Shown here in pieces: positions 1 through 64,000 of a stretch of 64,000 nt of DNA. The notes below the pieces were generated by a model. That model saw only the letters and a program-made list of their open reading frames with translations, had not been told where the DNA came from and did no database searches. Within the stretch, counting starts at the first letter, position 1; the number at the start of each line of letters is the position of its first letter. Source of the DNA: Amphiscolops sp. MND2022 (lineage: Eukaryota); contig OZ076409.1 of assembly GCA_964187785.1 (NCBI GenBank), positions 48,114,001-48,178,000 on the forward strand, given 5' to 3'. Made by a program: the position numbers and the translations under genes.

Positions 1-3000
1 TGAATCAAGGATTAGTTTTTGTCAATAATTGCAGAAAGTAGCTACTTCAACGAGATGAAAGTACGTCCACGAGAGGGCCCCAGGAGTGCACCCAGAAAAG
101 TATACACCTATCGTGCAAGTAATGCAAATGGTTTTTGGAGTTGTTACAGTCATTTGTTGAGAAGTGAGATTATAAGCTCAACCTACCAAATTTCTCACGA
201 AACAACCATGATGGATCCTGCTGTGGTTCCTGCATTAGAACAGAGGCAATTAAAAGAGACATTTTTTAGTGGAGGAAACTGTACTACAATAGGATTAGCT
301 TCGAAGGTATCGGCAATAGGAAACTAAAGTGGGTAAGGAGTCGCATTTGATCAATGATAATTATTGTTAGAAATTGAACTAAGTAGCTATTTTGGCGAGA
401 TGAGAGTAGTTCAGCAAGAAGGCCCCAAGGGTGCACCGTAACAAAATATTTGTGCATCAAGTCAGTTTCTTGAATGGTTTTCGAGATAAAAACAAACCGG
501 GAACTGTCCAAGTCGGCGTCATACCTAAGGGTCAAGAAAAGAAAAAGAACTTCAAAATGTCAAAGTATTCTCTTCAACAGTACCCAAAAAACACTGAAGT
601 TGGACCGAATTGGCGCGCCAGGGGGGACGCTTTGAGATTTTTCAACGTCCATTCTGTCGCAAAACTTCAAAAAAATCAAGAGGAGACCCTTTGCGAAGCT
701 TTTTCAAAAAAGTCTCAGTGCCAAAAAAAACTGAAAAGGGGACCTTTCAGTCTCGCACGGTATTGTATGTTACGCGGAAAAAAAGAAAAACATTTTTAGT
801 TAAGGTCCCTGGACCGAAAGGTACAGTTTGGCGCCTTCCTCCAAATTTGCACATCATGGAGGACGTGGAACGAGGGCACAATGGTCAGAAAAAGTTGGTC
901 AATGTCACACTTTTTGAGAGAAACAAACGCGAGGACCACCGTTAGCGTGATGGAAAATGTTGTACGAAAAGGCCCAGTGACTGCACCATGAAAAAGCGAT
1001 ACCCATCATGCCATTAGCTTGACTGGCTGCGACAAAAACAGTAGCCAACTGATTGGAAAATGGTGTTAGGATGTGACCTATCAAGGTTTCAAATGAAAAG
1101 GTCAAATTTGGAACAATCGTCGACAAAGATTTCTCTACTAGAATGTAGTCCAGAGTTGTGTCAAAGTTGGTTCTGAAAAAAAAACAAAGGCGTGCACATC
1201 ATAGAGGACGAGGAACGAGGGCCCAATGATCATAAAAATTTAGTCAATGTCACGCATTTGAAAGAAATAACGAGAATTTGCATCCTAAAATCCCATGGCA
1301 ATAGACTTCGCTTCAATTCGCTCAAATTTACAAAATCAGTCGTAACTTTCCTTTCATACCAATCAAGACTATAACTGCTTAATAATGGCAATTGTTTGTG
1401 TCGCCGGCTAGCGCACCAAAAATCTCACGAAGAATTAAAAGCGGACCTGAGGTCTTTTCGACTGCGAGAGACAACTCCACCAATTTTTTTCCTCAAACTC
1501 AGCCGACCTACAAAAGTAGCTGAAAACAAGCATGAGCCTCCCATTGGACTTGGATGATCTAATCACACCCCTAGTCAGCTCTTCTAACTTCTCTTCTGAT
1601 GAGAAAATGGAAGTGGACACAAATTCAGTAGCTCAATTATCAGACGATGAATTAGAGGTATTTGCGAGTTATATGAAAGTCCCAGTCTACCCTGCGCAGA
1701 CCATCGCGGGTAGGAAAATGAAAACGGATTTGTCAGGCTGCCGAGAAGACGGTAGGACTTACCTCTGTCCATACGAAAAAAAATGCTGGTTTGCCAGGGC
1801 AGTCAAGAAGTGATTACCTAAATATGGCAATATGGGAGCCGGTCCTAGCAATGTTCACACTGGAAGTGGTTGCCCAAATGGCCAATGAGCGGGACTCCAA
1901 CCAACACTTGACTCACCCTTGTCACCGCCACTTCATGAACAGGGACCCACACACTGTTGGTACGACTATGCGTGACCAAGTTTGATAGATAACTATACTC
2001 CAATCAATTCCAACATACAAGAGATCAGTGTTCGCCTGTCAAACAAATGTGGCGAGCCAATTTCCACTCAAAATGGAGACTGCACTATATGCCGACGTTC
2101 TTATGAACAAGTGTGAAAAACCGCCGCCCTCTCCTACCTGGAGCCTACTACCCTTAGGGGCGAATCCTACCGAGGATGCCTACATGTAACTAGCTTTCAT
2201 GGAACAAGGATTTGTTTTATTCATCCCCAGGGGAGTGTCGAAGGCTACCACCTGGGACGGCAACGGCTATCAGATTTCCGCTGTCAAAGACAATTCAAAT
2301 CTTCCTCCCGGAGTGTAGTCGATATTGGAAAAGACTTAGAGAACAATTCCAACATTATTATAACTGAGTATAATGTTTTGATAATTGTTTGGAATTTTTG
2401 TTTTACTATTACGGATTTAACGTCAGTATGACTGCACCAAACTGGAAGTTCAGTTTTTAATTTCTTGTTCAAATATTGCTTTCATTAGTATATCATAGTA
2501 AACTACTGATAACTCAAGGTATGATTACCGGGTTCAACTTGAATATAGCTCTAGTTCCGTTGACGCGTTGTCCAAAGTGAAAACAATCAATCAGAGCGCC
2601 TTTTCACCAGTCATTCATATTTGATGCAGTCTAGGAGATGTAACGTCCAATAAGTTGATGCATTAGTAAATCGCCTAAAAGCCATCAAAACATGAACTTT
2701 TGTCGTCGTGTAAATTTTTATGTTTTTGGAATCATCAGTCATGGAAAGTTTAAGGGTCAACATTTCTGCTATTTTTGGCTTACGGTGAAGTATGACTTAA
2801 AGTCTGGGCTAAGTCACAAGCTGTTTATAGCCCCAATGATGTCATGTTTAGATAAGTTTCCATGACGCCATTATTTAGGTGTATTATGGGACGGTGAGTA
2901 TATGCTATTGTCTCACGCTAGATTAGAAACGCTTCTTTTTTGACTTGTTGTCTCAAATATCTGTTGAAAACTCAAGTTTGGAACCTTGCTCACATTTTGA

Positions 3001-3021
3001 GATGATTTTTCCAAGAAGCAA

Positions 3022-3511
3022 ATGTCTAATGTGAAACGTTCAAGGCAATTAGACGTTGTGTCTGCTTTAGGGAACATAGATGTATTGCTGGGAAACTTTC
3101 CCAGGAGTGAATATGAGGACCAGCAGGCAGATCGTGAAATTGAAGCTGACCTAGAGTCAGAAAGGTTGCATAGAAATGCTATTCCCTTTGGCGAAGACAT
3201 CAAGACGTTAACAAAAACTAATAGTAGTGAAAATAGTGGGGTTACTGCTGAAACAAAAAGGACAATTAAGTCTGAAATCTCAGATGTCCAAAAAATTAGA
3301 GCAGATGAACTCGGGCCTAAATTCAAAAATAACTGATGATATTATATCAACAATTTCCGACAAGGTGCTCCCGACTATTCAAAACGCTCTTGAAGGGCAA
3401 AATAGCAATTCAAATGCAAAGTGGACCTTCGGTCAAATGGACTGCAATGGAACCTCTGGTAGAAATCTGCTGCAACACCGAAAGACCATATTCGCCAAGA
3501 ATCAACAGTAA
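3022..3511 (+). pseudogene. Decayed fragment of a repeated ORF family (probable retrotransposon gag N-terminus)
   Basis: SRQLDVVSALGNIDVLLG...ISDKVLPTIQNAL is homologous to fragments at 27910-28480 (-) and 53579-54130 (+). All three are frameshifted. The gag assignment is inference. Confidence 0.4.
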
Positions 3512-5014
3512 TGTCACACACCAATTTTAGCTTAGTCTTTGGACTGGAGTTTAGCAGAAACCTAATCACTTAATTCAATGGCTTCAAACAAACCAATAGA
3601 ACAAAATTATCTGGAATTCAACAAAGAATGCAACTATGAAGTGAGCTTTCGGAAAACTGCCCCGCTCATGACTCATCAAAACTTTTGCATTTTTGATTCA
3701 AAGCATCAAACGAACTTTCTTACAGGAATAACTCCTTCGCTCTTATATAGAAAAGAAATTTCGTCTCAACTCACTTCGGTATTTCAAAAACTTTTTAGAA
3801 GATGAGTAAAATGTTTTCGCACCGATGAAATCCGGTTCTTGGGAACGCAAACATGCATGCCATCAGACCAAGGACTGATCATCTTCGAAACGAAATGGAC
3901 GAAACTATCAAGAGATGCGTTTCAAATATCCCAAAAGTTTATTAAACAAAAAATTAAGTCGTTAATTTACTCGTTTTCAGTCAGCGGATTTTAGTAGAAA
4001 ATGAGCGCGACTAATACATTGGCAAGTTTTTTTTTCTTTTTTTCATCAGATAACAGAATAATGAATGCGTAGTGGACACTTTTTACAGAATTACTAAACT
4101 ACTGGACCTGCAAGCGGAAACGCATCTAAGTTAGTGCAAAGGGTCCCTTCTTTCATTTATTCCATTTTTAAACGTAAGATACAAAACCGGTTGAGACTAT
4201 AAGGTCCCCCTTTCACTTTTTTTCGGCACTGTGCAACTAATTTCCGGAATTTTTTTCTACAAATGGTCCTCCCTTCAATTTTAATGAAGTTCCCCCTCGT
4301 AACAGCCGAAGTGAAGCGCTATATCCGAACTTTGGCCGTTATATCCGAACTATATTGCGTTTTAGTAAGGAGGTTCGAAAACAGGAGTTTTTCATGAAAA
4401 CGTCCTACGCATTTTAAAAATTGCGCTTTTTGAGCCTTAGATATACCGCCGACTTTAGGTGTCCCCGTCTTGTTTATCCGATGTTCTATATCACGGAGCA
4501 CTACCAAACTTGGTTTTGTGGGATTGTACATGAAGTGTAACAATCTGAGCTACCTTCCCCTCAAAAATTCACCTATTGACTTTTTCTCTCTCTCTTCCTT
4601 TGAAAATTTGATTCGTTGAAAGATTTGGTTCAGGTTTTTTCCAACTCAACATAAGCGCAAAATCTACATAGCCTATAAAACGTTTACGCACAACAGTTTC
4701 TTTCACTTCTTTCCGTCAGGTGTGCGCAAACTTTTAGTAGCCTACTTTTGGTATAGTGAAATCGGTTAGTTGCCGGAAAAAATCGAAGCTTCTCTCAGAA
4801 TGAACTGGAACAAGAAATAGTAACCCAAAATGTATTTTTTGATGTATTTACACATTTATGACATTCTTGGACTCAAAGTATACACAATCGGGAAGGGAAT
4901 TGCTATTGGAAAAGAGCTTCCCTTGAGCATCCAATTTGCCTATCTGAGGTGTTGGTCAAGCTAATGTCTCGATGTCTTCTGCTACATATACTATTTCTGG
5001 TATGAGTCATTTGT

Positions 5015-5202
5015 TCACTTTTGCTCCTGGCCTGAGCCGCCCATGAGAACTAGGATTGCAGCGATTGGGAGAAGGAGGACAGAAAAAACGAACCCAACCC
5101 AGGGCAGAATTTGGGACCAGCCCAATGCGCCGTCTGTGAGCGTGTCTTCATATACTTTGTAGGCAGAATTCATACAGGCACATGCGATCATGATGAACAA
5201 CA
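5015..5202 (-). CDS. Exon 3 (terminal) of the PMP22/claudin-family gene
   Basis: TTTTTCAG acceptor at 5204-5203. Encodes MLFIMIACAC...LGWSQILPWVGFVFSVLLLPIAAILVLMGGSGQEQK-stop, with the GWS...W TM4 motif typical of the family. Corrected spliced CDS is 531 nt (176 aa). Confidence 0.85.
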
Positions 5203-5358
5203 CTGAAAAACACTTGATTGGTCATGTGCTGGAATTAGCTATTATTGAATTATAGTTGATAGTTGATTTATTCGCCCTGAGAAAAATATATTTTGGCGAT
5301 GATGGACGTATAAATTTTGGGCATTGCAATGAAATGTTGACAAAATGATAGTTGCTAA

Positions 5359-5520
5359 TTAGGACAGGCTAAAAACTTTTAAACGACAACATTCAATGAA
5401 AAGATTATCTTTTATATTATGTTCAAAAGATTTAGGTTGCAACCCAAATCTTTTGAACATAATATAAAAGATAATCTTTTCATTGAATGTTGTCGTTTAA
5501 AAGTTTTTAGCCTGTCCTAA
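5359..5520. repeat. 162-bp near-perfect palindrome in intron 2
   Basis: TTAGGACAGGCT...GGTTG|CAACC...AGCCTGTCCTAA, centred at 5439/5440, with one mismatch seen. Confidence 0.9.
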
Positions 5521-5623
5521 CATGTTCTAAACTATCCTTAACATGTTCAAAAATCTATCTATTAGTAGATACAGACTACTTTTACGAGCTTTGTTGGTTG
5601 AGAGAGTTTAAAGGGAAACTAAC

Positions 5624-5791
5624 TGTAAACGGCACTCAGTACTAGAGCGATGATGGGCACTATCTTCTGTTGGACGAATAGAGTAGCTAAGAAGGCACCG
5701 ATCAGCGGGATGGCAACCAAGTGACTGAGGATGAGAAAGGCACGTGATGCGCGAATCTTGTCCGCGAAGCCGTCCTTGGTGGTATCGAAAT
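5624..5791 (-). CDS. Exon 2 of the PMP22/claudin-family gene
   Basis: Polypyrimidine tract and AG acceptor at 5793-5792. Encodes DFDTTKDGFADKIRASRAFLILSHLVAIPLIGAFLATLFVQQKIVPIIALVLSAVY (two hydrophobic segments). GTTAGT donor at 5623. Phases match exons 1 and 3. Confidence 0.85.
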
Positions 5792-6220
5792 CTATAAAAA
5801 AGTCAATGTCGAAAAGGGGACAGATAAACATCATCTGATTTTCAACGTCCACAAGATGTCTTATTAAAACAATTTCTTTCATTCGAAAATTATAATTCCT
5901 TGAACTATGCGACATAGAAGTCGGTTTTTCGCATTTGGATGTGAACTTCTAATGCCGAGACAAAGAAAAGAAATGTTCTATATATTTGTGTGAGCTAACT
6001 ACGAATAGGGGGAGGCGAAAATTTCGTGGCCAGAAAATTCGTCGTCGGAAATTTCGTCGTATTGATAAAAATTAACAGCGTTCGCATTTAATTATCTGAA
6101 TTATGCAATTGTTTATTTATTAAAATGAGATCCTAACAAGTTTCATTTTGACACCAAAACTGAGTCAAAAAGTTAATTGCATTCAATCAATTCGTCAAAT
6201 CGCTTATTGAGCAATGGTAT

Positions 6221-6425
6221 TGTTAAGATCTCTTGGTTTACTATAAAACAATGTTGGTGACAAAGAGTTTGCATTCAACTATTTTGTATCAAAGTAACAA
6301 ATGTAGTGAGATCTATGTAATGTAATGCAATAACATAAATAGGACAGTAATTAGAGTTTGTTATCAAATATGTTTAAACAACTCTCTGTCTAAAGTAGTT
6401 CAGTCTATGACCTCTACATTCCACA
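6221..6425 (-). repeat. Gypsy 3' LTR (205 bp)
   Basis: Direct repeat of 11965-12168; PPT at 6426-6438. Confidence 0.95.
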
Positions 6426-8332
6426 TTCCACCTCCTCCAGGTGGATTCGGTTTCGAGTGGAGGTAACTGCTGATGGTTCCGAATTAATCGGTTGAAGTTT
6501 TGGTATTCTGCTGTTTTCCGTATTTCACGGTTGATCGTCCGTATTTCACGGTTGCTTCTCTCTTCAGTTTGTTGTTGACTCGGTTGGCTGGCTTGGTTTT
6601 CCTGTAACATATAATTATTCATTTTTCTTTTATTATTATTTGTGGAATATGGGATACCGCCTAGTTTTTCGGTTTGTCTTGCGTTGGGTATTCTTTTCGA
6701 TTTTCTCACCGTTAGTTGTGGTTCATTTATTAGTGGATTCGTTTTTATACCTGTTTCTGGGGTTAGGTTAGTTTCTTTGGGTAGTAGTTGTAGTTCGTCG
6801 TCTATGTTGGCATGGACGGGCTTTCCTTCGCTAGTATTGTAGCATTGGAATTCGTCGTCGGATACTATGCTCGGGTCTAGATCCTTCGGTTTTCCCGCCG
6901 ACTTGTCTGGGCTTGTGAACTGGCCTCTTTCGTTGCGCGGTTGTTCTTTCCTTTTCAGCCAATCTGGACTGTTTTCTGTATTCTCCGGTTCCGGTGCTTC
7001 TTTTCTACGGTATAGACAGGTATTTTCCATCGTCTTTGAGCATGTTGGTTTTTCGGCCGTTGTTGTCAATCTGGTATTGATTCTTTTTGTCGGAGTTGTT
7101 GTAGCCTGAAAGGGTATCGGGTTAGATATTAGCTTCCTATGTAGGATTTTGTTCTTGTCCGTGGTAACCGTATGTTTGGTCCCCGAGACTGCAGTTAATG
7201 GTTTGTTTTTGAATTTGCTTCCAAGTGAGTATTTTGTATGTGTTTTTTCAAAAAAGGTGAACGGGTAATTCGTATTTTTCTCTTTACTTACCGTATTTGA
7301 CGGTTTTTGTTTTTGGGTGAAGGTCATCCCCCTCCGGTATTTCGGGTCATTTGTCTTCTTCTTTGACATCACCAAGTGGTCGGTAATCTCGCCGGCTGAG
7401 TTGCGGGTGATGTAGACTGATAAATCCTTGGAATTGACTGAAATAGAATTTTTTAGATTAGATAGTTTTGTTCCAGGTTCTCGCCCGAAGTGTAATTCGA
7501 ACGGGGTTCTCTTTATTTCAGAATGTGTGGTGAAACGGAGGACATATAGGGCTTTGTTTAGGCTCTCGCGTAAATTTTGTGTTTCTTCTAAATTTGTTTT
7601 TGTTAGGTTCTTCAGTGATTGGATTGTTCTTTCCACCAATCCCGTGCCAGTATGTAGGTTTGGTGTTCCGTATTTGCGGATTATGTTATATTCTTTGCAA
7701 AAGCTTTTGTACTCTTTTGAGATAAAAGCGCTGCCGTTGTCCGATTTAACTGTCTTCGGTACACCGTATACATTTATATATTCCCGTAGGAATGTTATTA
7801 CTGTATCGTGGTTGGTATTTTTGCAAATTTTCGCTACCGGCCAACGGCTATTTTTATCTACGGCTACTAAGATGAAAGGAGAGGAATCTAAATGGTTGCT
7901 ATTCAAATTTCCCGTAAAATCAATTTGGATTTCTTCTCCTGGGTATTTTGGCGGTTCGAGTTTTGATTTCTCGGTACTAGGTAGTTGGGTTTTTAAATTC
8001 TTACCGGCATTCAGGCAAGCGGAGCAGGTTTTGGCCTTCTTCTCGATGTCTGCTCTCATGTTTGGCCACCAAAAGATAACTGCATCATTGCACTTTTTAT
8101 TTATTCCTGGGTGGCCGAAGTGAAGTGCGTTGAGTGCGGCGTAGCGTAGACTTTTGGGGATAATGATACGGTCGTCCACCATTGTTATTCCGCAGCGGTG
8201 GGTCAGTTTCTTTGCTACTTGTTTGAAGTCGTCTGGGATGGCTTGTGTGTTGTTGTCTTCGATGCAGCATTGAACTTCGATTAGGTCTGGATCTGCTGCC
8301 GTTTCCGTGATTAGTGTTTCCAGGTCGAGCAT
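6374..8332 (-). CDS. Gypsy integrase with long C-terminal extension (part of the decayed pol)
   Basis: HFGHPG...CSAC zinc motif and DDE core IQIDFTG / SDNGSAF / VERTIQSLK. The ORF ends inside the 3' LTR. Confidence 0.9.
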   Translation of the reverse strand: MLDLETLITETAADPDLIEVQCCIEDNNTQAIPDDFKQVAKKLTHRCGITMVDDRIIIPKSLRYAALNALHFGHPGINKKCNDAVIFWWPNMRADIEKKAKTCSACLNAGKNLKTQLPSTEKSKLEPPKYPGEEIQIDFTGNLNSNHLDSSPFILVAVDKNSRWPVAKICKNTNHDTVITFLREYINVYGVPKTVKSDNGSAFISKEYKSFCKEYNIIRKYGTPNLHTGTGLVERTIQSLKNLTKTNLEETQNLRESLNKALYVLRFTTHSEIKRTPFELHFGREPGTKLSNLKNSISVNSKDLSVYITRNSAGEITDHLVMSKKKTNDPKYRRGMTFTQKQKPSNTVSKEKNTNYPFTFFEKTHTKYSLGSKFKNKPLTAVSGTKHTVTTDKNKILHRKLISNPIPFQATTTPTKRINTRLTTTAEKPTCSKTMENTCLYRRKEAPEPENTENSPDWLKRKEQPRNERGQFTSPDKSAGKPKDLDPSIVSDDEFQCYNTSEGKPVHANIDDELQLLPKETNLTPETGIKTNPLINEPQLTVRKSKRIPNARQTEKLGGIPYSTNNNKRKMNNYMLQENQASQPSQQQTEERSNREIRTINREIRKTAEYQNFNRLIRNHQQLPPLETESTWRRWNVECRGHRLNYFRQRVV

Positions 8333-8880
8333 AAAATCGAGTTCTGCGGCTCTGATGTTATCTTCTTGTTGTCGGTTTCTGGGGGCTTTTGTCTCGATAA
8401 CCTTGTTGATGCGTACGTAATGTACAGCTATCTCTTCTATTGGGCCTTCGCGGTATTCTTAACGGGGATCGCTGGGTAAGACCCTGGTTCTTCCGTTATT
8501 ACCGGTTCTTCTGGTGTTGAAGAGACCGTGGATTCGGTGTCCGGTGTGTGCTTCTGTGTTTTTGTGGTTTCCGTGTTGATTTCCGATGATGTGCCGGATG
8601 CTTGTGGAATTTCATCTCCAAAGTTTTTAAAGTAGCCGCCCCCGATATGTGTAACTCGGTTTTCTTCTTTCCTTCTCAAACGGATGTCAATGCGTTTGAT
8701 TTCTTTTCTGTCTACGTCGTCCGGTCTTCTTGGAAGGAGTATTTCTCTCTCGAGTTTCTTGTGCCAGTGGTGTCGCATATGGCCAGGTCGTGTTAATTCA
8801 ATTCTTCTTTCTACTAATTCTTGCGTATCCGGTGAATTGTCTCTTCTGTTAATAATCTTCATGATTTCGTCATCGGCTCC

Positions 8881-10960
8881 TCAGTGGTATTTAAGTTTAT
8901 CGTTTAAAGCAAATCGGTCCGGAATTTGACGGTTATTGTTATTGTTGTCCATTTTTGGTTCGCTGTAAGATTTGCAATTATCGTGAATGGTGTTACTAAT
9001 CTGATTGGCGGTCAAATTGGAATGATTTGTGTTTGTTTTGCTGTAGCGCGTACCAGTCCAGCTGTAGCGCGTATCATGCATGTTTGCCGTATCGCTGTTT
9101 TCTGATTGGTCGAAAATCCGTCCAATTCTGCCGTTTACCGTGGCTAGTTGCGCGATGGCGTTGATGACGAATTCTTCTTCGTAATTTTTTTCCGGTTCAG
9201 CGGTTTCCGTAGGGTTACGGCTAATGAAATCGGTGAATTTGATTCCTTTTCCGGCAGTGTGTTTTAATGATATGTCGAAATGGTTTAGTGTGTCTAACCA
9301 CCGTGTTAGTCGGGCGCTGTATTGTTTGTTGGTTTTGTTTCTCTTTAATAATGGTTCCAAAGCCTGGTGGTCGGAAAATAATTGAACCTGTTTTCCGTAT
9401 AGGTGAAATCTGAACCATTCAAGGCCCCAGACTACTGCTAGTAGTTCTAATTCACCGACGGAATATTTTTTCTCTGCGTCATTGAGATAGCGACTGGCAT
9501 ATGCAATAGCTTTCAATTCGCCGTTGTGTTGGCATTGCCATAGCGCTATGCCTAATCCGGTGTTGCATGCGTCGGTTTTAACAATGTTTTCTTTGTTACT
9601 GTTGTAGTGTGCTAAACACGGTTGTGTTGTCAATTCTTTTTTCAGGTTGTTAAAGTCTGTGTTTCGTTCTTCTGTCCACTCCCATTTTATTCCTTTTTTC
9701 AGTAGTTGTCTCATATTGTCCGTCTTTTCGGATAGATTTGGTATGAATTTTGCAAAATATTGTAATGCTCCCAAAAATGATTTTAGGGTTTTTGTATTTG
9801 TCGGTGGATTCAATTTGTTGATTGCGTCCGTTTTTTCTTTGTTCGGTCGGATTCCATCTTGTGATATGGTGTGTCCAAGTCATACCGATTCTTTTTGGTA
9901 AAATTTTGACTTCTTTTTGCTGGCCTTATAGCATTGGTTTTCCAGTTTTGTCAGGACTGATTCTAATTTTTGTGTATGTTGTTTCTTCGTTCCGCGTGTC
10001 ACGACTATTATATCGTCCAGTCATAGTGGTATTTGGTGGCCGAGGGTTCGGTCTATTTTCTCCTGAAAGATGATGGGTATGTAGGCTGGTCCGTAGAAAC
10101 CCTTTAGGAATCGGTAATGTCCGTTGATTTTCTCTCCTGTAATGGCAAAGTTACAGTGTTTGCTTGTTTCCGGTGATAGTTTCATTTGTCCGTAAGCATA
10201 GTCCAAATGTATGATTGATATCCAGATTGGGTCTAGTTCGTTTTTTGATAATTCGGAAGAGATTTGGTTTAGCAGTTCATCCATGTTTGGCATGTGTGGT
10301 CTTTTCTTTATACAGCTGTCGTTTAGTTTCCGGGCGTCAAGTGCAATTTTGACCGTTTTGTCCTTTTTTACCGTAATTACAACGGGGGATACGAAGCAAT
10401 CTTCTTCGATTGTTTCTAGTCTTTGTAAATGTCCGGATTTTATTAATCGGTCTAGTTCGTTTTTTACGTCGTCTTGTAGGTGGTACGGTATTGGTCGTGC
10501 TTTTTGTTGTATTGGGTAACAACCCGGTTTTATCTGTATTTTCACCTCCGCGTTCTTGATAGTGTGGTTTGTTTCAAATAGTTTCTTGAATTTCGCATGT
10601 ACCTTTGTTGTTTCTGATTGGTCGGTGTTGTTGTCCAATGAAATTTTGTTGATGGTAATTGGCAGTTGTTTTAGCCAATTTACTCCCAGTAGGGGTGTGA
10701 TGTCGGTTCTCTTTGTGATTAGTAATGGTAATTTGATGTATTTGCCGTTATACACGGTGTCTACCCATACTTTCCCCAGAAATGTGATTTCGTTTTTGTT
10801 TACATCTTGGTATCTCTCTTTTAACGGTTGGATATTTTCTGGGTTGTACAGTGTGGGGTTTTTCGGCATAATGGTGACCGGAGAGCCGGTATCGATAATA
10901 AACTTTTGGTTTTTCCCGTTTATTTTTTTTTCGACACCATAGTGGTCGTTGTTGTCCGGT
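8881..10960 (-). pseudogene. pol: Gypsy pol: protease, RT and RNase H (stops and frameshifts)
   Basis: IDTGSP protease motif near 10890; RT motifs SPVVITVKKD...ALDARKLN and LDYAYGQ; *LDDIIV at ~10005-10023; RNase H TDAC...ELELLAVVW...SDHQAL. Confidence 0.9.
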
Positions 10961-10961
10961 G

Positions 10962-11887
10962 TTATTTTGTTGATTCGTGTGATTTGGAGTATTTCCTCGG
11001 TTCACTGTTTTCGTCTTCTTCTTCGGAGGTCATATCTTCCAGGTAGTTGATTCTTTTTGTTTTGTTTGGTTTCGTGCGGCATACCCGGGCGAAGTGTCCC
11101 GTTCTCTGGCAGTTGTTGCATTTTACCGTTTTCGCCGAGCAGTTATGTTGGGGTGTCCAATTTTGTTGTCCGCAGAATCCGCAGTTGTTTTTCTTTTGTT
11201 TTGGTTGTTCTCGATATTGTTTTGTTTGAATTTTTTGGATCGGTTCTTGTTTTATTTCTTTGTCTTTCGCCAATGCGGGTGGTATGGTTGATTGTTTATG
11301 TCGGCGGTCGTAGCTGTCTTGTGTAATAAGTTCTATGGTGGTTTTCAGATTGAGGGTTTTTCGCGGATCAGTTTTTCCCGGAGTTTTTTATCGGTTATGC
11401 TCGTGATAAATTTCGATATGAGTAGGTCTTCTTGTTTGATATCTTTGAAATCACATGTTTTTTCTAACGTTATCAGCTTTTTCCAATGTTCCTCGGGTGT
11501 TTCGTTTTCCTCTTGCTTGGCCCAGAAGAAATCTCCACGGCTGTGGTATGTAATTTTTTTGGGCATATAGTATTCCCGGAACAGTTGGATTAACTTGTCG
11601 GTTTTTATTGTGTCTGGGTCCGTGTTGAATTCGCCTTTCGTGATGATTTCAATTGCAGACGGTCCGGCGCCCCAAATGAAATCTTGTCTGATTTCCGGTT
11701 CTTTTGTATCCCATGGATCACCGGTAGGTACCGTATCGTCGGTTAATATCGGTTTGATATCTATGTTGTGGATTCTTTTTATATAATGTCGAAATCTCTC
11801 GGTCCATTCTTTTGGTGTGTATATTTTCTTCCCGTCAAGTCCGGTGTCTTCTAGGTAAGGTAGTTGTATCTTAGTTGCCACGGCCAA
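10962..11887 (-). pseudogene. gag: Gypsy gag (frameshifted)
   Basis: ORFs 11345-11887 and 10962-11273, with zinc knuckles CGFCGQQNWTPQHNC and CNNCQRTGHFARVC. Confidence 0.85.
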
Positions 11888-11964
11888 TATTGATATTCGT
11901 TGGTTGGTAAAAATGTTTCGTGTTTCAAGAAGGTTTGGTAAAATAAAATCTTGCTACTGCGCCA

Positions 11965-12168
11965 TGTTAAGATCTCTTGGTTTGCTATAAAACAATGTTG
12001 GTGAAAAGAGTTTTCATTCAACTATTTTGTATCAAAGTAACAAATGTAGTGAGATCTATGTAATGTAATGCAATAACATAAATAGGACAGTAATTAGAGT
12101 TTGTTATCAAATATGTTTAAACAACTCTCTGTCTAAAGTAGTTCAGTCTTTGACCTCTACATTCCACA
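11965..12168 (-). repeat. Gypsy 5' LTR (204 bp)
   Basis: Direct repeat of 6221-6425; tRNA-Ser-type PBS at 11954-11964 (minus strand). Confidence 0.95.
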
Positions 12169-13645
12169 GGTATATTTTCACACCATACTAGCAAAAATTT
12201 TGCTTTTCAAATTTGCAATATTTGTGAACAAAGCGCTGATATTGTTTCTTTTTTTGTCAATCATTCAAAATGGAGCTCTTTTTTGTTGCTCATTTTAACT
12301 CATGTTGCGGAGATAACTGGCATTGTATTATACAATTTAGGCTTGTTCCGGAGATGATTTTTTGCTTCTTTTGTCAAAAAAATATCTAAAATACCGGGGA
12401 ATTTTTGCTTGAAGTGTCGAAACAAATTCGTGTTGGGAGGGGGATAAGAAACAATGTGCATCTGGGGTGGGAGTGATAAGGAACATGGTCCGAAACTTTT
12501 TCTGCTAAAACCATTACTAAAAGTCAATAATAGCAATAATTGCACAATTACCGATAATTATTAAGATAATTATCAAGACGCGATAAATTTTAAAGCATCA
12601 ATAACATTAGACAATTCCTTAGACAATAGCTTAAATAAAATGCGACGTTTTATAGAACGTAATATCCGACAACGAAATTTCTGACGACGAATTTTCTGAC
12701 GACGAAATTTCTGACGGCGAAATTTCCGACGACGAAATTTCTGGCGACGAAATTTCCGACGACGAAATTTCCGACGACGAAATTTCCGACGACAAAATTT
12801 CTGGTAATCCGAATAGGGGGTTATTTGAAAATCTAGATGGGTATCTTGGCTAACAACTGATCGCAAACGTTCGTTTTATCTTTTCGTCAGCCACTTTTGA
12901 CAGAGAGCTCTGAAAAAGTGCCTTGAGACTTTTAGATTAAAGTTGGGATTTAATTTCATTGAGTAGCTACAAAAATACAACATGTGTATGTATTCAAAAA
13001 GTGCCCAATTAAGAGGTAAAAGTAGCGAACTTGCTTTGCGAGCCTACGCCCTTTAGCGCATTGTTTAACAAATATTCATTGGAATGTTCAAACGGGAAAA
13101 TGCGAACTTGGAATATAACTTCATTCATTTGTTTAGAATTAGAATGTTTCAGATCATTCGAAGGAAGATCATGTCGGTCTGATCAAATGCTGGATAATGA
13201 TCCTAAGTGCTTTTTCAATGTTTCAATTTTTATTTTTACATTTGACTGGAAACCCTAAAAAAGTGGTGCAGTGACACTTGCAATTTTTTGTATATTCTTC
13301 TAATACGACTTCCAATAATTCTTCTAATACCTCCAGCCTCAGTTGTTTGACAAAGAAGCCAAAGTTTACCATTAAAAAGTATCTGAAAACTAGTCCATAA
13401 CAAAATGCATAAACATTTTCAAAATGGCATTCCAAAAAAAACTATTTCCCTTGACTTCGCCATGTCAAGATCCAATATAAACCGGGAACAATTTTATAAT
13501 TCGCATAGAGCGCACTTTAATCGAGATATCGAATTGAACTGCCGTCCAGGGGCACTAATTGGTGGCGAACAAATTCAAAAAACTCATGCGATGTTGAAAA
13601 ATCTTAAATAGGGACCTTTCAGGCAGAAAATGTTTTGATAACTGA

Positions 13646-14158
13646 AAGTCGGCGCCATATCTAAGGCTCAAAAATAGCAACAGGACTTCAAAGTGTCAAG
13701 TATTTCCTTCAGTACCCGAATGAAGAAAAAAATTCCAAATTTTTTTTTCGAATTTTTTTTGAAGTCTTCTGTAAGTTGCATAGTGCCGAAAAATGTTTGG
13801 ACCCTTGGAATTTTTTGAACATCCTTTCTGTTGCAAAATAGAAAAAAATTGAAGGGGGGACCCTTTGCAGACATTTAAAAATTTGCGAAAAAAAGTCTCA
13901 CAAAGCCGAAATAACATACACAAAAAAATTTTGGTCAAGGGCGAGACTCGAACCCACGTCCTTCTGCTTGGCAGACCTCAAAAAAATCCTAATTAACCTC
14001 TATGCCAAGTGCCAATAGAAGTAGTGTGGCAGTTGGTGTTAGTGGGAGCCAGCCTATAAAGTTTATAAAATCTGTCACTTCGTTGGTCTTCAGAAAAAGA
14101 AAAAAAAGAAAAGTCACTGCTATAGTCTGCGTTTTCTACGAAAAGCGATAACTAAAAA
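13646..14158 (-). mobile_element. Helentron-associated (DINE-1/HINE-like) non-autonomous repeat copy containing a tRNA-like B-box fragment
   Basis: Shares the AAGTCGGCGCCATATCTAAGGCTCAAAAA end and the AGTCTGCGTTTT...AAAAGCG hairpin with other copies in the window. GGTTCGAGTCTC on the minus strand at ~13945-13956. Confidence 0.55.
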
Positions 14159-14644
14159 TGAAGTTCTGCTGAAAAACGCGGCCAAGAGTTAAATATCCGT
14201 TTCTCATATTATTCTGAGTGGAAAATTGAAACTGAACAATGAAGAGATCGATGCATATTTTAAACTGTCGAAAAGTAATCGGCAGGTATTACAGTCGAAA
14301 TTCTATATTATATACCTATACGGGAAGAATGAGAAGAAAACGTTAATTCGAAGTTTACGTTATATATAAGGACGGTTATATATAGAACTTAGGAAGACGG
14401 AGATTCAAATTGATTAACAATAACGAGTTTTACCTGATAATGAGGGTACATGAAAGTGAAGTTCGACTGTAGTTTTTTTTCTAAAATATTGATGAATTTC
14501 AACCAACGTAAACAGAATTAATAAATATTAAAAGCGTCTATTTTCTCCAATCGAACCGTATCAAAAAAGTTTGATAATTTAAAGAAAAAAGTAAAACTTT
14601 CGAGCAATTTTATATAGGCAGATAACAATTGGAATTTTATTTAC

Positions 14645-14820
14645 CATAGTCTTCACATTTGGGATCACCAACAATGGCGAAACAGCTTTTCCACAATCCA
14701 AAGTGTCCATATTTATGGGTCATACCTTCGTTTCCATGGCCAAGGAGACCAAAAAAGGAGACTCAGGAAAGCCAGAACGGCCCCCACGACGCCAATGACT
14801 TTGAGGACGAGTGGGTTCAT
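14645..14820 (-). CDS. Exon 1 of a host PMP22/EMP/claudin-family tetraspan membrane protein gene (apparent +1 frameshift in a T6 run)
   Basis: ATG at 14820 opens MNPLVLKVIGVVGAVLAFLSLLF. Removing one T from the run at 14751-14756 continues GLLGHGNEGMTHKYGHFGLWKSCFAIVGDPKCEDY, containing the GLW-x2-C...C claudin/PMP22 loop motif. GT donor at 14644, phase 1. Confidence 0.8.
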
Positions 14821-17800
14821 TATTTTCTCTTTTAATAACAGGTTTTCTTCCTACTTTTGTGTTCATTACTCAAAAAGAACTTAAGTTCAGCTAGCTTTTA
14901 TACATGAGTTTTAAGAGTTGTGTTCCTGGCCTATAAGACATAAAAACATTGAAAAATTGACATCAAAGTGTCAAAATTGGTAGGGTCGAACGCAAAAATG
15001 TCATTTTTCTGCATCAGTGTTTCTTCTTGAATTGTTTTGTTGAGTGTTCTTCGCTAGACTTTTGAAATTGGAAGATGAAAAGTCGACTGCTGCCAAAATA
15101 TTACAGCAATTAAGCCTTTGCAATTTGCTGCTGGTTCTCAGAAAGCTTTAATAATGTTGCCAAAATAAATAAATATCTTCAATTAAAAAAACTAAGCAAA
15201 GGAAGGAAACCTTTTATTTTGCGAGAAGCGTCCTTATGCTGAAATTTGTTCTTACTAAATGAATTCTAGCACCTGCATCCTGCAAAAGTTGCCACGTGCT
15301 AGTTTCCAAAACATAACCTCCCTCATTACAGTTTCCAGTATTTGGCGGCTGAAAAAAAAAACAATTTCCTCGCTCTTTTATTCAATTGGACGGTTCTCAA
15401 ATTTCGTACAAAATGCAGATGCAAAACGACCTCGCGATATTTTGTGATGTTTAATCAAATCAAAATGAAAATATTTGAAGGACATATCAAAAATTGATGA
15501 GGTTATTCACGCAATGTTCATTTGGTGGCTTTTGCAACCACAACACGAGTGCTGTCATATCAACCGAATGGAGAACAAGAGGAAGCATAAATAATTGATA
15601 ATACTGAAAAAATTGGGCAATAGAGAGAACAAACAGAATTTTTAAGGGACTTTTTTGTGTTTCGTCATCAAGATGCTGTAGCTACTTGCGCTTGAAAACT
15701 AATTTGAACTGAGCGCCAGTATCATACAGCGTGGTTCGCCTAAGTTCAACATTCGCTAAACAAAGTGTGTAGTGATTGTTTGAAAAAATGCTCAGTCCGA
15801 CTTTTATGTCCTTACTGAATGATAATGTAACCAGGTTAGGTAATACAGTCAGTTATGTAGTCCTTATAACACTTTCAAGAGCACATGGTCATCTATTGAA
15901 CGCGAAAAACCTTATGTGTTATATGAAGGAGTTTTGAAACTTCTGAACTTTGCTCGAAAATAACCAGTTTTGAAATGGTTTTGACTACATCAGACAGTTT
16001 GGCAAGTGCTTCGGATTTAAATGATCAAGACGGGAAGGTCTAAAGTCGGCGCCCCACTTAAGGCTCAAAAAACGCAAAGTTTTTCAAATATGCTCAAGAC
16101 TTTTTTAAATGAAAAACTCACATAAAAGTTTCGAAACACCCAAAGGTTTTCAGAAAAATAACTGAGAGTTTCTCAAGTTTCACTGCTAATCATCCGAAAT
16201 GACTAATCATTAAAAAGGACGATACATGAAAGTGCGATAAATGTAACACGAGAAATGAAAGTTTTTAATCTTTTCTGTTATTCCCCTCAGTTAGGCGGTC
16301 AAGTGAGAATTTTATTGAATTAAAAATAACAACCCGTCAAACTTCGGTATTGTTTAACTCTGAAAGCAACCCAAATCAATTGCGTCAACGGCAGGGATTT
16401 AATTTCCCACGCTTACTGTTAGGGGATGTCGGTACGCATTCGGGGCCTGGCGGAGACCAAACAATGAGCGTACCCTTCTTCTAATTGAGGGATAACTCGC
16501 TGAGTAAGAGTAGCTACCAAGTTCCTATAGTGATAATATAATATCACTAATTTCGCTCTGTAACTGAGTGAGTCGTTTGTTCATTTCTGCTTGAGTTCCG
16601 ACATTAGGTCCGTTAGTGTCTAGATTGGAATTAAAACTCGAATTTTGTCTGTTTTCCAAAAGTTCAATGAAGTTTGGACGAAATAATTTTAATGTCGACT
16701 TTTAGAATGACTTTTCCAAAACGAAGTTTACGAGGTGAACGCTCGCACATACCAAGAAAACTAGATGAAATGTTCAAACGAGTGAATTTAAGTTGAAGGT
16801 AAATTTGAAAGATCATCGTATTTTTGCTTGTCTTGGTTGGTGTCAAAACGCATTTCTTGACTCTCTCAACTTACCATTGGTTAATATGGTAAGGTGTTAA
16901 TTCACTCAATTGTGAGACCATGCCAAGTTCTCACGGCAAGGTAAGGTAACGAATTATGTTATTTGGTGAAAATGGAACTTAAAACATGATTGTGAAATAT
17001 AAATATTCAATCTTTGTATATTGATGATTTTTCGATAATGAAAAAGCTGGTTATATTCACGATGCGTTTGGGAGGAAATTGGTCATGACGACTCGGTCGT
17101 AGAGGCCTAGACTGTCTTATTGTCTTCTTGGTTTATATCCGATTTTCATCCAAGTCGATGACTGAGTGTATTCATGATAGTTTCAAGATGGAACGAGTTA
17201 TGTCAACTTGGCCGTAGAGGTTAGGCCTCGTTGTCATTTTTCCATCCATTTTCCAACCAAGTAAACCACTATGATTCAAACACTGGATAGACAGTAACTT
17301 TTATTCGTTAGCACTTCTTCTAGTTAAAGGAGCGCTTAATCAGGGGCTCAGTGTATAAGAATTACATATATGTATGATAACTTAATACTCTGGAAAGGGT
17401 GGTATAGGTAACGTAGCGTTGCCCTCAACCATGAATTTTATCATATGGCTCCATGCTTCCCTTAGATATGTATATATGACTTAAGGTGTTTTCGTTATAT
17501 GTATGAAATAGAGTTCCATCATGCTGGTATGACAGGGGATTATCAGAAAAGTTCAAACGCTTCTTACAATTTCATCTTGTTTAAATGAGTTTTTCAAGAG
17601 TTCTGAGACAAAAGCAATTGTCTGACTTTAGGCGAAATTGGGGTTTTTGCCATTTTTCGAAATTTCGACTGAATAACCCCCCCCCAAATCCACTGCAGCC
17701 AAGGATATATTTTGATTTCAAAAATGATCAAACGGTCACAAACACAAACGAAACACAAAAGGGACCATGTGTTCAATCCCCCCCCAAGCGGCCACAGGGG

Positions 17801-17953
17801 GGATAAGACACAAGGTTCAAATACCACTATGTCGACATAGTTTCATTGAAATTTTGGTCCAATAAAAAATAATTGATGTCGACATAATCCTATCCATTAC
17901 CTTGACTGACTATTAAAAGTCGCTCATTTAATTTTACAGCGGACAAATTTTGC

Positions 17954-18442
17954 GGACCATGTGATCTATCCCCCCCCAAACTGCGGCGGGGGAAATAATA
18001 CAGTAGGTTCAAATACTAGTTTTAAACGAATTAATTATGTCGACATAACATTTTAAATAGTCAAATACCATTATGTCGACATCGTTGCGTTGAAAATTTA
18101 GTCCAATAAAATAATTGATGTCGACATAATCATATCTTTTACATTGATTGACAGTTAAAATCAATCATTATTCTTTGAAATGTGCTTCCAAACGGACATA
18201 CTTCCATATTTACAATACTACGAACTTTGCATTCAGCATTTAAAAAAATTGGGTCTTTTGCCACGAAGTTTAAATTGTCCCATCTGCAAAAATCGTCTGT
18301 TTTGGACAAGATATAAAAAAATCAAAGATGGTAATTCATTCATTCAATAAATAATATACTTGTGAAAAAGTCGTTTTCGTTTTTTTTGGGGGGGGGGGAT
18401 TCCTAACAAGGTGTACCTGGGGGGGAATAGATCACATGATCC
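17954..18442 (+). mobile_element. Merlin (IS1595-like) non-autonomous transposon, copy A
   Basis: TIR GGACCATGTGATCTAT(C)n / GGGAATAGATCACATGATCC; 8-bp TSD AATTTTGC/AGTTTTGC; internal CIQHLKKLGLLPRSLNCPICK...KDG resembles the Merlin transposase N-terminal zinc ribbon. Confidence 0.7.
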
Positions 18443-19536
18443 AGTTTTGCGATGAAATAGGGACATTTTTATATGATTTTAGTTTGTTTCAAACGTGAAT
18501 TTCTGTTATTTTGGACAATATTGTCAAAAAATGTTATTTTTTTAACCTGGAGAGTCCAAACAGTTGTAGCGACAATCCTCTAAGTATGCATATAAATTCA
18601 TATAATATTCACTTATTAGTCAAATATTTTTATTCAAGAACAAAATGTGTTTTCGTGTTGGGGTAATTCCCAATAAGGTTTACCTGGGGGAAATAGATGA
18701 CATGGTCCTGCTTAGGATCTAAATAGGCTGTGATTTTTCTATGTTTTATCCAAATTACAAAATTTCATGAGATTATGTAACACACAACAAAATAAAACTT
18801 GAATGTTTGACTGTCTAATGAGAATTAACGTAAAAGATATGGCTATGTCGACGTCAATTATTTTATTGGACCGAAATAACTCGCTTGGGGAGAATAGGAA
18901 ACATGGTCTGCCCCTCCTTTCTAGTTTTACTGTTGGAGAAAAAGCGCTGATATATTCACTTCTCAGCTTGTTACACTCCATTCTTTCAACTATTTTGGTT
19001 TTGAGCTCTTCTACTGCATGTAGTTTGGTGCAAGTTTCATCTTCTAGTAAACGCAGGTGTATTGAAGGGCTTCAATAAATAGTGACAGGCGGTCGAAAAG
19101 AAACATTGTAACTGGGAGAGGTCATCGAAGAGTAAATATGCAATAAAGGAAACATTTTTTAAACAGTGTCAATGAACTCTTTTTTATTGGATAGTCTCTA
19201 AATTTATTTATAGAGGATCAATAAAAAAAGAGTTCATTGCTCTTTTGGTAGCTTTTTTGGGAAGGCGTTGCTTGAATGCTTTGAATTAATCATAACAATG
19301 CAGAGATCGGAGGAACAGTATTGAAAAACAACGAAACACAAATGGGACCATGTGTTCAATCCCCCCCCCAAGCGGCCACAGGGGGGGATAAGACACAAGG
19401 TTCAAATACCATTATGTTGACATAGTTTCATTGAAACTTTGGTCCAATAAAATAATTGATGTCGACATAATCCTATCCATTACCTTGACTGACTATTAAA
19501 AGTCGCTCATTTAATTTTACAGCGGACAAATTTTGC

Positions 19537-20019
19537 GGACCATGTGATCTATTTCCCCCCCAAACTGCGGCGGGGGGAAATAATACAGTAGGTTCGAATA
19601 CTGGTTTTAAACTAATTAATTATGTCGACATAACATTTTAAATAGTCAAATACCATTATGTCGACATCGTTGCGTTGAAATTTTAGTCCAATAAAATAAT
19701 TGATGTCGACATAATCATATCTTTTACATTGATTGACAGTTAAAATCAATCATTATTCTTTGAAATGTGCTTCCAAACGGACATACTTCCACATTTACAA
19801 TACTACGAACTTTGCATTCAGCATTTAAAAAATTTGGGTCTTTTGCCACGAAGTTTAAATTGTCCCATCTGCAAAAATCGTCTGTTTTGGACAAGATATA
19901 AAAAAATCAAAGATGGTAATTCATGCATTCAATAATTAATATACTTGTGAAAAGGTCGTTTTCGTTTTGGGGGAATTCCTAACCAGGTGTATCTGGGGGG
20001 GGAATAGATCACATGGTCC
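19537..20019 (+). mobile_element. Merlin-like non-autonomous transposon, copy B
   Basis: Same TIRs as copy A; perfect 8-bp TSD AATTTTGC (19529-19536, 20020-20027); same transposase-like fragment. Confidence 0.75.
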
Positions 20020-20921
20020 AATTTTGCGCTGAAATAGGGACCTTTTTATATGATTTTAGTTTGTTCCAAACATGAATTTCTGTTATTTTGGACAATAACG
20101 TCAAAAAATGTTATTTTTTTTTAACCTGAAGAGTCCAAACAGTTGTAGAGACAATCCTCTAAGTATGCATATACATTCATATAATATTCACTTATTAGTC
20201 AAATATTTTTATTCAAGAACAAAATGTGTTTTCGTAATGGGGTAATTCCCAACAAGGTGTACCTGGTGGGAAATAGATGACATGGTCCTGCTTAGGATCC
20301 AAATAGGCTGTGATTTTTCTACATTTTATCCAAATTACAAAACTTCATGAGATTATGTAACACACAACAAATTAAAATTTGAATGTTTGACTGTCTAATG
20401 AAAATTAACGTAAAAGATATGGTTATGTCGACGTCAATTATTTTATTGGACCGAAATAACTCGCTTGGGGAGAATAGGAAACATGGTCTGCCCCTCCTTT
20501 CTAGTTTTATTGTTGGAGAAAAAGCGCTGATATATTCACTTCTCAGCTTGTTACACTCCATTCTTTCAACTATTTTGGTTTTGATCTCTTCTACTGCATG
20601 TAGTTTGGTGCAAGTTTCATCTTCTAGTAAACGCAGGTGTATTGAAGGGCTTCAATAAATAATGACAGGCGGTCGAAATGAAATATTGTAACTGGGAGAG
20701 GTCATCGAAGAGTAAATATGCAATAAAGGAAGCATTTTTTAAACAGTGTCAATGAACTCTTTTTCATTGGATAGTCTCATTGGATTTATAGAGGATCAAT
20801 AAAAAAAAGTTCATTGCTCTTTTGGTAGCTTTTTTGGGAAGGCGTTGTTTGAATGCTGTGAATTAATCATAACAATGCAGAGATTGGAGGAACAGTATTG
20901 AAAAACAACGAAACACAAAAG

Positions 20922-21420
20922 GGACCATGTGTTCAATTCCCCCCCCCCCCAACTTGAAGCGGCCAAGGTTGAAATACAATTTTGTCGACATCGTTTGCGT
21001 TGAAATTTTGGTTTTCACATAAAAATCACATAAAAAATGTCGACAAAATCGAAATGATTGATGTCGACATAATCCTATCCACTGCATTGACTGTCAGTTC
21101 AAAGTTTCTCATTGGATTTTATCACCGAGAAAGTTTGCGTTGAAATAGGGGCCCTTTTATACTATTTTATCTCGTTCCAAGGGTGAATTTTGGCTAATTT
21201 GGACAAAAATATCAAAAAATGACGGTAAATTTTTTGCCTGAAATGTCAAAACAGTTGTAGAGACAATCCACTAAGTATTTACATTTATATAATACTCTCT
21301 TATTAGTGAAATGGGTTTATTCAAGAACAAAATGTGCTTTCGTATTGGGGGGGGGGGGTTGAATTCGCAACAAAGTGTACCTGGGGGGGGGGGGGGGGGG
21401 GTAAATTGAACACCTGGTCC
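20922..21420. mobile_element. Related Merlin-like MITE carrying the empty site for copies A and B
   Basis: TIR GGACCATGTGTTCAATT(C)n / (G)nTAAATTGAACACCTGGTCC; near-TSD CACAAAAG/CAAAAAAG. Confidence 0.65.
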
Positions 21421-24204
21421 CAAAAAAGCAGTTCTGAAAAATATCGTCTCAGCTGCACTACTATCAGCTTTCGGTAGTCAGACATGGTCTCATTTACGAG
21501 ATTCTTCTGTTGAAACTTGAAAGTTTGGTGTATAAAAAGTCCAGCTAAACCATACACGGATTAATAAGCACGCTTTGAGTTCCTTCTTCGTTTTCTTATA
21601 GTTATGAGAAAACTTAGTTTTCAGCGATTGTTTTTTGAAAAATTTTCTCTAATATTTCTGACATGTCTTCTTGTTTCGTGAACAAAAGAAACAAGCCGGA
21701 ACAGCCCAAGGTCCGCTCGAAAGCCTCGCAGTGCCGAAAAACACTTAAAAAGAAGACGCCTTAAGCTCGCAAAACGCTATTTGCAAACCGAAAACAATTT
21801 CAAAGGTGGACGGCATTCACTTTGATTAAGGCACCTTTGGCAGAGTGCCAGAAAAATACAAAGTTTGGACACTTTGGTCTTTCTAATTTGGAAGCAAAAA
21901 ATTTTTTGGTCCACTAGAGGATTCGAACCAACGCACACATGATGCGCTACCACGGACTTTTCACGTAGGCCAAATGCCACATGACCTGAGAAGCTATGGA
22001 AACGGTTAAACAGCTAATTTATTTTATCTGATACCACAAAGTGAAAACTAGATTAATGAAGTCGTACCAGCTTTTTGGCGCTTCTGAAGTCTTCGTTGTC
22101 ATGCCCGAGTGGCATGATATAAGAAGAAAAGGATGAACTCAAAACTATTTCATTACTGGAATATATGAAATATCGTAAAATACACGATTGAAATCATCAT
22201 ATTCAACCGTAACATAAATTTAGTTGTTGATCATTCCCCCGAAGTTATATAATACCTTTTCAATGACTGAAAAAACCAGTCATCACAACATTCAGTTTCC
22301 ATCATTATACCATCACGTAATTTGGATATGCATCTATCGTTGTGATTTTCACCATTTAAATTTATTTAAATATACATGTAAGGATCGTCTATATCATACT
22401 TTTTCATATAGTACCATGGTGACTTTATTCATCGACATGCAGTAGTATATTTCATAACCGATGATTACAGTAAATAGCTATAATTATTCTTTGCAACTAG
22501 TTCAAACGTAATCTAAGTATGCAGTGGCCATATGACGACTGAAAGGTGCAGTCATATAACACCCCTCAAAACAGCAGATTGAGAGTTGCGCTAATTCACA
22601 CATTCAAGGAACGTGCTATGATTGGCTGGAACAGCTACATGTAAGGACGCGCAACTATTTTGTCTTTAAACCTGTTTGACATGTGACGAGCCCACAAAAT
22701 TTTGCACTAACAGCATTGATAGTTGCCATCATTATACTGCTATAAACAACAATTTTTCTGTATTACAAAAATTCTCAATTCAAATAAGTACAGTTGCAAC
22801 TTTTTGTCACCATTAGCTGAGAAAATCGGAAACATGAATGACTCGATTGACAACGACGAAACAACTTGTCTCCCTGACTTTCCTTTGGAAGATACTGAAA
22901 ATGGTATCGAAAACGAGAATTTAGAGATACATGAAAGAGAACGTGAACATGAAAGAGTCAGAATTGACAGGCGCTTCTCTGACATGATTAAACAAATTGG
23001 CGAGTTAACTAGCTTAGAAGGGATTCTAAGAGAGAAGTTTACTTTTTGTAAAATAGCCGTAAAAGGCCCAAGTCGGCGCCAAATCTAAGGCTCAAAAATA
23101 GCAAAAGGACTTCAAAGTGTCAAGTATTCTCTTCTACAGTACGCGCATGAGAAAAAAATTGAAAAAAATCCGAAAATTTAAAAATTTCGAAACTTTTTTT
23201 CAAGATATTTTGTTGTCTCCGGTAAGTCGCATAGTGCCGAGAAAATTTAAAACGGGACCTCAAAAAAGCCTAATTAACCTCTGTTACGACTTCTGTTAGG
23301 GTCGTTGTTCTCTACATTTATGAATACTTTTTTATTGCTTTTTTGAAGGACGTTTTTCCTTTTCTTGCTTCTCCTTGACATCTTGATGAAAAGGTTTTCG
23401 GATTTATCAATTATCAATTGAAGGTTGCAGAGTATTTGTTTTAACAAAACAAAGTATAGTTTGATACAAGATCGCAGACTGTATCAAAAATTGAATGAAT
23501 AACTATACAAGTACAAGCTATGTATACTCTCCTAGCATCATCCATTCATACTCGCGTACTTTAATTTCCATCGAGATATTACTCACTTCCTGTAATTTTC
23601 GGCAAAATTTTGATCTGCGTTAGAAATTTTTGTGTTATTTCCATAGTTAGATTGACATTTGTCATCACCCAGTGGCAAATCATTTCATTCCAGCGTCCTT
23701 TTATTTCCTCCCAAGCAGGAAGTTGAACTTTACTTCAGTCTGTAAACCGAAAATGTTTCCCTATTTTACTGCTTTGGTTCGCGGGAAATTTGACAGGGAG
23801 CTAACGCTGGCGTGAACAACTAATGCCTGGCGTTAAAATTCAACTTGGGAAATTATGACTAATTATCTTGATTTGTACAGTTTGGTGATGCTAAGAGAGT
23901 GAATGATTCACATGAGGCTAAACAATTAAATATTTCAACAATTAACAATTATTTATCTTATCAAAGTCAAGAGCAACACCTTTGATCAACAAAAAAGGAC
24001 AACATGACATCGTCAAACAGTCAATGAATATATTAAATTACGTAATTAAAGCATACATTGAAAAAGCCTGCTTAGACTGCACTTTATTACCACAAATCGA
24101 ATATAAACTGTGACTCTCCAATTTAAATAGTGTTAAAATACTGTTATGTTAAGTTAGTCTGAAAAATCCTGGCTTAAATAGCATATTCCGTTCGAATTCA
24201 ATCT

Positions 24205-24605
24205 TAGTCGACGCAATACTGACGTCGAAATGTGTTTTCTCAACTTCTAGTTTATTAGTTGACGTAGCGTTGACGTATATTCATATTCTAGCTTCGATTG
24301 GTTTTACCGTAGTTAAATAAGGCTACTTTTATTTTTAATGCTGACTGATACGCCTAATTTCATAAATTTTGGACGTAGAGTGGCCGTAAATTTGATGTTA
24401 GACCTGGTCCGCTAATATAGTGGACGTAACGTGGATGTAAATTAGTTATTAGACTTAGTCCGCCATTATAGTGGACGTAGCGTGGACGTAAATTTGGAAT
24501 GACTTCTAATTAGCTGTCCTAGTTGGGACGTAGCGTTGACCAAAATTTGGAGTGAAAAGAAATCTAGCCAGCTGCCGTAGTTGTGACGTAGCGGCAGCGC
24601 AAATT
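24205..24605. repeat. Degenerate ~52-bp tandem array with core TAGTGGACGTAGCGTGGACGTAAATT
   Basis: Core variants at ~24205, 24257, 24368, 24418, 24469, 24520 and 24578. Confidence 0.7.
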
Positions 24606-24811
24606 CACTCGTAATGGCGAAGCGGTGTCGTAGATTAGTTTTAACTTGTTTTTAATCCAGTCCGGTCGCGGACTGTGACAACCTCTATCTCAAGGGCCAG
24701 TAGAAGTAGTGTGGCAGTTAGTGTTAATGCATGTCAGCTTATAAAGCTTCTAAAATCTGTCACTTCGTTGGTCTAAAGAAAAGAGAAAAAAGTCACTGCT
24801 ATAGTCTGCGT

Positions 24812-25316
24812 TTTTAGTCGGCGCCTTTTCCCTCAAGGAAAAAAGCCCGACTCTTACAGTGAGTAGTTTTTTTTTCAGTTGACAATCTCACTCTGAGTGG
24901 TCCACTTTTCTTACAATTTGTTCATCTTTCTTATTTGTTCATCTTCCATCTTCGACCAAGCCGGAGAGCGTGGGTTCGATTTTAATGCTTCCAAAAGTAC
25001 AGGTGAGACCAAAGGGTCCCCCCTTTGGGTTTTTTTTCGGCACTATGCGACTTTTTTCGAAAATTTTCGAATTTTATCAAAGGGTACCCCTTGCATTTTT
25101 TTGAAGTTTTCGGTTTGTAGAAAGCGTTGAATGAGCCTGAATGGCCTTTTTTTGAGTTCTTCGGCATTGTGCGACTTAAAAAATACTTTTTTCGATAAAA
25201 AAATTCAAAAATAATTTTTTTAAAAAAAAATTTTCCAAATTTTTTCATTGGTGTTGTTCCTTGATGATTTTTGAGCCTAAGATATGGCGCCGACTTGGGA
25301 CGTTCCCGTCTTGTTT
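24812..25316 (+). mobile_element. Complete Helentron-associated (DINE-1/HINE-like) element nested in another copy
   Basis: 5' T-run, subTIR AGTCGGCG and nearby inverted CCCGACT. 3' subTIR CGCCGACT, short hairpin GGGACGTTCCC and CTTGTTT. No TSD; inserted in the T-run of the outer hairpin AGTCTGCGTTTT..AAAAGCGCAGACT. Confidence 0.65.
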
Positions 25317-27909
25317 ACAAAAAGCGCAGACTAATAACTAATTGAACACACTGTCAACTGCTTCAAGTGTCTCAGTGCTCTTTAGGAGCTAGTGTATCCA
25401 TGGGCCTTTACTGAGTTCACAGCAAAGTCCTTCAGATCAGTGAACAACGATCATGAAAAAAGAATCACATCATAAACCCGCCCCATAAATGACAGGTGGG
25501 ACCAACGTTCAAGCGACTTCAATCCGTGCGCCATTACTCAAAAGCTTTGCAGAAGCGTACCTTCTAGTACCCATCGAATTAACAATGGTTACAGAAGCAT
25601 CGACTTCTACTCGGCATTGGGCTGCCATGAACATGGTAAGTACCTTTTACCAGCCCGCCATACCAGAAAAGCCCGCCATATCTATACCACAATCAGTAGT
25701 GGCGACCCAAATGTCACTGAGCTCTTTTGCACTTCAATCAGACACTTACAATTACAAATACAACCACAATTGACTGAGGACGATCTGATAGTGAAGAGGG
25801 TTCGTTTATGAGGGTTTCCCCCTCTTCCAGATCGACCTAGTCCCGGAAAGCATCTCTACAAAGAGTGTGCCTTTCACCAACAAGTTCACTGACTTCAAGA
25901 CAATGATGTGTTTTGACAGAGAATTGCCACTTCCGAGGAAGCTGAGATGGGATCAAACTCCGATTCTCATTTAAGGATTGTGCAGGTAGTTTTTAAGTCC
26001 CCCCTGTTGTCAGGACTCTTGAGGCTTTAGTTCCAGGCATTGTCTACTGAGCAACCGTAGTAAACACTCAACAATAGCACTCATACTCTGGTGACGGCTC
26101 TGCCGGGAATGCTAGCTTTACCTACCCGAAGGCAGAACTTTCATTCCACTCGTGAAGGCAACCTCCAACAGAGCCTGTGATACTTCAGCATATCGGATTT
26201 GATAGACAGCATACCAACACGGCGCAATCGCTGAGTTTTCCGTCGAAGAGAAGATTTTGGGTTCAATCAACCTTGAATGGCCCTTCAAGGCAAATTTTCC
26301 GCATAGTGACACTGGAAATTGTTTGTCTAATATTTTTCTCATTTGTCTAATAATTTTCGCATTGCACCAGAAACGATTTTGCTCCATGTAGGAAACACAC
26401 TAGTCCAGCTTCTGTTACGTATGAAATCGAACTTCAATAGTACTGTTTTCAGAGTTAACGTCTATTTCGATGGCAACTACGCTATTTGGGGCTCGAGTTT
26501 TGCGAGGTGCCCATATGGTGACGTTTTTTTCGCACATTTCGTGACATGTGCCAAATTTTCAAATTTCTGAGGCAAATTTCTCAAAACCCAGAATAGATAT
26601 GGACACCATGTTTTCGCTAAAAGTTGCGCAAGATCATCCGCTACATTTTCGTCCAAAAAAAATTTTAAAAAATTCGGCTTCATGGGTTTTTTTGAAAAGA
26701 ATTTTTGAAAAAAACGCGATTTTTGAGTGTTTTTCATGTTTGATCCCCTATATCTCAGAAAAGAGACTATATGCAGGATCCATGGTTTCATCAATTGTAC
26801 AAGCGTTTCCTTGGTTGCAGTTTGGCCCAAAAATGACGTCAAACTTTTTTCATTGGGCAAAAAAGAGATGAAAAATATGTCGAAAATTTTTTTCTCATTC
26901 GTAGCTCATTTTTCTCAAAACTGATAAAAGATACAGAAGCCATTCTCTTTCAAGAAACAAAGCATGGATGTAGGCTACTTTTTGGACCAACAAAGTTTCC
27001 GTCATCAAGTATGACGCCTTCGTTTTTCTGCAAAAATACTTGACCTTTTTCGAAGAATTTCTTGGTTCTTTTTTACTTGAGCACCTCTATTTCATGACCG
27101 AGACCAAATATGGGGTTCATGGTTTCGTTAATTATACGAGCTTTATGTAGGCTACGTTTTAGGACGTCGAGATTTTTCCGCTCTGGATTTTTTTGAGCAA
27201 ATGAAATAATTTAAAAAATCCGAATTTTTGCCATTATTCTCCAAATTGTAGCTGATTTTTCTCAGAACTGAAAATAGATACGAAAAGCATTCTTCCTCAC
27301 AAAGTGAGGCAAGCATGTAGGCTATTTTTCGTACTATCAAAGTTTCTGTCATGAAGTATGACGGCTTCCTACAACTGGAGACAACAAAAGCTCTCAAAAA
27401 ACTAAAAATTGAGAAAAAAATCCACTTTTTTTCGAAATTTTTTTTGAAGTTTCCGGTAAGTCGCATAGTTCCAAAAAATGTAAAAGGAGAACGCTTTGGG
27501 ATTTTTTGAAAATCTATTCTGTTGCAAAATATCAAAAATTGATGGGAAGAACAATAACAAAAATTTCGGGGAAAAAATCAGTCTAACAGTGCCGAAAAAA
27601 GGAGGAAAGTCTCTTGGTGTCAAAAAAAGTGGACCCTTCTGCTTTGGAATGGCTTTTTATCTCATGTTAGAGGCTTTGGATGCGTTGAAAATGAAGTACT
27701 AAGTACATAAGGTACATATGGTAAAAGTTGGTAAATGTGCAATAATGCACAAAAAGTGGACGTTTCGCGTTGAACTGACGAAAAAAAACTAGCACTTTAA
27801 GAGTCGGGATTTTCTTCGAAAACGCCGACTAAAAAACAGTGTCCAGTTTTAGTCTTTTATCATATTTGATGAAAAATAAAGACGTTCCCTCGTACAGTAC
27901 AATACGAAG

Positions 27910-28480
27910 CTAAAAATGCCCCACGTCAGAGTTATCTAGGTTCTTCGCCAAATTATTTTGGATATAATAAGGACTAGAATCCTTCATTGTTAATTTTGTA
28001 TTCAACTCATTTGTTTCTTCACTGCTATCATGAATATTAACAGACGCTCCGAACTCAGTGTTCATTTGTCCTGAAGACAACGAACCTAATTTGTTTTGTA
28101 TCTCAGGGATAACTCTATCGCTAATTGCAGAGCATATGGCCCTGTTTTTCTGAGAATGCAACATATTCTTCAGAGAATACATTTTTGAGAAAGTCTCATA
28201 TTTATCTGATATGAAACAATTTCTATAGACTTCGTTAACCTGTCGTGGCGAGGAACTTCATTAGCAACAATAGTATTCCTAATTTCATTCACTTGTTATG
28301 CATTTCCAGTACGATGAAAAAGTACGATGACTAACTGAGCCGTTGATGGCATTAGCTAAATCCTTCTCAATAGAGTTGGTATCTTCACCACCTAGCATCA
28401 CGTTCATGCTATCATAATCGGACAGGATGGCCATTTCTCTTCATCTCCTCGGTTTTGCTTTCTGACTTCTAGTGGAAGGC
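27910..28480 (-). pseudogene. Decayed gag-like fragment (same family as 3022-3511 and 53579-54130)
   Basis: PSTRSQKAKPRR*REMAILSDYDSMNVMLGG...RAICSAISDRVIPEIQNKLGSLSSGQ. Confidence 0.4.
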
Positions 28481-28626
28481 TTAAAAATATACGGGAGGAA
28501 AATTTAATAGTTCCTGTATCTTGTTTCGGTAAACAGTTTCAACAGTAACCTTATAGTAACGGTTTCACAAAACTGTCTCCCTGGGCCCCCCTGCCTTGGA
28601 TATGAATACCTTAGCAGGATGGCACC

Positions 28627-28755
28627 CGTAATTTAAAACGTCACAGTACTATTCATAGATCAATGCTATTTCTAAAAATAGTCGCTTTGACATCATGCGA
28701 TTATTTTTAGAAATAGCATTGATCTATGAATAGTACTGTGACGTTTTAAATTACG
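28627..28755. repeat. 129-bp hairpin (perfect ~54-bp arms)
   Basis: CGTAATTTAAAACGTCACAGTACT...AGTACTGTGACGTTTTAAATTACG around a short loop. Confidence 0.9.
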
Positions 28756-30665
28756 AGCTTTCTGAGAAAATTTGAACTATCGGGAAGCTTTTTTCGATTT
28801 CACGTCTAAGACTGATATCATCATTGAGTTGCGTTGTACAACTCTGTCGTTGCCCTTATCTGTTCCCCAATACACTGTCTGCAGTTCAGTTTGCGTGATT
28901 ACAACTTCTTCGTTCGGTTGCCATTTTCTTCTTTGATCCGGAAAATTTTTTTTGTTTCGAATTTGTCTTTTGAGACAATATGTAGGTTTTGCTGTTTATT
29001 GGTTTCCAGTTTGCAAACAGTGATGTTTCAAAGTGGCAATATCATCTCAACTACATACAATATGATCCCTTTTAACTTTCGTTTTGTAATTTGCGATGAT
29101 CTTTGCATGCCCGTGTTCAGCTGCAACTTGAAGCAATAGTTCTTTCATTGATCTGTGCTGCTCTGACTTTCAAATGATAGAAATATTTGTACTTTGAATA
29201 GGATGAATAGGATTCACGTCCAGTTTCCTTGTTTTTCTTATGCAACAGTTCAGTTAGTCAAATGCTCGACTATTCGTATAAAGGAACCAATTGTTTTGCT
29301 TTTCAATACAAATCGGTTATCATCAAAAAAACTTATGTAGTGAGTTGGTTTTCTAAATCATCCGGTAGAAAGTTTCAAGAATAGATGATTTTTTCTCACT
29401 AGTACTAAAATCATTTTCAGCCATTGCAAGTTTTTCATGAAAAGTCTGTGTTTGCAACTTTGGTATGAAATTTCGATAAACTGTGGGTTCCTCTTCTGTC
29501 ATCTGTGGGAAAAGATGAACTCTGGGTGGATGATCGTTCGTTGGATTTAGGTTGTTTATGGTCAGCGATTTTCAATTGCATTGGCAGGAAAAGAAAATCA
29601 GGTATTCCTTGTCGGATGTCTAGACCGTGTAATTCCACCTTGTGGTTTCATTAAAGGAAAGATGTAGTGAGACAGTCATGCACTCCCAAGTAGTGAGACA
29701 GTTATTCTTTCGAGACTTTGAGAAACGTGTGCAATTCGACAAATCCATTTTCAAAATCTAGTTCGACTTCGATTTCCCTTAATGTCCATTTGCTACCATT
29801 TCTCGAGGAACCTCATATGAGCCTTGACTGAGAGCTTAATAATAAGATTGTACATTGATCAATTTCTGGGATTGTGCTTTATGAGACAACCGCATCTACA
29901 ATTTCAGTCAAAGTACGTTCGCCTAATTCCTCGAGATACAGAGAAAATCGCTGTGTCTATTGAAGTTCGTGGTTCTTGAATACTTGAAAAGAATAGATTC
30001 ACCCTGCCGTGCTTTCAAGCCCTGCGAAGATAGCCCCAATTAATCTAATATGTGTAACATGTGGCTCTGTTTCTTCCAGGTGGTCCAAAAGTACTAAGGG
30101 TTAGATCTAGTTCTCATAGCTAAATTGAGGCTTCCATTGAAAGCTGAATGAGATTTTAGTCTATTTGTTCAAAATATCGTTCGCCACATTTTGTCATTTA
30201 TCACGATAGCTTTATAAATGTAGAGAGTTTCGATGGCTGGTGTCATCTTTCTAAAATGGATAACGTTCAAAATCAAGACTTCGCAGAGTAAAGTCTAAAA
30301 TTGTTGGAGAGAGTAAGTTGCCTGAGAGTTACAAATCGTTCAGTTTTGAATGTTTTTTCGGCTAAAGGATGGCGTTACTTCCAGGTGTTCTAATTTTATG
30401 GATTTTGGGTCCTGTGTTTTCAAAGTAGTGAGGTTCAAGCTTGACATGCTTGCTTTTAATTGGTTCTTACATTCCGGTTGAACAAACAATTCGTCTTCAG
30501 TAGTAAGCGAAATCCCGATTCGGGCCAAGCAACAAAAAATTTCAAAAGCACCAACCGCCTCCCCCCTTTAGAGGCACTTTCCAAAAACAAATCAACAAAT
30601 TGGCGTTTTTACCAATTCAATGTAAAAGCAATGCAATATAAACAACTGGCGTGGACATAAATTTA

Positions 30666-30750
30666 GTTCCAATGGCTCAGTGGTTAGACCACTGGAATTT
30701 TACGTTCGCGCAGCTTCACACGTGTTCGAGTCCGCGACAAAGCATATTTT
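30666..30750 (+). ncRNA. Putative tRNA-like Pol III unit in the left TIR (mirror copy at 51005-51089, minus strand)
   Basis: A-box TGGCTCAGTGG (30673-30683), B-box GTTCGAGTCC (30724-30733), TTTT at 30747-30750. No canonical cloverleaf. Confidence 0.5.
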
Positions 30751-30774
30751 AATTTCCCCATTAGTGGAGGGGGG

Positions 30775-30782
30775 TATATAAG
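30775..30782 (+). promoter_or_regulatory. Candidate TATA box in the TIR, pointing inward (mirror at 50973-50980)
   Basis: GGGG-TATATAAG-AAAG in both TIRs; motif only, no transcript evidence. Confidence 0.35.
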
Positions 30783-31916
30783 AAAGTTAGTATATTATTT
30801 TTACTGACAAGTTACTCATTGCTTAAAAGGATTTGTCATCCTTTCCTCCGCTTTCGAGCAGTATTGGCAATAGTAACGTGAACTTTACCAGGACACACTT
30901 TCGAAAGGGGAAAAGATTGTGTGTTACATAAACTGGAGCTCTATAGTGAATTAACAAGTGGGAAGTAAATTCCTGTGTAGTTAATTTGCGAGCGGTGGAC
31001 GTCTGTAGCACATGGAATATAGTGTCGGTCGACGGAAGCCGCGATAAGCTTTTGCGTTAAGCTTTTGCGTTAAGATAAGTTGCCTAATATCTCAACGAGC
31101 AGAGCTTCGCGAAACGATTTTTGAGAAAAACGTCAGGAATAAAAGTTATAGAGTATTCACACATAACAATTAAAAATAACTAATAAATGAATTATTTGTC
31201 ATGTCAATATCTCTCATTCAAAGAATTTGTTGAAAAATACAGACTAAAAAATGAAGCAACTTCTAATGTAAAAATAAAAGAAATCCTAGACATACTCAAA
31301 TTAAACTCAACTGGAAGATACATGAGAAGAAAGCAAAATGTGACATTGAGCTGTCATTGATGTTTTGAAAACTAACAAGTCGCGACTAAATGACGTCTGT
31401 CTCCTTGGAACCTGTCTCTACATATGATCTTTTCACCAAGGAAAATAGACGTTGTCGCGTAAAGTTCAAGAAAATTTTGGCGTAAAAAAGGTTTTTCTGT
31501 TTAGGTACAAGCTATGTTTCATGCTCTCATTTATCATTTTTCATTTGAGATTCGAAGTCATGTAAAAACCTCAGCAGTAGTTAGCGAAATGTCGATTCGG
31601 CTCAAGCAAATTTTTTGATGTGATAGCAAGTTCGTAAAATCCTTAAAAATAAACATATTTTCAATACACATCATCAAAAGTTAACGTTTTTCCACAACTA
31701 AAAATTAACAGTATGTAAAACACGAATGAATGAGAAAAAGTTCAATATTCGGACCATGTGCATCCAAGTGGTGACACAAGTGTTCACGAAGCTCTGCAAA
31801 ATAACCACCACACAAATTTTTGCAACGCAAAACACAACACATAAATAAAAAATACGATATTCCAAGTTTGATTTATCTCAGTTTAAGTGATTTTAACAAT
31901 GAAAAATAACTAATAA

Positions 31917-32327
31917 AAGAAACTTTTATCATTCAAAGAATTTATTGAAAAATACAGACTAACAAAAGAAGCAACTTTCAATGTAAAAATAAAAGAAACC
32001 TTAAAACTTATGAACATAACCGAGTGTGGAAAATACATGAGAGATGATAAATTTACCACTACCAGTGGTAGAGTTAACTTATATCCAACTAAAGGAACAC
32101 ATTGGGTTATGTTTGTTAACGAGTTTTATTTTGATTCATATGGCTGTCCACCTCCAACTAATATACTTAATCACATTAAAAAGGGTATCTATTCAGAATA
32201 TCAAATTCAGAACAACGACAGTTATTGTGCAGCGTATTGTTTATATGTATTGTATCTCACAAATATAATTGGCTTCAAAAATGCAGTACTAAGTTTATAC
32301 TATCAAACTTTCAAACTTAATAAATGA
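31917..32327 (+). pseudogene. Adenain/Ulp1-like cysteine maturation protease (start codon apparently mutated to AAG)
   Basis: GTHWV...YFDSYG...QIQNNDSYCAAYC gives the catalytic H-D-Q-C order of the adenoviral protease family. Confidence 0.85.
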
Positions 32328-32532
32328 AGAAAATATTACTTATTCAGCTCAATATAAAATTATACAACCACGTAAAAATAATCCGAATCCACTAAGCTCC
32401 GCGCAGAGCTCCACCCCGAATCCACAGAGCATTGTGAATAGTATACCGAATGAGAAAAAATTAACAAAAGATAGGCAAGAATTTATAAAAAACATAGCTG
32501 CTAGTGGATTCAAACAATTTAATCTATAATAA

Positions 32533-33700
32533 ATGGATCTATCAACCTTCGTAACATATGATAAAAAAGAATTTCTTCTTTTAGGTATTGCAAAATCTAA
32601 TCAAGAAATTGTTGAAAATACTCATTCTAAACCACAAGAAACTCTAGAATTTAAAATGAATAAACAAAAAAAATCTTTCTCATTTGATGTTCCATTGGAA
32701 TTACCTGAAAAATGGATGATGGGAGTAACAAGTTTAGAAGTGTACAATACAGTTAATAATATCACTAACAGCAATATTAAACTAGAGATTGTTCTGAATG
32801 ATCAACAACTCAAAGAATTTAACCTTGACTGTGAATTATTAGTGTTTGTTGAAGATTTATACAAATCCTATTTTGTTAAACCTTATAAGTATAATGAATT
32901 TATAGAGAAGATTAATAAACTTAAAACTAATAGTTATTCCAAAAAGAAGAAACTTACTAGAGTAGATTTTACCTATTTAACAAAGATAATTGAATCACCT
33001 AATCAAATATATAACGAACGCCTCTATCAAGAAAAAATAAAGCAAGAAAATATAAACCAAGAAAAAGAAAATCAAAAAAGAATAATTCAAGCATACAAAG
33101 ACTACCTAAAACATGAAAAAATAAATTGGGAGGAAATAAAGTGGGAGGAAATAAAGTGGGAGGAAATAATTTTGGAGGAAACAACCCAAGAAAATCAAAA
33201 GGATGAAGTGAACCAAAGAAATCAAATAAATTTACCCCCCTTTGAAATTATTGAAAACGATTTCTTTGGAATACAACTAACACCAGGAGATTATGAACTA
33301 GTTGATATAAATAAGGCTATTGAACAAAAAATTAATGAAAGTAATTATGATTTTAAAATTGACATCCAAGCAGATACAATATCAATGAAATCAGTTTTAA
33401 CAACCTCAAACCCTATTCATTTTAACTCCAGATCTAACATTCTTTTGAGATTTACAAACAAGGATTACCAAGCAGGAACTCACGCTTCAGAAAAACCAGG
33501 TATGATAACAACCACAGACAAAGTTCATTTGAAGTGTGATTGTATAGATGGTTCAATTGGTAATGGTATACGAGAACAAATTTTATTTCCTTCAATCTTA
33601 GTGCTCCTCCCGGATATAAAATTATATAAGAACCAACCACTGTTTTGTAAAAAATTATAAACAAAACACGACTGGTTACCATCCAATTTTTCTTTTCATT
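32533..33700 (+). pseudogene. Minor capsid protein (penton), with insertion and 3' frameshift/truncation
   Basis: C-terminal VHLKCDCIDGSIGNGIREQILF followed, after a frameshift, by PGYKII, typical of Polinton pentons. Central EEIKW x3 repeat insertion. Confidence 0.65.
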
Positions 33701-33725
33701 TCTTTTCATCCCATCCCAGTTTCTT

Positions 33726-33866
33726 TTCATCCCATCTGATCCAGACGAGATTGTGGATCAAATAAAACTACTTTGTTTTGAAAAAGTAGGAGGAAATGAC
33801 AGTTTTCTACTCAATGAACAAATCATAGCAATTGTAGATAAACTTTTGGAGTATGAATGCATTTAA
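33726..33866 (+). pseudogene. C-terminal remnant of a conserved Polinton accessory gene
   Basis: FIPSDPDEIVDQIKLLCFEKVGGNDSFLLNEQIIAIVDKLLEYECI resembles the P-SDP-EL..RL.LL..K.AGN...NEI motif recalled from Polinton ORFs. The 5' part is missing. Confidence 0.5.
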
Positions 33867-34002
33867 CAAATCAACACCAAAACATGATCTCCTCATTTTT
33901 TAAAGGATCAGTTTGTGGATTGAAGATCTTGTAATTTGGATTACATTCATTACAAATCCTGTACCTACTCCCATTTTTATCTTTCAATGTATTTCCTAAT
34001 AA

Positions 34003-34493
34003 TTAATTGAATTTTTCGTTCCATGCTTCTCTGCACAAACTTTTGAATTCCTCAAAAGACATATCAAAACCTGCTATGTCCCTATGAATTTGTTCTACAT
34101 CTTTCAGTGTTTGTTGACATGAAAGTTTTATATTCGAATTGTTTCTAACTGTCTTTTTTGGTGCATCAAAATAACTCTGACATAAATAATAAACATCACA
34201 CAACTTATGTCTTCCTCTAGTAAAAAATGGATCAATCAATTTCTGGTTGGTGTCTAACATATCATCAAATACTACACAACACCCCCTATACTCTTCCTAA
34301 TCCCCCACATTTTCTTCCACTTCTACTCCCTGCGAAGCTCCACCAATATCAATGTCCTCATATTGTTCCGGACTCCTCGTAATGATACGAATTTGTTTCT
34401 CTGGATCTTCCAAAGGAATCAATCGTAATTTATTCAACAACGAATGAGTCTTACAACAAAATGATGGACCAATTATTAATGTTCTTTTACACT
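34003..34493 (-). pseudogene. A32/FtsK-like packaging ATPase 1, catalytic part (5' part displaced by the BEL insertion)
   Basis: Walker A GPSFCCKT (G>C), Walker B VVFDDM, RGRH and YYLCQSY...TVRNN motifs. Internal stop at 34297-34299. Confidence 0.85.
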
Positions 34494-37400
34494 TGTCATG
34501 CAATGCATGATTTAATTTCTCGGACTTTTATAACAATGAAATTGACTGATGAATCACGCCATTGATGAATCATTATTGCCTTTGATGTCACTCAATCCAA
34601 ATAATTGACAATTTAATCCCGCAAAATGGATTTTCAACTGGATATGTTTCGACAAGGAATTTTCAAGGTTATGTTTTGTTTCCATGCCCTTCATAGTCAA
34701 CCCTTTATGTGAACTGTTACATTGAATTAAGCCTAAGTCTTAGACCGCTTTCTTGAACATTCAATATGAAATATTACTAAACCTTTTACTAAGTAACGCC
34801 TTTCATTTCCGGTATTTGGAGACTGCCTGGAGACATACAGGTACTAAGTAGTCTTTCTCTAAACTTTCTTCAACTACTATACACATTATTTTGGCGCCCC
34901 TTATTCTGACCCGTTTACCCTTAATTACCTTAGTTTTCTTCGTTGGTTTGCGAAATTTTCGTTACAAAGTTCTAATTTTATTGCCTTATCTTAAGTTTGT
35001 TGATTTAATTGACATACTACGAAGGATACCAGTTTGATTAAAATGGTTTCCACGCGAAGTCAAGGTCAAAATGATGACAACGTGGATGTTGATGTAGCCA
35101 ATAGCAATGAGCTCGACGCATTGAATTTGGCTCATGGGCAAACTTCCAACGATAGCGTTGCTAACATGCAAGTGGCGCAAAATGATAATGAAATTTCACG
35201 CTTGTTGTCACTACAGCAACTTAGTCTGGACGACATTCATTGCTCACTTGATTTTGTCAATAATTGTATTGACGCAAACGAATCCACTGATATGTGTCGG
35301 GAATTTTTTGTGGAAACAGAGCAAAAGGTGGATGAATTTGAGTCTTTAACGAAAGAAATCATTCTACTTGCAAATACCCACCTTCATACCCAGTCAGAAC
35401 GACTAGCTGAGGTTAAGAATGACTTGCGAACTATTCGCTTGAAGGTAATGAAAAAGCGCAGTTCTGATCAATTGTGCAAAACTGCTCGGCCTACGGTAAA
35501 TGACACAACTTCTAATGAACGTATAGTCACTTCTAACAACCCTCTACCGGCCTTCACAACTGTTGACCTCTCTTCAGAGTCGAATATTCCTGGAATTTCT
35601 TCAACAACTGCTGGAACCAATGGGACATTATTCCGCGAAGCCACAGTCGATCAATCGCATTTCGCTCCTTATTTTCCTCAAGGAGTTGGAACATCACAGA
35701 GGATGTCTTCAACATTCCAAAAATCAATTCCCAAAGTCACACCCACAGTGTTCAATGGAGACCCGCTTCTCTGGTTAGATTGGATTGGACTCTTTAATGC
35801 CACAATTCATTCATCTGACATGACAACAGCTGAAAAAATGATGCATTTACAAACACTTGTCAAGGATCAAGCAAAGTCTACCATTCGTGGATATGGGTAC
35901 AATGGAGACATGTATTTCATTGCACTGAAGCGCCTTCAAGACACATTTGGAAATCCAACTAAAATTATCACCTCTTTTCTGCAACGCCTCAGCAGCCACC
36001 CTTCTCCATCTCTCCGACAACCCGATTCTTTTACTGCCTTTTCCAATTTTTTGACGACCTTAGTTGACACTTTCGAGCAGTTGAATTTTCAGCACGACAT
36101 ATGCTCGACAACCAACGTTCAACAAGCCTTAGCAAAGCTACCCACAGAAACTAGACTAGCCTGGAACCGACATGCCGTCTCTTCAGGACTCCAACGACCG
36201 ACGCTAAAAGACATTACCTCATGGTTACAGGAATTCGCTCTCGCCTGCAGTGAAATTCCTGTAGCAAAACATCTCGCACCTTCTGAACACTCGACAGCAA
36301 AGTTCTTTCGACCTTCAAGTTCAACAAGCAGCGCTCTCCACCAACCTTTTGCCAACGACAAAACACACTCAGCACCATCAACGGACAAAGTCAAAAAAAA
36401 TTTCTGTCCCGAATCAAAGGGATGCGATCTGCTTCGACAATGCCCTCATTTCAAATCCCTTAATGTTCAGAACAGATACGAACACGTTAAAAAATTGAAA
36501 CTTTGTTTCAATTGCCTAGGACCTCACGCCTTTAAGGATTGTAAATCCGAAACATCCTGCCGAATTGAAGGTTGTCACCGACGACACCACACGTTGTTGC
36601 AACGTGATCAGCAACCAGCAGTAACTTCAACAGTCAACACCCGACGTCATCAGCCTGGTATTTTGCTTTTTGTTCCCGTTACCTTCTCTTACGGAAACAA
36701 TCGACTTTCGACATACGCCCTGCTGGATTCCGGAAGTTCTGTGACACTACTTGCCGAATCAGCCGCCAAACAATTGAAACCCAATCTACAGGGTAATCAA
36801 CCACTCAGTGTTTCTGGGATCAACACTGTTGCAGAAATACAAGTAGCAACCCTATAATGTTTCATCGGACCGTACAACTCCGCTGTTCAGCCTCACAGAC
36901 TCGACAATGTTCTTTCAGTGCCAACACTGAACGTTCAAACAGCGCAACCGAATTTTCTCAACTCAGTTTGCCAGCAACATCCTCATTTTAAACACGTCAC
37001 ATTCCCGCAACTACATTCTAATAATGTTTCACTCCTGATCGGAGTGGACGCTTATGATGTTATTTGCAGCCGAGGAGTCATTTATGGACCACCCAACACA
37101 CCCAAAGCACTGAACACAGTTCTTGGATGGACAATAGTAGGAACCAGCAGTCATCAGCTACCAACGACAGCAGAGACACTTCTCGTCCAAACGCCCACAT
37201 TGGATGACGAACTTTTTCATCAAGTTCAAAATTGGATGCGACTTGACATTGAAGGAGTTTCTTCAACGAAAAAAGCGTTTTCAGCCAACGATCGTCGCGC
37301 CGAGAACATTCTCCAGTCTACAACAACGAAAGTTGGAGACCGATACCAAATCGGCCTTCTCTGGAAACCAAATGTTGATCTGCCCAACAATCGATGGGTT

Positions 37401-40400
37401 GCCGAACGCCAGCTGCGCATCCTCGAACAACGCTTGCAGAAAGACCCAACACTCAAAGAGCAATACAAGAAAACAATCGTTGACGATCTTGCCAAGGGTT
37501 ACATCGTAGAAGTACCGACAGTCGACGCCACTTTGAAAAAATGGTACCTTCCACATCATCCAGTTACCAACGTTAACAAACCAGGAAAAGTTCGTCGCGT
37601 GACAAATGCCATCAGTGTCTTCAAAGGACAGTCACTCATCAACAATTTACTTACAAGACCGGCTTTTCTTTGCAACCTAACAGGATTGATAATGCGATTT
37701 CGCCAACATTCAGTCGCAATATCCGCCGACATTGAGGCCATGTTTATGCTAGTGCTTGTGGACCCTAAAGACCGACAGTATCTACGTTTTTTATGGAGTA
37801 ACGACTCGAAGAAAATCGAATTCGAGTACACCAGGCATATTTTCGGGGCAACAGACTCCCCTTGCGTTGCCTGCTATGCCGTCCGCAAATGCGCCAAGGA
37901 CAATGAAGCTGTTTATCCTGGTCTGCCCGCAATTTTGCAGCGGAACATTTATATGGATGATTTGTATGTCAGCCTCACATCAGAAGAAGACACCACAGAT
38001 ACAGCTCGGAAACTTCGGGAAGTTTTAGCATCAGGAGGTTTCAACCTAACCAAATGGAGCTCGAACAGCCGTAAGTTCCTAGCAGGTTTGAGCCCCGAAC
38101 TACGAGCAACTGGAGCCAATCACGACGATAAATTGACACTGCAGCGGGTCCTTGGTTTGCCATGGGACCCAGAGAAAGACACGTATCTCATCCAACTCGA
38201 AAGCTACCGTAAAGCCAAGGACATTCGAATACCAACTCAACGCCATCTGCTGAAATTTACTTCTTCTATATTCGATCCCTTAGGGATCACAGCACCGTTA
38301 ATCATTCGTTTGCGATATATTATGCAGCTTGCTTGGAGCACCGGACAACAATGGGACAAACCTATTCCAGAAGATCAACTCGCAGAATTCCAACAGTGGA
38401 CCGATGAAATTGACCATCTCGAGAATATTCAACTACCTCGACAGCTGCATAATTACCGAAGTCAGCCCGAACATCATGAACTTCGTGTTTTCTCCGATGC
38501 GTCCGAGAAAGCATTCGCCGCAGTTGCCTACCTGCGTACAACTCACGACGACAGTCACGTCAGCATCACTTTTTTAATCGGAAAAGCAAGAGGCGCCCCA
38601 ATGAAACGACTCACAATTCCGAACTTAGAACTTCAAGCAGCCACATTAGGAAGCCGCCTTGCTACCTACATCAAAGAAGAACTCGACCTCCACATAGCTC
38701 GGACATTCATGTGGACGGACAGTACAACCGTTTTACACTGGATCAACGCCTCTAATCAAAGACACAGGATTTTCGTAGCGAACCGCTTGAATATTATTTT
38801 CGACTCGACAGAAGCTTCAGATTGGCGATACGTTCCAACTATCGAAAATCTCGCAGATGATGGAACAAGAGGATATCAAGCTAACCAGATGAATGCCACT
38901 TCACGTTGGATTCAAGGACCCTCATTTCTACAGAAAAAAGAACAGTTTTGGCCAACACAGCCTCCAATTTCTCAACAAGTTGCTATGTTTCATGCCGACG
39001 CACCACCTGACTGCAGCACTAGCCCTCCTTTTGACATTACCCGCTTCAGTAATTGGAACCGTCTAATCAGGACCGTTGCTTTCTGTTTCCTCGTTGCCGA
39101 CAAAGCCAAAAACAGTCAAGCCTCCCTTACTTTGGAACATGTTATCAAAGCATTCAAGTTCCTCATCAAGAATGCTCAGCAGCAGTCCTTCTCCAAAGAA
39201 ATAAACGAGCTTTTGCAGAAGAAATCCCTATCTAACAAGTCTAGGATTGTACAACTCAGTCCCTTCATCGACGACCATGGCTTCTTCCGTTCTCGTGGCC
39301 GCCTTGGAAAGGCCTCGATAATTCTTTGTAGCCGATACCCAGTCATCTTGGATGCTGAGAACCCTTCGATCCACCTCTACTTGAAACACGTTCACGACAC
39401 CAATGGACATTGTGGACTCGAGTTCAGCCGTGCCCTGATTCAACAACAATTTTGGATTCTGAAAGCCCGGAAAGTGTTACGACGAATCATCCGACATTGT
39501 ATCACCTGCCGCAGACAGCAACAAGATGTTATCCAGCCAATAATGGCTGATTTGCCGAAAGAAAGGCTCCCTTCTACAATCAATTATCCCTTCCGCACCA
39601 CTGGAATTGATTACATGGGACCGTTCTTCATTAAAACTCCACGTGCCGAAAAACGGTACGTCCTTTTCTTTACCTGCCTCGTTACAAGAGCTGTTCACAT
39701 CGAAGTTACTGCAAAATTAAACACAGACGACACAATTCTAGCCATTCGACGATTCATTTGCCGCAGAGGCCAGCCTCAGTCTGTCAGATCCGACAACGCA
39801 ACTACATTTGTCTCTGCCAACAAAGACCTAAAAGCTGCTTTGAAGAAACTTGAATTAGCGTCACCAGAGATTTCAGCTCGTCTTGGACTCCAACATATCG
39901 CCTGGTATTTCAACCCACCCGCTGCTCCTCATTTTGGGGGCGCATGGGAGCGGTTGATCCGCTCTTTCAAAGACACCTTCTACAAAATTGTTGGATCAAG
40001 AACCCTTCAAGAACCGACGCTACACACCTTTGCCTGTGAAGTTGAGGCTATCATGAACAACGGCCCACTTCTCCACGTTTCTTCAGACGTCACCGACATG
40101 GAGCCTTTACTCCAAATCATATTTTACTTGGTAGACCTCAGCCAGTTGTACCAATAGGTATCTTTGACCAAGACGCAGACGCCTACACCTGGAAGAAAGC
40201 CCAAGTTCTGGCCGACAATTTTTGGTCCAGGTTCATCAAAGAGTACCTCTCCACACTTCAACGAAGAACCAAGTGGACAAAAAACTCAGAAGATTTAAAT
40301 CCTGGAGATTTAGTCTGGATTTTAGAAGACTTCACAGCCCGTGGAATATGGCCCGCTGGAAGAGTTAAATCCGTCACTAGAGGAACTGACAATGTAGCCC

Positions 40401-40936
40401 GCTCATGTGACCTCGCCACATCTTTTGGAATTATAAAAAGACCTGCAGTGAAACTTTCGAAACTCTTCATTTGTGACCGCGACTAACCCAGACCATCTCA
40501 AACTTCATGACTTGCAAACTCTGGTAGTTTATTTGCCTCCTGCAAATGGGGCCGGCCATGTCATGCTTTTCTCGGACTTTTATAACAATGAAATTGACTG
40601 ATGAATCACGCCATTGATGAATCATTATTGCCTTTGATGTCACTCAATCCAAATAATTGACAATTTAATCCCGCAAAATGGATTTTCAACTGGAGATGTT
40701 TCGACAAGGAATTTTCAAGGTTATGTTTTGTTTCCATGCCCTTCATAGTCAACCCTTTATGTGAACTGTTACATTGAATTAAGCCTAAGTCTTAGACCGC
40801 TTTCTTGAACATTCAATATGAAATATTACTAGATCTTTTACTAAGTAACGCCTTTCATTTCCGGTATTTGGAGACTGCCTTGAGACATACAGGTAAAAGT
40901 AGTCTTTCTCTAAACTTTCTTCAACTACTATACACA
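34494..40936 (+). mobile_element. BEL/Pao LTR retrotransposon inserted in Polinton 1
   Basis: LTRs at 34494-34885 and 40559-40936 (TG..CA); 5-bp TSD ACACT (34489-34493, 40937-40941); PBS TGGCGCCCC at 34892. Confidence 0.97.
35043..40486 (+). pseudogene. pol: BEL/Pao gag-pol polyprotein (in-frame stop at 36855-36857, frameshift near 40108)
   Basis: Gag FNGDPLLW...; knuckles CFNCLGPHAFKDC and CRIEGCHRRHH; protease LLDSGS; RT YLPHH / ADIEAMF / YMDD; RNase H FSDASE; integrase GIDYMGP / SDNAT / WERLI. Confidence 0.95.
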
Positions 40937-41425
40937 ACACTTATTATCATTATCATTATTATTCTTATTATGTGTGGGAACCTGCGTGAAGCTACGCGAA
41001 TGCCCTTGTGAAAACCCTTGGGGATGTAAGCCACGCGCAGCTTCACTCCCAGTATGTGCGAAGCTACGCAAATAGCCTTGCGAATACTCATGTGTGGGAA
41101 CCTGTGCGGGAACCTGCGCGAAGCTACGCGAATAGCCCTGCGAATACCCCTGTGCGGGAACCTGTGCGAAGCTATGCTGATACAAGTGTTGTTTCTTAAT
41201 GTGGGATCTTAAATATCTCTTATTTAATTCCTTATTACAAAATTCACTTGTCACCTTTTTATTAAAACATTCTTTACAAGTACTGTACAGTTTACCCTTT
41301 TTGTATGAATAGAAGTCCATCTTCATCTCATTACAAACTTTACATCTTTTTTTACTAGAGCAATCATCACACATATTACTCTCACTACTTTCATTACAAA
41401 TTAAACATCTTGTATATGTACTCAT
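40937..41425 (-). pseudogene. N-terminal zinc-finger and repeat region of ATPase 1
   Basis: CxxC pairs and a C2H2-like FCNK...HIKKQH, then GYSRSFAQVPAQ repeats. Joins in frame across the TSD: ...DNDNKC|KRTLIIGPSFCCKT. Confidence 0.8.
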
Positions 41426-41866
41426 TTACTTAGTAAAAAGTCACTAATAATCACTAAGCATTCACTATGTAATCACTCAGTATCAATATGTAATCACTAA
41501 GCAAGTTTCACTAAATCACTATGTATTCACTATACAATCACTAAGAGCATTTATTTCTCTAAGATAAAAGAGTATAGTGAAATTTAGAGAAAACAAATGC
41601 TCTTAGTAATGCTTAGTGATTGTATAGTGTTTCTTAGTGAAAAATCACTAATTACTCAGATATCTAAGAATCACTAAATAATCACTAAATAATCACAAAT
41701 TACTCAAGAAATCACTAAGGTCGCACTAGACATTATTTAGCTAATTTTTAGTAAAAACTTTTTGCATGATCATATATAATTTTCTTAAAGTCCTCTTTAA
41801 CTGAATCACTAATTAGTGGTTGTTGCATACGCTCAACGTAGTTGTCTATTTTGGATTCTTTCACTT

Positions 41867-42881
41867 TTATTTTATTTTGTTTACAATAATATACATGATA
41901 AAAGCTATGTTGTATGATGTTATTTCAATTGTCTGGTTAGACATCTCCTCTAAAAAAACCTTGAGTTTGTTATACTCATCACCAGTGAAAAAATAACTTT
42001 CATATGCAACGTAATCCTCTGGACCCCACTTATTCTGTTTGCTAGAATCATAAATTAAATTGTACTTGTGGTTTATTACCTTGTACTTCTGACATCTTGT
42101 GTCAAATTCAATATTACCAAATTCTAACTGATCGCGGAAGTATTTCCACCTAAGAAGGAAACCAGGATCTTTAATTGAATAAGTTTGTACAATCGACTCG
42201 AAAAAGTTATCTGGGTTATTTATTGTTAAGTATATTTTGAAACAATTTTCTCTTACAACTGGGAGAACATCCTTTGCATAGCGAGCGAGATAAATTACTA
42301 CTATACCATGATGTCCACCAAACCTAAATAAATCCTCCACTTTTGTTTTGAGACTCTTGTATGCACCTGCATCATCCACTATTACCGTTTTATTAGCAAG
42401 TGATTCAATACCTATTTTTTCTAACTGTAACAAGGGTACAAAGTTGGAAGCAGGAAACTTTTTTTCATCTCGTCCAAATACTACATAACTTCGTTGAATC
42501 TGTGTTAAAAAATGCTTGAGGAAAGATGTCTTCCCTGACGCACTACTTCCATAAATTAGCATATGACAGTTTGTATGCGTATTACTGACTGGTTGAGTTA
42601 GTTGCAAAACAGCGCCATGTTCTTGTGAAGCTCCACCTTCTTTGTTTGTAAGATGAGAGTATTTGAACCCTTCAAATTGTAATAGTTTTCTATATATTTT
42701 TTTTGGTACCATTTAGGGCGAATATAACGCCAATATATTATGAATATAATTACTATTATAATTATACAAATAATAAAAAATATTGCGTAGCTTTGCGGAT
42801 TAAATTTCCGTAACCAACTGGCACGTTCGGTAGTGCGCCAGCATTCGCCTTGTGAGAACATCTGTAATAATTATCCTTCAT
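41867..42881 (-). pseudogene. Packaging-type ATPase 2 with N-terminal transmembrane segment (frameshifted)
   Basis: Walker A GSSASGKT, Walker B IVDDAG, RFGGHHG, VRENC. Hydrophobic IFFIICIIIIVIIFIIYW upstream, which is contiguous with the ATPase in element 2. Confidence 0.8.
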
Positions 42882-42914
42882 TTATTTACAAACAATTGTA
42901 TAATACTATAATAA

Positions 42915-43811
42915 ATGAATCAAAATAAGAAAAAAATCGCTAAAGCAATCACTAAATAAATATTCTCTCCTGTAATCAAACAGTTTCGAAGAAATCAAAT
43001 AAAACACACACAAAAAATTGAGTGTTGGAGTTTTGATTTAATTGATCGCTCAAGTTTAAGCAAATACAACAAAAACTACAAGTTTATTTTCACAATAATT
43101 GACAATCATACTAAATATGCATGGGCGATTACCCTCAAAGATAAATCAGGAAAAAGTACCACAACTGCATTCAAGAAACTAATAGAAATTAGTAAGAGAA
43201 AACCACAAAAAGTGTGGAGTGATAGAGGTAAACAGTTTTACAACCAGACATTTGTACACTATTTAAACGAGCAAAATATTCAAATTTATTCAACCAATTC
43301 AGATTTGAAGGCTGTTTTTGTTGAACGCTTCAATAGAAAACTTTTGGACTTAATTAAAAAACCAATGTATATTGAAGGTAAAGGTAACTGGTTGAATCAC
43401 ATTAATAATGCTTTGGATAAGTGTAACAATCGTGTCCATGGTACAACAAAAATGATACCTTTTGAAATTAGTTTTAATAAACCAATACTTCGAAGCTACG
43501 CCAATCTGATTCCCAATAATGATAATAATAATCAAAACAATAAATTCTCCAAGTTCCAAGTGGGGAATTTTGTAAAAGTTCCTGACAAACGCAGTGTGTA
43601 TAGTGAAGGTTATACAACAAATTGGAACTGAGAACTTTTCAAAATACACAAAGTTAATTCAACGAACCCAGTAACATACACTTTGGAAGATGAAAACAAA
43701 GAAATTATTCAAGGAAAGTACTATGAACAAGAACTTTTAAGAAGTATATTCAACTTTGCCTCTAACATTAAAACGTTAGAAAGTATTAATTTTTTCCACC
43801 AAAATGAGTAA
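42915..43811 (+). pseudogene. Retroviral-like (rve) integrase of Polinton 1 (frameshifts and stops)
   Basis: WS.DLID...IDNHTKYAW...WSDRGKQF...KAVFVERFNR DDE core; colinear with 62213-63068. Confidence 0.9.
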
Positions 43812-43825
43812 TTTTTTTATTGTAA

Positions 43826-45050
43826 ATGGGCGCAGCTTCGCAATCAGATGATATGTTTTCTTTAAAAAGTAAATACACACTCAAAAAATTGATTTTATAA
43901 AGTACTCACCGAGTAGTTTGAGGACAATCAATAATAATAATTCCAATATTTCAATCAGTTTGCCAAGAGAAGATGCATACATATGTTTGCAACACTCATT
44001 CATAAGTGTAGAGTTAGAATTTCCTAAAAATGATGATACAAGATTTAATGACGGCGATGCAAAAAGCTTGGTTAACTTTGCGCCTGTTGCTTTATTTAGT
44101 GAAGCTAAACTGACAACAAGTTCGGGCAAGCATTTGGAAAAAATCGACAATTTGACCCAATTAGTTGAATGTATAAACTTCTGACAAGTACTCAACAAAC
44201 TTCTCAATTGATGTATGGGTTTGAAGAAAGTACTGCTATCAGAAGACAAGAACTGACAAACAATAAGACAGAGAAAGGAACCTTCTTTGCAAGAATAAAA
44301 CTAAAAGACTTGTTTGGATTTGCTGATCAAGAAAAAATAAGTTATGGATTGGGCTACACTCTTACTTTAAAACGGAACACTAACATAGACGCGATTTTAA
44401 GGGGTAATGCAGTGGATGCTGCAAAAGTAGTTGTAAAAGACATAAGTTGGTATGTTCCACACTATGTACCAATTTTAGAAAACCAGCAACTTGTCTTTAA
44501 TCAAATAATAAATAAAGACCCAACCGAGTTGAATTACACAGAGAGAAGTGTCTTTAGAAAAGATGTTAACACCAATAACTATTGGACATTTGAGTTAGGT
44601 AATAGTGGTGGTGAAGCTGCACAATCAACACCAACTTTTCTAATTGTTGGATTTCAAGCACACGACAATGCAATATTTGATCGACTTCCAATTTCAAATG
44701 CTGTTTGTAAAATAGGATTAGAAAAGTATCCCGATGATGGAATAGAATGTGATTACGACCGCGACAAATATGATCAAGCATACAGTGAAATTGAAAACTT
44801 TTATCACTTGAAAAGTGAAACTAACCTACTCAACCCATTTATTGATTTTCACAAATTCAGAAGAAAATATGGTTTTTATGTATTTGACCTAAGCAAACAA
44901 AATGACCACATTGCTTCTCAACCAATCAGATTAGAGTTTAAATATAATGCTGCTATTGATGTAGCAGACTACATAGCTTACGCGTTAATTCTAACCCCAA
45001 AACTAATAAGTATTAGTAGTGATGGACAAAAGCATTTTGATTTAATATGA
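43826..45050 (+). pseudogene. Double jelly-roll major capsid protein (hexon), frameshifted
   Basis: WYVPHY, FDRLPISNAVCKIG..KYP, AYSEIENFY, YVFDLSKQ...LEFK...AYALIL: Polinton-type MCP motifs. Confidence 0.8.
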
Positions 45051-45092
45051 GAAACCAATTTATTATAATGGTTATGAATATATAATTTATAA

Positions 45093-48000
45093 CTATAAAA
45101 GATGTGCCCGATCACTTATCAGATTTAAAAGCTGTTGATGGTTTATATTTTTTTTCAGAGTCCAAATGTTACAGTATATTTCATCATCCGTTTTATTTGT
45201 GGTAAATCCTTTATAATACAAACCAAATAATTTCAAACAATATATACAGGGAAAATCGCCTTTCTGGGTGTGTTTGTCCCATGATAAACTTTGTATTGGA
45301 TTTAAGTACAGTCTTTTGTCATTAAAAGGATTCAAATCTAGTTTATTTTGCTTCTGAACAGTTAAATTGTGAGCATCTGAATGGATAGAAAAATTAGTTG
45401 CAGTTGTTGTTTCAGAATTAAATAATGAATTTATAAATTGTGTGTAGGGTGGTGTATGTTGTATTCCTTTTTGTTTTGACGTCTGAACTGTCTTTTGCGT
45501 TACCTTTTGCGTTAGCTTTTGCGTTGCCCCATAGCTAAAAGAATATGAATTAGATGTCAAAGCTTAGAAGTTGTCTAATTCAATAATTGGTGATGTTTCT
45601 ATTTCTATTTTACCTATAACTTTCTTGTTAATAGTATCATACAACTCATGATTTTCATCGAGCTCGCTAAAATCAAAATCATTTTTAAAATAACCCAAGT
45701 CTTTTATCAGGTCTCCAGTTTTAAATCTTAGAATGATTGAGTCTGTATCCATATAATGCAGTTCGACATTATTATTGTAGTATGGTTGTAGCTTGTGATA
45801 ATAAAACTCATACATTAACAATTTACTCAGTTCTAAAACAGGGAATCTCATGTAAATTGGTTTATCAAAGACTGTCTTTTCTTTATCAAACTTGTATAAG
45901 CTAAACGTGGAGTAGTGCATGTTTATTCCTTAGAAGCTTAACTTCGATTGTCTTTTTATTATTTGATCAATATTGGTGTGGGGTATAATCTTTAAATTTA
46001 CTCTTTCTCTTACATTTTCCAAAGTCTTACCAAAGAAAGCATTGTTCATAAGCTTGTAGAGATCTTTTTCAAAGTTGGTTTTTGCTTTGGTGCGTTTTTG
46101 GGTGTTATGATCAATTTATTGTTCTAACCAAAGTGATTGTTTGAATCTCCAAAGTGAGTGTATCTTTGTTACTTTCATTCCCATTATAATGTAAAACTTG
46201 AACATCCTGTAGTGTATCATATATTTTTGTATGTTTGTTAGGTCACACAAAAAATTCTCGGTTGGTTTGTAGTTGGATTGTTTTACACTGTTCATATAAC
46301 CTGAGAATAAGTCTGGATCTGCGTTTGTTTGATAAGGACAAAGTGGAAAGTTTTCGGTTTTTTCTTTAATTTCTGCTGGATATTCTAAATCACATTCTAT
46401 AAAGTAGCCATATTCATTATCATCTGGTGTATTCAAAATTTCTTCTTTAATTTCATCTATTAGTAATTCATCACATTCATAGTCTTCATCACAACCGAAC
46501 TTTATCTTTTTAAAGTCTCCAGTTGGAAGGTATTGATTCATTGCCCATCCATAAAGATTATTTGCATCAATGTATAACAGTTTCGTATTTTCATCTGATT
46601 CAATGTAACGAGGTCCCATTACACTTGAAATTCCTCCACGAATACTATTTTCAATGAGTAATAGTAGGTCTTCATCTTTTATGAAATCTTTATATTTGAA
46701 CATAATCTTTATATTTTTATATATATGAAAAACTTTATATTAGTAAGTTTTAAACCAGCTTTCCAAGTGTAACCAGGTAGAGAATAGGAGTACAAAGGAT
46801 TGCAGCTGTATTCAAGTGTAGCCTTCTCAACAAAGATTTCGAATACATCAGCTAATTGTAGAACATCCATTTTTGAAAATATCATAGTTAATTCTTGTCC
46901 GTTCTTTACGTTCAACTTTTTTAGTAATTTCTTTTGTTCGGTTAATTTCTTCATCTGGTGGAGTTGTTTGTTTTAGTGTTGACGAGAAGTCTTCTTTCGT
47001 TAGATCCAATGGTTTCCAGATATTATTAAGATTAAAATATTCGTAAGGATAAGCCAATTTCTTTTTGAATATTTCATCCGTAAATCCATTTTCATCCATT
47101 ATTGAAAAACTGTTTATACTCTTAACTAATTTATCCAAATTGGTGCTCAGAAAACGGTATGGGTCTAAAAGCTTTAAACAACCTTCTTCCACACTCACAT
47201 AATTTTCCATTGACTTAGGAATTAATTTTGGTTCATACCCAAAATAATAAGTTTGTGTTAAGAGTTCTTCAAATATAATAAGACAATCATACCCACTGAA
47301 ATTTTGGAAAAATATGGGAACAAACGAACTTGACTTTTTTTACTATTCAAATTACACCTGTTGTGAGCTGCTCCTCGGTACTTGCCTGTAAGATGATCAT
47401 GATCTCGAACTTTATCATCACCGAGTGTGGCTCCACAAAGCCAACACACTTTGGATTGTTGAAATGATTCTCCTTCTCGAAGAGTTATTTCTAATTCTAA
47501 TTTTGTTTCAAAATAATTACTAGCAATGTTTTCTAAAGTCAACATTTCATTTACAAACCATTCAACACAATCTACTCCAAAGTATGAGTAGTACTCGTTC
47601 CCGAATGGTGCTCCAAATGGTGAAATTAGATAAAAGCCTACTGCAATTGGAACTTGTTTAAATAATACTTTGAACGCAGCTTCGCGGTCATCTGTTGGTT
47701 GATTAATACATTCAAAATCTGCGTAGACTCTTATTGGTACAGGAACTTTCATATGATAATCTTCGAACTTAAAGTGATCCTTCCAACTGAATGTGATATT
47801 AGTTGGTTGCTGTTTTTGACAATGGTCAAGAGGTTGATGGAGAATATCCCCAGAACTAAATGCAGTTAGACAGCTTCTACACACCCATTTCATGTGCGAA
47901 TCCTTATTTATTAGACAATGCAATTTTGTTATTAGGCAATAATGATTTTCAAATAGCAACAAGTCAATATGTGGTTGTAAATAATTTTTGTTGATATGAA

Positions 48001-49020
48001 TTGGTGTTAGCGCAGAGCTTCGCACACTATTTGTGAGTTCAAAAACATTTACGTTTAAATCATTCAAGTTTTCGAACATGGGAATGTCTTTAACTTTCAT
48101 AGGGAATTCTAAACCTCCTAGGTTGAGTTTATTGAAGTGCATTGAATAACTTGATGTTCTATTTTCATGATCCTCAACGGGACAAATGTGTGCTAGGATG
48201 CACCATAGAAAACATAATTGATCATCACTTTTTATGTTTATAATTGATTTGTTATTCTTATATTTTTTTGGCAACTCAACCCACGAAGAAGCTTGAAAAT
48301 CATTGATTTTATATGTTTCTAATATAACATTGACAATACCGTTTAACACAAAACCTGATCCTTCTAATTGTTCATCATCTAATTTCTGTATTAATGTGTT
48401 ATGAATTGTATAATTTGTGTCGAAGGTGCTTTGTATGTGATTGTAATTAAAATCTCATTTAATTAACCCATTTATGAAATACAATTTCTTCTGCGAAGCC
48501 CTGCACATTAACTATTTTTGAAAACTTGGCTAAATAACTCAATTGATATTTATATCGGGAAAAGTATTTTTTATTTAGTAGTTCATTTATGTGATGTTCG
48601 AGATCTTGTGTGCCAGTTGGATTTACTCTCAGTTTAATGTATGTTTTTTCATTCACAATTACTTCTACTCCATGCAGCGAAGCGAAGCTGTATTACCGAA
48701 GGCATTTTGCGTAGCTTCGCGATAGCTTTCGCGATAGCTTTCGTGGTTGTTTTGACTTCTTAACGTGTGGATTTCACTTTGGAAATGTCTTGTTTTATCA
48801 CTAATGTATTTACCACAATCTTCACACCAAACTTACTGCTGTTTAGTTTTGTTCTTGTGTTGGTCAAAATTTAAATGATTTAACTTATCTGATGGGGGCA
48901 TGAATTTATTACATTTTTACAATAATTTTGATTTAATTTTTCTAAATGTTTTACTGATTTCAGATGATCAGACTTGAAAGCTTTTTTATAATCAGAATTA
49001 CAGATACTACAGATATTTAT
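45093..49020 (-). pseudogene. polB: Protein-primed family B DNA polymerase with N-terminal zinc fingers and an endonuclease VII-like insert (fragmented)
   Basis: YIDANNLYG, KLMNNAFFGK, YMDTDS and FNDKR motifs; YADFE exonuclease motif; CWLC...RDHDHLTGKYRGAAHNRCN; N-terminal CSIC...HLKSVKH fingers. Confidence 0.93.
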
Positions 49021-49124
49021 AATAAATTTACGAACTTAATAGCAGTATATTTTTCAATAGTATCTTTTCAATTATTGAGTGTTTATTTTTATTTTATTTT
49101 TTATGTTAAAATTGAATAAATTAA

Positions 49125-49751
49125 CTATAAAAAATTGTGTGATTTAAGTGGTATTGTTGGTGGTGTGTGGGAAGCTACGCGTGAAGTTGTGTGGGTGCGT
49201 GATTTTGTATGTGATTTTGTGTGTGAAGCTACGTGCGAAGCAACGCGATAATTTTCATACATATTCGCAAATCGGTCATATTCTTTTTCATCTATGTGAT
49301 TATCTTTTAGGCTAGTGGTAAGTAATTGTGTAAAGTCGTCAAGTGTCTTCTGAATAATAGTGTACTTAATTTTATAATTTTGCTCCTTTTTCTTCAAATA
49401 ACTGCAACAAATTTTAACAAGAATACCAGTTGCACAACCAATTCCTGCAGTGATTGGAACAACTATAATGCCCACACCAGTAATACTTAGTGTAACTGAT
49501 GCTGAAGTTGTTCCTATTATTATGAGACCATCTCTCGAGTTTATTAAGTTATTTATTAGCTTGTATTTGGTGTATTTTTTCTTGTATTTCGTTTCTTCTA
49601 ATTCATAAAATTTCATCATTAGACTAATGATTTGAATAGAATTATTGAAACTAGATACTTTTTGTAATTCGCTTTGCATTCGCCTATTTATCATTGATTC
49701 TACATCATATGGTGCGGAGGGGGTCATTGAGGGATAGAGTTTTTGTTCCAT
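49125..49751 (-). CDS. Putative membrane protein, 208 aa, intact
   Basis: Long hydrophobic, Gly-rich stretch LIIIGTTSASVTLSITGVGIIVVPITAGIGCATGILVKIC flanked by basic helices. Homolog in element 2. Confidence 0.7.
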   Translation of the reverse strand: MEQKLYPSMTPSAPYDVESMINRRMQSELQKVSSFNNSIQIISLMMKFYELEETKYKKKYTKYKLINNLINSRDGLIIIGTTSASVTLSITGVGIIVVPITAGIGCATGILVKICCSYLKKKEQNYKIKYTIIQKTLDDFTQLLTTSLKDNHIDEKEYDRFANMYENYRVASHVASHTKSHTKSRTHTTSRVASHTPPTIPLKSHNFL

Positions 49752-49754
49752 TTA

Positions 49755-50554
49755 TTATTCATATATATTGAAATTTATTTCCGTTGGTGTTAATTTCATT
49801 CTGTGTTTCATATCAACAAGGACTTTATAGGAATCTTTTTTCAATGACTCCAGAATTGATTGTCTGGTAGATGATTTTAAATCAGACAGATAATATTCAC
49901 CATCTGAAGTAGGTATTGTTTTTCCATACTTTTCCTTTGAATCGGATTCACTGAAAGTTAGATAATTTGCAAAAGCTTGATCGTTATTGGGAAAAGAATC
50001 AAACAAACCTTTGCTATAAAGCAGTTGAATTATGTTGTTAGTTATAGTAATTTTATTTTGATCTAGGCTGTTAAGTATATTATTCATTTCATTTTCATTT
50101 AAAATCATTCCAGCTTGACCCGGCGTTGACATAAACTTTGAGTTACGGACTGTTAACATTTCAAAACTATTGTTGTGAATTACATTTAGTACTTCATTTA
50201 CTAAAGCAGTTCTTTGTTCGGTTAACGATTTTTTCATGTTTTGTTCTAACTTATTTGTGGTTTTTGAAAGGTGTGAAAACTGGGAATAAATATCATTCAT
50301 TAACTTTGTGTTTAATAAAACCTTTTGAATTTCCTGTGGGTTTAGTATTTGGTCTAGCATTTTTTTTCTATTAATTTCTCTTGATTTTCTATGTAATTTT
50401 CAAAATCACGTTGCAAATCTTCTTTTAATTTGGAATGGGTTATTCGGGCTAAATTTTCTTGACTTTTTATCATATCTTTTAGCTCCTGATATTCTCTCAG
50501 TTTTAGCTGTTCGCTAGAATAACCAAACTTATGAAGAGACGGAGTTTCATACAT
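49755..50554 (-). pseudogene. Conserved hypothetical Polinton gene (frameshift near 50360)
   Basis: ORFs 50354-50554 and 49755-50360 together match the intact 55687-56502 ORF. Confidence 0.8.
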
Positions 50555-50599
50555 TTATTAAGACGAAAAAGTTAAAAAGGTGTCGAGAAAATCGTTTCC

Positions 50600-51257
50600 C
50601 GTTGAGATATTAGGCAACTTATCTTAACGCAAAAGCTTAACGCAAAAGCTTAACGCAAAAGCTTACCGCAAAAGCTTAATGCAAGAGCTTAACGCAAAAG
50701 CTTAACGCAAAAGCTTCTCGCGGCTTCCGTCGACCGACACCATGTGCTACAGACGTCCACCGCTCGCAAATTAACTACACAGGATTTTACCTCCCACTGG
50801 TTAATTCACTATAGAGCTCCAGTTTATGTAACACACAATCTTTTCCCCTCCCGAAAGTGTGTCCTGGTAAAGCTCACGTCACTATTGCCAACACTGCTCG
50901 AAAGCGGAGGAAAGGATGACAAATCCTTTTAAGCAATGAGTAACTTGTCAGTAAAAATAATATACTAACTTTCTTATATACCCCCCTCCACTAATGGTGA
51001 AATTAAAATATGCTTTGTCGCGGACTCGAACACGTGTGAAGCTGCGCGAACGTAAAATTCCAGTGGTCTAACCACTGAGCCATTGGAACTAAATTTATGT
51101 CCACGCCAGTTGTTTATATTGCATTGCTTTTACATTGCATTGGTAAAAACGCCACTTTGTTGATTTGTTTTTGGAAAGTGCCTCTAAAGGGGGGGGGGGG
51201 GTTGGTGCTTCTGAAATTTTTTGTTGCTTGGCCCGAATCGGGATTTCGCTTACTACT
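50600..51257 (-). repeat. Right TIR of Polinton 1
   Basis: Inverted copy of the left TIR; 7 x CTTAACGCAAAAG at 50623-50713. Confidence 0.95.
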
Positions 51258-53578
51258 GTCTTCATTTACTAATGATGGCTCAATCGATTGGGCTCAAGAT
51301 GTGTCTCATTCCTTCCAACCTTCTTTTGCAGGTCATTTGTAGCACGTCAGGCCCTTTGCAATATAGTTTTTTGAATATCAACACCCCGTTTTTGGGGTCC
51401 TCTCTTTCTCATAATACTCTCCCAAACAAATGAAATCAAGTTCTGTGTCAAGATGTACCAAGTGATCTCAAATTATGAAAGTGAGATCAAATTTTTGTTC
51501 GTGATTTTTCCTGTCGCTTCATAGTTTTTCTCAGTGATTTCATATTTCTTTCCAATGATTCCAGATCGTATTTCAGTGGCTTGAAATATTATACCAGTGA
51601 TATGAGATCTTTTTTCCAGTGATGCCAGATCTTTCTCCAGTAGTCTTAGACCACCGGACCGAACTATTTGACAGCAATGGATGTTAGGTTCGATAATCCG
51701 CATCCAATCCCTCATTAAAGATGTAGTAGGCATCTTTTCTAGTTCCTCGTTTCTATGGCATGTTGGGGTTGCTGGTTCTCTAACTCTAGAGTAGGAAAGA
51801 ATTACTATTTTTCATTTTCGTAAAACACGAAAAACCTGCGTTTCAGCACAAAATTTCTCTTCATCGTTTTTTGCCGATAGCTACAAGACTCTCTGGGGCG
51901 TACTATCCACTTGGCTAGAGGTTGATGCGAGGTTCTCTGCGTGGTGAATAACTTCCTCTCGGCGTACGTGGTTTCGGGTCCCGCGCTGGATAAATTTTTT
52001 TAATGCAATGAAATGTAGAGGGGTCGCAGACTTGGGGCTTATTTCGACTCAAGGCATCTTTTTCCAAAATTTTGTTGAATCGAAGGTGCGCTTTTGATTT
52101 TTAGCTGTAAAAAACGCGTTTTCCGGGCATAGAGACTTGTTTGGGGCACTTTTAGCTGTTGTTGGTCGTGAGGTTTCTTGCTAGAAAATTATGTTTACCG
52201 AGTCTCATGGCTGACCTCGTTGTTCATTTTTTGGTCCCGTGGTTATGATACGAGTCTTCGCAAACATTATAGCAAGGACCTCAGTTTATGCTGTCTCCGA
52301 ACGATTTTTTACGAATCTTTTTCAACCGAAGTTTTGCAGCTTCAAATTTGTTTGATGTTTTCAGTTTTAAATTTAGTTACGGAGAAAATCGTGTTTGTGA
52401 GATATTCAGTTATGCGAGCGTCTTTTACTATAGAGGTACCAACTCGGAATTTTTCTGTTGTAACAGTAGACAAAAAACACCGCAATGCCAACACTTTTTG
52501 TACTGTTTACTTTAAGCGTTCAAAGTTTATGGAGTTGACCGCATGTTCTTTTATGAAGGGTATCTTTCAAATCTGGAGTTCCTCCGTGTCGCAGGCTCCC
52601 GCCTGTGACGGCACAAAATACACGACTTGTGACGGGAACCAAGATACTGTCCCGGGGATACCACCTATTTATTAAACCTGATTTTTTTGTTCTGTTTAAT
52701 ATGAGCTGATTTAATTCTTATAATGTGGCATTGTGTAACTTCTCCATATTAAAGTGTACTAGTCTGTTAATATTTTGATGAATTGTTAATGTTGATGTAG
52801 ATTGAATTGAAAAGCTGTAAATCAAATTGTAGCAAACTGTGAATTGCACGAATGTACTTTCACGGCAACGCGACTTGTGGCTAAAAATCAGCAAATCAAA
52901 TTCCCCTGTTTCTTGTACAATATGAAAAGTATTGCTTGAATATGCCGGATAAAGCTAATTGACGCAATGGAGCTAATGATGAGTAAGGTTTGAGGCAAAT
53001 AGCCGGTTCCGGCTGAATTCGCTGCCTATCATCTGAATAGCAACAGTGTTTTAATAAGTATTCAGAAACTTCTTATATGTTCTGAAGTGGTCTGTTGTTA
53101 TTATTAAATAGGACGCTTGCTGGTCGTTTGTTCAAAATAGTAAGTACTAAGTCTTTGAGCCTGTTCCGGCAGTCAATTCATGATTGACCATCAATCGAGC
53201 AGCCGAATCAGGCCATTTTGATGTTAGCTCGATAAAAACGAGTTATGCAACCCAATTTGTATTTGCATCCTGTTTATGTATGACGTATATGTATGTCTCG
53301 GTTCATTAGATGCATATTTGAAATGTTTTCGATATCACAGACTCTTTCAAGTAAAACTGATGGTTGTAGTCAGGTGTTAATTTCAGCGATAATCTTATTG
53401 GAATATTTATTTTCTGGTAAGTTGTAGAACAATAATGTGAGTGTCGTTCTGACGGAAGTAAAGATACTCGAAACACTTCCTGAGACACACAAGTGTTGTG
53501 ACTTTTGTTCAGTTCAAACCGCCTATAAATTTGTAACTTTCCGAATATTCTGAAATATTGCAAATTGGTTTATCTTTG

Positions 53579-54130
53579 ATGCCTACTACAAGAAAACATA
53601 AGAATAAAGCTAAATAATCAAGAGAGGCAGTTATGATTTTTGACCATAAAAATGGATGTGATAATCGGTAGAGATCAATATGAGAGAAAAGAAAGTGAGC
53701 TTGGTGATTCTGCTAGGAGAAAAAAAGTCCAAATTATGAATTCCTAATTGATCACAACTTGAACAGAAACTCAAACTGTAGAGAAAAGTAGGTTAGGAGA
53801 TTTGCCGGAAATGGGTAACTTGCTAGTAAAATCAGTTCAGACAAAAATCACTTGTCAGGAGCACTTAATAGACGAATAACACAAAAATGAATGGGTTGTT
53901 AGACAATGTTATTCTACAAATCCAAAGAGCAATCAGCGAGGCCATGAATGAACAAGTTTTGCCCCAATTGGAGGCTTTACTTAGGTCCTTGAGCGGGCAA
54001 AGTGCCCAACAGGAACGGAATGTTCCCTTTGAGAGATCGGAATGGAAGTCCGAAAATGTCTTTAACCGCAATGTTAGATGCAGTTCGAGGGATGAGTTCT
54101 CCATTCTTCGAATTTTGATGAAGATCGTGA
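53579..54130 (+). pseudogene. Decayed gag-like fragment (third copy)
   Basis: MPTTRKHKNKAK*SREAVM...IQRAISEAMNEQVLPQLEALLRSLSGQ. Confidence 0.4.
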
Positions 54131-55248
54131 GGAAGCACATGAGCTCGGGCAATGTTTTCTTTATGACCACAGTTATCATTTGTTGCTTGATTGATTTTGT
54201 GCTCTCCTATTTCATTGACAACTCTTTCGATTGACAACTCTTTTCGAGCAAAAGTTTTGGACTTCGTGAGTGAAATGTGGAGATTCATTGAGTTGGGAGA
54301 AAATTGAAGCAGGTGTTTGCGGAAATTTTGCATGTTTTGAATTGAATAAAAAACTGATGTTTCCCCTTATTGAACTAACCAACAGATGCTGATACTCCTT
54401 CTCTTACAACTTATTGTGGATATAACCTCATATTGATCAAAATAACAAGTTCGCATTTCAATTGTTATTCTAACGAATTACACGGCTTCACAAAATTATA
54501 AATATACTTCACAAGGCTCAAATAACAATCTGACAGCAATGTTTTGTCGTATACTGCGTTCGTCAAAAATCCGAGTGCATTATATTGAATTATATTTAAG
54601 TATGGTGGATTAGTACTGTTTTAGAAACAAGCTGGGACCGCCGTCCGAAGTCGACGCTCCGCTCAAATTTCAAAAAACCATGTTTCTGGAAATAATGCAA
54701 AATACACTATGGTTTGAATGTTATCAATTTCGCAGTGCCACGACATGCCCTCAAAGAACGCATAGGGCTCGAAAATCACTTTTTCCCCAACTGAAAACGA
54801 CAAAATAAAACATTTTTCCGATTTTTTTCTTCGGAAAGAAGTCTCATAATGCCAAAAATGGAGCTTTAGAGAGAAACTACTCAGAGAACTTTTATCAAAT
54901 CTATAGTACCAAAAATATACAGTAGGGATACGCATCAGACTCGGAAACCGAGTTCTCCGGAGCTCGAAACAAAACAATTATAGTAGTAGTGGAAATCCCG
55001 ATACTGGCCACAAAAACTCCAAAAATTAAAAGTACTCAAAACCATTGATTTTAAGGACTTTTTAGAAAACATATCATTAAAAACAATGGTTTTCCGATAC
55101 TGGCCAACAAAACCCCAAAAATTAAAAGTCCGCGAAGCTACGCCAAAACCATTGATTTTAAGGACTTTTTAGAAAACATATCATCAAAAACAGTGTTTTT
55201 GCCATGAAGCAAAATTCACTAACCTCTATAGTTTAATGTCAACGTTGC

Positions 55249-55367
55249 AACCAGCGCTAATGTACAACCAGCGTTAATGTACAACCAGCGTTAATGTACA
55301 GCCAACGTTAATGTACAGCCAACGTTAATGTACAACCAACGTTAATGTACAGCCAGCGTTAATGTAC
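55249..55367. repeat. 7 x 17-bp tandem repeat (AACCAGCGTTAATGTAC) in the terminal region of element 2
   Basis: Read directly from the sequence; a ~95-bp duplication precedes it at ~54998-55200. Confidence 0.9.
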
Positions 55368-55412
55368 CGGCGCATACGTTATTCTTACATAACTCCAACT
55401 AACATTGATTCG

Positions 55413-55658
55413 TCTCCCATAGCTTAGTGGTTATAGCATTGACTAAAGTTAAGGCTTCGGCCGGAGTGTTTGGGGTTCACTTCTATCCAACGTCCCCCAG
55501 TCTTTGTTACAACTTACATGCTATGGGAGAATAATCACCAATGGCACAGTTCTTAAAAAGGATAATCCCTGCTGTGGAAACTCTTAGTGGAACGGACTCC
55601 CGATGGGCTTTGAGTTTACCATAGGTATGCCAATACCAATGGCATGCCTATGGGTTTT
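55413..55658 (+). ncRNA. Putative structured tRNA-like/Pol III RNA in the terminal region of element 2
   Basis: TCTCCCA-TAGCTTAGTGGTTATAGC (A-box/D-arm); GGC-TTCG-GCC hairpin; 11-bp closing stem with GCTATGGGAGA (55520-55530); 14-bp 3' hairpin (55619-55653) directly before the first TTTT. Confidence 0.55.
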
Positions 55659-55686
55659 GTATTTTTCAACTTTTTCATCTTAATAA

Positions 55687-56502
55687 ATGTATGAAACTCC
55701 GTCTCTTCATAAGTTTGGTTTTTCTAGTGAACAGCTAAAACTGAGGGAATATCAGGAGCTAAAAGATATGATAAAAAGTCAAGAAAAATTAGCCCAAATA
55801 GCACATCCCAAATTGAAAGAAGATTTGCAACGCGATTTTGAAAATGACATAGAAAATCAAGTAGAAGAAAAAATGCTAGACGCGGTAGCTATCGCGAAGG
55901 CGCATCAAACACTAGACCCACAGGAAATTCAAGATGTTTTATTAAACACAAAGTTAATGAATGATATTTATTCCCAGTTTTCAGACCTTTCAAAAACCAT
56001 AAATAAATTAGAACAAAATATGAAAAAATCTTTCGCCGAACAAAGAACTGCTTTAGTAAATGAGGTACTAAATTTAATACACAACAAAAGTTTTGAAATG
56101 TTAACAGTCCGTAATTTAAAGTTTATGAGTCAGGCGGGTCAAGCTGGAATGATTTTAAATGAAGATGAAATAGATAATATTCTTAATAGCCTAGATCAAA
56201 ATAAAATTACTATAACTAACAACATAATTCAACTGCTTTATGACAAAGGTTTGTTCAATTCCTTTCCCAATAAAGATCAAGCTTTTGCAAATTATCTAAC
56301 TTTCAGTGAAACATACTTATCGGAGAAGTGTGGAAAAACAAAACCTACTTCAGATGGTGAATATTATCTGTCTGATTTCGATTATTATACCAGAGAAAGT
56401 ATTTTGAAGTCATTGAAAAAAGATTCCTGTATAGATATAGTTGATAAGAAACACAGAATGAAATTAACACCAACGGAAATAAGTTTCGTTTTATATGAAT
56501 AA
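55687..56502 (+). CDS. Conserved hypothetical Polinton protein, 271 aa, intact
   Basis: Open ORF with TAAATG start; close homolog of 49755-50554. Confidence 0.8.
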   Translation: MYETPSLHKFGFSSEQLKLREYQELKDMIKSQEKLAQIAHPKLKEDLQRDFENDIENQVEEKMLDAVAIAKAHQTLDPQEIQDVLLNTKLMNDIYSQFSDLSKTINKLEQNMKKSFAEQRTALVNEVLNLIHNKSFEMLTVRNLKFMSQAGQAGMILNEDEIDNILNSLDQNKITITNNIIQLLYDKGLFNSFPNKDQAFANYLTFSETYLSEKCGKTKPTSDGEYYLSDFDYYTRESILKSLKKDSCIDIVDKKHRMKLTPTEISFVLYE

Positions 56503-56505
56503 TAA

Positions 56506-57097
56506 TTGGAACAAAAACTCTATCCCTCAGCGCCCTATTTAAATAGCGATGTAGAATCAGTGATAAATAAGCAATTATCAAAAGTATGTAGTTTCGATAA
56601 TTCTGTTCAAAATATCATGATGATGATGGCGATGAAATTTTATGAGTTGGAAAAAAATATATAAGCAAAAATTCACCAAATAGAAACTAATAAATAACCT
56701 AATTAACTCGACAGATGGTCTTATAACAATAGGAACAACTTCAGCATCCGTTACACTAAGTATTGCTGGTGTGGGCATTATAGTTGTTCCAATCACTGCA
56801 GGAGTTGGTTGTGCAACTGGTATTCTTGGTAAAATTTGTTCCAGTTATTTGAAGAAAAAGGAGCAAATTATAAACTTAAGTACACTTTAATTCAGAAGAC
56901 ACATGGTGACTTTGGACAACTTCATGTCACAAGCCTAAAAGATAACCATATAGATGAAAAAGAATAACATCGATTGATTTGTGAATATGTATGAAAGTTA
57001 TCGTGCAGCTTCGCGCGCAGCTTCACAATCACAAAGTAAAAAAATTCAACAAGCGACAAACAAGCTTGATACACCAAAACTAACCGTCGTTTTATAA
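56506..57097 (+). pseudogene. Membrane protein homolog of 49125-49751 (decayed)
   Basis: EQKLYPS...GTTSASVTLSIAGVGIIVVPITAGVGCATG, with stops and frameshifts. Confidence 0.75.
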
Positions 57098-57193
57098 TGA
57101 AGGTATCCCATTTTAACAACTGTTTTAACATAAAAAAGCAAAACAATTTGAAAAATATTTCGCTATTAAATTCGTAAATTTTTAATTAAAAAA

Positions 57194-60100
57194 ATGGAGA
57201 TTTGTAGTATTTGTATTTCTGATTTAAAAAATCCCTTAAGCCTGATCATCTAAAATCAGTAAAACATTTGGAAAAAAATATCAATATTTTTGTTTAAAAT
57301 ATAATATATTTCTGCCTCTATCAGGCAAGTCAAATCATCTAAATTCAAATGATCACAAGAATAAAACCAAACATCAACACATTTGGTGTGAAGATTGTGG
57401 TAAAAGTATGTGGTATATTGTGGTATAAGTGACAAAACAAGACATATCCAAAGAAAAAGTATTTCACAAATGGGTTAAATCAGATATTAATTACAATCAC
57501 ACATTCCCTGATCATACAATTCACAACACATTAATGCAGAAATTAGATGATGAACATTTAGAAGGATCAGGTTTTGTGGTAAACGGTATTGTCAATGTTA
57601 TATTAGAAATATACAAAGTCAATGATATTCAAGCATCTTCGTGGATTGAATTACCACCAAAGTAAAAGAATAGTCAATCAATTATAAACATTGAAAAAAA
57701 TTGATCAATTTTGTTTTCTATGGTGCATCCTAGCATATCTATATCCCGTTGAAGACAATAAAAAAATAACTTCAAAATATGCTATGTATATACCTACTTT
57801 ATGTACCAAAGGTTAAGAATTCCCTATGAAAGGTAAAGACATTCTCAAGTTCGAAAACTCAAATAATTTAAACGTAAATGATTTTGAACCCACAAAGAGT
57901 GTGCTAACACACCTATCCTCATTAACAAAAAATACTTACAAACACAAATAGACTTGCTGCAATTTGAAAATCATTATTGCCTAATAACAAAATTGCCTTG
58001 TCTAAAAAATAAAAATTCACACATGAAATGGGTGTGTAGAAGATGTCTAACAGCATTTAGTTTAGAACAACTTTTATTCGATCATACATCTCGTTGTATA
58101 AATCAACAACCAACTAATATCACATTCAGTTGAAAGGATCACTTAAAATTCGAAGACTACCACATGAAGATACCACTCATAATTTGAGTATATGCGGATT
58201 TCGAATGTAATAATCAATCCACAAGAAACGACCAGAAGGTATTATTTGAACAAATTCCAATTGCAGTAGGATTTTATTCAATAACACCATCTGGAATTTG
58301 CTATTACTCATACTTCGGCGAAAGCTGCGTAACATGGTTTGTAAAAGAAACATTTTCATTAGAAACAATTGCTTGTAACTGTTTCAGAACCAATATTCTT
58401 CTTAAAGTGACCCCCGAAGAAGAAGAAGAATCATTTCAACACTCCAACATATGTTGGCTTTGTGAATATCCACTTGGTGGTACGCAAGGCGCGCGCAGCT
58501 TCGCATCCAATGATAAAGTTCGAGATCATGATCATCTTACAGGCAAGTACCGAGGAGCAGCTCACAACAGGTGTAATTTGAATTGAAAAAAAGTCATCAA
58601 GTTTTGTTCCCATATTTTTCCACAACTTTTCGGGGTACGATTGTCATTTAATTTTTGAAGAACTCTTAACATCAGCTTAAAATCTAAAGTTACCAATAAA
58701 TATTATACCAAAGTCAATGGAAAATTATGTGTGTGTGCAAGTAGGTTGTTTAAGGTTTTTAGATTCATACAGATTTTTGAGTAGTAGTCTACAAAAACTT
58801 ATAACATCATTAAATGATTTTCCTTATATGCCAAATGAGGGCCTAACTGATGATTTTTTAAAGAAAAAACTAGCTTATCCATACGAAAAATTCAATCTTA
58901 ACAACCTGCATGAACCACTAAATCTAACAAAAGAGGACTATTGGTCAACATTAACACAATCTCACCCATGTGAGGATTATATAAAAAGAACCCAACAACT
59001 GATTGACACTTACAACATTACAACAGCACAAGAACTAACAGAATTGTACTTTAAAATGGATGTACTACAACTCACTGACGTGTTCGAAAACTTTGTTGAG
59101 AAGTCTACACTTGAATACGGCATCAATCCTTTGTACAGTTACTCTTTACCTGGTTATACATGGAAAGTTGGTTTAAAACTTACTAAAATTAAATTAGATT
59201 TCATAAAAGACAAACAGTTATTATTACTACTTGAAAACAATATTCGCGGAGGAATTTCAAGTGTAATGGGACCCAGATTCATTGAGTCAAATGAAAATAC
59301 TAAATTACTGTACATTGATGCAAATAACTTGTATGGATGGGCAATGAGTCAATACCTTTCTACTGGAGACTTTAAAAAGATGCAAAACTGTCACGAAGCT
59401 AGGCAATATGATTCTACACTGATGAATGAAATTACAGAAGACATTTTGAATACACCAGATGACAATGAATTTGGATACTTTATAGAATGTGATTTAGAAT
59501 ATCCAGCAGAAATTAAAGAAAAAACCGAAAACTTTCCACTTTGTCCTTATCAAACAAAAGCCGATCCAAATCTTTTCTCAGAATACATGAACAGTGTAAA
59601 ACAATCCAACTACAAACCAACCGAGAAACTTATGTGTGACCTAACAAATAAATATAATTATATGATGCACTACATGATGTTCAAGTTTTACACCCAGATC
59701 GGGATGAAAGTAACAAAGATTCACACAATCTACCGGTTCAAACAATCACTTTGGTTAGAAAAATACATTAATCATAACACACAAAAACGCACCAAAGCAA
59801 AAACAAACTTTGAAAAGGATTTGTACAAATTAATGAACAACGCTTTCTTTGGTAAGACTATGGAAAATGTTAGAGACCCGACTAATTTAGAGTTTATCCC
59901 TCACACCAATATTGATCAAATAATAAAAAGACAATCGAAGCTTTAAAAGAATCACTAATAATTACTCCGAATTCAGTGTTTACAAGTTTGATAAGGAAAA
60001 AGTAATTTTTGATAAACCAATATACTTGGGGTTTAGTGTTTTAGAACTGAGTAAATTGTTAATGTATGAGTTTTATTATCACAAATTACAACCATATTAT

Positions 60101-60775
60101 AACAATAAAATTAAACTGCATTACATGGATACAGACTCATTCATTCTAAGTATTAAAACTGGAGACCTTATAAATGATTTGGAATACTTCAAAGATGATT
60201 TTGATTTCAGCGAGCTCGACCCAAGTCATGAGTTGTACAACTCAATCAACAAGAAAGTTATAGGTAAAATGAAAATAGAAACATCACCAATTATTGAATT
60301 AGACAACTTCGTAGCTTTGAGATCTAAATCATATTCTTTTAGCTATGGAAGCACAGTTCAGAAAGCAACGCAAAAGTCAAAACAAAAAGGAATACAACAT
60401 ACACCAATTTATTCACAATTTATAAATTCATTATTTAACTCTGAAACAACAACTGCAACTAATTATTCTATTAGAAGTAATGCTCACAACTTAACTGTTC
60501 AGAAACAAGATAAGCTAGCTTTGAATCCTTTTGATGACAAGCGTATGTACTTGAATCCAATACAAAGTTTATCATGGGATAAACACACACAAAAAGGTGA
60601 TTGTCCTTGTATACTTTGTATAAAATTAGTTTGTTTGTATTACACCGAACTGAGCACAAAGGATGGCACAAGCCTCCCAGATGAAGAAATATGCTATAAC
60701 ATTTGGACTCTGAAAGAAAAATTGAATCATCAACAGCTTTTAAATCTGATAAGTGATCGGGCCCATTTATTGTGA
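57194..60775 (+). pseudogene. polB: Protein-primed PolB of element 2 (fragmented)
   Basis: FHNFSGYDCH, YIDANNLYG, KLMNNAFFGKTMEN, YMDTDS and FDDKR motifs; endonuclease VII-like RDHDHLTGKYRGAAH. Confidence 0.93.
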
Positions 60776-60899
60776 TAACTATCGTGATAACTGGTGTGAC
60801 GCGTAGCTTCGCGATAGCTTTCGCACACACACCCATTATTTTAACATTATTTTAACATTATTATCACGTTAGTTATCACATCATTAGTCTCATATCAAA

Positions 60900-62143
60900 T
60901 CAAACGAGGTCAAAATGCCTTTGCCCATCACTACTAATACTTATTAGTTTTGGGGTTAATACAAGTGCATAAGCTATATAATCTGCTACATCAATGGCAG
61001 CATTAAATTTAAACTCTAAACGGATTGGTTGACTCGCAATGATATCCCTTTGTTTGCTGAGGTCAAATACATAAAAATTATAATTTGTTCTGAATTTGTT
61101 CAAATCAATAAATGGGTTGAGTAAGTTAGTTTCACTATTCAAGTGACAAAAGTTTTCAATTTCACTATATGCTTGATCATATTTGTCGCGGTCGTAATCA
61201 CATTCTATCCCATCATCGGGATATTTTTCTGATCCTATTTTACAAACAGCATTACTAATTGGCAACCGGTCAAACACTGCATTATCATGAACCAGAGAAT
61301 CAATTTTATTTCTAGCTTGAAATCCAACAATCACAAAAGTTGGAGTCTTTTGCGCAGCTTCGCCTCCACTGCTGCCTAATTCAAATGTCCAATTCGAATT
61401 CGTGTTAACATCTTTTCTAAAAATAATTCGTTCCGTGTAACTCAATTCGGTTGGATCTTTATTTAGAATTTGGTCCATGACAAGTTGTTGGTTTTCGATA
61501 CTGGGAACATAGTGTGGGATATACCAACCAATGTCTTTAAGAACCACTTTTGCAGCATCCACTCCAACACTTCTTAAAATGGTGTCATTGTTAGTGTTCC
61601 GTTTTAAAGTAAGAGTGTAGCCCAACCCATAAGTTATTTTTCTTGATCAGCAAATCCAAAGTCTTTTAGTTTTATTCTCACAAAAAAGGTTCCTTTCTCA
61701 TTTTTGTTGTTTGTTAGTTCTTGTCTTCTGACACTCAAATTTTCTTCAAACCCATACAATAACTGGGAAGTTTGACTAGTGCTTGTTAGAAGTTTATACA
61801 TTAAAGGAATCAAGTGTAAATTGTCAACTTTTTCTAGGTGTTTCCCATTAGAAGTTGTTAATTTGGCTTCACTAAATAGAGAGATTGGCCCAAAGTTAAC
61901 CAATCCAATTTCATCACCATCAGCAAATCTTGTATTATTGTTTTAAAGTACTTCAAATTCTAGACTTTTGAAACTATTTTGTAAACATATGTATGCATCT
62001 TCTCTTGGCAAACTGACACTTATATTCGAGTTTGCGTTATTGACTGTCGCCAAACTACTTGGACTATACTATATGAAATCAATTTTATGAATAGGTTTTT
62101 CAAGAGTGTATTTATTTTTTAAAGAAAACATATCTGTGTTCAT
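60900..62143 (-). pseudogene. DJR major capsid protein of element 2 (frameshifted)
   Basis: ORFs 61634-61903 and 60900-61625 are colinear with 43826-45050. Confidence 0.8.
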
Positions 62144-62212
62144 TTATAATAAAAAATTATTGCGAAAGCTCCGCGAAAGCTCTGTAAAACTATGTGGGCA
62201 CAGTTTCGCAAA

Positions 62213-63068
62213 TTACTCAAATTTGTGGAAAATATTCATATTTTCTAACGTTTTGTTGTTAGAGTCAAAGTTGAATATGCTTCTTAAAAAATCTTGTTCA
62301 TAGTATTTTCCTCGAATAATTTCTCCATTTTCATCATTTAGAGTGTATGTTACTGGGTTTGTTTTGTTGATGCTGTGTATTTTAAAAAGTTCTCTATTCC
62401 AATTTGTTGTATAACCTTTTGAATAAATATTCCTTTTGTCAGGAACTCTTACAAAATCCCCCACTTGGAATTTGGGTTGTTCCGGTTTATTAACAAAAGT
62501 AGGTGGATCTATTGGTTTTTTATTCGCTTCAAAAGGTGTCATTTTTGTTGTGGTATGGACACGATTAAATATACTTATCCAAAGCATTATTAATGTGATT
62601 CAACCAGTTACCTTTACCCTCAATATACATTGGTTCTTTGATTAAGTCCAAAAGTGTTCTATTGAAACGTTCAACAAAAACAGCCTTCAAATCTGAATTA
62701 GTTGAATAAATTTGAATGTTTTGCTCTTTTAAATATTGTAAAAATGTTGTGTTGTAAAACTCTTTACCTCTATCACTCCAAATTTTGTGTGGTTTTCTCT
62801 TCTCTTTTTCAATGAGACCTTTTAATGCAGTAGTTGTACTTTTTAATGATTTATCTTTGAGGGGAATCGCCCATGCATATTTAGTATGATTGTCAATTAT
62901 TGTCAATATAAACTTGTAGTTTTTGTTGTATTTGCCTAAATTTGAGCGATCAATTAAATCGATACTCCAACATACATCTTTATAGTGAGTTTGTATTTGA
63001 ATTCTTTGAAACTTCTTGATTACAGGAGAGAATATTTCTTTAGCAATTTCTTTCTTATTTTGATTCAT
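62213..63068 (-). pseudogene. rve integrase of element 2 (frameshift near 62570)
   Basis: WSIDLID, IDNHTKYAW, WSDRGKEF, VERFNRTL; C-terminal KGYTTNW...YYEQD. Confidence 0.9.
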
Positions 63069-63091
63069 TTATAACAATTTTTTATAAATAA

Positions 63092-64000
63092 ATGAATAAT
63101 GATTATTGCTTGCAGAGCTATAGAAATAATTATCAAGGTGAAGGAGACGGCGCGGGAGGCGGCGCGAGAGCTGGTGCAACCAATTGGTTTCATAAAACAC
63201 GAATCTATAAACTAATCACAAATCCTATGTTTATTGTATGTTTAATTATATTTATAGGTATTAATGTTGTAATATATTGGAATTATATTCGCCCTAGACA
63301 GTTTAAAACAATTTATGAAAAACTACTACAATTTGCAGGGTTCAAATACTCTCATCTGACAAACCAGGAACGCGAAGCCCCCCTGGATACACGCGAAGCT
63401 ACGCACAACAACAACTCACATAACAATTCTCATTGCAACGCGCATTTCATATTCTATGGCAGTAGTGGCTCTGGGAAGACAAGTTTTTAAAAGCATTATT
63501 TGGCACAACGTCCCCACGACAAGTCCTGTGATAACCCCCGCAGTTATTTAGTATTTGGGAGAGATGAACGTGAGTTTCCCTCTCAAAATTTTGTACCACT
63601 ACTGCAGTTGGAGAAAGTTAGTATTGAATCACTTGCTAATAAAATTGTTGTACTGGATGATGCAGGTCCATACAAGAACCTTAGATTGAAAGTAGAAGAC
63701 CTTTTCCGATTTGGTAGACACTTGGGGATTCAAGTAATTTATCTCGCTCACTATGCAAAGGATGTACTTCCAATCGTGAGGGAAAATTGCTTCAAAATAT
63801 ACTTAACAATTAATAACCCAGATAATTTCTTCGAGCCGATTGCACAAACTTATGCAATAGCTTCCGCGAAAGCTAACGCAATTAATGGACTTAATTGGAA
63901 ATACTACCGGGATCAGTTAGAATATGGCATAGTTGAATTTGACACAAGGAGTCAGAAATACAAGGTATTAAACAACAAGTACAACTTAATTTATGATTCG
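63092..64000 (+). pseudogene. TM-anchored packaging-type ATPase of element 2 (nonsense TAA at 63488, runs off the window)
   Basis: MFIVCLIIFIGINVVIYW is in the same frame as Walker A GSSGSGKT; downstream LDDAG, RFGRH and VRENC. Confidence 0.85.

What the first reader, a model, noticed from the sequence alone, without database searches (positions are those of the whole stretch)
30708..63880. A 12-bp GC-rich quasi-palindrome (GCGYAGCTTCGC) pervades both Polintons and appears as in-frame insertions at different coding sites in each
Seen: exact or near copies, in either orientation, at 30708, 31099, 31786, 41058, 41118, 42785, 43490, 43830, 47674, 48012, 48709, ~49170-49248, 55132, 57003/57015, 58493, 60801, 61352, ~62162, 63393 and ~63860. 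The elements are otherwise very AT-rich. I saw no full copy in the nested 6.4-kb BEL element and only rare partial matches in host DNA. Paralog comparison shows frame-preserving indels built on the motif. PolB of element 1 has AGTGTGC+GAAGCTCTGCGC+TAACA (12 nt) where element 2 has AGTGTGC-TAACA. The element 2 ORF at 55687 has a 24-nt insert (MLD-AVAIAKAH-Q versus MLD-Q), and element 2 PolB has a ~30-nt insert at ~58479-58508. The element 1 MCP N-terminus and integrase carry copies that element 2 lacks, while the MCP GEAAQ site is shared. Inference: either a genome-wide cis-signal maintained at high density (packaging, condensation or self-recognition site for an element-encoded DNA-binding protein, analogous to uptake sequences or Chi sites) or a self-propagating micro-repeat. 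I know of no description of this in Polintons.
Basis: partly seen in the sequence, partly recalled or inferred. Interest (0 to 1): 0.85.

Follow-up and report, generated by a model that had tools for sequence, protein, structure and literature searches.

The report
Self-copying 12-base hairpin inserts in Polintons
A family of virus-like mobile elements in this eukaryotic genome is riddled with a 12-base DNA snippet inserted cleanly at dozens of unrelated sites, even inside essential genes, and each of its strands begins with a sequence published as folding into an ultra-stable mini-hairpin, so it is likely one of the smallest selfish DNAs, parasitising the virus-like element itself.

Summary
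Confirmed and extended. The 12-mer occurs 3,642 times genome-wide (control 138); all 11 hit clusters checked are copies of one Polinton family. The unit is GCG-N(1-2)-AGCT-N(1-2)-CGC, about 20 per 10 kb in 73 copies. Each strand starts with a Hirao mini-hairpin sequence (GCGNAGC/GCGNNAGC). Of 16 possible stems around GNA, the two published as folding (GC..GC, CC..GG) are the most enriched. Copies differ by exact 12-bp insertions without target duplication at 37 isolated sites. Non-coding inserts are also 12 bp, so the length is intrinsic; selection only confines coding inserts to tolerant regions. Inserts are gains (sister family lacks them at 26 of 26 alignable sites), almost never follow an A (1 of 74), and match in both TIRs, so they arise before integration. 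The sister family has its own 18-21-bp CCGRAGG/GCGAAGC inserts; distant Polintons show no excess. Best reading: an ultra-short, structure-defined selfish insert (0.7); a selected signal is less likely (0.15). The enzyme is unidentified. Closest kinds: MUSE1, GC clusters, cyanobacterial SDRs. My 10 paper searches found none in Polintons; this scan noted GCGAAGC-bearing inserts in bacteria and giant viruses, not Polintons.

The parts
30499..51257 (.). Polinton element 1 (family A), AGTAGT termini, 6-bp target duplication GTCTTC at 30493-30498 and 51258-51263; decayed ORFs
   Evidence: TIR pair about 578 bp, 96%
34516..40867 (+). Nested BEL/Pao-type LTR element, free of the 12-mer (internal control)
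   Evidence: LTR pair 99%; 0 hits at up to 1 mismatch; one loose 13-mer at 37406
54982..64000 (.). Polinton element 2 (family A), runs on about 5.3 kb beyond the window
   Evidence: TIR pair 305 bp, 99%
30708..30719 (-). 12-mer in left TIR of element 1, mirrored at 51036-51047 in the right TIR
31099..31110 (-). 12-mer variant GCGAAGCTCTGC
40986..41177 (.). Cluster of five 12-mers in the zinc-finger ORF of element 1
43490..43501 (+). 12-mer in the variable C-terminal linker of the integrase
43830..43841 (-). 12-mer at the MCP N-terminus of element 1
47348..47461 (-). Endonuclease VII (His-Me finger) domain inside PolB; candidate cutter, also present in the sister family and in many distant PolBs
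   Evidence: Pfam PF02945
48012..48023 (-). Exact 12-bp insert in PolB of element 1; sister family is 12 bp shorter here
48709..48744 (+). 12-mer followed by two 14-mers overlapping at GC (period 10, then 12)
55132..55143 (+). 12-mer in the TIR of element 2, present in both TIRs
55882..55905 (+). 24-bp block in ORF1: a 14-mer (four-base loops) plus a decayed unit
57003..57026 (-). Two tandem 12-mers at the ORF2 C-terminus
58480..58509 (+). 30-bp insert with a 12-mer (58493-58504) in the loop of the PolB endonuclease domain
60801..60824 (+). 12-mer plus 14-mer in the PolB-MCP intergenic region
61352..61363 (-). 12-mer in the hypervariable MCP loop (GEAAQ); polymorphic in the family
62162..62184 (+). 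13-mers with period 11 in the MCP-integrase intergenic region
63393..63404 (+). 12-mer in the ATPase N-terminal region
63854..63879 (+). Two 14-mers overlapping at GC in the ATPase gene

Best explanation
The motif is a 12-14-bp insert that has been gained repeatedly at unrelated sites of one Polinton family, and it likely spreads as a selfish copy-in element whose heritable property is a predicted DNA mini-hairpin at the 5' end of each strand. Shown: precise gain, no target duplication for the 12-mer (a shared GC for the 14-mer), 12-bp net length for isolated inserts in coding and non-coding DNA, a symmetric target bias, insertion before chromosomal integration, and survival in proteins mainly at tolerant sites. 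Inferred: strand-displacement replication by pPolB exposes single strands in which the units fold; the folded, exonuclease-resistant unit is then copied or captured whole into a break in another replicating element, blunt for the 12-mer and through 2-nt microhomology for the 14-mer (GC) and the sister-family inserts (TA). Slippage at the shared GC builds 10-12-bp tandem arrays and recombination between copies spreads filled sites. Least certain (about 0.3): the break is cut by the endonuclease VII domain of pPolB.
For: Confined to element DNA. 37 isolated blunt 12-mer filled/empty pairs; blunt 94 vs GC-kept 3 flank pairs for 12-mers, GC-kept 124 vs blunt 2 for 14-mers. Non-coding unit-bearing indels peak at 12 nt (19 of 51 sites; none of 13 or 14 nt), coding ones are multiples of 3 in 136 of 140. 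Family B has no unit at 26 of 26 alignable sites of 30 and is exactly 12 bp shorter at 16. A before the unit 1 of 74 flanks (p 3e-12), T at -3 38 of 74. 19 of 20 TIR units have a partner in the other TIR in 11 elements. Stem test: GC..GC 19.6x, CC..GG 3.4x (family A) and 8.1x (family B), CG..CG 1.1x, GG..CC 0.4x, the pattern reported in PMC13037366 section 2.3. 344 of 347 intact 12-mers keep one GAA half; changes 64 on that half vs 244 on the other. PolB sites lie in poorly conserved regions (0.25 vs 0.50) in all three frames.
Against: No free intermediate or enzyme was shown and folding was not measured. A dedicated mobiliser was not found; the endonuclease domain is also in family B and in 83 of 150 distant PolBs with no motif-peptide excess. 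Filled copies are rarer than empty ones at only 17 of 37 sites. The test for local donors was inconclusive. AC..GT stems are also 3.2x enriched in family A, apparently from a few shared sites. The half-asymmetry shrinks to 44 vs 81 when counted by flank-distinct site, and copies are related. 211 of 887 intact units have at least one half whose loop is not in the published table, and the second half of the common family-B insert is not a GNA loop.
Confidence: 0.7

Rival explanations
1. Selected cis-signal: the mini-hairpins serve the element on displaced single strands, as priming sites, SSB-free landmarks, nuclease shields or packaging marks, and copies with more of them replicate better.
For: Mini-hairpins lie at the G4/St-1/alpha3 origins, ssiA and N4 promoters and bind SSB poorly (PMC13037366 passages). 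Every family-A copy has at least 9 units per 10 kb. Both strands are served, as strand displacement from both ends would need.
Against: Family B, with the same gene set, has none of the 12/14-mers in 6 of 7 loci and only a few other inserts; 80 distant PolB loci show no excess (GCGAAGC 35 vs 30.8). Density ranges from 0 to 4.5 per 500 bp and follows tolerance, not spacing. A benefit does not explain exact 12-bp insertion; it could only add to it.
Confidence: 0.15
2. Enzyme-mobilised micro-transposon: the element's retroviral-type integrase, or a host transposase, recognises the palindrome as a tiny MITE and inserts it.
For: Symmetric target bias; 2-bp shared GC or TA at 14-mers and family-B inserts looks like a target duplication.
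Against: The integrase makes 6-bp duplications at element ends but the 12-mer has none. A host transposase should also hit host DNA and the nested BEL element. The unit does not resemble the AGTAGT termini.
Confidence: 0.08
3. Mutational by-product only: the polymerase makes these inserts afresh by snap-back or slippage at each site, with no copying from existing units.
For: Tandem arrays with periods 10, 11 and 12 fit slippage.
Against: Isolated empty sites share no sequence with the insert, and particular variants (for example GCGAAGCTCTGC) recur at unrelated sites, which fits templated copying.
Confidence: 0.05
4. Protein-level selection for short peptides (EAAQ, AQLR, RSFA), or a sequencing or assembly artefact.
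For: Coding inserts keep the frame.
Against: All three frames and both orientations are used; non-coding inserts have the same length; sites are shared by many copies, mirrored in both TIRs and carry CpG-type changes; an artefact would not spare host DNA and family B.
Confidence: 0.02

Closest known systems
MUSE1 of Podospora anserina mtDNA (11 bp, over 100 copies; seen only through PMC7218506 and PMC1864894 passages, original not held)
   Same: Ultra-short, dispersed, high-copy, regarded as invasive; no encoded enzyme.
   Different: Mitochondrial; here confined to a nuclear virus-like element, 12-bp frame-neutral, double mini-hairpin grammar. Sequence and junctions of MUSE1 not compared.
Yeast mitochondrial GC clusters (GC42, GC18; PMC4478555 passages)
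   Same: GC-rich palindromes in AT-rich DNA, rapid gain, constraint on the stem, merging into composite arrays, mechanism unresolved.
   Different: 18-42 bp, with AG/ACT flanking repeats, mostly intergenic; the 12-mer has no duplication and enters core genes.
Double-hairpin elements of Allomyces and sponge repetitive hairpin elements (PMC2800124 passages)
   Same: Hairpin-forming inserts, without flanking duplication in Allomyces, sometimes within genes.
   Different: Longer conventional stems, organellar; not a two-base-pair mini-hairpin.
Cyanobacterial small dispersed repeats (Elhai et al. 2008; not held, lead from scan note e1-7599331 and the citation in PMC3116915; size about 21-27 bp recalled)
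   Same: Very small mobile repeats, unknown enzyme.
   Different: Bacterial chromosome, longer; details not checked.
Hirao mini-hairpins d(GCGNAGC), d(GCGNNAGC), d(CCGAAGG) (PMC13037366)
   Different: In the parts I read, natural cases are single origin or promoter signals, not a dispersed mobile insert.
HIP1, uptake sequences, Chi (recalled)
   Same: Short motif far above chance, also inside genes.
   Different: Recalled as fixed-length motifs that arise by substitution; here whole-unit insertion, variable spacers, no strand bias.

Membership tests
Polinton/Maverick (host element) | Terminal inverted repeats and 5-8-bp target duplication (10.1101/2023.08.22.554363) | tested here: met
   TIRs 234-701 bp; 6-bp duplication GTCTTC at element 1 and in several other copies
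Polinton/Maverick (host element) | pPolB, rve integrase, DJR capsid, A32 ATPase | tested here: met
   PF00665, PF21738, PF04665. Pfam gave no PolB family hit; the PolB call rests on recalled family-B motifs visible and on full-length relatives (unnamed)
Polinton/Maverick (host element) | Adenain-like protease | tested here: inconclusive
   ORF 32010-32327 has a recalled His/Asp/Cys pattern but no Pfam hit
DNA mini-hairpin | GC or CC stem closing a GNA or GNNA loop | tested here: met
   848 of 887 intact units have at least one half in the published tested list, 676 both; stem test
DNA mini-hairpin | Measured stability and exonuclease resistance in this context | not testable with these tools
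   Only published values for the free heptamers/octamers
Ultra-short invasive elements (MUSE1, GC clusters, DHE, SDR) | Short, dispersed, high-copy, polymorphic presence/absence with net gain | tested here: met
Ultra-short invasive elements (MUSE1, GC clusters, DHE, SDR) | Sequence relationship to, or same replicon type as, a described family | tested here: not met
   Nuclear Polinton, not organelle or bacterial chromosome; exact unit sequences in 7 papers (6 listed), none by title on repeats; MUSE1 and SDR sequences not seen
MITE / class II transposon | Target-site duplication | tested here: not met
   None for the 12-mer at 37 isolated sites; 2-bp GC overlap for the 14-mer only
REP/REPIN with RAYT | Linked HUH tyrosine transposase and GTAG/CGTC tag | tested here: inconclusive
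   No such tag on the unit; no HUH family among 16 ORFs scanned; five right-arm ORFs of intact copies were not scanned and the host genome was not searched
HIP1 / uptake sequence / Chi | Fixed motif gained by substitution, genome-wide or strand-polarised | tested here: not met
   Gained by whole insertion, element-restricted, orientation 115 vs 97; defining features recalled

The most novel reading that the evidence does not exclude
A 12-bp replicator defined by DNA structure alone: two overlapping mini-hairpins, one per strand, survive nuclease attack on the single strands of a protein-primed replicon and are pasted back whole into new sites, with different stem families (GC..GC in one lineage, CC..GG plus GC..GC in the sister) evolving as separate micro-parasites and adding four-residue blocks to viral polymerase, integrase and capsid loops.
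Probability: 0.4. Interest if true: 0.9.

Novelty: new variant of a known kind. Interest (0 to 1): 0.78.

Why it matters
How repeats of 11-40 bp move (MUSE1, GC clusters, SDRs, hairpin elements) is an old open question, limited by few comparable genomes and unknown enzymes. Here hundreds of closely related copies of a 14-15-kb replicon with about 11 genes give many filled/empty pairs, exact junction rules, a target bias and a sister-family control, so the candidate machinery is narrow and testable with oligos and single protein domains. It also suggests a natural evolutionary role for Hirao mini-hairpins beyond origins and promoters, and shows a route by which viral proteins gain loop insertions.

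Tried and rejected
Related loci of the capsid in IMG/VR: 15 pattern matches, none confirmed. Motif scans of IMG/VR: 6, 1 and 9 loci, none with tblastn similarity to PolB, MCP, integrase or ATPase. 150 PolB relatives (148 distant): motif peptides 14 vs 17.7 expected. 80 metagenome PolB loci, 418,548 bp: 2 full units, no GCGAAGC excess. Family-specific mobiliser gene: none; family B has the same ORF set including the ORF1 tail and the endonuclease motif; ORF1 gave no Atlas hit. 'Six-base ruler' idea (14-mer core landing anywhere): rejected, the core is flanked by G and C in 539 of 559 cases. Local-donor co-occurrence test: inconclusive because my site merging was transitive and too coarse. Comparison with integrase target preference: only 3 termini in that sample. 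tRNA in the TIR: no ARAGORN or Rfam hit, fold z -0.45. Sequencing runs: none was listed. DNA around the ENA capsid relatives could not be had from the contig look-up, which was closed. Elhai 2008 and Koll 1996 are not held. Literature searches found no description in Polintons; subscription papers and all supplements were not seen. Scan look-ups for this genome, the capsid sequence and Polinton words gave nothing.
Full report
1. Observation. The window holds two Polintons in opposite orientation: element 1 at 30499-51257 (6-bp target duplication GTCTTC, BEL element nested at 34516-40867) and element 2 from 54982 past the window end. Capsid, integrase and A32 ATPase were named by Pfam. GCGAAGCTNCGC with up to one mismatch occurs at 24 positions in 23,400 bp of element DNA (0.10 expected, order-3 Markov), and at none in 6,352 bp of BEL or 34,248 bp of host DNA. 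The three named indels are real.

2. Genome-wide. The exact 12-mer has 3,642 strand-matches against 138 for the reversed control; the 14-mer pattern GCGANAGCTNNCGC has 5,611 against 155. Of the first 100 listed hits I fetched 11 clusters and 8 single hits: 11 of 11 clusters and 2 of 8 singles lie in DNA homologous to the window's elements; the other 6 singles show no element similarity, about what the control rate predicts for that stretch. The capsid search gave 2,120 candidates, 150 scored, which includes related families. I fetched 60 of the 150 listed as 10-kb loci; with the clusters and the two window elements this gave 73 copies (family A).

3. What the unit is. The grammar is GCG-N(1-2)-AGCT-N(1-2)-CGC. 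With at most one mismatch in the outer triplets there are 1,490 units in 734,684 bp, 9-36 per copy: 688 12-mers, 693 14-mers, 109 13-mers. Read 5' to 3', each strand starts GCGNAGC or GCGNNAGC, followed by T. That is the published mini-hairpin grammar: PMC13037366 (I read part 1 of 7, section 2.3 and passages) reports that only GNA of 64 triloops folds, that GAAA, GBAA, GABA and GTTA tetraloops fold, that GC..GC and CC..GG stems work while CG..CG and GG..CC do not, that GCGAAAGCT melts above 82 C against 76.5 C without the T, and that the folds resist exonuclease. Independent check: of 16 two-base stems around GNA, family A is enriched for GC..GC (19.6x) and CC..GG (3.4x), not CG..CG (1.1x) or GG..CC (0.4x); AC..GT is also 3.2x, which the theory does not predict and which seems to come from a few shared sites; host plus BEL shows nothing above 1.5x. 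344 of 347 intact 12-mers keep a GAA half; single changes fall 64 on that half and 244 on the other (44 vs 81 by flank-distinct site; 6 vs 24 for sites shared by two or more copies). So one intact hairpin seems to matter more than symmetry. Folding itself was not measured.

4. How sites change. Anchored pairwise comparison of the 73 copies gave 45 clean rows at motif-free empty sites, 33 of them 12-mers with net 12 bp, 9 of these non-coding. For target statistics I dropped 3 of the 33 (one TIR mirror, two judged ambiguous): A at -1 in 1 of 60 flanks. A second method adding 6 right arms found 37 isolated blunt sites: A at -1 in 1 of 74 (p 3e-12), T at -3 in 38 of 74 (p 0.002). 12-mers insert blunt (94 flank pairs vs 3 keeping a GC); 14-mers keep a target GC (124 vs 2), again net 12. 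Unit-bearing indels up to 40 nt are multiples of 3 in 136 of 140 coding sites and 33 of 51 non-coding sites; the non-coding mode is still 12 (19 sites), with 11, 22 and 23 from tandem arrays and none of 13 or 14. The 12-bp length is therefore intrinsic, and selection removes the frameshifting classes. In 12 unbroken PolB frames 17 sites use all three frames; the 11 core sites lie in regions of mean conservation 0.25 vs 0.50 across 60 distant PolBs (p about 1e-5, windows not independent).

5. Direction and timing. A sister family B in the same genome (79-80% nucleotide identity, same genes) has no unit at 26 of 26 alignable sites out of 30 and is exactly 12 bp shorter at 16; a 51%-identical outside PolB is also shorter at the PolB sites inspected. 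The units are gains. Against a simple picture, filled copies are the minority at only 17 of 37 sites (strict flank matching undercounts empties). In 11 elements with both TIRs, 19 of 20 units have a partner in the other TIR (17 identical), the exception being a poorly paired 90.6% alignment, although the unit sets differ between elements; both window elements agree. With their absence from BEL and host DNA this places insertion in the replicating element before integration (inferred).

6. Range. Family B lacks the 12/14-mers in 6 of 7 20-kb loci; the seventh has 4 loose hits, two in flanking DNA and two in a 21-bp insert. It has its own 18-21-bp inserts that begin with CCGGAGG or CCGAAGG, some with GCGAAGC on the other strand, often sharing TA with the target; CC..GG is 8.1x enriched there; two patterns give 190 and 1,159 genome-wide hits vs 0 controls. 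The switch of stem from GC..GC to CC..GG is the best sign that structure rather than sequence is what is kept, though the second half of the commonest B insert is not a GNA loop. Outside this clade I found nothing: 150 PolB relatives, 80 metagenome loci, IMG/VR scans.

7. Mechanism. Shown: sections 1-6. From established knowledge (recalled): protein-primed polymerases replicate by strand displacement from both ends, exposing both strands. Inferred: units fold on those strands, resist trimming, and are copied or captured whole into a break in another replicating molecule, blunt or through 2-nt microhomology; slippage at the shared GC makes arrays; recombination spreads filled alleles. The review notes that mini-hairpins stabilise very short hybrids and aid ligation at nicks, which makes capture plausible; Pol theta templated insertion (PMC11292364 passages) is a possible host route. 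The symmetric target bias suggests an enzyme-made break. The endonuclease VII domain of PolB is a candidate, but nuclease domains in Polinton pPolBs are known (PMC11071308 and 10.1101/2023.08.22.554363 passages) and this one is shared with lineages lacking the 12-mer, so it cannot be sufficient. I give 0.7 to a selfish structure-defined insert, 0.15 to a selected signal, 0.08 to an integrase/transposase substrate, 0.07 to the rest.

8. Known kinds. It works like the ultra-short invasive elements of organelles and bacteria: MUSE1 (11 bp; seen only in PMC7218506 and PMC1864894 passages), yeast GC clusters (PMC4478555 passages), Allomyces and sponge hairpin elements (PMC2800124 passages), cyanobacterial SDRs (not held; citation seen in PMC3116915). 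It is not a member of any by sequence or replicon as far as I could test, is not a MITE (no duplication for the 12-mer) and is not HIP1/uptake/Chi-like (gained by insertion). Ten searches and passages of the adintovirus paper (PMC8502044) gave no description in Polintons; subscription papers and supplements were not seen. Earlier scan notes report GCGAAGC-bearing small inserts in bacteria and giant viruses (unchecked), none in Polintons or this genome.

9. Verdict. Real, far beyond chance, and more regular than first read. New variant of a known kind; interest 0.78. The enzyme and any free intermediate remain open.

Noticed in passing
L167-L180 (family B, G000): Sister Polinton family at about 79-80% nucleotide identity with ORF1/ORF2 moved between integrase and capsid; carries its own 18-21-bp inserts starting with CCGRAGG and often sharing TA with the target (190 and 1,159 genome-wide pattern hits vs 0 controls; 41 matches in 40 loci fall into about 6 sites).
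   Followed up: partly
window 30673-30733 and mirror in the right TIR: Pol III A-box and B-box-like words (recalled consensus) with a unit between them; no tRNA or Rfam match.
   Followed up: partly
window 47348-47461; L009 PolB residues 508-549: Endonuclease VII domain inside pPolB with the DHDH and CN motifs; units have inserted into its loop; motif found in 83 of 150 PolB relatives.
   Followed up: partly
family A and B elements vs host: CpG observed/expected is 0.60 (family A, units masked) and 0.53 (family B) but 0.97 in host DNA of the window, suggesting element-specific methylation or a viral bias.
   Followed up: no
window 41440-41780 and homologous region of other copies: Hypervariable AT-rich array of 10-11-bp TTAGTGA-type repeats between the ATPase and the zinc-finger ORF.
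   Followed up: no
window 50610-50734 and 55231-55384: 13-bp and 17-bp tandem repeats at the inner TIR edges; the 13-bp unit is AGCT-centred and unit-like.
   Followed up: no
window 6262-12168: Decayed LTR retrotransposon with 164-bp repeats at 99% and protease/RT/RNase H/integrase-like ORFs (names recalled).
   Followed up: no
window 17747-21389: About 1.58-kb tandem duplication, 92-97% identical, with a third diverged copy.
   Followed up: no
L087:2444-2937: The nearest outside PolB relative (51% identity) has GCGAAGC/GCGGGAGC/GCGGAGC words in a repeated stretch downstream of the aligned core, but no full unit.
   Followed up: no
L040/L181, L009/L184 and other family-A copies: Tandem unit arrays encode low-complexity peptides (ATAN, ATAT, SHTA runs) at protein termini, so ORF lengths step by four residues (MCP open frames 411, 415, 419, 423 and 413, 417, 421, 425).
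   Followed up: partly

Follow-up and report, generated by a model that had tools for sequence, protein, structure and literature searches.

Polintons are kin to adenoviruses through a protein-primed polymerase and a double jelly-roll capsid, a domain also found in the Polinton considered here, and they have so far been described by their proteins. An A box and a B box, the latter binding TFIIIC most strongly, occur on a decayed tRNA body in tRNA-derived SINE heads and in tDNA/TFIIIC barrier elements. Among viral RNA genes of this general kind, the adenovirus VA RNAs are characterized in the accessible parts of PMC7589676 and PMC6599070 by boxes A and B, a GGGU/ACCC stem, a T4 end, a length of ~160 nt and three domains, with a proposed tRNA origin. 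The TMERs of murine gammaherpesvirus 68 are 200-250 nt long and combine a tRNA-like part with hairpins that follow it (PMC4838037, accessible sections). In bovine leukaemia virus and foamy virus, the Pol III pri-miRNA genes are single short hairpins that stop at the terminator, beyond which the B box often lies (PMC4267658, accessible sections). The literature searched, which excluded subscription journals, Repbase notes and supplements, contained no report of a Polinton-encoded RNA gene, and the terms VA RNA, polymerase III and noncoding returned nothing in the accessible text of the adintovirus paper PMC8502044.

The window analyzed here (G000:C1:48114001-48178000, 64,000 nt) carries a candidate RNA unit on the plus strand, folded as the 246-nt stretch 55413-55658. 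An earlier note, made from the letters alone, had placed it next to the terminus of the element that we call Polinton 2. It is indeed near that terminus, but it is actually the innermost 255 nt of the left terminal inverted repeat (54982-55666, plus strand), beginning 430 nt in from 54982. The repeat begins with AGTAGT, family homology starts at or near 54982, and its inner boundary is a T5 run (55662-55666). Since the left and right ends diverge directly after this run, the inner end of the repeat is also the predicted terminator. The carrier has the features of the Polinton class, namely AGT-type ends, inverted repeats, a 6-bp target duplication (flanking the window copy at both ends), and integrase, double jelly-roll capsid and A32 ATPase domains encoded by the window copy and an intact family copy combined; the polymerase B gene was recognized by eye and has no Pfam match. 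Intact elements bear two inward-facing units, one per end, separated by 14-15 kb, and the window copy's own right end is without it. On the left, the first Polinton ORF (ORF1, 55687-56502, plus strand), which encodes 271 aa and matches no Pfam family, begins 28 nt past the first T4; at the other end, the unit precedes a different gene, with an ORF within about 100 nt.

A 16-nt core of the unit has 452 exact matches in the genome (control, 0). All 30 copies examined, the first by position of these 452, lie within Polinton ends, adjoining ORF1 in 18 cases (left ends) and the right-end interior in 12; none of the 30 is free-standing, and the sample showed neither a tail nor a target duplication belonging to the unit itself. 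The unit is therefore fixed in the end repeat of the family and is not a host SINE inserted only in the window copy, the outcome that the earlier note had named as fatal to its reading. Of two motifs for diverged versions in the genome, one returned a single locus, an ordinary family copy, and the other returned none. Searches of viral and metagenome contigs by DNA pattern or protein, which reach only close relatives, found no relatives.

The earlier note had described a tRNA-style 5' end, an 11-bp stem, a UUCG hairpin, a weak B box and a hairpin directly before T4 at 55655, with the start of ORF1 shortly beyond, and all were found where it had put them. At the 5' end, a check of the motif against the sequence gives 7 nt and then an A-box/D-arm-like 18-mer. 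The tRNA-type A box (55420-55430, plus strand) matches the motif and overlaps the 11-bp stem; its single shared variant, present in 5 of 62 copies, falls on a free position. The A-box/D-loop pattern, which was composed after the motif had been seen, recurs in 15 of the 3000 shuffled versions of the repeat. The B box (55474-55483, plus strand) has one mismatch, the conserved A of GTTCNANNC being missing, and by a rough estimate a one-mismatch B box at such spacing is near chance expectation; the box is mostly retained across 62 genome copies and is more decayed in one contig of the public run X2, discussed below. Upstream of the unit, a 17-nt tandem array (55231-55384) varies among copies and is followed by a TATA-like run (55385-55392, plus strand), a putative promoter element that lies at about -27 to -20 in most copies and in which the window copy bears a rare substitution, the common base being present in 55 of the 58 covering copies. 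The predicted transcription start, G55412 on the plus strand, is preceded by a pyrimidine, lies 8 nt before the A box and shows no substitution in 62 copies, whereas positions 55405-55411 vary. The T4 and T5 runs at 55655-55666 (plus strand), the predicted Pol III terminator, coincide with the inner repeat end, the first T4 standing at +244. ARAGORN reported no tRNA gene in the whole window, and the Rfam search gave no match to the unit at E values up to 5. The first 32 nt of the unit are identical to sampled host tRNAs at ~20-21 of 32 positions, with only Lys- and Arg-type arrays sampled.

The 246-nt stretch has a minimum free energy of -89.3 kcal/mol (z -4.43), and none of 200 shuffles folds equally well. 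Domain 1 alone (55412-55531) gives z -4.3 and the segment 55532-55618 alone only -1.0; in these predictions, the fold signal comes from domain 1 and the 3' hairpin. Domain 1 (55413-55530, plus strand) is predicted to form a rod, in which an 11-bp terminal stem (55413-55423 with 55520-55530, plus strand; supported by a position check and by folding) extends through inner helices with symmetric loops to ~24 bp, most pair probabilities being ~0.99. The cap consists of a G4/C4 stem and the C(UUCG)G hairpin (55453-55462, plus strand), the latter with a pair probability of about 0.47. Because the 11-bp stem and the inner rod are predicted to form, the D-arm is excluded (p 0.0000) and the TTGAC/GTTAA stem (55439-55443 with 55448-55452, plus strand), which competes with the rod, is nearly so (p 0.006). 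Thus, the stems listed in the earlier note are all present as sequences but are not mutually compatible. The computed energies are -40.6 kcal/mol for the rod, -37.3 kcal/mol for a rod with three hairpins including TTGAC/GTTAA, and -23.7 kcal/mol for a cloverleaf, which is therefore ~17 kcal/mol costlier than the rod. With the cloverleaf disfavoured and the D-arm excluded, the tRNA 5' half would survive as promoter sequence and not as a tRNA fold. Domain 2 (55545-55617, plus strand) comprises two small predicted hairpins of near-invariant sequence, whose fold is no better than that of shuffles. The 3' hairpin (55619-55653, plus strand) has 14 bp in the window copy (arms 55619-55632 and 55640-55653), including one G-U pair; among copies, its basal 11 bp are retained and its top and loop length vary widely.

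Variation within the genome was quantified in two sets of copies. For the first set, copies were selected through the ORF1 start and thus independently of the RNA unit, the first 30 of its 312 matches being used; this set contained 24 full units (including the window copy), 2 copies with the cassette of a sister Polinton described below, 1 with only the 3' third of the unit and 3 with none of these. Counting as shared any allele present in two or more copies, and scoring against the window copy, the other 23 full copies have 3 shared alleles in 200 nt of the unit (55413-55612) versus 66 in 813 nt of ORF1. No shared allele falls within 55531-55612, and the outer repeat of the same copies has 0.14-0.32 shared alleles per site. 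The difference between the unit and ORF1 (Fisher p 2.6e-4) and that in the shared-to-singleton ratio (p 0.027) are both optimistic, because the copies are related and the alleles were scored against the window copy. The unit is under stronger constraint than its adjoining gene.

The second set was fetched by the core, which was itself left uncounted; from 70 copies, 8 that were the window copy or partner ends were dropped, leaving 62. At paired sites, 30 of 40 singletons break pairs and 10 keep them, matching the neutral-decay expectation, and all shared alleles taken together divide into 6 that keep pairing, 5 that break it and 3 that are mixed. Five of six shared alleles keep pairing (p 0.01) under a cut-off chosen afterwards, which demanded at least 3 copies, dropped two sites beside the variable 3' loop and counted a mixed G-U to G-C change as keeping. 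The commonest stem variants in the 62 copies yield G-U pairs on the plus strand (in 8, 3 and 14 copies) or close a mismatch (in 15). Double compensatory changes were not seen among the copies inside the host genome. Shared 12-nt insertions sit in the apical loop, the inter-hairpin linkers, the top of the 3' hairpin or past T4, and none was seen inside the strong helices of these copies.

Two public runs, X1 and X2, hold parts of the stretch as assembled contigs, and the similarity of their units is inflated because the runs were found via this very stretch. In X2 (organism A), whose differences were assigned to contigs through the depth and distance columns, 14 of the 201 letters aligned in one contig (55431-55631) are different, compared with 14-19% in the five coding pieces listed for this run. 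In its 11-bp stem, read from the unaligned 5' letters by eye together with the difference table, all six changes keep pairing. They include two double changes (C-G to U-A and A-U to G-C), and two further pairs turn to G-U. The earlier note had taken a lack of covariation as grounds for abandoning its reading, and the terminal stem does vary with its pairing kept. The inner helices of the same contig lose three pairs and gain one; the pair 55442-55501 is lost both here and in X1, so that relatives may prefer the three-hairpin fold. Two further contigs of X2 are ~12% different plus gaps, about like coding DNA, and break several domain-2 pairs, with one double change at 55579/55616; one of the two is the contig with the more decayed B box. 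X1, an RNA run from a mixed-community metatranscriptome (small share 0.14), yielded six contigs, 40-134 nt long, that map to 55432-55659 and have short loose ends, and 55661-55890 is covered by none of its contigs in this one study at depth 2-5 and without strand information. This pattern fits a discrete RNA as a weak hint, and we do not count it as evidence.

Set against the described systems, the unit shares with adenovirus VA RNAI/II an A box inside a long terminal stem, a T4 terminator and a proposed tRNA origin (PMC7589676, PMC6599070, accessible parts); the best candidate for the internal B box of the VA RNAs has its one mismatch at the conserved A. Unlike the VA RNAs as these parts describe them, it has no GGGU/ACCC stem (GGGT occurs at 55473 and 55652, with no ACCC), measures ~245 nt instead of ~160 nt, and has a terminal stem that closes at +119 (55530), with ~125 nt beyond, so that its 5' and 3' ends are not paired with each other. 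The apical region is weakly paired, without a long apical stem, and the unit is located in both end repeats and matches no Rfam model. Since the tetranucleotide stem, the length and the end pairing all disagree, it is not a VA RNA by membership, although, by analogy, it may work like one. The earlier note had called it VA-RNA-like, and that reading is supported in part.

The layout is closer to that of the herpesvirus TMERs, with which the unit shares a length of 200-250 nt, a type 2 promoter, a T-run and a tRNA-derived 5' part followed by hairpins. The TMER4 stem-loop works whatever its sequence, and the top of the Polinton 3' hairpin likewise varies (PMC4838037, accessible sections). Unlike the TMERs in that account, the 5' part is not a cloverleaf by either ARAGORN or folding energy, the hairpins are too short for typical pre-miRNAs, and the virus is unrelated. 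The pri-miRNA genes of bovine leukaemia virus and foamy virus also resemble the unit in being compact type 2 units of an integrating virus with the A box within the 5' arm of a hairpin, but the Polinton unit is longer, has several domains and keeps its B box internal (PMC4267658, accessible sections). With SINE heads and tDNA barriers, it shares the two boxes on a decayed tRNA body; it differs from them in its confinement to Polinton ends in all 30 copies examined and in the strong constraint on its sequence and stem.

The unit, located in the end repeat, present twice per intact element, constrained, and changing its terminal stem with pairing kept, is a real, selected, structured element. 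We consider it probable that it is a structured RNA transcribed by Pol III. On balance, and with slightly less assurance, we favour a Polinton noncoding RNA gene read by host Pol III whose transcript acts in trans as a decoy of the dsRNA or silencing machinery; the defence-decoy or small-RNA role taken by itself is tentative, about half as probable as the Pol III transcription. Under this proposal, TFIIIC would bind the A box and the weak B box, aided by the upstream TATA-like run. Transcription would start at G55412, head into the element and stop at the T4/T5 runs, each element having two copies of the gene. The tRNA 5' half would be kept as promoter and refolded into the rod of ~24 bp, and the ~245-255-base transcript would consist of a long terminal rod and three predicted hairpins. 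The rod might then engage Dicer, Exportin-5 or another dsRNA-binding defence protein, or be cut into small RNAs, and either engagement or cleavage could ease the expression or replication of the Polinton. The weak B box is the chief doubt about the Pol III transcription step. The lack of double compensatory changes within the genome, the split of all shared alleles at paired sites into 6 keeping, 5 breaking and 3 mixed, the broken inner pairs in relatives, the 12 of 20 sampled Polinton ends with neither cassette and the ordinary fold of the sister cassette also speak against the proposal; the presence of an A-box/B-box/T4 cassette in the ends of a sister lineage speaks for it. To our knowledge, PKR is a vertebrate protein, so the anti-PKR role suggested by analogy in the earlier note is unlikely if the host is an invertebrate.

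Other readings would explain part of these observations. In one of them, which we regard as unlikely, Pol II transcripts begin downstream of the TATA-like run and continue into the first gene at each end, with the unit serving them as a structured 5' leader or a cis-acting RNA. The position of that run ~25 nt upstream in most copies, the short distances to an ORF at both ends, the weakness of the B box and a selection on plus-strand pairing that suits any RNA agree with a leader, but it would have to accommodate 8 ATGs upstream of the ORF1 start and a structure of ~-89 kcal/mol, and the full unit is missing at 6 of 30 ORF1 starts. ORF1 also has the same start context as most other Polinton genes, which have no such leader; the unit recurs at the other Polinton end before a different gene, and an A box exactly at the tRNA position is left unexplained. 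A leader of the 55687 gene, the second option of the earlier note, is weakened accordingly. An action as DNA is no more probable, whether as a TFIIIC/Pol III insulator against host silencing or as a single-stranded DNA hairpin in strand-displacement replication or integration. This reading agrees with the presence of the unit in both end repeats and with domain 1 folding alike as DNA on the two strands (-15.5 versus -15.4), and it may fit the sister cassette, which retains its boxes without an unusual fold. However, the B box is the weak one here, yet conservation extends over 200 nt of sequence and the stem; the common variants make G-U pairs on the plus strand only, and the loss of domain 1 from both ends did not stop elements from transposing.

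A captured SINE head or tRNA-derived passenger, spread to both ends by repeat homogenization and now functionless, would account for the resemblance of the first 32 nt to host tRNAs and for the existence of deletion lineages and of sister lineages with a different cassette or none. We judge it very improbable, and largely refuted by constraint: no copy among 30 lies outside Polinton ends, the unit is less variable than the adjoining gene and far less so than the rest of the repeat, and double changes occur across organisms. Barely more probable is a TMER-like precursor, in which tRNase Z would cut after the terminal stem and the hairpins or the rod would be diced into targeted guide RNAs. The length and order of parts match those of the TMERs in the accessible sections of PMC4838037, an unpaired A follows the acceptor-like stem and the sequence of domain 2 is invariant, but there is no cloverleaf, the downstream stems have merely ~6-14 bp and the upper part of the 3' hairpin is free to vary.

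The genome itself allows natural comparisons that bear on the favoured reading of a Pol III decoy RNA: the copies number in the hundreds, one lineage is without the promoter half, a sister lineage has a cassette of another kind, and a further lineage shows none at the end that was examined. Polinton 1 (30499-51257) and Polinton 2 (54982 to L031:5305) are arranged head to head with 3.7 kb between them, and each is flanked by a 6-bp target duplication of its own. Elsewhere, two family-2 Polintons stand in tandem with ~1 kb between their ends (G000:C5:32190000-32210000). Within Polinton 1, an LTR retrotransposon occupies 34516-40867, with near-identical direct repeats ~6 kb apart and gag- and pol-like ORFs, of BEL/Pao type by eye. 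The end repeat of Polinton 1 contains a tRNA-type cassette of its own (30665-30749, plus strand) with an A box, a full B box and a T4, and a second, inward-facing copy is found at the other end (51006-51090, minus strand). This cassette has 99 exact matches, and all 30 fetched adjoin terminal sequence of the Polinton 1 family; its fold is ordinary (z -0.24), and no Rfam model matches it either. Beyond it come a TATA-like run and ~270 nt of repeat sequence that is fairly well conserved. The matched body segments of the two Polintons are 74-92% identical, whereas their end repeats differ, a sequence pattern that suggests repeat exchange between lineages.

Among 20 Polinton ends picked for diversity from capsid matches, 7 have the full unit, 1 has its 3' third and 12 have neither a cassette nor ORF1; six of these 12 termini were read, and a third lineage among the Polintons has no cassette at the one end examined. 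A deletion takes away the promoter and domain 1 together at 7 ends; in two elements, it affects both ends. Since such elements have nevertheless transposed, domain 1 is dispensable in cis for spread, in a lineage that is rare, and the occurrence of this lineage fits a factor supplied in trans. A wider possibility, which we hold only tentatively and consider rather doubtful, is that the end repeats of animal Polintons give rise to VA-like Pol III RNAs and that sister lineages swap, lose or share the cassettes in trans. If this were true, RNA counter-defence against invertebrate RNA silencing would be a general trait of these endogenous viruses, and adenovirus VA RNA would have its functional forerunner in Polinton RNAs. 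Should the RNA prove to be made, it would be an endogenous-virus counterpart of the VA, EBER and TMER RNAs in a host probably without PKR; this would point to RNA silencing or another dsRNA sensor as its target and bear on the origin of VA RNA.

Several further features of the window and the genome deserve mention. The 12-nt sequence GCGYAGCTTCGC, a near-palindrome counted with up to 2 mismatches, is repeatedly inserted in Polinton DNA, often in frame in genes. It matches 38 times in 23.4 kb of Polinton (30499-51257 and 54982-64000) and 3 times in 40.6 kb of other sequence; the polymerase or integrase of the element itself may produce it as a micro-insertion. At most Polinton gene starts, 12 of the 16 ORF starts listed, an AT-rich run precedes a TAATAAATG or ATAAATG context (55679-55689 in the window). 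We take this motif to resemble a poxvirus late promoter, and it also resembles an overlap of stop, poly(A) and start signals. The accessible text of PMC11296320, in which the terms TAAATG and promoter are absent, lends the poxvirus-type reading no support. Long tandem tRNA-Lys/tRNA-Arg arrays occur at G000:C7:5.23-5.34 Mb, at C8:47.9 Mb and on C1504, and they contain anticodon variants, including apparent stop-reading ones. Finally, host DNA at 17700-21400 of the window forms a tandem repeat with units of ~1.58 kb.
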